Source: Phyllobates terribilis
Taxonomy: Eukaryota
DNA length: 64,000 bases
Assembly: GCF_046119375.1 (NCBI RefSeq)
Contig: NW_027362768.1
Span: 56,668,001 to 56,732,000 of the forward strand
Direction of reading: 5' to 3'
Below, one piece after another: positions 1 to 64,000 of the stretch (within the stretch, counting starts at the first letter, position 1; each line of letters opens with the position of its first letter). The notes beneath the pieces are model-generated. The model had not been told where the DNA came from and ran no database searches. It saw only the letters and a list, made by a program, of their open reading frames with translations. The position numbers and the translations under genes were made by a program.

Positions 1-761
1 CCAAAAGGTCACTCCATAGTATTGGCCACTGAGTGGATCCCTTCAGCCTAACTTGCTGCACACTGGCTGTTGTAAAGTGTAATCCATATCTAGCAGCAAA
101 GATGGTAAAACGGATTATAGGACGAGGCTGTGGGTCTTAGTCTTTTTGTTCTTCCTCCTTTGTCTGTTAAACTATATAATGGCATAAAAAGTGGCAAGCT
201 GTAAGTTCAAGGCAGGCAAGCCATTACACTGTGGTAAGAGCAATGAATACTAGGAAATAAAAGAAAAGGAAGTTCCAGCATCTACAATGCTGACAGAGTG
301 CTGATGAAGAGGAACCGCACAATGAAAAAGAGTGGAAAGTTACAAATCATAAGAATCAGGAGAATTCCTTTATCTAATAGACTGAATGTGCCCAAATATT
401 TTTGGTGATGAACTCAGCAAGACCATGCTTCTCCATAGATTTTGTGTGAAACTACAGGTACACTTAAAAAATAGTACATCTCCAAATACAAGTCCGGATG
501 GTAGCAGTACATTCCAAGGAAGCTATGGGAAATTACATACTATATTATGGTAAATTTTCAGTGTTTTTACATCTTCTCTAAATCAGCCCTAAATTTACCT
601 GTAGGATTCCCCTTTACTTCCTATATGAAATACTGCATATTCAGAGTCTCCTTATTTTTTTTATTTTTTCAAAATCAAAATTACTTCTCGGGTTTTTTAT
701 AATCTTAGCATTATCTTTCAGAACTAACATCTATTTCTGAAATCCCTTTGCATGCTATGTA

Positions 762-2262
<1,501 letters not shown>

Positions 2263-2577
2263 TTTATGCTTTTATCTGTGGTTTTAAAAAATGTTGTATG
2301 CTTTAAAAAAGTAAACAGTGGTGCTGTAAGATAAAAACTAAAGATGAAGAAGCAGCTCACGGTGTGTCTACTGTTATGTCTAAACGTTTCAGTCTACATA
2401 CTGTCGGGAATGTGTCATTTCCTTATTTTTGAGGGCTTCAGACAGATAGACTGCCAGAGTAAAGAGGTTATATGTAGGGTGTGACAGTTATGGGATTCTT
2501 TGAACAACTTATGTTATTTTTAGCGGAAGCAAATTTATGTTTTCTAATAACTATGTCATTTGCACATTTACTCACAG

Positions 2578-2704
2578 ATATTGATGAATGCCTTCTACAA
2601 AATATTCAATGTGAGCCAAACCAGATGTGTTTTAACACGAGAGGAAGTCACCAATGCATTGATACCCCTTGCCCTCCAAATTACCTACGAGACTCTTCTT
2701 CTGG
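2578..2704 (+). CDS. HMCN1: Hemicentin-1 penultimate coding exon (calcium-binding EGF repeat)
   Basis: Acceptor CAG at 2575-2577 and donor GTATGT at 2705. Translates (D)[42 protein letters not shown], which matches the hemicentin-1 C-terminus as I recall it ([43 protein letters not shown]). Its phase-2 end is compatible with the exon at 36724. Confidence 0.95.
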
Positions 2705-3518
2705 GTATGTTACACTTTTATTTTATGTAGTCAAAAAAGTGTAATTGTATTTGTCATCCTTGTTAAAGGTATAGCTAACTTTCCCCCCAATACAGTCCTA
2801 AAACCTGTAGAGATGATCGAATGTTTTGAAATCCTTATCTGTTAGACTTCACAAATTTTTCCCAAATATTAAATTCACAGCAAATTGATTTTCTGCAAAT
2901 CGCAAAGCTTCCAGTAGTTTTTCCAATGTTTTAGGGCTCTCTCTCCATATCTTTTTTTGCTGAACATTGAGCTCTAATGTTCTCATCCTATCATAAATCA
3001 TGTAAAATGGCTGCTGCATTCCGTGACTCAGCTTTTATTTTGGCTATGATAGTCTCTCCTGATTGGCTGCTCTATACCATATGATGAGATAGCTGCAAGG
3101 CATTATGAAGAAGCCTGGGTGGTTGCAGCTGAGATCATGTGTGACTTCTGTGGCTGATGCAATCTTCTGCAATTTTTAAAATGGCAGTGAGCATTTTTTT
3201 TTTTTGCCATTTGCACAAATTGAATTTGACACTGTTCAAGTTTGCCAAAACCTGCAAATTTCATAAAACTCAAAACACATTCGATTTGCATCAAATTGAT
3301 TCTATCATCTGTGCATTTCCTCCACTGCACGGCGAATTGCAACTTTGAATTGAGTCATTGTTAAATAAGTAGGGTGTAAGGATCAAGAAACTATCTACCT
3401 TATATGCTATAGACAGTTTTGTCCTAATTTTTTTTATTGTTCATTCCTTTCTAAATGCACATCTAAGCAATATGTAAGTCTTCATTAAAAATTCCTATTA
3501 TTTTAATGCTGTGTTTAA

Positions 3519-3925
3519 AGGGGATATCTGGGACTTTAAAAAAAAAAAGTGCCTAAGCCCTAGATGCTACCTACCTTCCTGTTTTGCAAGGCACTGTTCT
3601 ACGCCAGCGTAGAGCGGTCATAGACTTCCGCTGATATCACGTCAACAGAGCGGCAGTTTGTCTTCCTGTTGACAGGGCGGGACTACTGGTGTCATGCCGA
3701 TTGACAGCTGACTCTCCGCTGCCTAATTGGGAAAGCCAGCTGTTAATCAGCATGATTCCAGTAGTCCCTCCCTGTCAAAAGGAAGAGAAACTGCTGCTCT
3801 GATGATAGGGAGCAGCTGAATCTCCGGCAGCAGCGGTCAATGACTGACACTAGGTATAACAGACAGGTAGTTGCCTCTGTTAGCAACTACATGCCTTTTT
3901 TTTTTATAAGTCCCTGATATTCCGT
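3519..3925. mobile_element. T2/Kolobok-type MITE
   Basis: Flanked by TTAA at 3515-3518 and 3926-3929. Imperfect TIRs AGGGGATATCTGGGACT and AGTCCCTGATATTCCGT. No coding capacity. Confidence 0.7.
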
Positions 3926-4335
3926 TTAAGTCCTCATCTAGCTGCTGCTGTGCACAGTGTCATATAAATCCCTTAAGATTTCTCTCAGTGGGAAAAACAA
4001 GAAAATCTTGTAGCTATGACACCTTTTAAAGGGAATCTGTCACCACTTTGGAGTTATCAGACCTCTACTATGGGTATACAGGGTATAGAAAAGTAAATCT
4101 ATACATACCTGTATGGCCCATAGTAGAAGTTTGATTGCAGAGAAATCGGTTTTTATAAACTCTGTTTTTTATAGGCTTGGCGTCCGGGGGACGCCAAGGA
4201 ATCATGGCCTATGTGCTTATTATTCCCCCAAATCCCCACCTATATGCTTAATTATCATATTCATCCCCTCCCTTGCACGTCACAGGACCCTGTCACGTGC
4301 ACTGTGCTCCCTGACTTCCCTCTTCCTCTTCCAAT

Positions 4336-4950
4336 GTGGTGTACTTAATTCTGTGCACTATATATTGTATTGGTGGTCTCTATGTGGGAGAAACAGGACA
4401 GAAACTGAGAGCAAGGATGAGATCTCATCACCACACGATTACAGATAAAAATACCTGTGTACCGGTGGCCAAACATTTCTGTAGTCCAGGACACTACATC
4501 AACAATATGAAAGTTGTCATATTAAAAGGCAACTTTAAATCACAAAAACATCAAAGGGTTTGGAAATACAAACTCATTAGAGTCTCTGATACATTCCACA
4601 CAGGAGGATTTATGACTCACTTTAATATCTAAGAATCTGTGTCAGAGACAGGAGGGCACCAGGCTTCTGATCTTACATGGATATTGGGACCATAAAACTT
4701 TCACACCACTAATCTAATCCAATTAGGAATTCACTCTCTAAGCTCAGTTTGTTTGTTTATTTAAATGTCCATTTATTATGCCATGTCTCTGCCTTTTTTT
4801 GCTTTGTTTTGTGCATATATTTGTGTTTCTTCAGATATTTTGCTATACCATGCCTAAGGAAGGGACCTAAGAAGTCCTGAAAACTTGCTTTGTAACATCA
4901 TTTATTTTATTTTTGGTTAGCTATTAAAAGGTATCATAACTACAAGATTA
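4336..4950 (+). mobile_element. Penelope-like element 3' remnant (GIY-YIG endonuclease plus pLTR-like tail)
   Basis: ORF 4336-4632 reads VYLILC...GLYVGETGQKLRARMRSH...VAKHF, the GIY-YIG signature of Penelope elements. It is followed by a hammerhead-like motif at 4854-4882 and an ATTAAA signal. Confidence 0.85.
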
Positions 4951-5302
4951 TCTTGTTTTTCCCACTGAGAGCAATCTTTTTTCAACTGGTTAACATGTTA
5001 CCAAACCCTTTTTTTCTTTTAAATAAATCCCTAACACTTTTGTTCCTGGCTTTGACAATTTACTCTGCTTGCCCTCTAATTTTCTTGACAAAGATAGCAG
5101 TCCCTGAGAGGTTTTTCAAGGCAGATCAAAGAGTGGAATTGGTAGGGTAGCATTCAAGCTATTACTGAGGGTACCTCACACAGGCTTTAGATAGGGAAGA
5201 AATCCTTCATAAGCAGGAAGGAAGCTGCACTAGTACAAGAGAAGAAAAGTCAGCAGCTTCCTAGGCAAACAGATCTTACACCCTCACACCTCTATTTATT
5301 TT

Positions 5303-5738
5303 TGTTATGATCTGCAACAAGTACTAAGGAAAAATAGGGGAAAGCTGTCCCTACAGTAAGACTAAGCTGAATCCCTATGATGTAGCGGGCAGCCTGTTCC
5401 TAGTGAACAGACCTGCCTTTGTCCTTGGCTAGTGTGAACGAAGACCTATAGCATAAGCGGAGGGGTCTCTAAAAGAACTAAGGACTTGCACAAAAATGGG
5501 ACACCTCCTAAACAGAGAAGTTGTTGCAGAACACAAAAAGACAAACTGACAAAAAGGTACTAGAGGTTCCAGAAGGACCAAGCAAACTGACAGAGAAAGG
5601 CACAGAAGCACCTGGCTAGAGAAACATTCAAACACTGAAGTCCAGCACAGCCAAAAGGGCGGAGCTGGAATATAAAGGCAGATGGTCATGTGACCGCAAA
5701 ACACAAGATGGAAAAAAACAAACAGGAGGGTTCTAACA
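5303..5738 (-). repeat. 3' LTR of Gypsy element 1
   Basis: Direct repeat of 9859-10312, with about 20 substitutions and one ~18-bp indel by eye. Confidence 0.95.
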
Positions 5739-5751
5739 GTACCCCCCTCTT

Positions 5752-8700
5752 TTATGAGGATCCTCCGGATCCTCCAGGTCCAGGCCTATCCGGAAACCTC
5801 TTGTGGAAAGCTTTAACAAGCCTAGGAGCTGAGACATCATCCGTCCTTACCCAGGAGTGGTCTTCAGGACTGAAACCCTTCCAGGAGACAAGATACTGTA
5901 ATCTCCCTCTATGCCATCTAGAATTCAAGATACGAGAAATTTCATATTCGCCATCTTCCACCACAGGAGGAACTGTGACAGTGGCATCCCTATCTGACAC
6001 ATCAGCCTTTTTCAACAAGGAAACCTGAAACACAGTATTAATCTTCCAGGAAGTAGGGACATCCAACCTAACAGCAGATGGGTTAACAACCTGAAGCACC
6101 TTAAATGCAACCCACAAACTTAGGACCCAGTTTTTTAGAGGGAATCCTCAACCGCAGGTTCTTTGAGGACAATCAAACCATGTCACCCACAGTAAACAAA
6201 ACCTCCTTACGTTTCCTGTCAAAATACTTTTTGGACTTCTTGTTAGCCTCTTAAAGGTGGCAATGTACATTAGTCCAAACTCTCTCCAAATCACCGGAAA
6301 AATTCTTCTCCTCCGGCACTGCCGACCCCAATTTGTAGAACGAACCAAAAGACGGATGTCTCCCAGTACAACAAAAAAAAGGAGAACACCCAGCAGAGGA
6401 GGATATATGATTGTTAAGAGAAAATTCCGAAGGGAGGCAGAAACTCAGACCACACCTCTTGATTGTCCGCCACAAAACAACGCAAAAACTGTTCTACATC
6501 CTGGTTCTTTCTTTCAGTCTGTCCATTAGACTCAGGATGATACCCAGACGAAAATGACAAATGGACTCCCAACCTGTCACAAAAGGCACGCCAAAAGCGA
6601 GCCACAAACTGGGGTCCTCTATCAGAAAAAATATACGTGGGAACGCTATGAAGCTTGACAATCTCCTTAACAAACGCCTTAGCGAGTGTCTTGGCACAGG
6701 GCAACTTAATGAATGGAACCAAATGACACAACTTATTAAAACAGTCCACGACCACCCAGATGACAGTAAAACCCTCGGACACAGGAAGATCAGTAATAAT
6801 ATCCATTGTGAGATGCGTCCAAGGTGCACTAGGAACCTCCAGAGGGCAAAGCAACCCCGCAGCAGGAGTATGTGAAGCCTTTGACCTAGCACACACAGTA
6901 CATTGACACACCCACTTGATGACTTCTTTCTGCCATCCAGGCCACCAAAAACTGTGACTGATAAGTCTCTTAGTCTCAGAAATTCCTGGATGACCTGCCA
7001 ACTGAGACTCATGACACTCCACAAACAAATCTCTCCTAAATGTTCTAGGCACGAACAACCTCCCATGGGGAGTGTTAGATGGGGCATCATCTTGAGCTTT
7101 CAGAATCCCATCCTCCAAAACGGAGTCCAATGCCGCCACCACAACTGCTTTCAGTAAAATGCTCTCCTCCTCCTTGGCACCGACCGTAGGAGAGAAGCTG
7201 CGAGATAAAGCATCGACTTTAACATTCTTAGTACCAGGGATATAGGTAACAGGAAAATGAAACCGAGAAACAAAAAAGTGCCCACCTAGCTTGATGGGCA
7301 TTCAAGCGCTTGGCAGCATCCAAATAGATCAAATTCTTATGATCTGTGAAAACCTGAATAGGAAATCTAGCGATTTCCAAAAAATGACGCCAATGTTCAA
7401 ACGCGAGTTTAATAGCCAGCAACTCCCAATTCCCAACATCATAATTCAGTTCGGTTTCGGAAATTTTTTTTGAAAAGAAGGCACAAGGATGTGCTCCATC
7501 CCTGTTCTCCTGAGACAAAACTGCTCCGACCCCCACCAATGAAGCATCGACCTCAACCAAAAAAGGCTTGGTCTCATCAGGCTGCATAAGGAAAGGGGCA
7601 GAACTGAACCTCTCTTTGCGATACTTAAACGCTTCAATGGCCTCAGTAGTCCACTGGACCGTATTCGCACCTTTCCTGGTGAGATTGGTTAAAGGTTTAA
7701 CAATTACATAAAAATTCTTAATGAATTTCCTGTAATAATTGGCAAAACCCAAAAATCTCTGTAGAGATTTCAAACCAACAGGCCTAGGCCATTCCTGCAC
7801 AGCCTGAACCTTCACAGGGTCCATCTCAAAGCCCTCGCTGGAGACAATGTAGCCCAAAAAACTAATTTTCTGCACAGCAAACTCACATTTCTCCAGCTTA
7901 GCAAAGAGTGAATTATCACTCAATAACTGCAAAACTTCACGTACACTCTGCCAATGGGACTCTAGATCTGGTGAATAAATCAAAATGTCATCCAAATACA
8001 CAACCACATTCTTACCAATCAAAGGTCTCAGGATGTCATTAATAAGGTTCTGAAAAAGTGCAGGTGCATTGGTAAGACCAAAAGGCATCAGCAGATTCTC
8101 AAAATGACCTACCGGAGTTTTAAAAGAAGTTTTCCATTCATCACCCTCCTTCACTCATAACAAATTGTATGCCCCCCGGAGATCAATTTTAGAGAACCAC
8201 TTGGCCCCCACTAACTGGTTAAACAAGTCAGGAATTAACGGCAATGGGTAGGAATTGCGTATGGTAATCTTATTAATTTCACGAAAATCCAGACATGGAC
8301 GTAAACCGCCGCCCTTTTTTTTAACAAACAAAAATCCAACTGCCACAGGCGACTTAGAAGGTCTAATGTGACCAGCAGCCAGGCTAGTCTGTATGTATTC
8401 CTCCAAGGCCTTTCTTTCAGGGATAGTCAGATTAAACAAGCGACTCTTGGGAAGAGTAGCTCCCGGAACAAACTCAATGGCGCAATCATAATCCCTATGA
8501 GGAGGTAAAACTTGTGACTCCTCCTCCGAAAAAACCCTCCAAAAATCTTGAATAGGTACAGGTAATTCCCCTTTTTCCACAGCTGCAATGCGACTATTAC
8601 AACATTTATCATAGCACTTCGGACTCCAAGACTTAATCACATTAGTAGACCAGTCCAGTAAAGTTTTTAACCAAGGCAATCCTAGAACAACCGGAGAGTG

Positions 8701-9766
8701 TAAATTATCTAATACAAACAAGTCCAAAATTTCTTGGTGAACTCCATTGATAGTGAGGGGAAATGCAGCAACCTTGTGAGTAATATATTTCAAGGGAGTG
8801 TTATCAATTGCAATCACAGAAATAGGTGATGACAAAGGTTTGGATTTCAATTTAAGGTTTTCCAAGAACCCTTTATCAATCATATTAAGTGTTGAACCAC
8901 AATCAACAAATACCTGAAATTCAATCAAATATTCCTGCAAAGTAGTACTCCCAGAAAGAAATACGCCTGCAGAGTGTAAACAAGCAATACGGGCGTACCT
9001 GACCTTTTTTTTTCTTTATTTAAACGAAGCACACAATCCTTAATCAAATGGTCAGCTTTACCACAATAAAGACACAATCCCTCAGCAAACCTCCGGTCTC
9101 TTTCCTGAGAGCAGAGTGACATCGCCCCAACCTCCATCGTTCTTTGCCGTCTGAGCAGATTTTCTGGGGACTAGGACCTGACATTACAGGAGTTTTTACC
9201 TCATTCAGCCTGAACCTTAGCCTCCTGTCCACACGAACAGCTAATTGCATGGCATCCTGCAGAGTCTCAGGTGCAGGGAATGCAATTAGCAGATCCTTAA
9301 CCCTTTCACTCAGACCAGCAAGAAATAAACATTTCAGAGCAGGATCATTCCATAAGACTTCTGAAGCCCATCTTCTGAAGTGTGTGCAATAATTTTCAAC
9401 ATCACCTGACCCCTGATTCAAACGCCTGAGTTCTGCCTCAGCAGATGAGATTCTATCAGGATCGTCATATAATAGACCCATAGCAGAAAAAAATTCTTCT
9501 ACAGACCTTAAGCATGGATCATTAGGTTGGAGAGAAAAGGCCCACCCCTGTGGTTCATTGCGCAAAAGTGACATAATAAAACCAATGCGCTGTGATTCAT
9601 TCCCAGAGGACCTTGGTCTCAAACAAAAATATAACAAACAAGCATTTTTAAAGGAAAAAAAATCTTGCTGTTTACCATAAAAAACATCAGGCAGTCCTAC
9701 CTTGGGTTCCACAAAATGCGCTCCAGAACAGCCACTCACGTATTGCTGTAGATCGGCCACCTCCAC
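5752..9766 (-). pseudogene. gag-pol of Gypsy element 1 (fragmented)
   Basis: ORFs 9044-9766 (gag), 8925-9137 (CLYCGKADHLIKDC), 8155-8940 (protease/RT start), 7228-8154 (RT/RNase H), 6414-7301 (integrase) and 5752-6117 (chromodomain), in canonical order but different frames. Confidence 0.93.
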
Positions 9767-9858
9767 AGACTATCCCTGCAAGCGTTGAGCCAAATCCTGG
9801 ACGGAAACCATACTGATCCCCAAATTTCTTTCCTTTTAGTTTTTTGGGCTGGACTTAC

Positions 9859-10312
9859 TGTTATGATCTGCAACAAGTAGTAAGGAAAGATAGGGGAAAG
9901 CTGTCCCTACAGTAAGACTAAGCTGAATCCCTACCCAATCCCTACCTAGCCCAATGTAGCGGGCTACCTGTTCCTAGCGAACAGACCCGCCTTTGTCCTC
10001 GGCTAGTCTGAACGAAGACCTATAGCATAAGGGGAGGGGTCCCTAAAAGAACTAAGGACTGGGACAAAAATGGGACACCTCCTAAACAGAGAAGTTGTTG
10101 CAGAACACAAAAAGACAAACTGACAAAAAGGTACTAGAGGTCCCAGAAGGACCAAGCGAACTGACAGAGAAAGGCACAGAAGCATCTGCCTAGAGAAACA
10201 GTCAAACAGTGAAGTCCAGCACAGCCAAAAGGGCGGAGCTGGAATATAAAGACAGATGGTCATGTGTCCGCAAAACACAAGATGGAAAAAAACAAACAGG
10301 AGGGTTCTAACA
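9859..10312 (-). repeat. 5' LTR of Gypsy element 1
   Basis: Direct repeat of 5303-5738. Minus-strand TATA-like TTTATATT at 10243-10250. Confidence 0.95.
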
Positions 10313-10381
10313 ATTTTGTTGTTATGGGTGGGGCTAGAAACGGTGATGTGGATTGTCAGTGGCTTTTTTTTCCTCTTTAAG

Positions 10382-10545
10382 NNNNNNNNNNNNNNNNNNN
10401 NNNNNNNNNNNNNNNNNNNNNNNNNNNNNNNNNNNNNNNNNNNNNNNNNNNNNNNNNNNNNNNNNNNNNNNNNNNNNNNNNNNNNNNNNNNNNNNNNNNN
10501 NNNNNNNNNNNNNNNNNNNNNNNNNNNNNNNNNNNNNNNNNNNNN
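10382..10545. other. Assembly gap (164 N)
   Basis: Run of N characters. Confidence 1.
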
Positions 10546-10689
10546 TAAATAGATGATTTATTAGCTCAGCAAGAGCTGTGGCAACGTTTCGGCTGAATAC
10601 AGCCTTTCTCAAGCAAAAAAGCTTGAAAAAGGCTGTATTCAGCCGAAACGTTGCCACAGCTCTTGCTGAGCTAATAAATCATCTATTTA
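10546..10689. repeat. Near-perfect 144-bp palindrome (69-bp arms, A6 loop), probably a Penelope-type terminus
   Basis: 10546-10614 is the reverse complement of 10621-10689 with one mismatch. Each arm carries CTTGA(G/A)AAAGGCTGTATTCAGCCGAAACG followed by AATAAA. Confidence 0.85.
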
Positions 10690-10831
10690 TGGAGTGCTGT
10701 TTCTACTATTTTTTTCATGTGCAAGAAGGTTTGGTATTTACCTGAGGACGTGCACCCACCCATTTACAAGTTGTTTGCTTGTGCTGCTCTTTTTCTTTTT
10801 TTTCCTTCTTTTTCTTCCTCTTCTTTTTTAT

Positions 10832-11690
10832 CTTTGCTCAAAAAAATAAAGGGAGCACTCAAATAACACATCCTAGATCTGAATGAATGAAATATTCTCA
10901 TTGAATACTTTGTTCTGCACAAAGTTGAATGTGCTGACAACAAAATCACACAAAAATCATCAGTGGAAATCAAATTTATTAACCAATGAAGGCCTGGATT
11001 TGGAGTCACCCCCAAAATTAAAGTGGAAAAACACACTACAGCCTCATCCAACTTTGATGTTATGTCCTTAAAACAAGTCAAAATGAGGCTCAATATTGTG
11101 TGTGGCCTCCACGTGCCTGTATAACCTCCCTACAACGCCTGGGCATGCTCCTGATGAGGTTCAGATGGTCTGTGGGATCTTCTCCCAAACCTGGACTAAA
11201 GCATCCGCCAACTCCTGGACAGTCTGTGGTGCAACGTGACATTGGTGGATGCAGCGAGACATGATGTCCCAGATGTGCTCAATCAGATTCAGGTCTGGGG
11301 AACGGGGGGGGGGCAGTCCATAGCATCAATGCCTTCATCTTGCAGGAACGACTGACACACTCCAGCCACATGAGGTCTGGCATTGTCCTGCATTAGGTGG
11401 AACCCAGGGCCAACCGCACCAGCATATGGTCTCACAAGGGGTCTGAGGATCTCATCTTGGTACCTAATGGCAGCCAGGCTACCTCTGGCGAGCACATGGA
11501 GGGCTGTGCGGCCCTCCAAAGAAATGCCACCCCACACCATTACTGACTCACTGCCAAACCGGTCATGCTGAAGGATGTTGCAGGCAGCAGATCGCTTTCC
11601 ACGGCATCTCCAGACTCTGTCACGTCTGTCACGTGTGCTCAATATGAACCTGCTTTCATCTGTGAAGAGCACAGGGTGCCAGTGGCAACT
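10832..11690 (-). mobile_element. Tc1 transposon, 3' half
   Basis: Terminus TGCTCAAAAAAATAAAGGG. ORF 11289-11672 contains LFTDESRF...VMVWGGIS...LMQDNARPH, the Tc1 DDE domain. Confidence 0.9.
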
Positions 11691-11694
11691 TTGC

Positions 11695-12760
11695 TGTTAC
11701 AGATCCGGGTGGTGGAACCTCTGTGCTGCGGTGCAAGGAGGGACCAGCATAACTAGGTATCCACTCGGGTTGACCAAGGTCGTACAGCGGCTCAATCGAC
11801 TCTGTGACCAGGGAAGGACTGAGCAGAGGGACCAGGTGCTACTCTGGGCCAGACCTTGTATGAGAGCAGGTGACTCCCACGGGTCAGAAGGCAGGGACTG
11901 ACCAGTACAGCAGATGAGCACGGCAGGCAGGCTGACGGGTGATTCGGCTAGACGGACTGGCAGACACGGCAGGTAACAAGCTGGAGCCTCCAGGTAGGCT
12001 GGCTGGTAGGCACGGCAGGTAACAAGCAGGAGCCTCCAGGTAGGCTGGCTGGTAGGTACGGCAGGTAACAAGCAGGAGCCTCCGGGTAGGCTGGCTGGAA
12101 GGCATGGCAGGTAACAGGCCGGTGCTTCCAGGTAAGCAGGTGGGTAGAGCCCAAAGACAGACTGGCAGACTGGACTGTAGACAGACTGTCAGGCTGGAGA
12201 GTAGTCAGGCTGGCAGATTGAACTGTTAATCAGGCTGGCGGACACAACTGGTTGTCAGGCTGGCGGACTGGACTGGTAGTCAGGCTGGCGGACTGGACTG
12301 GTAGTCAGGCTAGCGGACTGGACTGGTAGTCAGGCTGGCGGACTGGACTGGAAGTCAGGCTGGCGGACTGAACTGGAAGTCAGGCTGGTGGACTGGACTG
12401 GTAGTCAGGCTGGCAGCGGGACCTGAGGGCTGAAGCAGAGTGTAACACACAAAGCTACAACCTTGCACGGGCACCTCCATTTTGGAGGAGGTGCCTTTTA
12501 TATGAGAGGTCCTCTGGCCATTGGCCGGGGACTCCTTAGGACGGCGCGAGCGGCCCCTTTAAGAGGGAGGGAGCGCGCGCGCCCTAAGCACAGTGCCCGG
12601 GAAGCTGCGCGCGCCGACAGCAGCAGAAGCAGGAACGTCGGAGGATGCCGAGCGGGGAGCGCGGCGGTAAGAGGGTCGGCGTCTCTGCCTGTCAGGGGGC
12701 AGAGACGCCGATACTACAGTACCCCCCCCTTTATGCCCCCTCTTTTTTAGGCCTGAAAGA
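11695..12760 (-). mobile_element. Gypsy LTR (~1 kb) with PPT and short internal stub; same family as the LTR at 48546
   Basis: TGTTACA...TACTACA ends at 11695 and 12718. Polypurine tract (minus strand) at 12719-12745. Internal GC-rich minisatellites. Reverse complement aligns with 48546-49323. Confidence 0.85.
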
Positions 12761-13213
12761 CATTTTGTCTGGGACATCATGTCTCACTCCATCTACCAAC
12801 GTCACGTTGCACCACAGACTGTTCAGGAGTTGGCGGATGCTTTAGTCCAGGTCTGGGAGGAGATCCCACAGGAGACCATCCGCAACCTCATCAGGAGCAT
12901 GCCCAGGTGTTGTAGGGAGGTCATACAGGCACGTGGAGGCCACACACAATACTGAGCCTCATTTTGATTTGTTTTAAGGACATTACATCAAAGTTGGATC
13001 AGCCTGTAGTGTGTTTTTCCACTTTAATTTTGGGGGTGACTCCAAGTCCAGGCCTCCATTGGTTAATAAATTTGATTTCCATTGATGATTTTTGTGTGAT
13101 TTTCTTGTCAGCACATTCAGCTTTGTACAGAACAAAGTATTCAATGAGAATATTTCATTCATTCAGATCTAGGATGTGTTATTTGAGTATTACCTTTATT
13201 TTTTTGAGCAGTG
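12760..13213 (+). mobile_element. Tc1 transposon, 3' end (inverted relative to 10832-11280)
   Basis: Ends ...TTTTTTTGAGCAGTG|TA. Reverse complement of 10832-11280. Confidence 0.88.
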
Positions 13214-16200
13214 TATATATCCATCTGAACTAACAGTCCGTCTGAGGACTAATCCAGCTGCATATATTCAGTGGTATTTGCAGGAGTTAGGCAGGCAGGG
13301 TATGTGGCAGACTGCAGTGCATATAGTGCAAGAGGGTCCATTGAACGTCCCTGCTGCTGTTCTTACAGATATTTGTAGACATAGCACCAGATATCAGGGG
13401 CCAGGGAAAAAAAAATGTGATCTTAATCCTGGTTATTTGCTTGAAAAGCAATCCAGAGTGCACCATTTTTCTGCTCCATTTGCTTGTTCTCACTGCAGAA
13501 TAAAGCCAGATCTGTTCCATATTTCAGCAATAAAAATCCAGAAATTTAAACTGAATGTGGAAAATATTGACCTCCTTTTCAATTCTGTTGCAGTGTCTCG
13601 GTCAAGCTATTCATACTAGGTGTCTGTGAAGAATAGTATTAGTAAATTACAGGCCTTCTATTTAAAACCGTGGTTCTCTGTCAGACATATCACCTATAAG
13701 AGTGTTCCAAAATCAGACATTTCTTTCATTTTCATTCTGTTGCAGTGTGTCAGTCAAGCTGTTCACACTAGGTGTCTGTGAAGGATAGTATTAACAAATT
13801 ACAGGCCTGCTATTTAAAATTGTGGTTCTCTGTCAGACGTATCACATATAACTGCGTTCCAAAATCAGCCATTTCTCGTGAACTTGGAAAATACTGTCCT
13901 CCATTAAAAATGGACAAGGTGCGTGGCAAGGGACAGGGAAGTGGACGTGATGGTGTTGGTGCATGCAAAGGCCGAGGACGTGGCCGTGGGCAAGCTGAAA
14001 TTGTGCCACAACAAACACCCACATCTTGTCGCTCGACCTTCCTGCCCCAATTAATAAGGGGCCGCAGAACCCCACTATTGAACAGAGAGCAGTATCAAAA
14101 GGTTATTGGTTGGATAGCAGATAATGCTTCCAGTCATTTAGCCACCACCACCACACCACCCTGTCTTCCACACGGTCAAGTCTCAGTAGCCGTGAGTCTG
14201 GACTGCATATTCCTCACACTGATTCTCCTTCCTCTAACCATGCCGAGTGCCCGGAGACAACTAATCCCACACTTGGACACTCCGAAGAGCTGTTCACTTT
14301 TCCATTTTTAGATTCGGGCCTCTCGCCCGGCCAGCTTCAAGCGAGTCAAGAGGAGATGCCCAAATATTGGAGCAGTCACGATCACACGAAGGCGACGGTG
14401 GGAAACTGCAATTACTGTCGCAAGAGGTGAATGATAATGATGATGAGACAAAATTGCCAGAAAGTCAGGAGGAAGACCAGGGTGCAGAAGTGGAAGACGA
14501 GGTGGTGGATGATATAGTAACTGACCCAACCTGGTAGGGGGACATACAGAGTGAGAACAGCAGCACACAAGGGGAGGGAGGCGTAGCACTACAACAGGCA
14601 GGAAGAATCAGTGTGGTGGCCGCAGACACAAGGCCGTAAAGCGTTCCTCATAACGCCAAAACAACGGAAGTTGCCAGCACAACTGTTAGGTCTTCCCTAA
14701 TCTGGTAAATTTTTTAAAGACTCTGCAGATAACCCCAAAATGGCCATTTGCACCACCTGCCAGGCCAGCATCAGCAGGGGTAGCAAAACTAGCAGGCTGA
14801 CCACAACCAGCATGATCAGGCACATGGCAGCAAAATACCTAAGTGGACAGAACCCCAGGGTCCAGAACAGAGTGACACCACTGCTTATTCCACTGTTGTG
14901 CGTGCACGCCATTCCCCTGTCCATGGCGCATGCCAAGATACCTCCTGCCCTTCACGTGTCAGTGCTAGTTGAGAATGTACAACATCAGCAAGCACGTGCA
15001 CGTCCTTGTTCCAGCGCAGCGTTCAGTTGTCCCTACTCCAGTCCTTGGAATGCAAGCACAAATATGCAGCCAACTCCCCACAGGCCACACTACTAAATTC
15101 ACAAATTTTGAGAATGCTTGTGCTCGAAATTTGCCTTTTAGGCTCGTGGAGATGGAATCTTTCCGCAACCTGATGGTGGCGGCCGTCCCTCGGTATTCGT
15201 TCCCCAGCCACCACTATTTCTCCTGGTGTGCCATCCCTGCATTACAAGAGCACGTGTCCCACAACATTAGACGTGCCCTCAACAACGCAGTTAGTGGGAA
15301 AGTCTAGAGATGAGCGTTGTTCTACTCGAACTGTTCGCCAATCTCAAATTCGAGCTGTTTTGGGCGGTGTTCGAGCCGGTCGGCGAACACGAACAATTTG
15401 AGAAAAATTCGGCTGTTCGAGGTTATGTTCGATAACTGTTCGTGCACCAAAATCATAACTGGATTTTTTCTCAGTAATGATGAAAATTAATGTTAATACG
15501 CAGTTTGAGTGTACAGCGGGGTGGGGGCAGGGGCAGGGGATGGATCTCTGCAGGAACAATGAAGATCTCCATTTTTTTTTCTCTTTCCCGCATTTGCAGT
15601 GGGGAGGTGCAATCTGTCAGCCTATCAGCAGCGCACACACGGAGCGAAGTGCTTTTTTTCACACAAGCAAGGGCATGTGTGATTGGCAGTGTATGTCACA
15701 TGTCCTTGCCCTATAAGACCAAGCCATTTTCCCCGTCGCCACCATTTTCTCACTGCTGCAGCTGCGTGTTAGACGGCACCGCTGTTGCTGTGTGCGCTAT
15801 ACCTTGTTAATTTCAAGCCAATTTTCGCACAAATATACAGATAGCTTGGGAGTAGGGAATAGTTGTGATTGCAGTCCTTTTAAGGACTAGGTTACAGCAT
15901 TTCCTACGACTTTTATCAGGCAGGTCTGTGCTCTTAAATAGATAGATTGTGGGAGTAAAGACTAATTGTAATTGGAGTCCTTTTCAGGACTAGGTTACAT
16001 CAGTTCCTATCAGTTTTTGCCAGGCAGGTCTGTGCCAGTGCTGTGCAAGTTTTTTTCACAGCATTTGGCTGAATCTAGCAAAGCTAATCCTTTTTGGCCT
16101 ATTGCAGAGTGTGTTAGTCAGTGGAGTAGCCTATCTGTGTTGCAAGATATACCACCTGTGTATAGAATACCAATTTTTTTACTGCACCTAGTGAAGTAAA

Positions 16201-16221
16201 ATCTTTTGGGCATAGCATCAT

Positions 16222-17827
16222 TCTATTAGTCCATCTATACTGACCTCCATCAGGTTGCAAACTGAATATAATTTTTTTCTGCATCTAGCTCTGAAAAAAT
16301 ATTTGGGCTTCTAGCAGTGTGTGGGACTTGGTCTATTAGTCCATCTATACTGACCTCCATCAGGTTGCAAATTAAAAATAATTTTTTTCTTCATTTATCT
16401 CTGAAAAAATATTTGGGCTTCTAGCAGTGTGTGGGACTTGTTCTATTAGTCCTTCTATACTGACCTCCAGCAGGTTGCAAATTGAATATAATTTTTTTCT
16501 GCATCTAGCTCTGAAAAAATATTTGGGCTTCTAGCGGTGTGTGGGACTTGGTCTATTAGTCCATCTATACTGACCTCCATCAGGTTGCAAATTAAAAATA
16601 ATTTTTTTCTGCATCTAGCTCTGAAAAAATATTTGGGCTTCTAGCAGTGTGTGGGACTTGGTCTATTAGTCCATCTATACTGACCTCCATCAGGTTGCAA
16701 ATTAAAAATAATTTTTTTCTTCATTTATCTCTGAAAAAATATTTGGGCTTCTAGCAGTGTGTGGGACTTGTTCTATTAGTCCTTCTATACTGACGTCCAG
16801 CAGGTTGCAAATTGAATATAATTTTTTTCTGCATCTAGCTCTGAAAAAATATTTGGGCTTCTAGCGGTGTGTGGGACTTGGTCTATTAGTCCATCTATAC
16901 TGACCTCCATCAGGTTGCAAATTAAAAATAATTTTTTTCTGCATCTAGCTCTGAAAAAATATTTGGGCTTCTAGCAGTGTGTGGGACTTGGTCTATTAGT
17001 CCATCTATACTGACCTCCATCAGGTTGCAAATTAAAAATAATTTTTTTCTGCATCTAGCTCTGAAAAAATATTTGGGCTTCTAGCAGTGTGTGGGACTTG
17101 GTCTATTAGTCCATCTATACTGACCTCCATCAGGTTGCAAATTAAAAATAATTTTTTTCTTCATTTAGCTCTGAAAAAATATTTGGGCTTCTAGCAGTGT
17201 GTGGGACTTGTTCTATTAGTCCTTCTATACTGACCTCCAGCAGGTTGCAAATTGAATATAATTTTTTTCTGCATCTAGCTCTGAAAAAATATTTGGGCTT
17301 CTAGCGGTGTGTGGGACTTGGTCTATTAGTCCATCTATACTGACCTCCATCAGGTTGCAAATTAAAAATAATTTTTTTCTGCATCTAGCTCTGAAAAAAT
17401 ATTTGGGCTTCTAGCGGTGTGTGGGACTTGGTCTATTAGTCCATCTATACTGACCTCCATCAGGTTGCAAATTAAAAATAATTTTTTTCTGCATCTAGCT
17501 CTGAAAAAATATTTGGGCTTCTAGCGGTGTGTGGGACTTGGTCTATTAGTCCATCTATACTGACCTCCATCAGGTTGCAAATTAAAAATAATTTTTTTCT
17601 GCATCTAGCTCTGAAAAAATATTTGGGCTTCTAGCAGTGTGTGGGACTTGGTCTATTAGTCCATCTATACTGACCTCCATCAGGTTGCAAATTGAATAAA
17701 AAAATTTTCTGCATCTAGCTCTGAAAAAATATTTGGGCTTCTAGCGGTGTGTGGGACTTGGTCTATTAGTCCATCTATACTGACCTCCATCAGGTTGCAA
17801 ATTAAAAATAATTTTTTTCTGCATCTA
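16222..17827. repeat. Tandem array of a 110-bp unit, ~14.5 copies
   Basis: CCATCTATAC (or CCTTCTATAC) recurs every 110 bp from 16231 through 17771. Confidence 0.97.
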
Positions 17828-17943
17828 ACCCAGCCAATAGTTTTGGCCTAATACCACAGTTTGGCCACTCAGCTCTGCTCGGTTACCATCCATTGTTTTT
17901 TTGTGCAAACAACTCCAGAGTTGTGAATTAGTTAACCACCAAA

Positions 17944-20900
17944 ATGAGTGGAAAAAGGCCTGCTGCTGGTGGAAAGGGGAATAGGCGTGTTGGGAAGGGG
18001 AAAAAAGGTTGTGTCCGTGGGGTAGGTGCAGAAGAAAGACCATCTTCCAGCCAAACTAAAATGTCTACTTCTTTTAGCGGACAATGTGATAAGATCCCTT
18101 TCTTACGGCCACGCCAATCGCTACAAATTCCAGATGAGGCACAAAAACAGCAGGTGCTTCAACGGATATCAAGTGCTCCTTTAAGTGGGCTCTCCTCCAC
18201 ATCAACTTCAACATCACAAATACTCCAGTCCTCAAAGGTGTCACCCAAATCGCACTTGCTTCCTCACAGCTCCCAAATCTCCAGCTGCCCGTCTGAGTAT
18301 GAGGTAGAACAGATGGTTGAGTCTGCAGAGCTGTTTACTCATACTATAGCCTGGGAATCAGAGGTAGACTCCAGCGCTTCTGTGAATCCAGACGAGGAAA
18401 TGATCTGCACTGATGCCCAGAATCTTTATGAGTCGGATCCAGGACCAGACGCAGAAGGTTCTGACCATAATGTAGACCCTCATTCCCAAACTGTAACTCC
18501 TGTTGGTGGAGACAATGAGGAAGACGATGATAAGACTCAAATACCTGATTGGAGCGACAACTTTAGTTTTTTGTCAGGGCAGGAACAGGTTGGCTCTGAG
18601 GACGACGGGTGTGATAACGCACAGGGTGATGATGATGAGGTCGGAGATCCCACTTACTGTCAACCCACAGTCAGCCAAGAGATGAGGTCAGCAGAGGAGG
18701 TGGAGGAAGATGCTAGTGACGACGAGGTCAGGTTGCGCCTTCCTGGACAGAGACGTAGTACTGGAAGCACGTCAACAACTGCATCCTCAAACACAACTCT
18801 GCCTCTCACCACAAGTCGTGGTGGCTCTTCAGGTCGCATGGGTGCTAAGCCTTGCATAGCCTGGTCATTTTTTCAGATCGATAAAGATGACCCAACTCGT
18901 GTTATCTGTAACATTTGTCAGCAAAAGCTAAGTAGAGGCCAAAAAATACATAGTTTGAGTACTTCATGCATGAACCGGCACATGGACATGAAGCATAAGT
19001 TGCAGTGGGAAGCTCAGTGTGCTACAATGCGGTCTAGCCGGCCGGGCCAACCACCGTCTGCCATATCTTGTGCATCCGCGGCCTCTTCATCCTCTGTGAC
19101 TGGGGGGACAGCAGTCACACCTGTTTTGGGGCGCAGACCTGCCACCTCTTTACCCGCAACAGCCAGCGTGATTGGCAGGTCATCATTTTCTTTGGAGGTG
19201 GTAACACCAGCTGGTCTTGAGCGCTGTCCGACATCGATAGCACCACCTTTGGATCAAGGCAACCTAACATGTCCGCCTGCATCTTCCTCACAGACCGGCA
19301 GTTTGCCGGGGACACCCTTATCAACCCCGTCTAAGCACAATAGCCAGCCCTCGGTCCCTCAGATGTGGACAAGTAAAAGACCATTTCCTCCTAGCCATGA
19401 GAAAGCTAAGAGGTTGAATTTCACCATCTGCAAGCTCTTGGCTACAGAAATGCTGCCTTTCCGCCTGGTGGACACAGAGGATTTTCGAGACCTTATGTCC
19501 GTCGCAGTGCCCCAGTACCAGATGCCCAGTCGGCACTACTTCTCAAAGAAAGGTGTGCCTGCGCTCCACCAGCATGTCGCACACAACATCACCGCTTCTT
19601 TGAGAAACTCTGTGTGTGACAGGGTGCATTTCACCACAGACACTTGGACGAGTAGGCATGGACAGGGGCGTTACATGTCGCTGACTGGGCACTGGGTAAC
19701 TATGGTGACAGCAGGACAAGGGGCTGCTGTCCAAGTCTTGCCGTCCCCACGAGTTGTGCGTCAATCCTCTTTATGTCATTTTTCCTCCACTGCTTCTGCC
19801 TCCTCAACCTCCTCTCGGTCTTCCACCTGCACCCAAAGCCTGTCTGGTCATGCCACAAGCTTTCTAACTGCGCAGAAGGGATCCTGCACACCTCCTTACT
19901 ATGCTGGCAGTAGGGCTCAACGTCATCAGGCGGTTTTTACATTGAAATGTCTGGGAAATGTGAGTCACACAGCTGAGGAGTTGTGGTCAGCTCTGGAGAA
20001 CCAATTTCATGAATGGTTGTCTCCACTGGACCTGAAACCAGGGAAGGCCGTGTGCGACAATGCTGCAAACCTGGGTGCGGCCCTTCGCCGGGGCAATGTC
20101 ACACACGTGCCTTGTATGGCTCACGTGTTGAACCTGGTTGTCCAGCAATTTTTAGCCCACTATCCCAGACTAGATGGCCTTCTGCAGAGGGCACGGTCGC
20201 TGTGTGCTCACTTCCGCCGTTCGCATCCCGCAGCTCAGCGACTTACATCTCTACAGAAGTCGTTGGGCCTGCCACTTCACCGGCTAAAATGTGATGTGCC
20301 TACCCGGTGGAATTCAGCTCTGCACATGTTGCAGCGACTGTGGCAGCACCGACAAGCCCTGGTGCAATACGTTCTGACGTATAGCCTGGGCCAACGAGAT
20401 TCAGAGGTGGGGCAAATCACGCTGGAGGAGTGGTCTCAGATCAGGGACCTATGCACCCTTCTGCACAGTTTTGAAATGGCGACGAAGATGTTTAGTTCTG
20501 ACGATGCCATTATCAGCATGACTATTCCGGTGATTTACATGCTGGAGCACATGTTAAACAGAATTCGGAGTCAGGTGGTGGCACAAGAGGAGGTGGAGGA
20601 AGTAGAGGAGGAGGAGTTGTATGCGGAAGGGCTAACATCTGCAAGGTCCAGACGGTCGGCAGCACCAGGGCGGCAGGCATGTGAGGGTGGGGGAGATGAT
20701 TTTACCAGGGCGCATGGTAGCAGCCAAACTAGTGAGGAAGGTGCAGGAGCCCAGGAAGAAGTGGAGGACGAACTGATGGAAGACTCATCAGATGAGGGAG
20801 ACCTTGATCACATTTCTGTTGTGCGAGGTTGGGGGGAGAGGACAGAGGAAGGAAGCATGATTGTTACCTCGCCACCAACACAACAGGGACTTGGTGCTCC

Positions 20901-21624
20901 TGGATGCGCAACACACATGAGTGCCTTCTTGCTGCACTACCTGCAACATGACCCTCGAATTGTGAGAATTAGAAATAATCCTGACTACTGGGTTGCCACA
21001 CTGTTAGATCCCTGGTACAAAAGTAAATTTGCAGAAATTATTCCTGCCATAGAAAGGGATGCACGCATGCAGGAGTATCAGCAGAGACTGTTGCAGAATC
21101 TTACATGTGCTTTTCCACAAAATACCAGTGGTGCACGTAGTGAATCTCACAGTTCCAACTTGCCAACCGTGGGACCGTCAAGTGTTCAGCACTCAAACCG
21201 TAACAGAACCACAGTATCTGCTGGTAACATCAATTTTGCGGAATCATTTCACCACTTTTTTAGCCCATCCTTTGCAAGGCCACAGGAGACAAGAAGTCTG
21301 ACACATAGTCAACGCCTAGAGACGATGGTACAGGAGTATCTCCAAGTAAACATTGAAGCCACGACTGTGTCACTGGACCCTTGCTCTTTTTGGGCTTCCA
21401 ATCTGGATAAATGGCCGGAGCTAGCCACTTACGCCTTGGAGATCTTGTCATGCCCCGCAGCCAGCGTTCTGTCTGAACGTGTGTTCAGCGCTGCTGGTGG
21501 TGTGCTGACAGATAAGCGCACGCGGCTCTCCACTGATAATGTAGACAGACTCACGTTCATAAAGATGAACAAATCATGGATCCGAAACGACTTTTCTACC
21601 CCTGTGTCATCCTGGGGAGAGTAA
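17944..21624 (+). CDS. hAT-superfamily transposase, 1226 aa, uninterrupted (BED zinc finger, DDE catalytic domain, C-terminal dimerization domain)
   Basis: BED finger WSFF...VICNICQQKL...MNRHMDMKH. Catalytic motifs FTTDTW, VCDNAAN, CMAH (CxxH), DVPTRWNS and SERVFSAAG. No stop or frameshift over 3681 bp. In-frame upstream TAG at 17929-17931. Confidence 0.96.
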   Translation: MSGKRPAAGGKGNRRVGKGKKGCVRGVGAEERPSSSQTKMSTSFSGQCDKIPFLRPRQSLQIPDEAQKQQVLQRISSAPLSGLSSTSTSTSQILQSSKVSPKSHLLPHSSQISSCPSEYEVEQMVESAELFTHTIAWESEVDSSASVNPDEEMICTDAQNLYESDPGPDAEGSDHNVDPHSQTVTPVGGDNEEDDDKTQIPDWSDNFSFLSGQEQVGSEDDGCDNAQGDDDEVGDPTYCQPTVSQEMRSAEEVEEDASDDEVRLRLPGQRRSTGSTSTTASSNTTLPLTTSRGGSSGRMGAKPCIAWSFFQIDKDDPTRVICNICQQKLSRGQKIHSLSTSCMNRHMDMKHKLQWEAQCATMRSSRPGQPPSAISCASAASSSSVTGGTAVTPVLGRRPATSLPATASVIGRSSFSLEVVTPAGLERCPTSIAPPLDQGNLTCPPASSSQTGSLPGTPLSTPSKHNSQPSVPQMWTSKRPFPPSHEKAKRLNFTICKLLATEMLPFRLVDTEDFRDLMSVAVPQYQMPSRHYFSKKGVPALHQHVAHNITASLRNSVCDRVHFTTDTWTSRHGQGRYMSLTGHWVTMVTAGQGAAVQVLPSPRVVRQSSLCHFSSTASASSTSSRSSTCTQSLSGHATSFLTAQKGSCTPPYYAGSRAQRHQAVFTLKCLGNVSHTAEELWSALENQFHEWLSPLDLKPGKAVCDNAANLGAALRRGNVTHVPCMAHVLNLVVQQFLAHYPRLDGLLQRARSLCAHFRRSHPAAQRLTSLQKSLGLPLHRLKCDVPTRWNSALHMLQRLWQHRQALVQYVLTYSLGQRDSEVGQITLEEWSQIRDLCTLLHSFEMATKMFSSDDAIISMTIPVIYMLEHMLNRIRSQVVAQEEVEEVEEEELYAEGLTSARSRRSAAPGRQACEGGGDDFTRAHGSSQTSEEGAGAQEEVEDELMEDSSDEGDLDHISVVRGWGERTEEGSMIVTSPPTQQGLGAPGCATHMSAFLLHYLQHDPRIVRIRNNPDYWVATLLDPWYKSKFAEIIPAIERDARMQEYQQRLLQNLTCAFPQNTSGARSESHSSNLPTVGPSSVQHSNRNRTTVSAGNINFAESFHHFFSPSFARPQETRSLTHSQRLETMVQEYLQVNIEATTVSLDPCSFWASNLDKWPELATYALEILSCPAASVLSERVFSAAGGVLTDKRTRLSTDNVDRLTFIKMNKSWIRNDFSTPVSSWGE

Positions 21625-21831
21625 AAGCTTGATGATTGGTTAAAATCACCCTACCAACCGTTTTAAGCTTTCAAATTACTAATCATGTTTATCTGTATCT
21701 TGACTGGAAAATAATTTGGGCTTTGTAGCAGTGTGCAGCACTGATCCTATTAGGCCATCTATAATAAGCTTCACCAGATTTAAAATTAAAAATAATTTTT
21801 AGCTGCATCTAGCCCGGAAAATAATTTTGGG

Positions 21832-23393
21832 GCTCCGAGATGCGCAAGACACATAAGTGCCTTCTTGCTGCACTACCTGCAGCATGACCCTCATATTGTC
21901 AGAATTCGAAGTAATCATGACTACTGGGTTGCCACACTCTTAGATCCCCCAAACTTTTCGATCAACCTTTTCATTTTAATAAAGACCAAAAAAATGGTCA
22001 TTTTTGAAATTATAAGCATTAGCAGGTTGTTAGAAACTGAAATCAAACAGTTTTCAACTCAAAACTTTATTCTAGGTGATGTTACATTTTCACATAGGAC
22101 CCCTTGTTCGAAAGGAGCTTCTGAACTCTCTCGTCCATTGAATTTGTCAGGTTTTGGATGGTTTCTGCTTCAATTGTTTTGCATGAGGACAGAATACCCT
22201 CCCAGAGCTGTTGCTTAGATGTGAACTGCCTCCCGCCATCATAGACACTCCTTTTAATGATGCTCCAAAGGTTCTGAATGGGGTAGAGGTCAGGGGAGCA
22301 TGGGGGTCACACCATAAGTTTGTCCCCTTTTATGCCCATATCAGCCAGAGATGCAGATGTTTTATGTGCAGCATGAGATGGTGCATTATCATGCAGAAAA
22401 ATGATCTTGCTGTGAAATACACGGTTCTTCTTCTTGAACCATGGCAGGAAGTGCTGTTTGAGAAAATCCACATACATTATGGAGTTCATCTTTAGCGCCT
22501 TCAGGGATCCTAAAGGGGCCGACAATCTCTCTCCCCATGATTCCAGCCCAAAACATTACTCCACCTCCTCCTTGTTGGCGCTGTAGCCATGTTTGCGTGG
22601 GGTGTCCATCAACCAGCCATCCTCCACTCCATTCATCTGGACCATCGAGCGCTGCACGGCACTCATCCGTGAACAAAACAGTTTTGAAATCAGTCTTCAT
22701 GTAATGTTTGGCCCACTGGAGCCGTTTCTGCTTGTGTGAAGTGGATAGAGGAGGTCGACAGGATGGCGTATGCACAGCTGCAAACCTCAGAAGGACCCTG
22801 CATCTTGTTGTTCGGGGGACGTTGGAGGCACAAGCAGCTTCAAAAACTTGTCTGCTGCTATGACGAGGCTTTTTTGCCGCTGCTCTTTCAACCTGACGTA
22901 ATTGCCTGTAGGAAAGAGTCCTCAATTTGCCCTTATCAGCACGCACACGTGTGTACTGTGAATCAGCTACATACTTCTTGATTGCCAAGACACTTCATCC
23001 TGATCATCGCACAATGTTGATTGTAGTCATGCCTTGACCTAAACACTCCACAATTTGTTGCTTCTCAGCAGCCGACACATCCTTTTTCTTTCCCATTTTG
23101 GCAGAAAATGTAGGCTGCTTAATAATGTGAGAGAGCCTTCTTAAGTAGTCTTGCCTTTCATTGGACACACCTGCCAAACTAATTAGCACAGGTGTCTGCA
23201 ATTGCTTACAGTGATATAAAGAGCCCTGACACACATCACCATCAATGAGTTTAACTGACAAACAAACAAATTCTTCCCTTATCACTCCTAAACACTTTTT
23301 GCATAATAATTTGGAACGCGGTGTACATGTGCTTTTCCACAAAACACCAGTGGTTCACATAGTGAATCTTACAGTTCTAACTTGCCAACCGTG
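21832..23393 (+). pseudogene. Diverged partial second copy of the hAT-A transposase 3' region, split by a Tc1
   Basis: 21832-21949 matches ~20897-21013 at about 90% (LLHYLQHDP.IVRIR.N.DYWVATLLDP). 23324-23393 matches ~21104-21173. Confidence 0.85.
21951..23323 (-). mobile_element. Decayed Tc1 transposon inside hAT element A
   Basis: 5' TIR reads CACCGCGTTCCAAATTATTATGCAAA on the minus strand, followed by TA at 23324-23325. ORFs 22389-22988 (VLFTDE...VMFWAGI) and 22307-22525 (FLHDNAPSH). 3' TIR missing. Confidence 0.9.
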
Positions 23394-23399
23394 GTCTGT

Positions 23400-23850
23400 A
23401 TGGAATTGTTCAATAAAGGGCCCAAAATTAAGATAACATAGATGGGAGAGGTCTCTATGAATAGGAATTCCTAAGTATTTGATACCCTGTGAGGGCCAGG
23501 CAAAGGGAAAGTTGGACTGGATGGAATCCTATATGGATTTAGGGAGGGAGACATCGAGGGCCTCAGACTTCGCTGCATTGATTTTAAAATTTTACCATGT
23601 AACAAAGTGATCTATTTCAGCCATAACAGCAGGGATGGATATATGTGATTGAGTGATATATACTAGGACATCATCAGCAAATAGAGAGCACTTGTACTCG
23701 GTGCCTCCCACCTCAATCCACCTAATATTGGGGTTATGGCGAATTGATGAGAGCAGGTGCTCCGTCACTAGGATGTATAAGAGAGGGGACAGAGGACATC
23801 CCTGCCTTGTCCCATTGGTGATTGTGAAAAGTGATGAAAATGTTCTGACG
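23400..23850 (-). mobile_element. LINE (L1-clade) reverse transcriptase fragment
   Basis: ORF 23592-23954 contains FTITNGTRQGCPLSPLL...SLFADDVLVY. Confidence 0.85.
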
Positions 23851-25056
23851 CACCCCCTGGGCCTTGGGACACCCGGAGCCGGACCCTTTTTGGTGGATGC
23901 TGGTGGTTGTAGTCTTTGTGGCGGCGATCCGGTTCCGTGGCTCAGGGCGGTCAAACCAGTGGCGGAACTATTTATGTGGTTTTGATGTTTAAATGTCCGA
24001 CTACGCCACCCGTGGATTGCGGTCAGAGTGAACCGCCGCTACAGGGCAGACCGCTAAGGCTGGTGTTGTGGGTGCAGCAGAGCGTAGCATAACTCCCCAC
24101 GGGAGGAGTATAGCCTCAGGGCAGTGTATGCGGAGGATGGGGGTGATGGTGCAGGGCAGCAGCAGTAACGACACGGAGTCAGTGATGCAGTTCAGGGCCT
24201 TTACTCACAGTTCTTATTATCCAGACCACGTCTGCAGGTAACGGCTGCCCACGTCGTACTGTGCTCACCAGGTGAGGGGCTCAGACAACTCCCAGATAAC
24301 TTTGGAGCGCTTCACAGGACCCCCTTTGTGTGTCCTTTGTCTGGCCTTTCTTACCAACACTTCTGTCCGGCTGCCTCGGGCCTCCTCTTGGTAAACTTGG
24401 CGCCAGTTTCCCTGACCCTATGTGGTGCCTTCCTAGCGGGTGGAGCAAGGGGCTGCGCCACATAAAATGTCAGAGCCTCCGGTTTCTAGCTGAGGGTCGT
24501 TTCCTGCCTCCACTAGTTCGGGGACCGGTCTCCCCCTTTGGCCTGACCCCTCCACGCAGGTGGATTCGGGCGTGCGGTGGCGACTCGCCCGTCCGCACCC
24601 CTGGGATCCCTTCATTCCTCGTTCCTGGAGCCTTCTCCGCTCCTCTTCCTTCCTTCTCCCTCTTGCAGGCCTGGGCCTCTGTTACTAGGCCTGCCTCCGG
24701 AGCAGAGCTCATGCAGAGCCCCTGCTCCCTGCCACTTCTGCTCAGACTTCTCTGCACTGAACTAAGATAGTGCCCACCTTTTATACTCCCTTCTCAATGC
24801 ACCCAGGAACTGCTTCCTCCCTGCTCCTGCACTGCAGGGTTCCCCTTCCTCAGTGTTCCCTCCCCCCACTCCAGCCAGGGACAGGGACTGTCGTGCCCAT
24901 CTCAGGGGCATATTGGTCGCCCTGCCCCACGGCAATGTGGTGTAATGCATGCAGGTGTCGGGTCCTGATCCACACTCCATCCTTATCTGAGAGTGAGATA
25001 TCACACCTCTGGGTGAGGTGCAATACGTCTGTAGCAACCGAGCCCTCGGTGCTACA
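23850..25056. mobile_element. GC-rich ~1.2-kb non-coding insertion, possibly a solo LTR
   Basis: Sharp GC shift that truncates the L1 fragment. Ends in the hairpin TGTAGCAACCGAGCCCTCGGTGCTACA. No convincing ORF; left boundary uncertain. Confidence 0.4.
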
Positions 25057-25322
25057 GTTCCATTTATCTTCAGCCTAGGTGACGTATTGTGATACAGGGC
25101 CGTGATTTTGGCTATAAAAGGGTCCCCTAGACCCCTACCCCAAGCTTTTTAAGAGAATCATATATGGCGTGCCAGGAGACTCTATGGAATGCTTTCTCAG
25201 CATCCAACGAGAGTATCTACTTACAAATTTTTAACTGCATCTAGCCCAGGAAATACTTTGTGCCTAGTAGCAGTGTCTGCTAGTCAGCGGATTATCCCGG
25301 CTGTTAAGCAAGCTACACCACC

Positions 25323-25597
25323 TGTAGTTTGGACACTTAATTTTTTCAAAGGAAATGCTTCGGGACCACAGGATACTTAGTGAAGAGCATCAGGAGGCAC
25401 CCCAAGGCATAGGGGCTGGGACTGGCACTAGGATGCCTTGCGGTGGACAGCCGAGCTCGATCCTTATAAAAGCTTTTTAACTGCAGCAGCTTTAGTGGAC
25501 GCTACTGGAGCTGGAATTACGCGGCTGCTGGCATGAGACTTGCCCTCCAATAGATCCTTGTAAATGGATTTAAAGTGTATTCATTCAAATTAGAGGG
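25323..25597 (-). pseudogene. 18S rRNA gene fragment (~275 bp, degenerate) inside hAT element A
   Basis: Minus strand reads CCCTCTAATTTGAATGAATACACTTTAAATCCATTTACAAGGATCTATTGGAGGGCAAGTCTCATGCCAGCAGCCGCGTAATTCCAGCTCCAGTAGCG...GCTGCAGTTAAAAAGCT...GGATCGAGCT...GTCCCAGCCCCT...GATGCTCTT...CCCGAAGCATTTCCTTTGAAAAAATTA. This is colinear with 18S across the universal GTGCCAGCAGCCGCGGTAA motif and the start of V4. Confidence 0.92.
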
Positions 25598-28122
25598 ACA
25601 ATTTAAATTAAAAAGCTTAGAGCTGCCTCCACCACAGGGGGGCTCTCTCGACCCACCAGCGTACAGGCACCAGTATTGGGAGAGGGGGGCTGGCCGTCAG
25701 GGTTCACCGCGGCTCTGGCACAAACCCGGCGACACGGAGGTGGCACGGGCAGGAGCGGACTGGCCGTCTCGGCTTCTCACTTTTTGGATTTTAGAAGGGC
25801 ATGACATGCCTATATCTGTGTCTCCCCCTCCTTTTACTCCTCCACCTCTTTTCTTTTCGCATGACTATATGTACTTGTCACTTTTCCATGTGTTAGTTGT
25901 GTCTTCTGAGCAGTTTGTCAGCTTTTGGACACCTTTGAAGGTGTTTTCTATGTGTTTCTATGTGTTTTTGTTTGCCTGCCATTGGTTTTAACGGTGTTCG
26001 AAGGTGTTCGACGAACAGTTCGGCGAACACACGGGTGTTCGACGAACCGAACCGAACTCGAACACTACGGGGGTGGCTCAACACTAGGAAAGTCCTCCTA
26101 ACCACGGACACATGGACAAGTATTTGTGGGCAGGGACGGTACATCTCGCTGACGGCACACTGGGTTAATATAGTGGAAGCAGGGACCCAGTCAGACCTTG
26201 GGACGGAACACGTCCTCACGACGCCGAGGAATTTCGAGCCCTGGGTCAATCAGGGTTGCCCCCACATTCTACAGCTCCTGCACCTCCTTCTCCTCTTCAG
26301 CCTCCATCTCCGAAATGACCACATCAGTCGCAAGCTGTAAGCACTGCAGCACTGCCTCGGCCAAGCGGCAACAAGCTGTGCTGAAGCTAATATGCTTAGG
26401 TAACAAACCGCACAATGCTGAAGAGTTGTGGACAGCTCTGAAAGAGCAGGCAGATCTGTGGTTGACACCGCTAAACATACAGCCAGGTATGGTCATGTGT
26501 GACAATGGCAGGAACCTGCTAGGGGCTCTGAGGTGAGCTCACACACGTACCATACTTGGCCCATGTGCTTAACCTCATGGTTTAGCGGTTTCTCAAAACC
26601 TACCCGAATCTGTTTGTCAAAGTACGCCGCCTGTGTGCCTATTTTGGAAAGTCAGCTACAGCTTGCGCCGCCCTTGCAGTGCTTCAGCAGCATTTGCAGC
26701 TTCCAGCTCACCAACTGTTCATGCTATGTTCCCACGCATTGGAACTCTACATTGCAGACGTTGGGAAGGAATTGTGAACAGAAGAGGGCAGTTGTTGACT
26801 ACCAGCATCAACAAGGCCGTCAGTATTCAGCTCAGACTCCACACCTAAAACCTCAGGGGTGGACACGGATGTCAGACATATGTACCATCCTCCAAAACTT
26901 TGAGGATTCCACCAAGATGGTGAGCGGCGATGACGCCATAATTAGCAGACCATCCCGCTTCTCTGTCTTCACAGTTAAAGAGGATGCATTGCAGGCGGAG
27001 TACGATGAGATGGAGCAAGGAACCGTACAGGGTGATTACACACAGTCCAGCCTCATCTCATCCCAACGTGCATTCGGTGACAATGAGGAAGAGGAGGAGG
27101 AGGAAGAACAGGAGCTAGTTTCCTGCACTATAGACGGTACTACCTGCACAACTGTCATACCGTTTGTTCAGCGTGGATGGCCTGAGGACAGGTAGGAGGA
27201 GGATGAGGAGGAGAACATGGTTAGTCATCCTTTTGGTGAGGATACAGAAGTCTTGCCTGTTAGCAGTCTAAGTTTGTTACGCTACCTTTCCCATGACCCT
27301 CACGTTGTCCAATTTTTTGGTGACAGTCATAACTGGTTAATGACACTTCTAGACCCACGCTACAAGGAGAACTTTCTGTCTCTTATTCCCTTGCAGGACA
27401 GGCCTAATAAAATGGGGCAGTACGGCCCTTGTTGCGGAATTATTTAAAAAAATTACCATCTTAAAACGCTGGCAGCAGAAGTCACAGTTCGTTGGACTAC
27501 CAAGTAGTACAGGCAAGAGAGACACAAATGCAATAAAGCAGAGGCACGGGAACACTGTCAAAGTTCTGGGACAGTTTTCTCAGATCCTCCCATCTCACAG
27601 GCCCTGAGGTGCGGGGTATTCTCCCAAGGAAGGAAAGTTTCGGAAGATGGCGAGGGAGTACCTTGCCGACTGTACCAATGTCCTCTGTGATTCCTCTGTA
27701 CCTTATAATTATTGGGTATCCAAGCTGAACACGTGGCATGAACTGGCTTTCTACACCTTGGAGGTCCTGGCTTGCCCTGCCGCTAGCGTTTTGTCAGAGC
27801 GGGTTTTTAGTGCCGCTTGTGGGATTATAACTGATAGGCGCATCCGCCTGTCAACTGAAAATGCTGACAGGCTGACTCTTATAAAAATGAACAAGGGCTG
27901 GACTGGGTCAGACTTCTCAACACCACCGAATGATAGTAGCATAACATAAACTCAAATACAGTGTCTTTTTTTTGGGAGGTCTAACTCTATTCCCATGCAC
28001 ATCTGTCTTCACACCCAGACATGGGTATACGCTTCCTGATTTTGTCTATTTGCTCTTGTCCTCATCCTTCTCCGCATCCTCATCCTCCACCACCATATGT
28101 ACCATATCAACATATATACGAC

Positions 28123-28880
28123 TCTTGCAAGGAGCATTGGAGTTCTTCCAATTTTTTGGCAGCCGTTGCTTCACTGCATAGGCAAACAGTATGGGAGACA
28201 TTTCCTAATAATGGGAGCATTTTTTCCAGGAGGCCCTCTGACCTCTACGTCTCTTGCAAGGGGCATTGGAGTTCTTCCAAATTTTTGGCAGCCGTTGCTT
28301 CACTGCATAGGCACACAGTATGAGAGACACACTTCCTAATAATGGGAGCAATTTTTCCAGGAGGCCCTCCGACTTCTACATCTATTGCAAGGGGCATTGG
28401 AGTTCCTCCAAATTTTTTGCAGCCGTTGCTTCACTGCATAGGCAAATAGTGTGGGAGACACACTTCCTAATAATGGGAACATTGTTTTCAGTAGGCCCTC
28501 TGACCTCTACGTCTCTTGCAAGGGGCATTGGAGTTCCTCCAAATTTTTGGCAGTCATTGCTTCACTGCATAAGCAAACAGTATGAGAGACACACTTCCTA
28601 ATAATGGGAGCATTTTTTTGCAGGAGGCCCTCTGAACTCTTCGTCTCTTGCAAGGGGCATTGGAGTTCCTCCAAATTTTTGGCAGCCGTTGCTTCACTGC
28701 ATAAGCAAACAGTATGAGAGACACACTTCCTAATAATGGGAGCATTTTTTTGCAGGAGGCCCTCTGAACTCTTCGTCTCTTGCAAGGGGCATTGGAGTTC
28801 CTCCAAATTTTTGGCAGCCGTTAGTCACTGCATACACAATAACAGTATAGGAGACCCACTCGTTAATAATGGGAACAACA
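28123..28880. repeat. Tandem array of a ~131-bp unit (~6 copies) downstream of the hAT-B transposase
   Basis: TCTTGCAAGGGGCATTGG-like anchor at 28123, 28252, 28383, 28514, 28646 and 28778. Confidence 0.93.
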
Positions 28881-29589
28881 AAGCATAGCCGACTGCTGGC
28901 CCTTTAAGAATAGTAAGGGCCGTCTGATGGCCCTATAAAAATAGTCTTTGTGACTTTCAGAGTCCATCCATCATAAATGAAACAGCATGTGTCTGATGAT
29001 GTGTCACACACCACATGGCCAGATAAGGTTGTAAAATGTTAAAATTACATTTCCCGGTGAATACATTTGTCTTGGTTGAAAGCAATGCAAAAGTGCAAAA
29101 ACGCATCAAAAACGCTACGTGTGAACATAGACCAAGGTGTGGAGGAGCATTTTTGTTTTTGTATATTTATTTTGCCTTGTATACATGTCGTTACCCTGGA
29201 AAGGATGTTCCTTAACATATTTCCCAGGAAAATCCATTTTGGTTTAGTTTTTGTATGTTTTATTGTGAGTCCATAAAAGTGGCATAATACCTCCAACAAT
29301 GTGGTTGACAGCAGGGAACTGGGAGTCAGAAATGCTTCCAGGGGTCTTCCCCATGCTGTTCCCATGTCATTTGAGCACTGTTCCCTTCGATTTGGGCAAT
29401 TTTTAGGCCCTCTGCAGACCCCCAGCGAGAGCCACCGGAAAAAAGCTCAAGTTTCCCATAGACTTGCATTGGGCTCGTTACTCGGTCCGAGCACTCGAGC
29501 ATTCCAATTTGCTCAACTCGAACAACGAGTACCCGAGCATTTTAGTGCTTGCTCATCACTATTTATTATACTTTGCTTTTATAGTGCCA

Positions 29590-29798
29590 ACTTATTCTGC
29601 AGTGCTTTACAGACATTATCATTGTCCCCATTTGAGGCTTACAATCTAAATTGTGGGAGGAAACTGGAGAACCCGGAGGAAACCCACTCAAACCTCAAAA
29701 ACTGGAAGAGCATACAAATCCTTGCAGGTATTCTCCTTGGTGGGATTTTAATCCAGGACCCCAGCGCTGCAAAGCAACAGTGCTAATCACTGAGCCAC
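29590..29798 (-). mobile_element. tRNA-derived V-SINE, truncated
   Basis: Minus strand GTGGCTCAGTGATTAGC (A box), GGATTAAAATCCC (B-box-like), then GTGGGTTTCCTCCGGGTTCTCCAGTTTCCTCCCACA (V-domain core). Confidence 0.8.
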
Positions 29799-29809
29799 TA
29801 TGCTATATA

Positions 29810-31322
29810 CAATTGAAACTAGAAGTTTACATACACTATAGAAAAAAACACATATGCATGTTTTTCTTAATATCTGACATGAAATCAGAATAAACCTTTC
29901 CCGTTTTGGGTCAATTAGGATTACCATAATGTTTAATATTTTCCAAATGGCAGAATAATGAGAGAGAATGTTTTAAGGCATTTTTATTACTTACTGTAAA
30001 GTCAAAAGTTTACATACACTAAGATTACTATGCCTTTAAACAATTCTGGTCTGCCCATATGATGTTGTCATGTGTTTGAAAGCTTCTAATAGGTTTTTTG
30101 GCAACATCTGAGTTAATTAGAGACACACCTGTGGATGTATTTTAATGCACACCCGAAACACACTGCTTCTTTGTGTAGCATCATGGGAAAGTCTAAACTA
30201 ATCAGCTAAGATATCAGGAAGAGAATTGTGGACTTGCACAAGTCTGGCTCTTCCTTGGGTACAATTTCAAGATACCTGAAGGTGCCTCATTCATCTGTAC
30301 AAACAATTATATGCAAGTATAAACAAGATGGGAATGTCCAGCCATCATAACGCTCAGGAAGGAGACTGGTTCTGTGTCCCAGAGATGAACATGCTTTGGT
30401 CCAACATGTGCATATCAATCCAAGGACAAAAGCAAAAGACCTTGTGAAGATGATGGCGGAACCTGGTAAGATTGTGTCAATATCCACAGTGAAACGAGTA
30501 CTATTTCAACATGGACTGAAAGGCCACTCTGCCAGGAAGAAGCCTTTACTCCAAAAGAAACATAAAAAAGCCAGCTTAATGTTTGCAAATGCAAACAGGA
30601 ACAAAGACCTTAATTTTTGGAGACATGTCCTGTGGTCTGATGAAACTAAAATTTAACTTTTTGGACATAATGACCATCTTTACGTTTGGAGGAAAAAGGA
30701 AGAAGCTTGGAAGCCTAAAAACACCATCCCAACTGTTAAACACAGGGGTGGCAGCATCATGTTGTGGGGTTGTTTTGCTTTAGAAGGGACTGGGGTACTT
30801 CACAAAATAGATGGCATCATGAGAAAAGAAAATTATGTGGCAATACTGAAGCAACATCTCAAGACATCAGCCAGGAAGTTAAAGCTTCGGCGGAAATGTG
30901 TCTTCCAAATTGACAATGACCCGAAGCATACTGCCAAAATGGTAACAAAGTGGCTTAAGAATAACAAAGTAAATGTTTTGGAGTGACCATTACAAAGGCC
31001 TGATCTCAATCCTATTGAAAGTTTATGGGCAAAGCTGAAAAGGCAGGTGTGAGCAAGGCCCAAATTCCGACCAACTATTGTGAGAAGCTTGTGGAAGGAT
31101 ATCCCAAACGTTTGACCAAAGGGCAATGGTACCAAATACTAATGATATGTATGTAAACTTTTGACTGTGCATTAAGTAATAAAAATTCCTTAAAACATTC
31201 TCTCTCTCTCTCATTATTCTGGCATTTGGCAAATATTAAAAATTATGGTAATCCTAATTGACCTAAAACGGGAAAGGTTTATTCTGCTTTTATGTCAGAT
31301 ATGGAGAAAAATATGCATATTT
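29810..31322 (+). mobile_element. Sleeping-Beauty-like Tc1 (IR/DR type), decayed
   Basis: TA|CAATTGAAACTAGAAGTTTACATACAC left end. Transposase from ATG 30183 (MGKSKLIS*DIRKRIVDLHKSGSSLGTIS) with WSDETK and FQIDNDPKH motifs. Right IR at 31150-31322 is truncated. Confidence 0.9.
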
Positions 31323-31759
31323 TGGGTCCCACGCAGTAATTGTGCTCCCTCTGTGCCCTTAGACAGAAATAATGCTTCCTTTGTACTCTCTCATAGTAAT
31401 AATGTTTTCTTGTGCCTACCAATAATAATAATCCACCCATGCCTCCTTTAATAACAATCTCCCCTGTGACTCCTTATAATAATGACCTGTACCTCCTTAT
31501 AATGTTAAAAAATGCCCCTCCCCTGTGTTTCTTATAATAATAATAATAATGCCCCCTATGCTTTCCTGTAATATTTCCACATTGTGACTCCTTATGAAAA
31601 TGCCTCTCATTTTGCTTTCTTATAATGATAATCGCCAGTTCCTCTTTCTTGTAATCATACTCCATTGTGCCCCCCTATAATAATGCGCCATTGTGCCTCC
31701 TTACTATAATGCCCGTATTCTGGCTCCTCATCTATAATATAACCAAAGAAGTGTCCTTC

Positions 31760-32955
31760 TGTCCAAAGCCTCTATTGACTGCACCTGCGCAATGCGCCTG
31801 CACAGTCTGGCCCCAGACAGAAAAACACATTCACATCCTATACAGGGATGAGGAGTGTGGCGTCGGAGATCGCAGTATACGTAGGCACTGAACGCATACC
31901 GTGATCTCCGGTGCCTTAAGCACATACCTGCCAGGGAGGAGTGTGGAGCCTCTGTTCAGGCCGGAGGCTGGGGGAGGAGTGTGGCGTCGGAATCGGTGCC
32001 TGCGCATAGCGCGATATCCGGCGCCACTTTAATGAAGACACATTTGCAGTGCCGGACATCGCAGTATGCGCATGCGTGTACTCTGGCACCATTTTGTTGA
32101 AGATACTCTGCACATTTGTTTTCAATAAAATGGTCGGATATCACGCTATGCAGGCACTGATGCCGGCACCATTTTAGTAAAATAACCCAGGTGAGCGATG
32201 GAAAGATGAGTAGGAGTGTTTTTTTTAATTTAATTTATGGATGGATGGGGGAGCACATACCAGGATGGGGGACCAGGATCGGGGAGCATATACCAGGATG
32301 GAGGAGCAGGATGGGGGCACAAATACCATGATGGGGATCATATATCAGGATGGGAGAGCATATACCAGGATGGAGTTCATATACCAGGATGGGGGAGCAT
32401 ATATTAGGATGGGGGACCAGGATAGGGAGGCATATACCAGGATGGGAGACCAGGATGAGGGAGAATATACCAGGATAGGGGAGTATATACCAGGATAGGG
32501 AAGCATATACCAAGATGGGGGACCAGGATGGGGGAGTATATACCAGGATGGGGGACCAGGATGGGGGCACAAATACGAGGATAGGGAAGTATATACCAAG
32601 ATGGGGGACCAGGATGGGGGAGTATATACCAGGATGGGGGACTAGGATGGGGGCACAAATACGAGGATGGGGGACCAGGATTGGGGAGTATATACCAGTA
32701 TGGGGGACCAGGATGGGGGCACAAATACCAGGATGGGGGACCAGGATGGGGGATCATATACCAGGATGGGGAAGCGTATACCAGGATTGGGGACCAGGAT
32801 TAGGGAGCATATAACAGGATGGGGGACCAGGACTGGGGAGTATATACCAGAATGGAGGAGCATGGACAAGGATGGGGGAGCATATACCAGGATAGGGGAC
32901 CATATACCAATAAGAATGCTCGCCACCAGGGCATAGAATGGGTTCAATAGCTAGT
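31760..32955 (-). mobile_element. Possible non-autonomous Helitron/Helentron (HINE-like) element carrying a minisatellite
   Basis: Minus-strand terminus ACTAGCTATTGAACCC...GCCCTGGTGGCG. GC-rich inverted segments at 31780-32180. Left boundary not defined. Confidence 0.4.
32240..32910. repeat. Purine-rich minisatellite built on CCAGGATGGGG(G/A) units
   Basis: Dozens of ACCAGGATGGGGGA(G/C) units alternating with GCATAT/GTATAT/CACAAAT spacers. Confidence 0.95.
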
Positions 32956-33789
32956 AGTATTAATAATCACCCCTGTGCCAGGAAAATAATAAAAGTAAAC
33001 TGATACAAGGAGAATTGCCAGGGTCTTAATAGATCTGGAGCCCAAACCTCAAAGTACAGTATATGTCTTCCCATACAATCCCTCCCCTTCCCCATCACTT
33101 AAAAGAAATTTTATACTTATATAATTATCATATAACACTACGGCTGCTGTATTAAGACTAACAATAACTTACATACTGAAATATAATATTCACACTCCAA
33201 TATTACCACTATATAAGGCCCCAAAGATACCATTGCACCGTCACTTTTACCATTAACACTACATATTGAATAAATATATTACCATGACTGTGCACAATAC
33301 AATACAACTATACAAACAGCAATATTACCAATATATCACCATACACCTATCACTACATAATGACTAAATTGTACCATCAAATTGCTAAGGTGTTTTTATT
33401 TTATTTTATATGTGTTGTTCACTTTTTTTGTCTTTTCCTCTGGCCCAGACCGGCATGATGGCTTACAGCCATGACTTGTACCTGGAGAATTAAAAAGAAA
33501 GACACATTTGACTTCTTACATTTTCAGCACCATCCCTAACTATTACCAATCTACAAAAGCTACCCATCGTTGCTGCACTTTTCACATGGAACAGTGACTT
33601 CAATACTTGAAAAAAATGTTACCATTACTATAATGACCCCTTCCCCTCAAACAAATGCTGCACATACAATGGAAATATAGTAGTGCCCCATAGAAAGTAA
33701 TAATGCTCTCATTTTGCTTCCTAGAGAGTAATAATGTGCCCTTTTTGCACTTGACGGAATTAATGCCTTGTATCCACACCCCACACAGT

Positions 33790-33990
33790 ATGATGGCCTC
33801 CACAACTCCATACACAGTATGATGCCCACCACTGCGCCCCATACACCTATGATGACTTCAACAGTGCCCCATACTCAGTATGATGGCTCCCACATTCCCC
33901 ACTACACAGTATGATGGCCCCCCCCCATACACACAGCACGATGTCCCCCACAGTCCCTTATACACAGTATACTGTCCCCATATACAGTAT
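33790..33990. repeat. Short degenerate minisatellite (CACAGTATGATGGCC)
   Basis: Repeated CACAGTAT(G/A)ATG(G/C)C units. Confidence 0.75.
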
Positions 33991-36045
33991 AATGGCCACC
34001 ATAGTATCTGCTCTGCTGCAGGTGTTAACGATATCAGCATCCTGAGGATGTAATACTACTGATAGTATTACAGGCTGATTCAGCGCACTGCTGGACCGGC
34101 CCATCTATCATTTGTCAGAATTGACAGATGACTAGTCCAGCCTTCAGAAACATCCATCCTAGGCGGTACTCTTTTATTTTTGGTCCTTACATCCCTAAGT
34201 GATGATGCTTAGATATTTTAGTAACTTTTAATGAAAATTGTGAGTGTTTTTCTAAAAAAAAGTTACATTGTATTTTATTTATTAACACATAACCAGTGGT
34301 ACATATAATAATCCCTTCAGGATGCAGCTCTTTTGGCCTTTGAAGACAAGCTCAATAATTTTTGAGTTGATATTGCCAAATTCTTCTAGTGTGATTATGT
34401 GTGAATGTGAAGCGGTGGGAGATGGATGGATGGATGGAAACAAAACAGGAATTTGAAGCATGCTCAAAGATTTCCTTTTATGCTATATTATTGAACAATC
34501 ACTGGATATATTGATCAAGTCAACATCTATTAAACTTGATGAGACTGGTGTAATTATTGTCAAAATTAAATTTCAGAATGGTTGTATAATCCTAATTTTA
34601 AACTGAGTACTATAGTATATGTATAGAGAGGATAGAGATTGAGCTCATAAATAAAAGTGTATTCAATCTTCACTCATCCAGTCTGACAGCTGCAGCTTGT
34701 ACTGAGCATTGTGAGATTTAAGTGGTGGATGAGGAGTGCCAGTGGCAGCCGGGACCTAAAGGTCCATGTCACCACCATTTCTGCTCTCTAATGAACCTCA
34801 GACAGAGGCTGGGTGTCATAGGAGAATGTGATATTTACTATATGCTGCAATACTTAATATGATTTTAGGTTCCTGTCCCTGGGTTGCAGTAAAGATAAAG
34901 TCATAAAATAAATTGAAAAATAATTAAAAACAAATGTTTGAATCTCCCCCATTTTTCTAATTTAAAAAAACACATGATATTGTTGTGTCTATAAAAGTCT
35001 AATCTATGAATATATAAAAGTTTATATAGAGTAAATGGCGTAAAATAAAAAAGTCTAAATGTTAGACATGTCATTTTGTTGAGAGTTGTAATAACTTCTT
35101 TTTTATTCAGTTAACGGAGCTGAGAGAGGACTTGTTCTTTGCGCATCAAGATAATGTTTCTATTGAAACCACTTTTAATTGTTTTCATGGAAATCCTGCA
35201 TAGTTTTAATTGCTTTTCATTGCCTTTTTTAGGGCATAGTCAGACCGCCGTAAAAATTGGACGGAGATCATAATGAAGTGCTTGGACTGGCAAGTGGCTC
35301 TCCCAATTCGAGCATGACTGCTTCATGTATTTCTATGCAGCTGTCACTTTCGGATTGTGAGAGCTGCCAGCCAGTCCGAGCATTGCGTTCTGATCTTATA
35401 CAGCCATCTTACTGTGCCCTTATGAAAATTCTGACAAACAAAACATGTCAATTCTAGCTTTCAATTTTTTTCCATTTTGTATGGAAATACACAGCAATAC
35501 AAAATATGTTATTTTTTACATTTCAATGTGAGATAGACACTTAAATACATATTGTGGTAGATAGGCTCACTTGGTTGCACATAGAGGGATACAGGAACAC
35601 TGTCTCTTTAAATTCTTCCCAGATTTATTAGGCAGCATAAACTATGGGAAGTAAAACAAACACGGCCCTTTGGGCAAAAACAGGAAAACAAAACAAAGTC
35701 CTTGTGGTAGCGGTGATCCAACCGCTCAGAGTCCAGCAAACACAGGATTCACATTAACACAGAACACCCAAGCTCCTCTCTGGAGCTAGCTTCTCCAGAC
35801 ACTGAAAACTGAATGCCTCAGCAGGCCGAGTATTTAAACCCCAGACCACACCCTGAGGTGGAGATATGGAGAACAACCTCCCTCCCACTCTATGGTTGTT
35901 CTCATAAAAACACGCCCTTTTACAAATTGGTGATTTAACCCCCTCAACAAATAACATACTGGAGGAAACTTAATGGTTTTAATTCACTGAAGCTAATAGC
36001 CTCAGGGAAACCTATCTCCCCTGCAGCACCTTACCAGTGACTTTG

Positions 36046-36049
<4 letters not shown>

Positions 36050-36093
<44 letters not shown>
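36050..36093. repeat. (TA)22 microsatellite
   Basis: Uninterrupted TA run. Confidence 0.97.
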
Positions 36094-36098
<5 letters not shown>

Positions 36099-36723
36099 GT
36101 ATATACGTTTGCAATTATTTTGTATTGCTTTTACATCTTTAAATAATCCTTTTAGAGGACTTGGTTACATTGTAGTGTATTGTGAAATTGACAATCTCCT
36201 ATGAAGTTCAGTCACAGGCTCAGCCTTTAGAGGGCTGCTCAAGCAATCAATTGGCATCATGCGATCATGTTGCACAGAATGTCAATGACTGTCAGAAGGG
36301 ATGTCCGCCATAGTGAAACCAGTTAAATGCTACTGAAATGGTTGGCAAAGACATTTACGTGGTTAAACTGATATGATCTGAGCTAGCTTGTTGGGTGCAG
36401 CCTATATAAGGCAGCCAGCACGTGCGCTGCATGGAATGGGCTAATTTCCTAAACCCACTGCATCCAGTAAAAGCACACAGCCGTTGTACATGTATGGCAG
36501 TCATCACAATGGAATTAAGACATATTGCCACTCTTGTCCATAGGCTGTGCCTGGTCTCCTTAGTCCCATTCGCTTAAACGTAAAGGCACTCCAATGCCTG
36601 ACCCAGTCCATGGACAAGCGAAGAGCTACTTTTGCAATAAAATTAATCAAATTGAATTGAAGCTGTTAACAGTTATTTGTTCTCATATGACTAATGCCGT
36701 TTGTGATGTTTGTGTCACACCAG

Positions 36724-37090
36724 GTACTGTTTGAAGAACTGTGCACTGAATGATTTGGAGTGTGCTCTCAGCCCCTATGCACTGCAGTACAAACTGGTCT
36801 CTCTTCCATTTGGTATTGCTGCCAATCAAGACTTGATTCGCCTGGTTGCATATACACAAGATGGAATATTACATCCCAGAACAACATTCCTTATACTCAA
36901 TGAAGACCCTATGCTACCATTCACTATAAGGGAAGAACATATGAAAGGAGTGGTTTTCACCAATAGACCACTTAAAGAGCCGGAAACCTACAGAATGAAA
37001 GTGAAAGCTTTATCATACAGCACAGAGCGCAGCATCGAGTATCAGACAACTTTTATTGTGTATATTTCTGTCTCTCCCTATCCCTATTAA
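36724..37090 (+). CDS. HMCN1: Hemicentin-1 terminal coding exon (fibulin-type C-terminal domain)
   Basis: Branch-point-like GACTAAT near 36690 and acceptor CAG at 36721-36723. Translates (G)YCLKNCALNDLECALSPYALQYKLVSLPFGIAANQDLIRLVAYTQDG...YQTTFIVYISVSPYPY* with TAA at 37088-37090. GG+G completes the split Gly codon from the 2578-2704 exon. Confidence 0.96.
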
Positions 37091-37175
37091 GCTAACTGTG
37101 GTCCCCAGTCTCATTCTGTGCTTCTCTGTAATTTAATACTTGAAAGACATTACAATCTACAAAATAATTTTAGTG

Positions 37176-37181
37176 AATAAA
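37176..37181 (+). terminator. Candidate HMCN1 polyadenylation signal
   Basis: AATAAA 86 bp after the stop codon. Further AATAAA at 37312 and 37326. Which one is used cannot be told from sequence. Confidence 0.45.
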
Positions 37182-38614
37182 TTACAACAGTTTTTGTATC
37201 TGGTTTTCATTTTTCATTTTTAAACACCAAAGACTCATTACACGTCACTCATTATGGGCTCATTACAGAATATGATGCGTCAACTTTATAAAAACACAAT
37301 AGGGTTTAAAAAATAAAAAGGATGAAATAAAATATAGTAAAACTGATTTCTGTCATATAAGGCAACAGGCAAAATGTCAAATTACTTTGAAGAGCTCTGG
37401 AACCCCACCCACTAGAGATTAGCTAATCTTTTGAAATTCGAATATTCGCAAACTTCAGCAAATTTAAAAAAAAAAGTTTAGAACATTCTGAGGTCTCCTT
37501 CCACTTTATCCAATCCCTTTCAATCTCTTTAACGCAAACACAACCTTAGTAATGTCAAAGTGACCTTAACATATATGGCTGTGGGTAACCATAAAATAAC
37601 CGTTCTGTAATGTGCTGTGATGTCACGCACTATTGGTAATCTATATTCACTGTTTATGACTTTCCCTCCCTATCTCTGTTGCTAAGCTGTGACATCCTCT
37701 CACTATCCAGATTCACCCCCAAATGGCCGCTGCATTTTCTGCCTCTGCATTTATACAGGATGTAATAGTCTTTTCTGATTTGGCACCTGTCAACTGTTAT
37801 TCCAGCCCAGGATGCTTTGACTACACCCCACAATTTTTGGCCATTTGTTGGCTTCGCCTCAGAAACAGCATTTTTGATTTCGCCCCACAAGTGTTCTATT
37901 GGATTAAGTTCCGAGGATTGGGCTGGCCACTCCATAACCTCAATTTTGTTGGACTGGAACCAAGATTTTGCTTGTTTACTGGTGTGTTTAGGGTCGCTGT
38001 CTTGTTGAAACACCCATTTCAAGGGCATATCATCTTCAGCATAAGGCAACATTACCTATTCAACTATTTTAATATATGCAAACTGGTCCATGATCCCTGG
38101 CATGCGGTAAATATATCATAGTAAGGCACCATAGTAAGGGAAACATGGCCATATCATAATAATTGCACCACCATGCTTCACTGTCTTCAGAGTGTATTGT
38201 GGCTGGAATGCAGAGTTTGGGGGTCATCTGACAAACTGTCTGCGGCCCTTGGACCCAAAAAGAACAATTTTACTTTCATCAGTCCACAAAATGTTTCTCC
38301 ATTTCTCTTTAGGCCAGTTGATGTGTTTTTTGGCAAATTGTATCCACTTCAGTACATGTCTTTTTTTTAGCAGTGGGATTTTGCGGGAACTTCTTGCTAA
38401 GAAATTAGCTTCACACAGGCTTCTCCTGTCACAGTACTCACAGGTAACTTGAGATTGTCTTTGACCATCCTGGAGCTGATCTTTGGCTGAGCCTTTGCCA
38501 TTCTGACTATTCTTCAGTCCATTCCAATGGTAGTCTTCCGTTTTCTTCCACGTCTCTCTGGTTTTACTCTCCATTTTAACCCCTTCCCAATGTGCACCGT
38601 ACATATACTACTCT

Positions 38615-39608
38615 AGACAACCAATCACAAAGGGTCAATAAAGGGCACTCCAAAATTATTTACAAATCCTACACAAAATACGGAGTTATCAGCCAAAGTA
38701 TCACCAAAGATCTTTATTAGAAACAGAAATCACAACATAACATGGTAGAAGGATAAAAACAAATAAAAGATGAATGTACAAGCAGAGATATGCACTCACA
38801 TGCTGGCCATACTGTAGTAGCTCAATAGCTGCCTAATAAATCTCATAGGAGCTCAGAATTATAATAGTACTACCATAATAGATGACAATCTCATGAGAGC
38901 TCCAAACAGTCACAGGTTAATATATGTATAAAAAGATAAATAATGACAACCTAAAAACTTAAGATCTAAAGTCCTATATCATAGTGGATGACAGTCTTTC
39001 ATCATATACAGTACCAATGATCATATACACTAAAGAACCCAGTGGTTAAACCCTACACAGAAAATATGTACTGTGTTGTAATACTACAGTCACAAGGGAA
39101 TAGTAGCTTAAGGGTCAAGTGACAACAATCTACTTATCATTATAAAGGATAGCAGGGTACAATATATTACTGAAGTAATTTAGAAACAAAATGTCAAGTG
39201 ACAAGAGTCTGCTCAGCATAATAGAAGACTGCACAAAAGAGTAGCAGGACACAATAAGCAGGTACAGAATGAGCCCCCCGGTCAAAAATAAACACAATGA
39301 GGTGTCATGAACATATACACTCAAAAGATGACTAAGGAAAAGGCATACCAGGATGGGAGTGCACCAGAAATCACCCCTCAGGGGTGGTCATCTATTATGG
39401 TAGTACTATTAGAATTCTGAGCTCCTATGGGATTTATTAGGTAGCTATTGAGCTACTACAGTATGGCCAGCACGTGAGTGCATATCTCTGCTTGTACATT
39501 CATCTTTTATTTGTTTTTATCATTCTATCATGTTATGTTTGTAATTTATGTATTTAATAAAGATCTGTTGATACTTTGGCTGATAACTCAGTATTTTGAG
39601 TAGGATTT
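38615..39608. mobile_element. ~1-kb insertion with 220-bp inverted repeats and 14-bp direct flanking repeats
   Basis: Arms 38664-38886 and 39387-39608 are reverse complements. Flanked by ACATATACT(A/G)CTCT at 38601-38614 and 39609-39622. Confidence 0.65.
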
Positions 39609-41056
39609 ACATATACTGCTCTGCAGGAGCTGCATTCCCGCAAAGAGCAGTATATGTATGGCGCAGTGATCGCTGGGGCTCACGCTGAGCGCTCCGAGAT
39701 CACATGCGGGTGCCAGCTCTATGTGAGAGCTGACACCCCGCATCAATGCCCATGATCGGTGCTAGCACCAATTGCGGGCATTTAACCCCTGTGATGATGC
39801 TGTCAATAGTGACAGCTATATCGCAGGGCATCGCAGAGGGAGTGGGCTCCCTCTTTGATTACATCAACAAAACACAATGCGATCGTGTTGATGGTCTTCA
39901 GGGTGACCCCCTGTCCCAAGATGGCCACAGGGTCCTTCAGGGGCCTTCAGGAAGGTGGCCACTCAGCGCTAGCTCAGAGAGCAGGCTGAGACACCTCCTT
40001 CCTGCCTGTCAGACGATAATCTGATGCTCTGCAGTGCAGATGCATTGCAGAGATCGCTGATCTGACTGAGTAAAGTTTACGTCCCGTCCTAGGACAATGT
40101 GAAATAGTAAAAAAAAGTTAATAACAATTGTAATAATATAAAAAAAAACTCACAAAAGAAAAGAGAGAATAATAATCCAATAAATACATTTACAGTATTT
40201 GTGTAAAAAAATAAATAAACAAAAAAAGTACACATATTTCATATCACCACGTCCGTCACGACCCGACCTATAAAATTGTCCCACTAGTTAACCCCTTCAG
40301 TGAACACCGTAAAAAAAAAGAAAAACAACTGTATGTGTTATCGTGATACCGCCGAATGAAAAGTAGAATAAAACACGATCAAAAAGACACATGTACATAA
40401 AAATGGTATTGACGAAAACGTCATCTTGTCCCGCAAAAAACAAGCTGCCATACAGCTCTGTCAGCGGATAAATAAAAAAGTTACAACTATCAGAATAAAG
40501 CAACGCCAAAATAATTATTTTTTAGAAAAAATAGTTTTTATTGTGTAAAAACGCCAAAACATAAAAAACAATATAAATGTGGTATCGCTGTAATCCTACT
40601 GACCCAAAGAATAAAGCTGTTTTATTAATTTTACAATACACAGAACGGCATAAAAAATACTCAAAAAACAATTCTTGAATTGTTGGTTTTTGTTCATTCT
40701 CCCTCCCAAAAAACGGAATAGAAAGTGATCAAAAAATGTCATTTGCCCGACAATGGTACCAATAAAAACATCAACTCGTCCTGCAAAAGATCTCACATGA
40801 CTTTGTCATCAGAAATATTAAAAAATTGTAGCTATCAAAATATGGCGATGCAAAAACTTGTTTTTACAATAAAAACGTCTTTTAGTGTGTGACAGCTACC
40901 AAACATAAAAACTCGCTATAATTCTGGTATTGCTGTAATCATATCAACCCAAAGAATAAAGTCGTCTAATCACTTATACCACATGAGGAACAGCGTAAAA
41001 AAAATAAATGAAACCAATTATTCACCTGCTGCTGCTTTGTTCTTTCTGCCTCGGCT

Positions 41057-41432
41057 CACATTTTTCCTGCACTCTACGCTAAGTGCTTACATCAGGGTTT
41101 CCGTGTAAATTTCTGAAATACATGATTCAGATGGAACCCCCAGCGTAAGATTCCCTGTAATGAGGCAGATGGAGACACTGTGGCCGTCGTCTGACTTATG
41201 ATCCGGCGGTGTCCGTCTTTTTATTAGGCGTGCATAAAAGTGCTGTCGGCCAGTTTTGTGAACCTCTGAAAAGAAGGACACTGCTGACAGAGGCCAGACT
41301 GAATCCAGAGTAACTCTACTGCCTCATTATAGTGAATGGATCCCTTGGAGATTTCATATGAATCACGTCATTTGGAGATTTAAATGAAAACCCTGATGTA
41401 AGTGCTCAGCGTAGAATGCTGGATAAATGTGA
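41057..41432. mobile_element. MITE with ~47-bp TIRs nested in the piggyBac-type element
   Basis: TCACATTTTTCC...CTACGCT...CTTACATCAGGGTTT at the left versus AAACCCTGATGTAAG...AGCGTAG...GGATAAATGTGA at the right. Confidence 0.7.
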
Positions 41433-43603
41433 TCCAAAATGTTATGTAAAATTTTCCCAATAAAAGCGTCAACTCCATTCACAAAAATAGCAAGTCTCCA
41501 CTCAGGTCTGTTATCTGTTAAGTAAAATATAGGGGGCTCCACGTTACTGGTAGCACAAAGGCTCTGGAAAAACAAAATGGCCCCTCACCCTCCAAAATAA
41601 ATCCAGCGAATTCTGCGCTCCCAAATTCAAATGCCTAATTTACGAGTGCATGTCTCCAGAAGAACGAGTTGGTCATAATGTACTGGTCACTACAACTGGT
41701 CACTACAGCGTACCGTTCACTACAACGCGCCAGTTTGCAATCTTCACTTAGCAACATCCACTGCTGCTTGTTTCCGGTCACTTGAGTGGGATTCTGCTCT
41801 TCTAGCACGTAGGGGCTTTGTATATGGAGTCCGCAAACTATTCTAGGAAAATCTGCGCTCCAGTAGGCAAAAAGCACTCCGTCCCTCCCGAGTCTCACCG
41901 TATGGCTAAGCAGTACTGTACAGCCACATATGGGGTATTTCTACATTCAGCAGAAATTGTGTGACAAATTTTGGTGCCATTTTTACCCATTTCCCAGTGT
42001 GAAAATGTAAAATCTTTGGCTCAAACAAAATTTTGGTTGTAAAAATTAAATTATTTTTTCTTCACTGCCCAATGGTATAACATTTTGTGACACACCTGTA
42101 GTGTCAATATGATGACTGCACCCCTAGATTAATTCATTGAGAGGTGTAGTTTTTAAAATGGGGTCACTTATGGGGGGGTTCAGCTGATCTGGCGCCTCAG
42201 GGGCTCTGACATGGCACCCTCAAACTAGTCCAACAAAATCTGAACTCCAATATGGTGCTTTTTTCCCTTCTGAGGTTTGCACTATGCCTCAAAAGTAGTT
42301 TTCGACCACATATGGGGTATCTGCATACTCAGGAGAATTTGCACAAAAAATTTTGAGGTTCATTTTCTCTGGTTACCCTTGTGAAAATGCAAAATTTGGG
42401 GCTAAAACAACATTCTTGCTGGAAAAATTAGATTTTTTTATTTTCACGGCTCAATGTTATAAACTTCTGTGAAGCACCTGGGAGTTCAAGGTGCTCACCA
42501 CACATCTAGATAAGTTCCCTGAGGGATTTAGTTTCCAAAATGTAATCACTTGTGGGGGTTTCCACTGTTTAGACACATCAGGGGCTCTCCAAACCCGACA
42601 TGGCGTCCGCTAATTATTCCAGCAAATTTTACATTCAAAAAGTTGAATGGCACTCCTTTAGTTACAAGCCTTGCTTTGTGCCCAAACAGTAGTTTTTCTC
42701 CACATATTGGGTATCTGTGTGCTCAGGAGAAGATGCACAACAAACTCTTGGGTCCATTTTCTCCTGTTACCCTTGTGAAAGTAAAAAAAATTGGGTCTAA
42801 AGTTACATTTTTGTGAAAAAAAAGTGAAATGTTTATTTTTTCCTTCCACATTCCATTAATTCTTGTGAAGCACCTAATGGGTTAATAAACTTCTTGAATG
42901 TGGTTTTGAGCACCTAGAGGGATGCAGTTTTTAGAATGGTGTCACTTTTGGGTATTTTATGTCATAAAGGCCCCTTAAAGTCACTTCAAATGTGATGTGG
43001 TCCCTAAAGAAATGGTTTTGTAAAGTTTGTTGGAAAAATGAGAAATCGCTGGTCAACTTTTAATCCTTATAACTTCCTAACAAAAAAAAATGTTGTTTCC
43101 AAATTGTGCTGATGTAAATTTGGCATGTGGTAAATGTTATTTATGAACTATTTTGTGTGACATGACTCTCTGATTTAAGAGCATAAAGATTAAAAGTTTG
43201 AAAATGTAAAAATTTTCACAATTTTCAGATTTTTTCACAAATAAATGTAAGTCATATAAATTTTTTTTACCATTATCATGAAGTCCAATATGTCATGAAA
43301 AAAAAAATCTCCGAATCACAGGGATCTGTTGAAGTGTTCCAGAGTTATTACCTCATAAAGTGACACTGGTCAGAATTAAAAAAATTGGCCTGATCGGGAA
43401 GATGAAGACAGGCTTCGGGTAAAGGGGTTAAAGCATTGGAGATCATTTTAGCTGAACAGCCTATTATTGTCTGCACTTCTGTATAAGTTTTACCCTCTCC
43501 AATCAATTTTTTAATCAAAGTAAGCTGTTCTTCTGAACAATTTCTCGAATGACACATATTTCTCAGGCTTTCAAGGAGAAATGCATGTACAACATGTGCT
43601 GGC

Positions 43604-46600
43604 TTCCAGTGCTGCCTATCAGCTTGTTTATCAGCTGTGCCCACCAGCCTGTCTATAGGCTGTGCCCGCATGCCTGTCTATCAGCTGTGACCACCTGTTT
43701 GTCTTTCAGTGCTGCCTACCTACCAGCCAAGCTCATCTGCCAGCCCATCTGCCATGCCTGTCTGCTTCGGCTCTCAGTCCCTTGGGAGTCGTCAGCTCTC
43801 ACATGAGGTAGGTCCCAGTGTGGCACCTGGTCCACCTTCCCAGTTCACGAAATAGACTAAGCCACTGTGTAACCAGGGTCGGTCCGGGTAGGCATTTAGT
43901 TACGCCCCTCTAGTCCTTCTTTGTACCATGGCACAGTGGTTCCACCACCGGACCTGTAATAGTTTGCACAGGCCATGGAATCTGGTGGCTTCCAGGCTCT
44001 CTCGCTTTCAGACCTGTGCCAAGAGGTCTCCCGCCAGAGATCTCAACAGGATACGATCCTGTCCTATCTGTGGACTGTTAACTCCCGCTTGGATGCACTG
44101 TCCACTCCAGCTGTTCCCTGCCTCTAACTAAGTGGCATCCGCTTCGGTGGCACCTCAGCCCAGTGGCGGTGTGGCACCCAGCTAAGGACCCCGACTATCT
44201 GCTCCACCACACTTTGGCGGTGATCCCGCTCTATGTCGGGGCTTCATCAACCAGTGCATGCTGCCCTTTGAGCTCCTGGCTCATTAGTTTGCTTCTGACT
44301 GGGCTAAAGTGGCATTTATCATGTCCCATTTCACCAGAGAAGCATTGCCGTGGCTCAATCCCCTATGGGAGAGAGGGGATCCCTGGTGTCTAACCTCCAG
44401 GCTTTTCTTGCGGCCTTCCGGGTTTTTGATGAGCCGGCCACACATCCTCGACTGCCTCCTCTCTTCTTCGTCTACGCCAAGGGAACCTCACAGTGGGCCA
44501 GTATGCTGTGTGTTTCTGTACCCTCACGTCTCAACAGGCCTGGAAAAATGAGGCCCTGGTGTCTACCTCTTGGGAGGGCCATTCTGTGCGGATCAAGGAC
44601 GAACCAGCTGGTCGTAACATACCCACCACTCTGGACGACCTGGTGTCTTTGGCCACACAGATGGACATCAGATTCCAGGAGCGTTCTAAGGAGGTGATCC
44701 ATGAGAGAAAATCTCTGTGCCTTGCACCAACCTTCCAAGGGCCAGTCTCTCTACAAGCCTCTGCCTCGGCATCCACCCCAGGAGCTATGCAGGTAGACCA
44801 GGTAAAGATGGTCAAGTCTCACTAGGATGTCCGCTGCGCCGAGGGAAGATATTTTTACTGTGGCAGCACGGAGCATTTAATTCACTCTTTTTTCAGAGAG
44901 ACCGGGAAACTCCAGTACCTAGGATCACTTGGAGAGGTCGTCCTTGGCAAAAAATTTTCCTCTCCATCCTTGACACTATCTGTATCGATAACCTGTGGTG
45001 AGATACATTTTTTCGAGACTGCCTATCTGGAGTCTGGTGCCGCTGGGAATCTCATCCAACAGGCCATTGAAGAGCAGTATCAGATCCCTATTCAACATCT
45101 TTTGGATCCATTAGCGGTTTCCTCCGTGGATGGGAGGCCCTTTTCAGAGTCCATCTTGTTCGTCACCGAGCCTGTAGTTCTTCAGATAAGAATGCTACAC
45201 TCGGAGAAAATATCCTTCTACATGCTGTCCGGCCTCTCTAACTCTTTACTGCTTGAACTGCCCTGACTTCAGACACACGAGCCGGTTTTGAATTGGAGTT
45301 CTGGAGAGGTGCTCCACTGGGGTCAATTAGTGTCACAAGACATGCTTGGTTTCAGTCCATCCTACTCGACCTCCGTCCACTCCAAGTAATATGCCTGGCT
45401 TGCCGGCACCCTACTGGTCATACGCTGACATCTTTGACAAGGAGGCGGCTGAGACACTACTACGTTATAGGCCCATCGACCTCAGACTGTCCCATCGACC
45501 TCATTTCTGGTGCTTCACCACCCCAAGGTCGAATTTACCCCCTGTCGTTGGCTGAGACCCGAGCCATGTCCGAATACATCAAAGAGAATCTTGCTAGGGG
45601 ATTTATCCAGAAATCCACCTCTCCGGCTGGAGCAGGATTCTTCTTTGTCAAGAAGAAGGATGGCTCTCTTCGCCCATGTATCGACTATAGGGGTCTAAAT
45701 CAGATAACTATCAAAAACAAGTATCCTCTGCCTCTCATTTCCAAGTTGTTTGATCGCCTCAAGGGCGCCAAGGTGTGTACTAAGCTCGATATCCATGGTG
45801 CATACAATCTGATCTGGATTTTTTTTTTCATGACATATTGGACTTCATGATAATGGTAAAAAAAAATTATATGACTTACATTTATTTGTGAAAAAATCTG
45901 AAAATTGTGAAAATTTTTACATTTTCAAACTTTTAATCTTTATGCTCTTAAATCAGAGAGTCATGTCACACAAAATAGTTCATAAATAACATTTACCACA
46001 TGCCAAATTTACATCAGCACAATTTTGGAAACAACATTTTTTTTGTTAGGAAGTTATAAGGATTAAAAGTTGACCAGCGATTTCTCATTTTTCCAACAAA
46101 CTTTACAAAACCATTTCTTTAGGGACCACATCACATTTGAAGTGACTTTAAGGGACCTTTATGACAGAAAATACCCAAAAGTGACACCATTCTAAAAACT
46201 GCATCCCTCTAGGTGCTCAAAACCACATTCAAGAAGTTTATTAACCCATTAGGTGCTTCACAAGAATTAATGGAATGTGGAAGGAAAAAATAAACATTTC
46301 ACTTTTTTTTCACAAAAATGTAACTTTAGACCCAATTTTTTTTACTTTCACAAGGGTAACAGGAGAAAATGGGTGACGAGTGGAAGACGGCATTCAACAC
46401 TCGGGATGGCCACTACAAGTACCGGGTGATGCCCTTCGGTCTCTGCAATGCACCAGCAGTCTTCCAAGAACTGGTGAATGACATCTTCCAAGATCTTCTA
46501 TACTCGTGCGTGGTAGTGTATCTGGACGATATCCTGGTGTTCTCTTCTGATCTACCCTCACATCGTAGAGACGTTCGACAGGTATTGCAGAGGCTTAAAA

Positions 46601-49323
46601 AAAATCGTCTGTATGCCAAATTTGGGAAATGCGTCTTTGAACAGACTTCTCTTCTCTTCCTGGGATACATAATCTCGGAGACAGGGCTTAAGATGGACCC
46701 CAAAAAGTGTCTGCCGTTCTAAAGTGGTACCAACCTGAGGGATTGAAGGCTATTCAGCAATATCTGGGGTTCACTAATTATTACTGCCTGTTCATTCCTC
46801 ATTTTTCCTCCCGGACTGCTCCCATCTCTGCACTGACCCGCAAAGGGGTTAATCCCAAGGAATGGACTACCGAGGTGGAAAATGTCTTTGAATCCTTGAA
46901 ACAAGTCTTCTCTTTTGCCCCAGCGCTTCATAGTCCTGACTGTAACATGCATTTCTTTCTGGAGGTTGGCGCCTCTGCCTCTGGGGCCGGAGCAGTTCTT
47001 ACCCAGAAAACATTGTCCAGGCGAATGGTAACCTGCGGCTTCTTTTCCAAGCTCTTCACTCCGTTGGAGCGCAATTATTCCATTGGAGATCAAGAACTTC
47101 TTGCTATCAAACTGGCGCTGGAGGAGTGGTGGTTCTTGCATCTAGTGGTCATCTACACGGGCCACAAGAATCTCGCATACTTGCAGTCCGCTCAGCAACT
47201 TAATCCTCGTCATACCAGATGGTCTCTGTTCTTTGCTCGCTTCAATTTCACTCTTCATTTCCTTCCAGCAGATAAGAATATTAAGACAGACACCCTCTCA
47301 TGCTCATTCCTGTCTACTGATCAAGAGGAGGAGCCTCTACACATCATTGATCCCTCCAGAATAATGACTGTCGCCCCATTTGACCTGTCTCATCTTCCTC
47401 CTGGTAAGACCTTTGTGGCTGCTCCGGATAGGAAGAGGGTCTTACTCTGGGGTCATTCGTCCAAACTGGCAGGACATGCCGGTCGGAGAAATACGCTTCT
47501 GCTAATTTCCCGACATTATTGGTGGTCGACCCTGCGCAAGGACGTTGCAGATTTTGTCTCTGCTTGCTCTACCTGTGCCCATAACAAGACGCCTAGGCAG
47601 CTTCCGACTGGTCGACTTCTTCCTCTACCATGCCTTCCGCTCTGTGGCAACATATTGAGATGGATTTCATCACGGATCTTGCTGTATCAGCTGGGTGTAC
47701 TTTCATTTGGGTGGTCGCTGACCGCTTCTCCAAGATGGCCCTCTTCATCCCCTTGCCGAGTCTTCCTTCTGAGCCAGTGATAGCTAAAGACTTTATCCTT
47801 CACATCTTCCGTCTCCACGGCCTACCTCTTCATATTATCTAGGTTGAGCATATCAATCAGATCCTCACTAGCTTCCTTCGGCATTTCGTCAACGCTCACC
47901 TTAGCGACTGGGTGAAGCTTCTGCCTTGGGTCGAATTTTCCTACAATAACCATGTGAGTGAATCCTCAGCCAAATCTCCATTCTTTGTGGTGTACGGTCA
48001 GTATCCCAATATTCTGTTTCCAGCTTCTACTTCTGTTGACAATCCTGCTGTGGAGTCTCTTTTCGTGATTTGGGAGGACACTAAAACAGCGCTGCTGCAG
48101 CCCTCAGTGGATGAGGAAACATGCAGATAAGAGACATCTGGACCACCCTCTATTCCGTCCCGGGGACAAGGTCTGGCTCCCCTCCAAGTATGTCCATCTC
48201 AAGATACCTTCATACAAGTTGGGGCCGCGGTTCATCAGTCCTTTTGAAATTCTGAGCCAGATAAATCCAGTGGCGTACAAGTTGAAACTTCCTGCCTCAT
48301 TACGGATCCCCAATTCCTTTCATGTGTCTCTCCTCAAGCCTGTAGCTCTCAATTCCTTCTCTGATGATCTGGGTACCACTCCAGCTTCAGTCTCCGCTGA
48401 GGACATTTTCGAGGTAGAGAGCATTTTGGCCACCAAAAGGGTAAGAGGAAAGGCTTTCTTTCTTGTTTGGTCCTGAGGAGAACATTCATCCTCCTCTTCT
48501 CCTGGAGAGATTTCTTACGGGCTTCAAAAAGAGGGGGGGGGGTACTGTAGTGTTGGCGTCTCTGCCTCCTGCCCAGCAGAGACGCCGATCCCCCCACTGC
48601 CGCGGTCCCGGTCCGGCGTCCTCTGCTCCTCCTTCCGGCTCCTCCTTCCGGCTCCCTCACCATGCCTGCCCGGTGTGCGTGCACCGTGCACAGATCCCTG
48701 GGCACTGTACTTAGGGCGCGCGCTTCCTACTTTTTAAAGGGGCCATGCACGCCGTCCTAAAATGTCCACGGCCAATGGCTGGAGGACTTCTGTTATCTAA
48801 GGCACCTCCTCCAAAATGGAGGTGCCTGTGCAAAGTTGTTGTTCTAACACTTGCTCCAGCCCTCAGGTTCCAGTGCTGCCCATCATCTTGTTTATCAGCC
48901 GTGCGCGCCAGTCGGTTTCAGCCATGCCCACCAGTCTATCAGCCATGCCCGCCAGCCTGTCTATCGGCTGTGCCCAACAGCCTGTCTATCGGCTGTGCCC
49001 AACAGCCTGTCTATTAGCCATGCCCACCTGCCTGTCTATCAGCCGTGACCACCTGTCTTTCTTCCAGCGCTGCCTGCCTACCTACCAGCCGAGTTCATCT
49101 GCCAGCCCATCTGCCGTGCCTGTCAGCTTCGGCTCTCAGTTCCATGGGAGCCGCCTGCTCTCACATGAAGTCGGTCCCAGTGTGGCACCTAGTCCACCTT
49201 CCCGGTCCCCTCCTTTGTTCACAAAGTCGACTAAGCCGCCATGTAGCCAGGGCTGGTCTCGGTAGGCACTTAGTTACGCCCCTCTGGTCCCTTCCTTGTA
49301 CCACGGCACAGTGGTTCCACCAC
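43604..49323 (+). mobile_element. Gypsy chromovirus element 2, mutated, both outer LTR ends truncated
   Basis: 5' LTR remnant 43604-43961. Fragmented gag, pol (45293-45850 [21 protein letters not shown]; 46369-46722 YLDD), RNase H/integrase (46707-47842) and chromodomain stub. PPT AAAAAGAGGGGGGGGGTAC, then 3' LTR 48546-49323. Confidence 0.93.
45817..46372 (-). repeat. 556-bp inverted near-identical copy of 42754-43309 inserted in Gypsy-2 RT
   Basis: Reverse-complement match with only two substitutions seen plus homopolymer-length differences. Interrupts GAYNLIWI|GDEWKTAF. Confidence 0.95.
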
Positions 49324-50305
49324 TCACTAATTGAACTCCACACTGCTATTATTCTGAACACACCCCCTTTCAATTAATTATGCAATTACACAGACTCAAA
49401 AACTTGCAGATGATGAATGCTGAGTCTGTTGGTTTTCTTAGAATCTACTGCACCAACTGGTAAATTGTGTGACGTGGTAATATAATTTATACCAAAAACA
49501 GTGATTAATCTGGTTAGTCATATTGGACTGCTATTATTTTGAACACTACTGTATTCTACTCCTTGATCATCACTTTAAAGTCCAGAATAATTTAATAAAA
49601 TATAATAAATGAATGCATCTAAACCACCCTAGAAAACAATAAAATCTTTACATTGTTTTACACAAAAGTGCAATGAACAGATATAAATAAAAATATTCAG
49701 TGCAATGAAAACTAAAGCACCACTCATGTGTTTTATTTTTATTTAAGCCACCATATTCCTATGTTCTCAGTGTCGCTCTGGTGGGTCTGCAGCACTTTGC
49801 AACCTGCCAGAACGCTCCACTGTTTGCTGGGTGAGCCAGAGGTCACTACTCAATGTTAGTCTATGAGACCCAGAACGAGGCCAGAAAGAGCTATGAGAGC
49901 TTGCGACTGTTACCTCTGACTTGCGGTCACTCAGAAGTTGCAGTCACAAGATGGCGCTGTGGGAACAAAACGGCACTGGGAAGCGTTGAAGACAGCGGCT
50001 AGTAAGTGAAGTACTAGCAGCACGGAACTTAAATTAGTAGCACCACTCCAGCTCTGAAATAAAAGAAACACCAGAGTAGTGCTTTAATGCAGCTTACCAA
50101 AAGATATAACTGACATGTTATCTTTATTCGGTCAATACAATAGCGACAATAACAAATGTATATACTATACTTATTATGTTCAATTTTATTTTTTTTTTTT
50201 TCTCGCTAATTTGTGAGACCCATAACTTTGTTTTTTAATGAGACAGAGGAATGGGGTTGAGAAGCTGTGGTTTTCACTGGGGCTAATTTTGGATGCATAC
50301 CATGT

Positions 50306-50873
50306 AGGGTATGTGCAAATGACATTTTGGGGAGGGGAGGGGGCAGATCTCACCAAGGAAACCGCTATGAAAAATACTTGAATGACCATATGCATTTATA
50401 TTAAAAAAACAACTTGCTGTGTACATGTTCAGGCTTCTGCATCTTTTAACAACGTCAGGTTTCTAAAAACACCAAGCGGTTAAAAGAAGTGACCGGTCCA
50501 TTCTAATGGTGCTTTCTATTTGGGAGATGCTCAGTACTTTACAATGATGGTCAATAGAAAGGCTCGAAAGACGCCCAGAAGACTTTTGTAGCATTTTACC
50601 ATGGCTTTTGCTTAAACACACAAGTGGTTTCCTCATTATTCAATGGATAGAAAAAAAACACATGGAAAATTGCAGTAAAAAAGACATGACAAAAACAATG
50701 GGAAAGCACTAAAAAAACTAAGGTGGACAAAACCATATGAAAAATGCCCAGGAAAACAACTGTAAAACTACACAAAAGATGGTTTGCGAAAAAAAGCACC
50801 ATGGTTTTCAGCATCTTCTGCTGAAAAAAGGCAGTTTTGCTTGAGTTTAAAATACTTTGTGTGCACATACCCT
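50306..50873. mobile_element. PIF/Harbinger-type MITE
   Basis: TIRs AGGGTATGTGCA and TGCACATACCCT. Confidence 0.6.
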
Positions 50874-50876
50874 TAA

Positions 50877-51300
50877 AGGGGTTGTCCAGTCAAAAGTGAT
50901 AAGTTTGGAATCAATCTGTGTGACCTCAGGCTTATGAATCTCCCCAGCACATGCATTGTGTGCTGCGGGGATTCGCCAGTTTAAGACTCAGTAACGATCC
51001 TGGCAGCCAGCGCTGCCTCACTCCATACAAGTGTATGGATCGAGGCCACGCCCCGTCTAGTGACGTAGTTGGCCAGTGGGCGCATCCTACTAGAAGGCGC
51101 GGCCTCGTTCAATACAAGTGTATGGAGAGCAAGGCCGCACCCACTGGCCCGGGGGTATATATAACACATACATACCTTCCGTTACCGGGTCTGATACTGG
51201 CAAATCCCCACAGCACACAGTGCATGCGCTGGGGGGGATTCATAAGTCTGCAGTCACACAGTTGTGACTGCATGCTTATCACTTTTGACAGGACTACCAC
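50877..51300. mobile_element. T2/Kolobok-type MITE with long internal inverted repeats
   Basis: TTAA|AGGGGTTGTCC left end. 50890-50980 is an inverted match to 51195-51290. Confidence 0.75.
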
Positions 51301-51678
51301 TTTGTGGTTTTCCAGTTTTAAAGACCCATTCCTAGATTGTTTGTTTGAAAGTAAAAACCAGTGTTATATTCACTCTCCCTAGGTATGCAGCGCTGATGTA
51401 ACGTCACAATGACAGCGTTGCAACTAATCAAGGCACTCAGCAGGTAACTGATTGGCTACAGCTCTATTGACATTATGTCATAGATGCAGACAATTATAGT
51501 CACCAGGTGCAACAGCAGTTTCTACATTTTATAAAAAAGGATGTATCAGACATCAACAGTGAGCAGCCTGCCTCATGTAAGGGGTACTTTAATATATCAC
51601 TAGAACCAAGTTTGAGTATTTGAGGAGGATTCGGAGACATTCTGTTCAGTTTCTGCTCCAAAAAATAAATGTGAACAT

Positions 51679-53816
51679 TAGTGATGAGCAAGCACTAAAA
51701 TGCTCGGTTACTCATTGCTCGGTTCAAGCAAATTGGAATGCTCGAGAGCTCGGTCCGAGTAACGAGCCCAATGTAAGTCTATGGGAAACTCAAGCATTTT
51801 TCTTGACCACCCCCCTGGCAGTCTGCAGAGGGCATAAAAATTGCCCAAAGTGATGGGAACAGTGCTCAAATGACATGGGGACAGCACAGGGAAATATCTG
51901 CTGTCAACAATGTTGTCAAAGTATTACGCCACTTTTATGGACTCAATAAAATATAAAACATAAAAAATAAAACATACAAAAACTAAACCAAAATGGATTT
52001 TCCTGGGAAAAATGTTAAGAAACATCCTTTCCAGGATAATGACTTGTATGTACGGTAAAATAAATATACAAAAACAAAAATGCTCCTCCACACATTGGGC
52101 TGTGCACACACACAGTGTTTTTGATGCGTTTTTGCACTTTTGCATTGCTTTTAACGGTGAAAAACACATTCACCGGTAAATGTAATGTTAACATTTTACT
52201 ACCTTATCTTGCCATGTGGTGTGTGATACATCATCAGACACATCCTGTTTCATTTATGAAGAAGGAACTCTGAAAGTCACGAAGACTATTTTTATAGGGC
52301 CATCAGGCGGCCCTTACTATTCTTAAAGGGCCAGCAGTCGGTCCTCACTATGTTAGAGGGCCATCAGCCGGCTATGCTTTGTTGCTCCCATTAAGGAGTG
52401 GGTCTCCTATACTGTTATTGCATATGCAGTGACTGCAAGGGCTGCCAAAAATTTGGACGCACCCCAATACTCCTTTGAAAAGACATAGAGGAGGGTATCA
52501 GTAAAAAAAATGTTCCCATTATAAAGAAGTGGGTCTCCTATAGTGGTAATGCCCATGTAGTGACTGCAAGGGCTGCCAAAATTTGGGAAAACCCCAATAA
52601 CAATTTAAAGACACATAGAGGGGGCCTCAGTAATGAGTACGACATGTTTCCATTAGAAAGGAGCTGCTCTGCTATCCAGTTATAGGGTATGCAGTGAGTA
52701 CAATGGCTGCCAAAATTTAGGAAAAACCCCAACAACAATTTAAATACACATAGAGGTGGGCCTCAGTAATGAGTACGACATGTTCCCATTAGAAAGGAGC
52801 AGGTCTGCTATCCAGTTATAGGCTATGCAGTGAGTACACGGCTGTCAAAATTTAGGAAAAACCCCAATAACAATTTAAAGACATAGAGGTGGGCCATAGT
52901 AACGACATGTTCCCATTAGAAAGGAGCGGTTCTACTATCCAGTTATAGGGTATGCAGTGAGTACAACAGCTGCCAAATTGGGAAAAACCTCAAAACAATT
53001 TAAAGACATATAGAAGTGGGCCACAATAATGACATGTTCCCATTAGAAAGGAGTGGGTCTCCCATACTGTTCTTGCGTATGCAGTGACTGCAACGGCTGT
53101 CAAACATTTGGAGGCACTCCAATGCCCCTTGCACGTAGAGGAGGGCCTCCTGAAAATTTTTTACCAATTATTAGGAAGTGGGTCTCCCATACTGTTTACC
53201 TATGCAGTGAATGCAATGGATGCCAAAAAATTTGAGGCACTCCAATGCCCTTGCAAGAGACGTAGAGGTGAGAGGACCTCCTGAAAAAAATGTTCCCATT
53301 ATTAGGAAATGGGTCTCCCATACTGTTTGTCTATGCAGAGAATGCAATGGTTGCCAAAACATTGGAGGTACTCCAATGCCCCTTGCAAGAGAAGTAGAGG
53401 AGGGCCTCCTGAAAAAAAATGTTACCAGTATTAGGAAGTGGGTCTCCCATACTGTTTGCCTATGCAGTGATTACAATGGCTGCCAAAAATTTGGAGGCAC
53501 TCCAATGCCCCTTGTAGGAGACGTAGATATGGTGATATGGTAGATATCGTGGTGTAGGATGAGGATGAGGAGAAGGAGGAGGACAAGAGCACATAGACAA
53601 AATCAGGAAGCGTATACCCATGTTTGGGTGTGAAGACAGAGGTTTATGGGAATAGAATTAGACCTCCCAAAAAAAAGACACCGTATTTGAGTTTATGTTA
53701 TGATGTTATCATTCGGTGGTGTTGAGAAGTCTGGCCCAATCCAGACCTTGTTCATTTTCATAAGTCAGCCTGTCAGCATTTTCAGTTGACAGGCGGATGT
53801 GCCTATTGGTTATAAT
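51679..53816 (-). mobile_element. hAT element C: 3' end only, same family as hAT-B, cut by hAT-D
   Basis: TIR TAGTGATGAGC at 51679. 51679-52380 is the reverse complement of ~28880-29561. The transposase C-terminus (RLSTENADRL...MNKVWIGPDFSTPPND) lies on the minus strand at 53695-53816. Confidence 0.92.
52380..53520. repeat. Degenerate ~120-130-bp tandem array in the hAT-C 3' region
   Basis: Repeated TTCCCATTA...GGGTCTCCCATACTG...GGCTGCCAAAA...CCAATGCCCCTTGCA units, the reverse complement of the 28123-28880 unit. Confidence 0.88.
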
Positions 53817-54489
53817 TAGTGTTGAGTAAGCATGCTCGACACTGCTCGGTACTCGCCCGAGCATCACGCTACTCGAAATGTTCGGCGAGCACGGAGCATT
53901 TCCGGGTTACTCGGGCGGGAGCTCGGGTCTCCGCCCTGCATGTTTGGCACTCTTTACAGAGCCAATGAACATGAAGGGATTGCCAGCCAGTCACTGTAAT
54001 GCCGCAGCCATATTGGTTGTGGGCATTACATTGATTGGCTGGCCGCACAGCGTCACCTCGAGTATTTAAAACAGGGCGCCGCCATCTTGGACACAGACGG
54101 CTGGGATCAGACAGTGTAGGGACAGCACTGCTGATTTAGGGAGAGATATATACTGCGAAATAGTTAGTGTAGGGTCTGTAAAGGCTGCCACATCAAACAA
54201 ACAGTCCTTCTCAGGACTAATATCCATCCCAGATATCAGTCAGGCAGGCAGGCAGGCAGGCTGTATAGTAGACACAGTGGTTATACCAGCAAATGCGGCA
54301 TTACAGTCCTGTGTGCTCCTGTTGCTGAAATTGCTGGACTTAGCTCCAGGTCACGGGGGCCAGGAAAAATCCTTTTTTTTTCATCTAAATCCTCTTTTTT
54401 TTTTCCTCCTTCACACTGTACAAATACCTGTCTTATTAACCTTTTGGTGTCCCACCCCCCAAAAAAAAAAAAAAAAGTCTGTCTCTCAT

Positions 54490-57400
54490 TTTTCAGACAC
54501 AAATATATCTGTTGAAAATAGTCTGGTGTAGGCCAGAGAGACAGAAGTGTGGTTTTGCTGTTCCACGCTAGAAAATCTCTATTATCCTGCTTTTGGCATT
54601 TTTTTGCTGTGAAAAAAAACTAATATTGTCTCCCTGATTTTTCAGACAAAAATATATCTGTTGAAAATAGTCTGGTGTAAGCCAGAGAAACAGAAGTGTG
54701 GTTTTGCAGTTCCACCGGTCAAATCTCTGTATTATCCTGCTTTTGGAATTTTTTGCCATAAAGAAAAACAGTAATAGTGTCTCCTGATTGTTCAGACACA
54801 AATATATCTGTTGAAAATAGTCTGGTGTAGGCCCAAGAAATGGAAGTGTGGTTTTGCGGTTCCACGGGTCAAATCTCTGTATTATCCTGCTTTTGCCATT
54901 TTTTGCCGTAAAGAAAAACAGTAATAGTGTCTCCTGATTGTTCAGACACAAATATACAGTACAGATCAAAAGTTTGGACACACCTCATTTAAAGATATTT
55001 CTGTATTTTCATGACTATGAAAACGGTACATTCACACTGAAGGCATCAAAACTATGAATTAACACATGTAGAATTATATGCTTAGCAAAAAAGTGTGAAA
55101 CAACTGAAAATATGTCTTATATTCTAGGTTCTTCAAACTAGCCACCTTTTGCTTTGATGACTGCTTTGCACACTCTTGGCATTCTCTTGATGAGCTTCAA
55201 GAGGTAGTCGCCGGAAATGGTTTTCACTTCACAGGTGTGCCCTGTCAGGTTTAATAAGTGGGATTTCTTGCCTAATAAATGGGGTTGGGACCATCAGTTT
55301 TGTTGTGCAGAAGTCTGATGGATAGACAGATGGTAGTCCTACTGAATAGACTATTAGAATTTGTATTATGGCAAGAAAAAAGCAGCTAAGTAAAGAAAAA
55401 TGAGTGGCCATCATTACTTTAAGAAATGAAGGTCAGTCTGTCCGAAAAATTGGGAAATCTTTGAAAGTGTCCCCAAGTGCAGTTGCAAAAACCATCAAGC
55501 GCTACAAAGAAACTGGCTCACATGAGGACCGCCCCAGGAAAGGAAGACCAAGAGTCACCTCTGCTTCTGAGGATAAGTTTATCCGAGTCACCAGCCTCAG
55601 AAATCGCAGGTTAACAGCAGCTCAGATTAGAGACCAGGTTAATGCCACACACAGTTCTAGCAGCAGACACATCTCTTCAACAACTATTAAGAGGAGACTT
55701 TGCACAGCAGGCCTTCATGGTAAAATAGCTGCTAGGAAACCACTGCTAAGGACAGGCAACAAGCAGAAGAGACTTATTTGGGCTAAAGAACACAAGGAAT
55801 GGACATTAGACCAGTGGAAATCTGTGCTTTGGTCTGATGAGTCCAAATTTGAGATCTTTGGTTCCAACCACCGTGTCTTTGTACGATACAGAAAAGGTGA
55901 ACGGATGGACTCTACATGCCTGGCTCCCACCGTGAAGCATGGAGGAGGAGGTGTGATGGTGTGGGAGTGCTTTGCTGGTGACACTGTTGGGGATTTGTTC
56001 AAAATTTAAGGCATACTGAACCAGCATGGCTACCACAGAATCTTGCAGCGGCATGCTATTCCATCAGGTTTGTGTTTAGTTGGACCATCATTTATTTTTC
56101 AACAGGACAATGACCCCAAATACACCTCCAGTCTGTGTAAGAGCTATCTGACCAAGAAGGAGAGTGATGGGGTGCTACGCCAGATGACCTGACCTCCACA
56201 GTCACCAGACCTGAACCCAATCGAGATGGTTTGGGGTGAGCTTAACCGCAGAGTGAAGGCAAAAGGGCCAATAAGTGCTAAGCATCTCTGGGAACTCCTT
56301 CAAGATTGTTGGAAGACCATTTCCGATGACTACCTCTTGAAGCTCATCAAGAGAATGCCAAGAGTGTGCAAAGCAGTCATCAAAGCAAAAGGTGGCTACT
56401 TTGAAGAACCTAGAATATAAGACATATTTTCAGTTGTTTCACACTTTTTTGTTAAGTATATAATTCCAAATGTGTTAATTCATAGTTTTGATGCCTTCAG
56501 TGTGAATGCACAATTTTCATAGTCAGGAAAATACAGAAAAAACTTTAAATGAGAAGGTGTGTCCAAACTTTTGGTCTGTACTGTATCTGTTGAAAGTAGT
56601 CTGGTGTAGGCCTGAGAAATAGAAGTGTGGTTTTGCAGTTCCACGGGTCAAATTTCTGTATTATCCTGCTTTTGGCATTTTTTGCATAAAGAAAAACAGT
56701 AATAGTGTCTCGTGATTGTTCAGACACAAATATATCTGTTGAAAATAGTCTGGTGTAGACCCGAGAAATAGAAGTGTGGTTTTGCAGTTCCACGGATCAA
56801 ATCTCTGTATTATCCTGCTTTTGGCATTTTTTGCCGTAAAGAAAAACAGTAATAGTGTCTCCTGATTGTTCAGACCGCAAATATTTCTGTTGAAAATAGT
56901 CTGGTGTAGGCCGAGAAATAGAAGTGTGGTTTTGCAGTTCCACGGGTCAAATCTCTGTATTATCCTGCTTTTGGCATTTTTTGCTGTAAAGAGAAACAGT
57001 AATAGTGTCTCCTGATTGTTCAGACACACATATATATGTTGAAAATAGTCTGGTGTAGACCCGAGAAATAGAAGTGTGGTTTTGCAGTTCCACGGGTCAA
57101 ATCTCTGTATAATCCTGCTTTTGGAATTTTTTGCTGTAAAGAAAAACAGTAATAGTGTGTCCTGATTGTTCTGACACAAATATATCTGTTGAAAATGGTC
57201 TGGTGTAGGCCAGAGAAACAGAAGTGTGGTCTTGCAGTTCCATGGTTCAAACCTCTGTATTATCCACTTTTGGGCCATTTGTATCTAAAGAAAAACAGTT
57301 TGAGTGTGTCGCTCACTGTTCAGCCGCAAATATATATATTTATAAAAGTCTGGTGTACACCAGTAAATTATAACTGTGGTTTTGCTGTTCCACGGTAAAA

Positions 57401-57960
57401 AATCTCTATTATCCTGCTTTTAGCATTTTTTGCTGTAAAAAAACAACTAATAGTGTCTCCCTGATTTTTCAGACACAAATATATCTGTTGAAAATAGTCT
57501 GGTGTAGGCCCGAGAAATAGAAGTGTGGTTTTGCAGTTCCACTGGTCAATCTCTGTATTATCCTGCTTTTGGCATTTTTTGCCGTGAAAAAAAACTAGTA
57601 GTGTCTCCTGATTTTTCACACAAAAATATATCTGTTGAAAATAGTCTGGTGTAGGCCAGTGAAACAGAAGTGTGGTTTTGCAGTTCCACGGGTCAAACCT
57701 CTGTATTATCCACTTTTGGGCCATTTGTATCTAAAAAAAACAGTTTGAGTGTGTCGCTCACTGTTCAGCCGCAAATATATCTATTTAAAATTGTCTGGTA
57801 TACCCCAGTAAACAATAACTGTGGTTTTGCCATTCCACAGTAAAAAATCTCTGTTATTCAGCTTTTGGTATTTTTTCCGTAAAGAAAAACAGTAATAGTT
57901 TCTCCCGGATTGTTCAGATTGTTTAAAAGAGTCGGGTGTAGGCCAGTGAAATAGAACTGT
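54490..57960. repeat. Tandem array of a ~150-bp unit (~13 copies) upstream of the hAT-D transposase, split by a Tc1
   Basis: TCTGTTGAAAATAGTCTGGTGTAG anchor (or a degenerate form) at ~54508, 54657, 54807, 56586, 56735, 56886, 57035, 57185, 57484 and 57631. Confidence 0.95.
54957..56583 (+). mobile_element. Complete but inactivated Tc1 transposon, 1627 bp
   Basis: TA|CAGTACAGATCAAAAGTTTGGACAC...GTGTCCAAACTTTTGGTCTGTACTG|TA. Transposase 55368-56420 with WSDESKF and FQQDNDPK motifs, interrupted by stops. Confidence 0.95.
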
Positions 57961-58047
57961 GGTTTTCCTCTTCCACGGTTCTAATCTACTTTTTATTACC
58001 CTTTTTCCATTGATAGTGCAAGTGTAAGCTATTTTACTTCCTTTACA

Positions 58048-60359
58048 ATGGGCAAGGCGCGTGGCAAGGGACGTGGTACTGGACGTTCTGGTGATGGTGC
58101 GTGCAGAGGACGGGGCCGTGGCCAAGGCGAAAATGTGCCACAACCAACAGCCACATCTTCTCGCTCCCATTCTTGACCAAATTACTAGGAAAGCACAGAA
58201 CAACACCAGTATTGCGAAATGATCAGTGTGAACAGGTTATTAATTGGATAGCAGATAATGCTTCCAGTGGAGACGGAATCCTTCCGCAACCTTATGGCGG
58301 TGGCCATCCCTCGGTACTCGGTCCCCAGCCGACACTATTTTGCCCGGTGTGCCATCCCTGCACTACTCAAGCACGTGTCCCAAAACATCTACCGTGCCCT
58401 CAAAAACGCAGTTACTGGGAGAGTCCACCTGACAACAGACATGTGGACAACTGCTTGAGGCCAGGGACAGTACATCTCCCTGACGGCACAATGGGTAAAC
58501 ATAGCGGAAACCGGGACCCAGTCGGTCCTTGGGACGGAACACATCCTCCCCACACCGAGGATTGCGGGCCCTATGTCAGTCAGAGTTGCCCCCACAGTGT
58601 ACAGCTCCTGCGCATCATCCTTCTCCTCCTCTTCATGTTCAGCCTCCATCTCAGATATCACCACATCAGTTACAAGCTGGAAGCACTGCAGTACTGCCTC
58701 CGCCAAGCGGCAACAGGCTGTGCTGAAACTCATAAGCTTAGGTGAGAAACCTCACACTGCTTGTGAGTTGTGGACAGCTGTGAAAGCGCAGGCAGATCTG
58801 TGGCTGACACCGCTGAACCTACATCCAGGCATGGTCGTGTGTGACAATGGCCGTAACCTGGTGGCGGCTCTGAGGCGAGGCGAGATCACACACGTACCAT
58901 ACCTGGCTCATGTGCTTAACCTCGTGGTTCAGCGGTTTCTTAAATCATACCCAGAGTTGCCAGATCTGCTTGTCAAAGTACGCCAACTGTCAGCTCATTT
59001 TCGGAAGTCGGCTACAGCTTCCGCCGCCCTTGCTGTGTTGCAGCAGCGTTTGCAGCTTCCGTCACACCGACTGGTGTGTGATGTCCCCACACGTTGGAAC
59101 TCTACCCTCCACATGTTGCAATGGATTTGTGAGCAGAAGAGAGCAGTTGTGGAGTAGCAGCTGCAACAAGGCCATCGATATTCAGGTCAGACTCCACACA
59201 TAAGACCTCAGGAGTGGACCTGGATGTCTGACACATGTACCATCTTGACAAACTTTGAGGAGTCCACCAAGAGGGTGAGTGGCGATGACACCATCATTAG
59301 CGTCAGCATTCCACTTGTCTGTCTTTTGCAACGCTCTCTGCAGAGAATTAAAGAGGAGGCATTGCAGCCAGAGTATGATGAGATCGATCAAGAAGCCGTA
59401 GCGGTCGATTACACACAGCCCAGCCTCATCTCATCCCAATGTGCATTGGGGGACAATGAGGGAGAGGAGGAGGAAGAACAGGAGCTTGTATCATGCGCTG
59501 TAGACGGTAGTACCTGTACAACTGTCATACTGTCGGTTCAGCGTGGGTGGCCTGAGGACAGGGGGGAGGAGGGGGAGGAGGAGGAGGAGGAAGAGGAGGA
59601 GGAGAGCATGGTCAGTTGTCTTCTTGGTGAGGACACGGAAGTCTTGCCCATTACCAGTTTGGCACGCATGGCTGACTTTATGTTACGCTGCCTTAACCGT
59701 GACTCTCGCGTTGTCAAAATGTTGGGTGAAAGTCATTACTGGTTGGTGACACTTTAGACCCCCGCTACAAGGAGAACTTTCTCTCTCTTATTCCTGAGGT
59801 GGAGAGGTCTACAAAAATTGGGCAGTACCAGAAGGCTCTTGCTGCAGAACTGTTAAAAAAAATTCCCATCTGAACACGCTAGAGGCAGAGGTCACAGTTC
59901 ATTGCCCAACCAAGGCGTACATGCGAGAGAGATGCAACTCCAATCCAGCAGAGGCAGGGGAACACTGTCAACGTTCTGGGACAGTTTTCTCAGACCCTCC
60001 CTTCGGCAGACCCTGAGGCGTGGGGTACTCTCACAAGGAGTGGAAAGTTTCAAAAGATGGTGAGGGAGTACCGTGGCAACCGTACCAGCGTCCTCCGTGA
60101 TTCCTCTGTGCCTTTTAATTATTGGGTATCCAAGCTGGACACTTGGAATGAACTCGCTCTGTACGCCTTGGAGGTCCTGGCCTGCCCTGCCGCTAGCGTG
60201 TTATCGGAGCGTGTTTTTAGTGCTGCTGGTGGAATTATAACTGATAAGCGCACTCGCCTGTCAACTGACAATGCTGACAAGCTGACCCTTATCAAAATGA
60301 ACAAGGGCTGGATTGGGCCAGACTTCTCATCACCACCAAATGACAGCAGAGTAACATAA
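58048..60359 (+). pseudogene. hAT-D transposase pseudogene lacking the BED finger
   Basis: Starts MGKARGKGRG. Jumps from WIADNASS directly to VETESFRNLM. Contains LTTDMW, VCDNGRN, DVPTRWNS and SERVFSAAG, with several stops and frameshifts. Confidence 0.92.
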
Positions 60360-60559
60360 AGTCAAATCCACTGTGTTATTTTGGGAGGTGTATTCACATG
60401 CACCGCTTCACACCTACACATGGGTATACGCTTACTCATTTCGGCTGTTTTATGTTCTTCTCCTTATCCTTAGCCTCCACCACCACTATACCACCAAGGT
60501 GACCGTGTTCCGTGTTGCCATTATTGAAAGTTCCTCCGTCCTTATTTTTGTCAGCTTTT

Positions 60560-63500
60560 GTTTGGAAGCCATAAGCAAAGACTGTGGGAGACCCACTCCC
60601 CAATAATGGGAATAATATTTTTAAGATGCTGTACTGTATGGCTCTTGTAAGGGGCATTCAAACCATCTTGTTAAGCTACTGTGACCTCCACCACTTTTTT
60701 ACCAAGGGGCATTAAAACCGTCTTTTTAATCTACTGGGACCTCCACGTCTCTTCCAAGGTGCATTAAAACCGTCTTGTTAAGCTACTGGGACCTCCACGT
60801 CTCTTCCAAGGGGCATTAAAACCGTCTTGTTAACCTACTGGGACCTCCATGTCTCTTCCAAGGGGCATTCAAACCATCTTGTTAAGCTACTAGGACCTCC
60901 ACGTCTCTTCCAAGGGGCATTCAAACCGTCTTGTTAAGCTACTGGGACCTCCACGTCTATTCGAAGGGGCATTCAAACCGTCTTATTAAGCTACTGCGAC
61001 CTGCACCACATTTCCAAGGGGCATTCAAACCGTCTTGTTAAGCTACTGGGACCTCCACGTCTCTTCTGAGGGGCATTAAAAGCGTCTTGTTAAGCTACTG
61101 AGACCTCCACCACTTTTCCAAGGGGCATTAAAACCGTCTTGTTAAGCTACTGGGACCTCCACGTCTCTTCCAAGGGGCATTCAAACCGTCTTATTAAGCT
61201 ACTGCGACCTGCACCAGTTTTCCAAGGGGCATTCAAACCGTCTTGTTAAGCTACTGTGACCTCCACCACTTTTCCAAGGGGCATTAAAACCGTCTTGTTA
61301 AGCTACTGGGACCTCCACGTCTCTTCTGAGGGGCATTAAAAGTGCCTTGTTAAACCACTCTGAACTCCACAGCTCTTCCAAGGGGCATTGAAATGTTGTT
61401 TTTAATTAACTCCAACCTCCACGACTCTTCGAACGGGCATTGCATTTACTCCTAAATTTTGGCAGCTTTTGCTTGGAAGGCATAAGCAAAGACTATGGCA
61501 GACCCACTCCCCAATAATTGGAATAATGTTTGTAATATGCTGTACTGCATGGCTCTTGTAAGGGGCATTGCAAGTTCCTCCATCCTAATTTTTGGCAGCT
61601 TTTGCTTGGAAGGCATAAGCAAAGACAATGGGAGACCCACTCCCCAATAATGGGAATAATGTTTGTAATATGCTGTACTGCATGGTTCTTGTAAGGGGCA
61701 TTGCAAGTTCCTCCGTCCTAATTTTTGGCAGCTTTTGCTTGGAAGGCATAAGCAAAAACTATGGGAGACCCACTCCCCAATAATGGGAATAATGTTTGTA
61801 ATATGCTGTACTGCATGGCTCTTGTAAGGGGCATTGCAAGTTCCTCCGTCCTAATTTTTGGCAGCTTTTACTTGGAAGGCATAAGCAAAGACTGTGGGAG
61901 ACCCACTCCCCAATAATGGGAATAATATTTTTAAGATGCTGTACTGTATGGCTCTTGTAAGGGGCATTAAAACTGTCTTGTTAAGGTACTGTGACCTCCA
62001 CCACTTTTCCAAGGGGCATTAAAACCATCTTGTTAAGCTACTGGGACCTCCATGTCTCTTCTGAGGGGCATTAAAAGCATCTTGTTAAGCTACTGCGACC
62101 TCCACCACTTTTCCGAGGGGCATTCAAACCGTCTTGTTAAGCTACTGTGACCTCCACCACTTTTCCAAGGGGCATTAAAACCGTCTTGTTACGCTACTGC
62201 GACCTCCACGTCTCTTCTGAGGGGCATTAAAAGCGTCTTGTTAAGCTACTGCGACCTCCACCACTTTTCCGAGGGGCATTAAAAACGTCTTGTTAAGCTA
62301 CTGTGACCTCCACCACTTTTCCAAGGGGCATTAAAACCGTCTTGTTAAGCTACTGGGACCTCCACGTCTCTTCCAAGGGGCATTCAAACCGTCTTATTAA
62401 GCTACTGCGACCTGCACCAGTTTTCCAAGGGGCATTCAAACCGTCTTGTTAAGCTACTGTGACCTCCACCACTTTTCCAAGGGGCATTAAAACCGTCTTG
62501 TTAAGCTACTGGGACCTCCACGTCTCTTCTGAGGGGCATTAAAAGTGCCTTGTTAAACCACTCTGAACTCCACAGCTCTTCCAAGGGGCATTGAAATGTT
62601 GTTTTTAATTAACTCCAACCTCCACGACTCTTCGAACGGGCATTGCATTTACTCCTAAATTTTGGCAGCTTTTGCTTGGAAGGCATAAGCAAAGACTATG
62701 GCAGACCCACTCCCCAATAATGGGAATAATGTTTGTAATATGCTGTACTGCATGGCTCTTGTAAGGGGCATTGCAAGTTCCTCCATCCTAATTTTTGGCA
62801 GCTTTTGCTTGGAAGGCATAAGCAAAGACAATGGGAGACCCACTCCCCAATAATGGGAATAATGTTTGTAATATGCTGTACTGCATGGTTCTTGTAAGGG
62901 GCATTGCAAGTTCCTCCGTCCTAATTTTTGGCAGCTTTTGCTTGGAAGGCATAAGCAAAAACTATGGGAGACCCACTCCCCAATAATGGGAATAATGTTT
63001 GTAATATGCTGTACTGCATGGCTCTTGTAAGGGGCATTGCAAGTTCCTCCGTCCTAATTTTTGGCAGCTTTTGCTTGGAAGGCATAAGCAAAGACTGTGG
63101 GAGACCCACTCCCCAATAATGGGAATAATATTTTTAAGATGCTGTACTGTATGGCTCTTGTAAGGGGCATTAAAACTGTCTTGTTAAGGTACTGTGACCT
63201 CCACCACTTTTCCAAGGGGCATTAAAACCATCTTGTTAAGCTACTGGGACCTCCATGTCTCTTCTGAGGGGCATTAAAAGCATCTTGTTAAGCTACTGCG
63301 ACCTCCACCACTTTTCCAAGGGGCATTCAAACCGTCTTGTTAAGCTACTGTGACCTCCACCACTTTTCCAAGGGGCATTAAAACCGTCTTGTTACGCTAC
63401 TGCGACCTCCACATCTCTTCTGAGGGGCATTAAAAGCGTCTTGTTAAGCTACTGCGACCTCCACCACTTTTCCGAGGGGCATTAAAAACGTCTTGTTAAG

Positions 63501-64000
63501 CTACTGTGACCTCCACCACTTTTCCAAGGGGCATTAAAACCATCTTGTTAAGCTACTGGGACCTCCACGTCTCTTCTGAGGGGCATTAAAAGCGTCTTGT
63601 TAAGCTACTGCGACCTCCACCACTTTTCAGAGGGGCATTAAAACTGTCTTGTTAAGCTACTGGGACCTCCACGTCTCTTCCAAGGGCCATTCAAACCATC
63701 TTGCTAAGCTACTGCGACCTCCACCACTTTTCCAAGGGGCATTCAAACCGTCTTGTTAAGCTACTGTGACCTCCACGTCTCTTCAAAGGGGCATTAAAGC
63801 GTCTTCTTAAGCCACTCTGAACTCCACAGCTCTTCTAAGGGACATTGAAATGTTGTTTTTAATTACCTCTAACCTCCACGACTCTTCCAACGGGCATTGC
63901 ATTTCCTCCTAATTTTAGTCAGCTTTTGCTTTTCAATGCAAAGGCGAAAACTAAGGGAGACCCACTCCCCAATAGGGGGTAGAAGGTTTTTAGTATGCTG
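60560..64000. repeat. Composite tandem array: runs of a 52-bp unit alternating with runs of a 133-bp unit; 1203-bp higher-order repeat
   Basis: 52-bp unit CAAGGGGCATTAAAACCGTCTTGTTAAGCTACTGGGACCTCCACGTCTCTTC. 133-bp period at 61585, 61718 and 61851. Block ~61115-62320 repeats at +1203 (near-identical ORFs at 61452 and 62655). Confidence 0.95.

Follow-up and report, generated by a model that had tools for sequence, protein, structure and literature searches.

A transposase-coding hAT element with decayed transposon cargo in the genome of Phyllobates terribilis

The 64,000-nucleotide stretch of Phyllobates terribilis DNA analysed here (the window) contains a hAT element with young-looking ends and a young-looking transposase open reading frame bracketing material that looks old, and this raises the question of how the two came to be combined. 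The initial annotation proposed that the cargo was assembled earlier and then moved with the whole 10.8 kb as a unit, and offered selection on the reading frame as the alternative. We find that ends, transposase and cargo travel jointly between distinct 8-bp target site duplications (TSDs). Very probably the window element is one young copy of a unit that has spread, with all of its 11 kb and the junk in it, to no fewer than 60,000 sites, the junk likely having been gained stepwise by the founders of successive waves.

Anatomy of the element

The element proper occupies 15305–26086 (10.8 kb) between exact 8-bp TSDs. Its parts and the flanking host sequence are as follows.

13909–15304, plus strand: host sequence, 5' part of an older, broken hAT
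15297–15304: left 8-bp TSD, GGAAAGTC, same as 26087–26094
15305–15445, plus strand: left end, with 12-bp imperfect TIR and CGAAC/GTTCG subterminal repeats
16222–17827, plus strand: 110-bp tandem array, 14.6 units in the window copy
17944–21624, plus strand: hAT transposase ORF, 1226 aa
21666–21834, plus strand: diverged 110-bp-like units past the stop codon, about 75% identical to the 5' array
21827–21948, plus strand: cargo, transposase scrap A, 89% identical to 20891–21012
21951–23325, minus strand: cargo, dead Tc1
23324–23394, plus strand: cargo, transposase scrap B, 93% identical to 21102–21172
23395–23845, minus strand: cargo, L1-type reverse-transcriptase piece, part 1
23846–25056, minus strand: cargo, solo LTR (TG...CA), 1.2 kb, inside the L1 piece and with its own 4-bp TSD
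25057–25210, minus strand: cargo, L1 piece, part 2 (right limit approximate)
25226–25325, plus strand: 110-bp-like hAT sequence
25340–25618, minus strand: cargo, decayed 18S rRNA fragment, Rfam core 25499–25618 (left limit approximate, set by a longer match in an older copy)
25800–26086, plus strand: right end, with conserved subterminal region, CGAAC repeats and 12-bp TIR
26087–26094: right 8-bp TSD, GGAAAGTC, same as 15297–15304
26087–28095, plus strand: host sequence, 3' part of the same older, broken hAT, 79% identical to an uninterrupted paralogue at 58414–60485

The terminal structure is largely as initially annotated, with the repeats and the exact TSD in place, but the TIRs, described as matching, are imperfect and agree at 9 of the 12 terminal bases. 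Of the CGAAC/GTTCG words, 8 lie within 155 bp of the left terminus and 10 within 107 bp of the right one, versus 5 in the intervening 10.5 kb; these clusters are the subterminal repeats of the two ends. Like Hermes, Tol2 and Ac of the hAT superfamily, the element has short imperfect TIRs, such repeats and an 8-bp TSD, and its transposase has the BED finger, the DDE core with CxxH and RW, and the C-terminal dimerisation domain. The element inserted into the transposase reading frame of the older, broken hAT, whose uninterrupted paralogue extends over about 58047–60485.

The 3.7-kb transposase ORF is intact, as had been reported; zf-BED and hAT dimerisation domains are detected in it, and it matches Hermes with an E value of 1.5e-18. 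Its landmarks are the BED finger (residues 306–352), D566 (which from its motif we take to be the first catalytic aspartate), D705 (located by counting along the Hermes alignment), C724xxH727, W789, E1178 and the dimerisation domain (1133–1207). Key residues are conserved in 76–79 of 78–79 copies, and E1178 in 71 of 71. Identity to the forty strong homologues is 29–50%, and all the named ones come from frogs ('ZBED4/6-like' transposases). The window ORF differs by four amino acids from the commonest codons of its clade, and ORFs of at least 1220 aa are present in 9/20, 11/20 or 5/20 copies depending on the sampling scheme. The family is a transposase-coding hAT whose own enzyme may mobilise its ends, and the selection on the trunk described below is indirect support for this. 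The window copy, with its ORF intact but these four differences, may be autonomous.

All of the decayed cargo pieces previously listed were found. The minus-strand Tc1 domains HTH_Tnp_Tc3_2 and DDE_3 both score under the Pfam curated cut-off; one Tc1 end is preserved, at a TA within the transposase scrap, and the opposite end is gone. The L1-type piece matches RVT_1 (E value 1e-10), the 18S core matches Rfam (E value 3.6e-15), and the block earlier called LTR-like is the solo LTR. Only the 18S piece derives from a host gene, the remaining cargo being transposon sequence. The 110-bp array had been overlooked; its unit motif is present 5–25 times across 20 other copies, and it is the chief cause of length variation in the element.

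Copy number and joint movement

Exact-match counts, which depend on allele, were made in the 10.57-Gb assembly with controls of 0: the first 27 bases of the left end match 49,858 times, the last 30 bases of the right end 62,391 times, and the scrap B/L1 junction, which is purely internal to the cargo, 60,836 times, with the cargo junctions each matching from 15,425 to 60,836 times. We estimate the family at no fewer than 60,000 copies, within a range of 60,000–85,000, and its share of the assembly at 6–8% if copies are near full length, several sampled copies being cut or interrupted.

Linkage was followed in samples of which many were chosen by likeness to the window, the position-ordered ones coming from a single contig (C1). 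Among the first 100 right ends on that contig, 74 have the scrap B/L1 junction within 3.2 kb. All 20 copies picked by their ORF continue through the cargo to the same right end, three of them carrying a 2.2-kb deletion; of 20 left ends chosen as being without the youngest junction allele, 15 reach the cargo and five are interrupted earlier by other insertions. No cargo-free 3' end was seen in any sampled copy, those 20 left-end picks included, nor was there a MITE-size derivative among the latter, and near-full-length copies prevail in the samples. The TSD agrees at 8/8 positions in 26 of the 28 copies for which the two ends could be viewed, and 27 TSDs are distinct. The genome-wide check proposed with the initial annotation thus finds many copies of the internal junctions, linked to the element's own ends and flanked by differing TSDs. 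No cargo-free sister family was found; a 91%-identical sequence beside copy L060, considered as one, was rejected, as it is itself junk within another composite.

Two raw RNA runs yielded 1 and 0 element reads, host presence in those runs not being established. Contigs from two runs cover 30/30 bins collinearly, at a low depth at which a related species and trace host DNA are inseparable.

Waves of spread and the origin of the cargo

Three architectures co-exist. Type X shares the right end and the 18S piece with the others, but its L1 piece is longer and its 2.2-kb middle is a different one; it was recovered in 10/10 fetched copies, with 8/8 TSDs in all three checked. The LTR-empty form has the scrap A–Tc1–scrap B middle without the solo LTR, which is exactly absent in 14/14 fetched copies. 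The LTR-bearing form, to which the window copy belongs, is the most abundant (30,606 exact matches versus 3,843 for the empty site, both counts allele-limited). A 2.2-kb deletion derivative (2,746 matches) is a minority form, its microhomology being the last 16 bp of scrap B, and it was born in the youngest wave. Type X is the oldest architecture sampled. The ORF and Tc1 trees (midpoint-rooted, with no support values, from sequences projected onto the window copy so that insertions were dropped) each take the form of a ladder, the LTR-empty copies falling towards its old end.

Along the trunk between waves the transposase has 20 synonymous and 29 non-synonymous changes (pN/pS 0.44), versus a pN/pS of 0.78–1.10 for private, post-insertion changes; the contrast (Fisher P=0.018) is a modest one, of 49 changes in groups taken from the same tree. 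Cargo trunk divergence is 1.8–3.1% versus a pS of 2.3%, and divergence from type X is 8.5% for the 18S piece, 3.3% for the ORF core and 2.9% for the right subterminal region. At the level of sequence these values show a transposase evidently under purifying selection between waves, while copies appear to drift neutrally after insertion and the cargo to change at or above the synonymous rate. Together these resolve the paradox of a young ORF with old cargo. Selection on the ORF is therefore upheld, not as the alternative once suggested but as the other half of the explanation.

We propose that a BED/DDE transposase would read the ends only, so that anything between them could ride free. Junk would have been added stepwise in the few copies that founded successive waves; as founders would have required a working transposase, selection on the trunk would have kept the ORF working, the cargo meanwhile decaying, and each wave would then have spread old-looking junk into thousands of young insertions. 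For the scrap-Tc1 block we lean towards a nested route, in which a live copy would have landed within or next to a dead relative disrupted by Tc1 and, once deletions had occurred, would have moved using that relative's right end. Scrap A differs from the type X ORF at 4–9 positions and from carrier ORFs at 6–13, and being just slightly nearer the former it lends this capture route slight support; no dead donor locus of the block was found.

Quite possibly the history was the same except that the block was gap-filled or template-switched from a dead relative, with no nested insertion, a route described for Pack-TIRs in the available text of PMC8277862. Relative to type X, the block takes the place of a defined segment of 2.2 kb and of some 170 bp of L1; homology-guided repair is favoured by a template from the family itself, and a microhomology deletion occurs among its copies. 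However, an ORF scrap followed by an L1 tail in the same orientation is what a dead type X copy would retain after simple deletions, and self-insertion is frequent among the fetched loci (L007, L065, L083, L095, L096 and X153).

It seems unlikely that the cargo is useful to the element and selected, for example through an antisense LTR or 3' junk that tunes expression or evades silencing. The excess of LTR-bearing over LTR-empty copies and the minority status of the shorter deletion derivative would fit such a role, but the cargo's rate of divergence does not, the middle block has been exchanged wholesale, and the greater size of later waves may have other causes.

That the cargo was completed in one dead relic, the finished 10.8-kb unit then bursting a single time, is very unlikely. 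The L1, 18S and right-end tail does predate every sampled wave, but earlier multi-copy architectures exist with their own TSDs. Where the LTR is absent, its site consists of one clean 4-mer, and in LTR-empty copies the L1 reading frame runs on from part 1 to part 2. The Tc1 frame also decayed between waves, its open stretch being 261–262 aa in 5/11 LTR-empty copies and in copy L098, and 30 aa in 58/62 others. Transposition as a unit, as first proposed, therefore stands, but completion of the cargo before the spread does not, pieces having been added and having decayed between waves.

Segmental duplication or assembly artefact is a highly improbable source of the copies; a few junction matches on contig C1 recur at similar spacings, but the TSDs are nearly all distinct, similarity stops at the TIR, copies lie on both strands in equal counts, and divergence is graded by wave from 0.2 to 2%. 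Accumulation of cargo at the window locus by nested insertions into a resident hAT can be dismissed, for although nested insertions into family copies are common in the genome, the cargo junctions are multi-copy as described and 39/39 other top matches span 21500–23900 at 99–100%.

Relationship to other elements and genome growth

The element differs from its hAT relatives Hermes, Tol2 and Ac in having an array of 110-bp units inside it and a 3.8-kb load of foreign junk, and from Hermes, with its 612-aa transposase, in its 10.8-kb length and 1226-aa single ORF (Hermes features are from the available part of PMC10368747).

Foreign sequence between the TIRs moves as a unit, in multiple copies with distinct TSDs, as in the Pack-TIRs of animals and the Pack-MULEs and Pack-TYPE elements of plants. 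Pack-TYPE elements are non-autonomous, whereas long transposase ORFs are present in this family. In the available text of PMC8277862, hAT is the commonest carrier among Pack-TIRs, the median cargo is 224 bp and 4/370 are multicopy; here the carrier codes for transposase, other transposons make up most of the 3.8-kb cargo and there are more than 60,000 copies. The element is a Pack-like, transposase-coding hAT, unusual in size and abundance. As in Teratorn and large Helitrons, DNA transposon ends mobilise a large extra load, but the element falls under the 20-kb bar of PMC6431247 (as given in its accessible portion) and its load is dead junk rather than intact genes.

Among frogs, low-divergence families of 58,000–78,000 copies are reported in Oophaga pumilio (PMC6278860), and hAT elements totalling 1.1 Gb in Ranitomeya imitator, with hAT associated with genome size (PMC12822217). 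The accessible portions of both give class-level counts, based on short reads or on automatic libraries, with no anatomy of individual elements; in the present family, by contrast, Tc1, L1, LTR and 18S pieces have multiplied as hAT passengers. Among the literature titles found, none describes this element, and an automatic consensus may exist in Repbase/Dfam-type libraries.

A family with a readable staged history, at an estimated 6–8% of a 10.6-Gb assembly, offers a direct handle on the growth of giant amphibian genomes. Passenger DNA comes to about 230 Mb (3.8 kb x 60,836). Annotation by class would likely score it as a sign that Tc1, LINE and LTR elements were active recently, and rDNA counts made from reads could be biased by the 18S scraps, of which there are tens of thousands. 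More speculatively, and rather doubtfully, the family may evolve as L1 does, by a single founder ladder, with an own-element-preferring transposase and 11-kb junk-laden full-length copies outcompeting short parasites; a vertebrate genome would then owe 0.6–0.9 Gb to one hAT alone, which would also have generated false 'young' copies of Tc1, L1, LTR and 18S by the tens of thousands. For Sleeping Beauty and piggyBac, transposition drops by 83–90% from 2.7 to 7.3 kb (PMC3952818, available text). Since transposition usually falls with size, a successful natural 11-kb element is a candidate for having a transposase that tolerates size, and it could serve to test cis preference.

Structure and setting of the hAT element

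All of the hAT features tested are present in the 10.8-kb element. It is flanked on both sides by GGAAAGTC, an 8-bp target site duplication (TSD), its two 12-bp terminal inverted repeats (TIRs) agree at nine positions, and both ends are rich in clustered CGAAC/GTTCG words. A single 1226-aa ORF encodes a transposase with zf-BED and hAT dimerisation domains; its alignment with Hermes (E 1.5e-18) covers the second Asp and the CxxH, RW and Glu motifs, and the window copy, with four amino-acid differences from its clade, retains by sequence all of the catalytic residues. A search found 42 homologues (40 strong), the named ones being frog proteins, which makes a frog the likely host. The initial annotation of a TSD-bracketed element with TIRs, CGAAC repeats and a large ORF is thus confirmed, and every cargo piece that it named is present:

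15305-26086, hAT element
16222-17827, 110-bp tandem array, upstream of the ORF
21827-21948, transposase scrap A
21951-23325, dead Tc1
23324-23394, transposase scrap B
23846-25056, solo LTR inside an L1-type reverse-transcriptase piece
25499-25618, 18S piece

Unit number in the 110-bp array varies about five-fold among copies otherwise 99% identical. An older hAT has its reading frame split by the element; a paralogue of this older hAT without the interruption is at ~58047-60485. The older family has two broken copies, ~79% alike and with their own 130-150-bp tandem arrays, at 13909-28900 (the 5' copy, host to the element) and 53000-60500. Frameshifted ORFs at 6414-9574 (-) and 46369-48476 (+) are, by their motifs, presumably LTR-retrotransposon pol-like.

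Family size and co-movement of the cargo

Exact matches in the 10.57-Gb assembly number 49,858 for the left end, 62,391 for the right end, 60,836 for the scrap B/L1 junction, 30,606 for the LTR-filled junction and 15,425 for the Tc1/scrap B junction, which has different alleles in other copies; these counts vary with allele, and reversed patterns gave none. Pairing of listed places in the first 26 Mb of one assembly sequence (C1) gives estimates of 75,000-104,000 copies from left ends and 75,000-83,000 from right ends. At 10.5 kb per copy, assuming near-full-length copies, the family would occupy 6.0% (60,836 copies) to 8.4% (85,000) of the assembly.

DNA searches with the right 1.1 kb, 21500-23900 and the ORF core each gave at least 39 other copies at 99-100%. 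Among 20 right-end matches fetched from 39 listed, 16 have the full cargo and four a 2.2-kb deletion; all 20 ORF matches, likewise fetched from 39, reach the common right end, three with the deletion. C1 and window-like copies are over-represented in these samples. When 20 C1 left ends without a partner in the youngest-junction list were chosen to bias against co-movement, the cargo was reached in 15, other insertions intervened first in five, and none was a cargo-free end. Both ends could be seen for 28 copies (median length 10.2 kb); their TSDs match at 8/8 in 26, at 7/8 in one and at 2/8 in one interrupted copy, and 27 are distinct. The junctions are therefore multi-copy with the same ends and different TSDs, contrary to cargo unique to this locus.

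Probable staged assembly and the young ORF

The initial proposal that the cargo was assembled earlier and then moved as one unit holds for co-movement but not for a single assembly, since older architectures are themselves multi-copy. The LTR is exactly absent from two of 19 junction-picked copies lacking a left-end match, where the site is a single 4-mer and the L1 frame is open through it. This LTR-empty site has 3,843 matches, and all 14 fetched copies lack the LTR. Two of the 14 have another 2.2-kb middle block and a longer L1 piece (type X), an architecture whose best 40 matches are at 98-100%; it is common to all ten fetched copies, nine of which reach the 18S and right-end region, and TSDs match at 8/8 in the three checked.

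The Tc1 passenger continued to decay between groups: a 261-262-aa open stretch persists in five of 11 LTR-empty copies and one early LTR-bearing copy, and is 30 aa in 58 of the remaining 62. ORF-core and Tc1 trees (midpoint root, drawn without support values) have the same ladder shape. Measured against the commonest letters of each group, divergence drops from 1.2-2.3% in LTR-empty copies to 0.1-0.3% in the window's clade, implying approximate ages of 6-17 My and 1-2 My at a rate of 1-3 x 10^-9 per site per year (from the consulted part of PMC12822217). In 7/7 copies of the 2.2-kb-deleted derivative of the youngest wave the deletion junction is the same and falls at a 16-bp microhomology; exact matches number 2,746.

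Between LTR-empty and youngest groups the ORF changed at 20 synonymous and 29 non-synonymous positions (pN/pS 0.44), against 0.78-1.10 for private changes (Fisher P=0.018, a modest test), which suggests that an ORF under selection, first raised as an alternative, is instead part of the same explanation. The cargo differs by 1.8-3.1% across this interval and synonymous sites by 2.3%; differences from type X are 8.5% in the 18S piece, 3.3% in the ORF core and 2.9% in the right subterminal region. From these three comparisons we infer that founder copies would be filtered for functional transposase and ends, and that the junk between the ends would drift and then be recopied with each wave, which would account for the contrast of young ORF and old cargo.

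Origin of the scrap-Tc1 block and related elements

We slightly favour arrival of the scrap-Tc1 block by nested self-insertion followed by deletions, which fits the piece order and the frequency of self-insertions. Gap-filling from a dead relative as template is a less probable but substantial alternative, and would explain why the middle block was exchanged so cleanly. Scrap A resembles a type X ORF a little more than it does the carrier ORFs. Same-clan copies are frequently nested in one another among the fetched loci (L007, L060, L065, L083, L095, L096, L117, L153-L154).

The element is real, and a variant within a known kind of transposon. The Pack-type behaviour first suggested is apt for its mode of working, but Pack elements are non-autonomous and this one bears an ORF. 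For animal Pack-TIRs the consulted part of PMC8277862 gives a median cargo of 224 bp, with 4/370 multicopy. Frog genomes are reported to have large families of low divergence and high hAT totals, given by class and without element anatomy in the parts consulted of PMC6278860, PMC12822217 and PMC11152451; PMC6431247, PMC3952818 and PMC10368747 were further comparison sources. Among the titles listed by literature searches none describes this element, and a literature search listed none on the family from which the solo LTR derives. That family, which has inserted into many of the copies sampled, is ~5 kb long (L087:3850-8800, L130:3608-8361). It has a pair of 1.2-kb LTRs and a single ORF of 600-700 aa, for which Pfam gives just one match, to a cold-shock domain at the C terminus (E 1e-8 to 6e-8).

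A second composite shares the same two ends (L119 with L143 and L144, G000:C1:210993434-211016984 in the whole assembly; L111-L124). It is 17.1 kb long, has matching 8-bp TSDs and lacks an intact transposase ORF. Inside it are a transposase copy that is inverted and interrupted by an LTR (91-94% to the window), a hAT-like end that is itself nested, and further junk; the best 40 matches of one internal piece are at 99-100%.

Follow-up and report, generated by a model that had tools for sequence, protein, structure and literature searches.

Tandem arrays carried inside transposable elements are known from several systems. Among elements that yield satellites, units have been amplified in untranslated parts and have spread with the element in the autonomous En/Spm transposon Atenspm (ENSAT1, 5′ UTR), in Ogre (PisTR-A, 3′ UTR) and in the central repeats of DINE (PMC9659126); the table of TE-derived satellites in that paper has no hAT entry. 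Frogs also harbor non-autonomous elements with internal repeats, namely Xstir/Xmix and miDNA4 (PMC9659126) and FEDoR in Rana temporaria (PMC12054243), which are described as dispersed, with TIRs, TSDs and arrays of variable copy number at a fixed place. The closest layout to the one reported here is that of the mouse L1 5′ UTR, in which a variable number of subfamily-specific monomers lies upstream of the ORF with a short tether (PMC9022269). The hAT-Ac transposons (Hermes, Ac and ZBED4/ZBED6-related elements, ZBED4/6 being Ac family members) are described as having short TIRs, an 8-bp TSD, subterminal repeats and BED, DDE and dimerization domains (PMC3606216), all of which recur in the elements below. 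In the poison-frog genome paper, hATs make up 3.9% of the assembly, and the words ‘tandem’ and ‘satellite’ are absent from its main text (PMC11152451). A literature search returned no account of the architecture described here and no hAT case; Repbase, Dfam, subscription journals and supplements may catalogue such elements.

Here, we analyze a window (the whole stretch of DNA under study, 64,000 nucleotides) in which hAT transposase ORFs are flanked by tandem arrays, and follow the arrangement through six families. That arrays occupy fixed offsets in all six and are carried along with the element is supported, extending what the preliminary description had proposed for four elements, whereas its suggestion of an undescribed system does not stand, given that TE-borne UTR arrays are already known. 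What is conserved is where the arrays sit; their sequence is not, and the families have no monomer or unit length in common. The most informative feature, an ATG-depleted leader behind a promoter-like site, was missed in that earlier reading. Because ATGs are depleted downstream of a TATA-like site in five of the six families, the arrays are likely to be 5′ and 3′ UTR repeats of a single-exon transposase mRNA, tolerated as passengers and, on the 5′ side, screened against upstream AUGs.

The window contains parts of four copies, previously read as four separate elements, which belong to three families: B and C are copies of the same family (80–84% DNA identity), to which D is sister (61–73% amino acid identity). 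Element A (15305..26086, + strand) is a young full-length hAT-Ac copy of 10.8 kb with TSD GGAAAGTC, ~99% identical to copies elsewhere in the genome and inserted in the transposase ORF of element B. Its left TIR and CGA(A/G)C-rich subterminal region (15305..15504, +) contain 10 motifs over 200 bp, versus 0.19 per 200 bp inside. A predicted core promoter follows (15680..15750, +; reverse CCAAT, TATAAG at 15712 and YY1-like CCATTTT), with the final upstream ATG at 15700, and then two copies of the AGGACTA...CAGGCAGG segment (15883..16028, +; a ~101-bp duplication). The 5′ array (16222..17827, +; 110 bp × 14.6) has no ATG on its sense strand and is predicted to be 5′ UTR, with 116 bp between its end and the start codon of an intact transposase ORF (17944..21624, +; 1226 aa, zf-BED + Dimer_Tnp_hAT, D566/D705/E1178). 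A relic of ~1.3 degenerate 5′ units (21705..21835, +; 71% identity) begins 81 bp after the stop. Farther 3′ lies a broken transposase fragment (21950..23330, −) that is Tc1-like by its motifs; most sampled A copies carry this cargo, and the earliest AATAAA downstream of the A stop (+353) is inside it. The 3′ cargo also holds an 18S rRNA fragment (25499..25618, −; RF01960, E 4.8e-15), which is present at a second locus (L049) as well.

Element B (13219..29561, +) is old, and its ORF, which runs from 13910 to a stop at 27949, is broken and split by A. Its right TIR ends at 29561; a left TIR was not found within the window. The B arrays are short on the 5′ side (13576..13876, +; 152 bp × 2.0, stopping 34 bp short of the ATG) and longer on the 3′ side (28117..28874, +; 131 bp × 5.8, starting 168 bp after the stop). 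Element C is represented by its 3′ part (51679..53816, −), with 3′ arrays (52393..53527, −; 129 bp × 3.9 and 127 bp × 5.5) that start 166 bp after the stop; its 5′ half is located beyond base 64000, outside the window, with the left TIR at L031:6820 and TSD GTGAACAT. Nested within the ORF of C is element D (53817..64000, +; end at L031:2698, TSD GTTATAAT), whose own ORF (58048-60359) is broken. Its predicted core promoter (54033..54095, +; GATTGG, TATTTAAA, CGCCGCCATCTT) precedes a 5′ array (54480..57918, +; 150 bp × 3.2 and × 8.9) that is interrupted by a Tc1 insertion (~54957-56583) and ends ~130 bp before the ATG. The 3′ arrays of D (60538..63898, +) begin ~180 bp after the stop and consist of 52-bp and 133-bp units in alternating blocks; each of the two units is related to the 131-bp unit of B.

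These values agree with the 5′ arrays first reported (110 bp × 14.5 in A, ~151 bp × 2 in B and ~150 bp × 13 in D). The complete 5′ order, from TIR to array, had been claimed for four elements and is seen here only in A and D; for B the left TIR is missing from the window, and for C the 5′ half is outside it. The CGA(A/G)C repeats are present as described: A and D have 5–10 per 200 bp at their ends, and C reaches this density on the right but has only 3 on the left; inside elements they occur at 0.1–0.3 per 200 bp, and F has a different subterminal motif. The AGGACTA...CAGGCAGG pair is present in A, B and D and absent from F, G and H. A 3′ array at 170–200 bp after the stop describes B, C and D well but not A, which has only the relic, and the several kilobases of array ascribed to each element are reached by D alone (5.1 of its 12.9 kb, versus 1.6 kb in A, 1.1 in B and 1.75 in C).

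By every testable feature, A, B/C, D, F, G and H are ordinary anuran hAT-Ac cut-and-paste transposons. Matching 8-bp TSDs are found in A, C and D, and left flanks carry T at position 2 in 49/54 cases and A at position 7 in 47/54; this corresponds to the nTnnnnAn consensus of hAT (Ac family) target sites. The elements end in short TIRs of the form TAG(A/T)G(A/T)TGAG. PF02892 and PF05699 score above cut-off in A, D and F, the hAT catalytic set is complete in A (D566, D705, CMAH at 724 as CxxH, and E1178), and the A transposase matches Hermes at E 3e-19. Its closest named homologues are frog ‘ZBED4/6-like’ proteins (38–49%; unnamed records reach 52%), and homologues at 38–52% occur in many frogs. 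Families F, G and H were located elsewhere in the 10.6-Gb genome by searches with frog homologues; further queries (Leptodactylus-like and another distant homologue) gave match lists that overlapped those of the D family, and no additional family was drawn from them. FastTree places all six inside a frog clade as ((A,G),((B,D),(F,H))) with SH-like support of 97–100, and we take the node joining B/D and F/H as an open fork. Between families, dS is 1.4–3.0 or saturated, and dN/dS is 0.2–0.27 where measurable. Top copies are near-identical (0.37% apart in A, 0.09% in F), which, along with about 65,000 A and 5,700 F matches, is an indirect sign that these two families may transpose.

Across the six families, 60/77 clade copies have an array ending ≤400 bp from the ATG (A 19/19, D 9/11, B 13/21, F 5/7, G 8/13, H 6/6; period ≥45, score ≥200), compared with an array edge ≤400 bp of a given side at 531/10,668 non-clade positions (5%); single copies are not independent of one another, whereas families or lineages are. 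The count is without C, L109-L115, L117 and L118 (start not located) and without L135 and L138 (two of eight H copies, start region disrupted), and the background mask also took out cargo-like LTR sequence. The arrangement is largely real and reaches beyond the window, and it is not the case that most copies lack them or carry them at random positions. On the 3′ side, arrays lie within 1.5 kb after the stop in F (7/7), D (14/15), B/C (12/19) and G (4/5); TRF reported none there in the window-type, near-identical A copies (0/17), and both of two other A copies have one (2/2, including 110 bp × 2.4). As a control, nine ORF-sized Tc1 matches were examined: an array flanks only the one inserted in the array of D, and none of the other eight has a flanking array (0/8). 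Arrays are not unique to hATs, covering 7.4% of non-clade bases in the sampled loci of the one genome surveyed at the DNA level.

The units themselves differ between lineages. The 5′ units measure 110 bp in A, 150–152 bp in B, 146–151 bp with dimer and trimer orders in D, 270 bp in F, 98–104 bp plus 123–127 or ~260 bp in G, and 50 plus 91–94 bp in H; the 3′ units seen are 110, 127–133, 133 plus 52, 203 plus 66, 132 and 50 bp. No pairwise alignment was found across lineages between the 5′ units of A, B/D, F, G and H. The sisters B and D have 3′ units in common (71%) together with a 23-bp 5′ match and are the only pair that aligns, so the expected co-phylogeny of unit and transposase does not extend beyond them, and A and H each reuse their own unit on both sides of the ORF. 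Copy number ranges from 1 to ~96 units, and one F copy (L099) with a single 5′ unit has an intact 1128-aa ORF and matching TSDs. Turnover of unit sequence and copy number is therefore as first proposed, and unaligned units in 1 to ~96 copies, with that intact single-unit copy, argue against a shared functional module. The same variability speaks against nucleosome phasing, which we reject, with units of 50, 91–94, 98–104, 110, 127–133, 146–152, 203 and 270 bp.

More broadly, a role at the DNA level, whether in phasing nucleosomes, in insulation, as a decoy for silencing or as additional binding sites for the transposase, would suit the fixed positions either side of the ORF and the 146–152-bp 5′ units of B and D. 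We regard it as highly improbable, given that unit lengths run from 50 to 270 bp, that few of the subterminal CGA(A/G)C motifs occur within elements and that window-type A has amplified without a true 3′ array. Nor does such a role predict the strand-specific depletion of ATG, which we turn to now.

At 220–410 bp inside the left end, all six families have a TATA-like site together with a GATTGG-type box, and in most cases a CGCCATYTT-like motif as well, the predicted CCAAT/NF-Y and YY1 motifs of a promoter; in every family the arrays lie downstream of this CCAAT/TATA-like site. In A, B, D, F and H, sense-strand ATGs are dense up to the TATA-like site and then cease. Compared with dinucleotide shuffles of the stretch from the TATA-like site to the start codon, A has 0 ATGs versus 11.5 expected (711 non-redundant bases), F has 0 versus 10.8 (722 bases), D has 1–2 versus 17–29 (three copies) and B has 2–7 versus 13–25 (four copies), and ATG is the first or second most depleted of the 64 triplets in 9/9 tests of these families. 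H has 2–8 versus 8–47 expected, with a depletion rank of 1–4 in four tests. One unit was used for A and F, whereas the full leaders of D, B and H contain repeated units, which inflates their z-scores. The reverse complement CAT occurs as expected in A, F, B and H and is lower in D; ATG is not depleted upstream of the TATA-like site, and not significantly so after the stop. Only 3/247 A units contain an ATG. Some D copies have an ATG near position 595 in common, and others have up to 14 ATGs past the promoter, mostly private, as expected from decay after insertion. The unique leader sequence spans 0.7–2 kb. The promoter stretch of A is alignable to that of G (72%), but beyond the promoter no alignment was found among the leaders of A, B/D, F, G and H; this, together with the high dS, indicates that A, B/D, F and H have each maintained the depletion on their own.

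Family G shows the same layout without depletion (12–18 ATGs versus 14–24 expected, three copies; its 100-bp unit mostly contains an ATG), so the rule is not clade-wide. A possible explanation is that 5′ arrays sit in a leader intron and are spliced out as neutral filler. By eye, G has a pyrimidine tract followed by TAG/CAG 15–30 nt before the ATG, and a similar CAG is found 25 nt before the ATG in A. As a general account this is improbable, since an intron gives no reason for strand-specific loss of ATG over leader and units in A, B, D, F and H; for G alone it may apply. For family F, one raw RNA run gave 0 reads, and three contig sets of unknown kind cover leader, ORF and pre-TATA stretch alike, with no GT..AG joint, an outcome that weighs neither for nor against splicing or a given start. 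In a raw count, no AATAAA was found between the stop and the right TIR in 5/5 B and 2/3 D copies.

Under the preferred UTR reading, transcription would start ~30 nt past the TATA-like site, the leader would remain unspliced and ribosomes would scan through the array. Duplications would arise locally where neither the ORF nor the ends are broken, and array length would change quickly through slippage, unequal exchange or template switching during post-excision gap repair. The 5′ units would persist in founder copies only if they added no AUG; only lineages with AUG-poor leaders may then have kept making transposase and founded new families, copy number being presumably neutral. The long non-coding arms provide space for arrays, which compact Tc1 elements do not. 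Scanning would be hindered in F, where units fold more stably than shuffles (5′ unit z −6.3, 3′ unit z −4.4); the 5′ units of A, B, D, G and H are unremarkable against mononucleotide shuffles.

Passive tolerance alone leaves unexplained why arrays lie beside the ORF in all six families with different units and beside 0/8 Tc1 ORFs. These same observations would fit the main alternative, in which the arrays are selected regulatory monomers, each family with a new unit, whose number tunes transcription or translation of the transposase, as do the stable folding of F units and the fact that A, the most abundant family counted (~65,000 copies), has the longest typical 5′ array. In mouse L1, monomers raise promoter activity (PMC9022269). 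We nevertheless think this unlikely for the frog elements: the arrays of all six families have a distinct promoter-like site upstream of them, no motif is common to units across lineages, close copies range from 1 to ~96 units, and the single-unit F copy keeps its ORF and TSDs. Moreover, an L1 depends on its monomers to rebuild the 5′ end once it has been reverse-transcribed, a need that a DNA transposon does not have, which counts against an L1-like role. About as doubtful, in our judgment, is the bolder proposal that an AUG-free 5′ UTR tandem ‘dial’ evolved repeatedly, with unit number setting the transposase dose and the best-tuned family spreading.

Genome-wide, exact 24-mers of A give 64,984 leader, 64,541 ORF and 1,245,072 unit matches, which corresponds to ~65,000 copies with no fewer than 1.2 million units, so that the unit alone makes up 137 Mb or more, 1.3% of the assembly. 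The 16 full-length A ORFs among the top matches differ by 0.37% on average. Arrays in 19 sampled copies comprise 5.6–23.6 units, the first and last unit types being conserved and those in between shuffled, and leader–ORF spacings for 72 of 92 leaders on C1 imply 1.6–97 units (median ~14.7). Of four very long spacings examined, one is a true 10.6-kb array of ~96 units and three are insertions. Unit matches per leader number 19.2 genome-wide versus 12.0 in the 19 sampled copies, an excess that could reflect a long tail or free satellite. The arrays of 45.6 and ~96 units lend some weight to the earlier idea that these elements seed satellites, but both are inside elements; no free-standing A-unit array was seen among the arrays inspected, all of which, up to 10.6 kb, lie inside elements, and the F repeats (5,672 ORF and 52,173 3′-unit matches, 9.2 each) are accounted for by elements alone.

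Even if the arrays are passive, ~65,000 A copies, many of them near-identical and each with one array of 1.6 to ~96 units, constitute a natural experiment: with a tree of A copies, it becomes measurable how fast and by what mechanisms tandem repeats change, and how a TE gives rise to a satellite. Short-read satellite surveys would likely miscall the A unit as a satellite. Avoidance of ATG suggests that selection on the transposon’s own translation shapes which repeats amplify, and marks the likely transcript start of a frog hAT clade annotated only as ‘ZBED4/6-like’. Should the dial exist, the more than 1 million units and ~65,000 copies deposited by the best-tuned family would have contributed to the growth of a 10-Gb genome, with satellite-size arrays built in place, and the dial would be a DNA-transposon counterpart of L1 monomers.

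Compared with hAT-Ac elements such as Hermes, the frog elements are long (5–13 kb), with large arrays in long arms and transposases of 1120–1226 aa versus 612 for the Hermes chain. They differ from Atenspm and Ogre in having arrays on both predicted UTR sides, in six families, with avoidance of ATG on the 5′ side, and from satellite-yielding TEs generally in that no free-standing satellite was seen here. Xstir/Xmix, miDNA4 and FEDoR, as described (PMC9659126, PMC12054243), have no ORF, whereas the hAT arrays lie on either side of an intact transposase gene. Mouse L1, which is closest in layout, is a retrotransposon whose monomers are described as the promoter itself (PMC9022269), in contrast to the hAT elements, in which a separate promoter-like site is predicted upstream of the array.

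In the contig sets of three sequencing runs, compared with L099, a family F copy of this genome that has an intact ORF and matching target site duplications, the F 3′ repeat unit (L099:7637–7760) reached a summed contig depth of 44,027 against approximately 209 on the ORF in X1, 2,248 against 52 in X15 and 53 against 17 in X17, although summed depth is an unreliable measure and the type of run is unspecified in all three. The corresponding unit-to-ORF ratio in the genome is approximately 9. The X17 run is labelled as a different organism and includes a single contig of 3,872 bases that spans the F leader (from the TATA-like site to the ATG) and the ORF (L099:3863–7729). Given that this contig differs at 18 places over its length, family F would either be common, almost unchanged, to a close relative or have been transferred recently. 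The F 3′ arm also carries a 60-bp purine-rich repeat (L099:11307–11640), a frame of which reads as acidic low-complexity sequence.

Immediately past the end of the window lies a fifth element of the clade, which belongs to the B family (L031:7284 to L032:2829) and has a 3′ array of 131 bp in 2.3 copies. Family A has reached approximately 65,000 copies with its 3′ cargo aboard (window 21950–25618), which consists of a broken Tc1-like fragment in antisense orientation, a stretch resembling a solo LTR and a piece of 18S rRNA, and is partly missing in 2 of the 18 copies sampled. The Tc1-like fragment contains the first AATAAA downstream of the A stop codon. Ty3/gypsy-like LTR retroelements occupy window 5303–10312, 11700–12720 and 44000–49300, and the non-coding parts of some of them have their own 25- and 46-bp arrays. 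The window may be intronic, given a short cysteine-rich, exon-like stretch (2577–2703) that we take to resemble a calcium-binding EGF repeat; a Pfam search with this stretch gave no match.

An intact BED and hAT ORF of 848 aa, from the H lineage, is found on the minus strand at L108 (G000:C11:515,687,926–515,697,925), with neither TIRs nor arrays near it in the fetched locus and an AATAAA 99 bp downstream of the stop codon. In the tree, P0004 and P0006, proteins from two other dendrobatid species, form a tight group with this ORF, which may be a domesticated ZBED-like gene.

At three loci (L058, L066 and L070, beyond positions of approximately 12,200–13,900) an additional D 3′ end, bearing 133- and 52-bp arrays of its own, lies after a D copy. 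The flank beyond the first right TIR is the same at L066 and L070, which suggests a composite D mobilised as one unit. Non-autonomous elements of 3.6–4 kb (L114:419–4494, and similarly L137:6248–9835 and L086:6437) have A-type ends, a body formed by a long palindrome, and 200-bp arrays, an overall plan that resembles that of FEDoR, a non-autonomous, array-bearing element of Rana temporaria.

What the first reader, a model, noticed from the sequence alone, without database searches (positions are those of the whole stretch)
25323..25597. 18S rRNA fragment embedded antisense in the right arm of a hAT transposon
Seen: ~275 bp colinear with 18S, including the universal GCCAGCAGCCGCG(G)TAATTCCAGCTCC motif and the start of V4, with vertebrate-like GGATCGAGCT and GTCCCAGCCCC segments. 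It lies 490 bp inside the right TIR, directly after a degenerate array unit, and is antisense to the transposase. If the 21832-25220 cargo is removed it would sit only a few hundred bp past the stop codon. Inference: a DNA transposon that captured rDNA and may disperse it. A read-through transcript would be complementary to 18S rRNA, with possible effects on ribosome or nucleolar association, rDNA homing, or small-RNA evasion. It could also confound 18S primer surveys. I do not recall this being described for a hAT, but I have not been able to search.
Basis: partly seen in the sequence, partly recalled or inferred. Interest (0 to 1): 0.8.

Follow-up and report, generated by a model that had tools for sequence, protein, structure and literature searches.

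The report
Decayed 18S fragment inside a frog hAT transposon
A roughly 300-base, badly decayed piece of the host's 18S ribosomal RNA gene really does sit inside a frog hAT transposon, but it looks like a neutral passenger, and I could not test whether other copies of the transposon carry it.

Summary
Rfam's eukaryotic SSU rRNA model matches the minus strand at 25499-25618 (63 bits, gathering score 50, E 2e-14). A truncated-mode alignment is colinear with model positions about 505-790, which is window 25323-25612, possibly reaching about 25640.

The piece lies inside a genuine hAT element at 15305-26086. The element has a perfect 8-bp target duplication (GGAAAGTC), and removing it restores the reading frame of an older hAT. 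It carries an intact 1226-aa zf-BED/hAT transposase.

The fragment is a pseudogene. About 12 of 98 near-invariant SSU positions are changed, one base is deleted in the GCCGCGGTAA loop, helices are broken, and CpG content has fallen to the genome background.

That decay is several-fold more than the intact ORF could have tolerated. So either the capture predates this copy's arrival, or the right half of the element is older than the left. The right half is a junkyard of diverged transposase pieces, a Tc1-like fragment and an RT fragment.

Family-wide presence could not be tested, because no frog genome DNA was reachable. Three other hAT copies in the window lack the piece. The proposed functions (antisense effect, rDNA homing, primer confusion) have no support. 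The finding is real but probably ordinary.

The parts
15297..15304 (.). Left copy of the 8-bp target-site duplication, GGAAAGTC
   Evidence: It is identical to 26087-26094. Joining the flanks with one copy restores a continuous hAT reading frame (...LLTTDTWTS...) in the outer element.
15305..15450 (+). Left end of the focal hAT: TIR TAGAGATGAGCG plus subterminal GTTCG/CGAAC motifs
   Evidence: The TIR matches the reverse complement of the right end (TAGTGTTGAGCC) at 9 of 12 positions.
16112..17951 (+). Tandem array of 110-bp units upstream of the ORF (about 15-17 units, 90-100% alike)
17944..21624 (+). Intact 1226-aa hAT transposase ORF with zf-BED, the TTDTWTS motif and the hAT C-terminal dimerisation domain
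   Evidence: The closest proteins are from dendrobatoid frogs.
21666..21834 (+). Two degenerate 110-bp units just past the stop codon, the second cut short at about 21830
21827..21948 (+). Diverged duplicate (89%) of ORF segment 20891-21012; start of the 'cargo'
21949..23323 (-). Truncated Tc1/mariner-like fragment (weak HTH_Tnp_Tc3_2 match, below Pfam's cut-off)
23324..23394 (+). Diverged duplicate (93%) of ORF segment 21102-21172
23592..23954 (-). Reverse-transcriptase fragment (RVT_1)
23955..25225 (.). Unclassified G+C-rich filler
   Evidence: no family match and no rRNA match
25226..25322 (+). Degenerate 110-bp array unit abutting the 18S piece. The junction shares CCTG with both the unit and the 18S sequence.
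25323..25612 (-). 18S rRNA pseudogene fragment, Rfam SSU model about 505-790 (530 loop to V4). Weak similarity may extend it to about 25640.
25613..25989 (+). Right arm, unclassified, with no other copy in the window
25990..26086 (+). Right subterminal repeats (GGTGTTCGA three times) and right TIR ...GGCTCAACACTA
26087..26094 (.). Right copy of the target-site duplication, GGAAAGTC

Best explanation
The stretch is a dead fragment of about 290-320 bp from the host's 18S rRNA gene, running from the 530-loop region through V4. It was copied at the DNA level into the 3' non-coding region of a hAT transposon, between the short repeat units that follow the transposase stop codon and the right arm.

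The most likely route is filler or template-switch synthesis during double-strand-break repair after an excision. The same kind of sloppy repair would explain the neighbouring out-of-order duplicates of transposase segments. This route is inferred, not shown.

Since then the piece has decayed as neutral, methylated DNA and does nothing for the element. Its decay far exceeds what this copy's intact ORF could have undergone. So the capture happened well before this copy's coding half was last under selection. The piece was probably already on board when the 10.8-kb element inserted here, which makes it a hitch-hiker moved at least once. That last step is inferred.
For: - Identity as 18S: (63 and 70 bits, E 2e-14 and 1e-18, colinear over model positions about 505-790).
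- Inside a genuine transposon: the TIRs, a perfect 8-bp TSD, and the empty-site join that restores the outer hAT frame; an intact zf-BED/hAT ORF.
- Pseudogene status: I counted about 12 of 98 upper-case (near-invariant) consensus positions changed in the alignment. One base is deleted in GCCGCGGUAA, and many pairs are flagged non-canonical.
- CpG observed/expected is 0.48, against 0.43 for the whole window.
- Age contrast: in simulation the 3.7-kb ORF stays free of stops in 21% of trials at 1% substitution, 7% at 2%, and 0 of 300 at 5%.
- Signs of repair or rearrangement beside it: 21827-21948 and 23324-23394 are 89% and 93% copies of ORF segments placed after the stop codon, interleaved with Tc1-like and RT debris.
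- There is no poly(A) tract at the 3' end of the 18S piece, which argues against LINE-type retroposition.
- TEs carrying rDNA-derived modules are a known phenomenon (PMC10946416, Table 2).
Against: - I could examine no other copy of the family, so 'carried by the lineage' rests only on the age contrast.
- That contrast can also arise if the right half (21827-26086) is an older dead copy joined to, or converted by, a younger left half.
- The divergence of the 18S piece (12/98) is not statistically different from that of the duplicated ORF pieces (18/193; Fisher p = 0.54).
- An 8-bp TSD stays perfect about 40-50% of the time even at 10% divergence (my own estimate, 0.9^8, not a tool result), so it does not date the insertion.
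- The repair mechanism is inferred from anatomy alone.
Confidence: 0.6

Rival explanations
1. The fragment is a one-off at this locus. The right half of the element (from about 21827 to the right TIR) is an old, dead copy that accumulated unrelated insertions (Tc1-like, RT fragment, filler). The 18S piece is just one more of these. The intact left half was joined to it later by ectopic recombination, gene conversion or template switching. The family as such does not carry 18S.
For: - The 3' half contains nested or foreign debris and diverged (89-93%) transposase pieces.
- The divergence of the 18S piece is statistically indistinguishable from that of those pieces.
- None of the other three hAT copies in the window, which belong to other families, has an 18S piece.
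- Scattered rDNA pseudogene fragments are common in vertebrate genomes (PMC8954558; PMC10946416 citing Robicheau et al. 2017).
Against: - It needs an extra non-colinear joining event to explain an intact ORF beside an old right half sharing one perfect TSD.
- The 18S piece is bracketed on both sides by element sequence: an array unit on one side and the right arm on the other.
- The other hAT copies in the window are only 37-58% identical in protein, so their lack of 18S says little about this family.
Confidence: 0.33
2. The fragment is a functional module kept by the transposon. Possibilities are an antisense 18S segment in the transposase 3' UTR affecting RNA localisation or ribosome association, a homing sequence for rDNA, or a decoy or source for small RNAs.
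For: - If the cargo is removed, the piece would lie about 310 bp past the stop codon, and an ATTAAA hexamer sits at its far edge (25607). It could therefore be part of a 3' UTR in a cargo-free copy.
- Some TEs do exploit rDNA-derived modules, such as 5S promoters in SINEs and Cassandra (PMC10946416).
Against: - Near-invariant SSU positions are mutated, a base is deleted in the 530 loop and helices are broken.
- CpG content has fallen to background, unlike the subterminal arms at 0.69-0.79.
- The longest runs identical to the SSU consensus are about 15 nt, shorter than a small RNA.
- In this copy three poly(A)-type hexamers (21785, 21978, 23412) precede the piece.
- The element sits in another hAT, not in rDNA, so there is no sign of homing.
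Confidence: 0.04
3. The match is a chance resemblance or an assembly chimera with true rDNA.
For: None beyond the general possibility.
Against: E-values are 2e-14 and 1e-18, with colinearity over about 290 bp. The piece is too diverged from functional 18S to be a misjoined read of real rDNA. Its flanks are continuous element sequence.
Confidence: 0.01

Closest known systems
Scattered rDNA pseudogene fragments in vertebrate genomes (Robicheau et al. 2017 as cited in PMC10946416; PMC8954558)
   Same: A short, diverged, non-functional piece of an rRNA gene lying outside the rDNA arrays and decaying neutrally.
   Different: Here the piece sits inside the TIR-bounded body of a DNA transposon, so it may be mobile with it.
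Pokey (piggyBac) of Daphnia, which carries rDNA IGS-derived repeats upstream of its transposase (Elliott et al. 2013 as cited in PMC10946416)
   Same: An autonomous DNA transposon with an internal tandem array and an rDNA-derived internal module.
   Different: Pokey's module comes from the intergenic spacer, is a fixed part of the family, and Pokey targets 28S rDNA. Here the piece comes from the 18S coding region, the element is a hAT inserted in another hAT, and family-wide presence is untested. I saw no sign that the 110-bp array here derives from rDNA.
SINE28, 5S-derived SINEs and Cassandra LTR elements (PMC10946416, Table 2)
   Same: Transposable elements whose sequence includes an rRNA-gene-derived segment.
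   Different: Those are retroelements. For the 5S-derived ones, the module supplies a Pol III promoter. An internal 18S piece has no promoter and nothing here suggests a use.
Transduplication of host gene fragments by DNA transposons (Pack-MULEs, Jiang et al. 2004 as cited in PMC10946416)
   Same: A host gene fragment lies between the ends of a cut-and-paste element, presumably acquired during repair synthesis.
   Different: Pack-MULEs are non-autonomous Mutator elements in plants with many amplified copies. Here an apparently autonomous animal hAT is seen in a single copy.

Membership tests
hAT superfamily DNA transposon | 8-bp target-site duplication | tested here: met
   GGAAAGTC at 15297-15304 and 26087-26094. 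The empty-site join restores the host hAT frame.
hAT superfamily DNA transposon | Short terminal inverted repeats of the TAG/CAG type, plus subterminal repeats | tested here: met
   TAGAGATGAGCG against TAGTGTTGAGCC (9 of 12). GTTCG/CGAAC motifs are clustered within 140 bp of both ends.
hAT superfamily DNA transposon | Transposase with zf-BED, a catalytic core and the hAT C-terminal dimerisation domain | tested here: met
   PF02892 (3e-10) and PF05699 (2e-14). The TTDTWTS motif is at residue 566. Relatives carry PF27039. The catalytic triad was not mapped residue by residue.
Functional eukaryotic 18S rRNA gene | Full-length (about 1.8 kb) match with invariant positions and helices intact | tested here: not met
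   Only model positions about 505-790 are present. About 12 of 98 near-invariant positions are changed, there is a 1-nt deletion in the 530 loop, and many non-canonical pairs are flagged.
TE family with an rDNA-derived module (Pokey, SINE28, 5S-SINE or Cassandra type) | The module is part of the family consensus, meaning it is present with the same endpoints in many copies | not testable with these tools
   There is no second copy of the family in the window. Frog assemblies returned no DNA. Collection scans and a word search were blank.
TE family with an rDNA-derived module (Pokey, SINE28, 5S-SINE or Cassandra type) | The module serves the element, for example as a promoter or a target-site link | tested here: inconclusive
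   Neutral-looking decay and background CpG argue against a use. Expression could not be examined.
rDNA-targeting transposon (Pokey, R elements) | Inserted at a specific site within an rDNA unit | tested here: not met
   The element is inserted in the ORF of another hAT. There is no other rRNA match in the 64-kb window.
LINE-mediated processed rRNA pseudogene | 3' poly(A) tract and its own target-site duplication | tested here: not met
   There is no A-run beyond the 3' end of the 18S piece at 25323. It abuts an array unit directly.

The most novel reading that the evidence does not exclude
The antisense 18S piece is a fixed, retained part of the 3' UTR of an active dendrobatid hAT family. It is carried in many copies and affects the element's RNA or the host, for example through pairing with 18S rRNA, nucleolar association, or small-RNA production against or from rRNA-like sequence. 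The milder half of this reading is that many family copies carry it as a neutral passenger. I put that at about 0.5, and it is only modestly interesting.
Probability: 0.04. Interest if true: 0.7.

Novelty: new member of a known kind. Interest (0 to 1): 0.25.

Why it matters
If many copies of this hAT family carry the piece, a frog genome with hundreds of thousands of hAT elements would hold a large dispersed population of 18S-like sequences. Three practical consequences would follow:
- rRNA-class repeat annotation would be affected.
- Read mapping and rRNA-depletion statistics would be affected.
- It would be a documented case of a DNA transposon transduplicating a piece of rRNA coding sequence. 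The 2024 review of rDNA-TE interplay does not list one (PMC10946416, Table 2).

If it is a single-locus filler, it is an ordinary rDNA pseudogene fragment of no wider consequence. Nothing found here points to a biological function.

Tried and rejected
- Other copies in the window: a self-BLAST of the element against the window found no second copy of the right arm or of the 18S piece. A permissive Rfam scan of all 64 kb found no other rRNA match.
- Other copies elsewhere: an exact-protein look-up of the window's transposase found nothing on record. The close dendrobatoid relatives P0003, P0009 and P0013 are on NCBI assemblies too large to serve DNA.
- The only contigs with DNA are distant hATs with downstream flanks under 300 bp and no 18S: L001 (Logan DRR352997) and L002 (ENA ERZ6864144). 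Neither looked human.
- Exact-pattern scans with a diagnostic pseudo-18S 21-mer and a right-end 20-mer found nothing. Both patterns were scanned against the metagenome and viral collections, and the pseudo-18S 21-mer alone against the bacterial/archaeal genome collection. These collections are not expected to hold frog DNA, so the blanks say nothing about the family.
- A word search with the 138-aa spurious ORF across the right arm found nothing.
- I considered that the G+C-rich cargo or right arm might also derive from rDNA (ETS, ITS or 28S). There is no Rfam support.
- I considered a composite 'macrotransposon' formed by two hATs flanking an 18S segment. There are no internal TIR-like motifs next to the piece.
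- I considered LINE-mediated retroposition. There is no poly(A) tract.
- I tried to date the 18S piece against the duplicated ORF pieces. The difference is not significant.
- I did not run the large representative protein search, because the transposase family was already clear.

Full report
**What is at the coordinates**

A gathering-threshold Rfam scan of the whole window returns a single hit: eukaryotic SSU rRNA on the minus strand at 25499-25618 (63 bits, gathering score 50, E 2e-14). A permissive scan of 25150-25750 raises this to 70.3 bits (E 1.1e-18).

That alignment runs colinearly from model position about 505 (AAUGA...) to about position 790. It passes through the universally conserved GGAGGGCAAGUCU...GCCAGCAGCCGCGGUAAUUCCAGCUCC block and the GUUAAAAAGCU block, crosses the variable V4 stretch, and ends at CUUUGAAAAAAUUA.AGUGU.CAAA. 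In window terms this is 25323-25612. A low-confidence continuation (GGUGGAGGCAGC aligned to GGGGAGGUAGUG) may carry the 5' end to about 25640.

The claim that the V4 part looks vertebrate or amphibian matches my memory of Xenopus 18S. No tool supplied a reference 18S, so this remains a lead and not a test.

**The element around it**

The + strand ORF at 17944-21624 (1226 aa) has a BED zinc finger and the hAT C-terminal dimerisation domain, plus the TTDTWTS motif.

The element's ends:
- The left end is TAGAGATGAGCG at 15305.
- The right end is ...GGCTCAACACTA, finishing at 26086.
- They match at 9 of 12 positions as inverted repeats.
- Both are followed inward by clustered GTTCG/CGAAC subterminal motifs.
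- The 8 bp GGAAAGTC is present on both sides, at 15297-15304 and 26087-26094.

Joining the flanks with one copy of that octamer gives an uninterrupted reading frame...NNAVSGKVLLTTDTWTSICGQGRYISLTAHW..., of a second and older hAT transposase. So 15305-26086 (10,782 bp) is one genuine hAT insertion, nested in another hAT.

Internal layout of the element:
- Left arm.
- A tandem array of 110-bp units at 16112-17951.
- The ORF.
- Two degenerate units at 21666-21834.
- One more degenerate unit at 25226-25322.
- The 18S piece.
- A 470-bp right arm.

**What the cargo is**

It is not a gene. It begins with an 89% copy of ORF segment 20891-21012 (21827-21948). A truncated Tc1/mariner-like fragment on the minus strand follows; its HTH_Tnp_Tc3_2 match is weak and below the Pfam cut-off. 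Next comes a 93% copy of ORF segment 21102-21172 (23324-23394), then a reverse-transcriptase fragment on the minus strand (23592-23954), then unclassified G+C-rich sequence.

The 3' non-coding part of this copy is thus a patchwork of out-of-order, diverged element pieces and foreign TE debris. That kind of product is expected from template switching or filler synthesis during break repair, or from long residence of an old copy.

**State of the 18S piece**

I counted upper-case (most conserved) consensus positions in the high-confidence parts of the alignment. About 12 of 98 are changed. One G is deleted from the GCCGCGGUAA loop, and cmscan flags many non-canonical pairs. Functional 18S does not vary at these positions, so all these changes arose after the piece left the rDNA.

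CpG observed/expected is 0.48, the same as the window as a whole (0.43). The subterminal arms, by contrast, are at 0.69-0.79. The piece is a decaying pseudogene.

The longest runs identical to the SSU consensus are about 15 nt.

**Relative age**

In simulation, the 3,678-nt ORF stays free of stop codons in 21% of trials at 1% random substitution, 7% at 2%, and none of 300 at 5%. The coding half of this copy has therefore seen at most about 1-2% unselected change, while the 18S piece has seen at least 12%. A capture from live rDNA at this locus after the element landed is excluded.

Two readings remain:
- (a) The piece has been travelling in the non-coding part of an active lineage and came here with the element. 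In that case other copies should carry it.
- (b) The right half, from about 21827 on, is an older and dead copy that became joined to a young left half. In that case the 18S piece may be private to this locus, like the Tc1-like and RT debris.

The divergence of the duplicated ORF pieces (18/193) does not differ significantly from that of the 18S piece (12/98; Fisher p = 0.54), so the ages do not separate the two readings. The 8-bp TSD is too short to date the insertion. I lean to (a) because the piece is bracketed on both sides by element sequence and because one TSD encloses the whole composite, but only modestly.

**Attempts to find other copies**

- The window holds no second copy of the right arm or of the piece.
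- The closest transposase relatives are from dendrobatoid frogs: Ranitomeya at 79-94% over parts, and Anomaloglossus at 70-74%. The window is therefore very probably from a poison-frog relative.
- Those relatives sit on NCBI assemblies that are too large to serve DNA.
- The two contigs with DNA, L001 and L002, are distant hATs with flanks under 300 bp and no 18S. Neither looked human.
- Exact-pattern scans of the metagenome, genome and viral collections found nothing, and so did a word search with a right-arm ORF. None of those collections is expected to contain this genome, so the blanks carry no weight.
- Three other hAT copies from at least two other families lie in the window. They are the outer hAT with its right end at 29561, a second copy of that family ending at 51680, and a third hAT starting at 53817. 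They have tandem arrays in their arms but no 18S. The piece is therefore not a general trait of these frog hATs.

**The functional ideas**

In this copy, ATTAAA at 21785 and AATAAA at 21978 and 23412 lie between the stop codon and the piece. Read-through over 3.7 kb is therefore not the default.

In a hypothetical cargo-free copy the piece could lie in a 3' UTR, with an ATTAAA at 25607. That is speculation.

There is no sign of rDNA homing, since the target is another hAT.

On primer surveys, the piece contains only the 530-loop primer site, with a deletion in it. It ends near model position 790, upstream of the usual V4 reverse sites as I remember them. No amplicon would form.

**Comparison with what is known**

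The 2024 review of rDNA-TE interplay lists these TE-borne rDNA modules (PMC10946416, Table 2 and text): 5S promoters in SINEs and in Cassandra and Ajax elements, 28S in SINE28, and IGS repeats in Pokey. It notes that most such modules probably do not benefit the TE. It does not list an 18S coding fragment in a hAT.

Scattered rDNA fragments as such are well known (PMC8954558). hAT and Tc1 elements are very abundant in poison-frog genomes: 3.9% and 6.6% of the Dendrobates tinctorius assembly (PMC11152451).

At best this is a new member of a known kind. At worst it is an ordinary rDNA pseudogene fragment that happens to lie inside a transposon.

**Verdict**

The most likely reading is a neutral 18S pseudogene passenger, acquired by repair-associated capture before this copy's coding half was last under selection (confidence about 0.6). 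A locus-private filler is the main rival (about 0.33). A functional role is unlikely (about 0.04). Interest is low to moderate. One BLAST of the right arm against the source genome would settle the only open point.

The N run at 10382-10545 was left untouched.

Noticed in passing
window 14710-15304 and 26095-27925, right end 29551-29561: An older hAT (about 50% protein identity to the focal one, frame broken in several places) is split exactly by the focal element. It has its own tandem array of about 120-bp units at 28120-28850 and a right end ...GCTCATCACTA.
   Followed up: partly
window 51680-53816 (minus strand): A second copy of the outer hAT family in reverse orientation. Its end at 51680 mirrors 29440-29561, and a C-terminal transposase piece lies at 53717-53816. 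It is truncated by the left end of yet another hAT.
   Followed up: partly
window 53817 to about 60344 (+): A third hAT. Its left end is TAGTGTTGAGT at 53817 and its transposase pieces lie at 58258-60335 (37-45% identity to the focal one). A Tc1/mariner-like HTH ORF at 55404-56009 lies within it.
   Followed up: partly
window 16112-17951, 21666-21834, 25226-25322: The focal hAT carries a well-homogenised 110-bp tandem array upstream of its ORF and degenerate copies of the same unit downstream. Its origin and role are unknown. It is A+T-rich and CpG-poor (observed/expected 0.13).
   Followed up: partly
window 6414-9766 (minus) and 45293-47780 (+): Ty3/gypsy-type retrotransposon ORFs (gag, protease, RT, RNase H, integrase), split over several frames.
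   Followed up: no
window 10382-10545 and 10568-10667: An assembly gap of 164 N, left untouched. Immediately after it is a hairpin-like stretch giving sub-threshold miRNA-family hits on both strands (40 and 32 bits, against cut-offs of about 80), probably just an inverted repeat.
   Followed up: no
window 12000-12450: Two short tandem arrays: 46-bp units at 12000-12147 and 24-25-bp units at 12155-12450.
   Followed up: no
window 25313-25327 and 25626-25638: A short similar motif (CACCAC) lies on both sides of the 18S piece. The left junction shares CCTG between the array unit and the 18S sequence. This may be repair microhomology, but it is too short to distinguish from chance.
   Followed up: no
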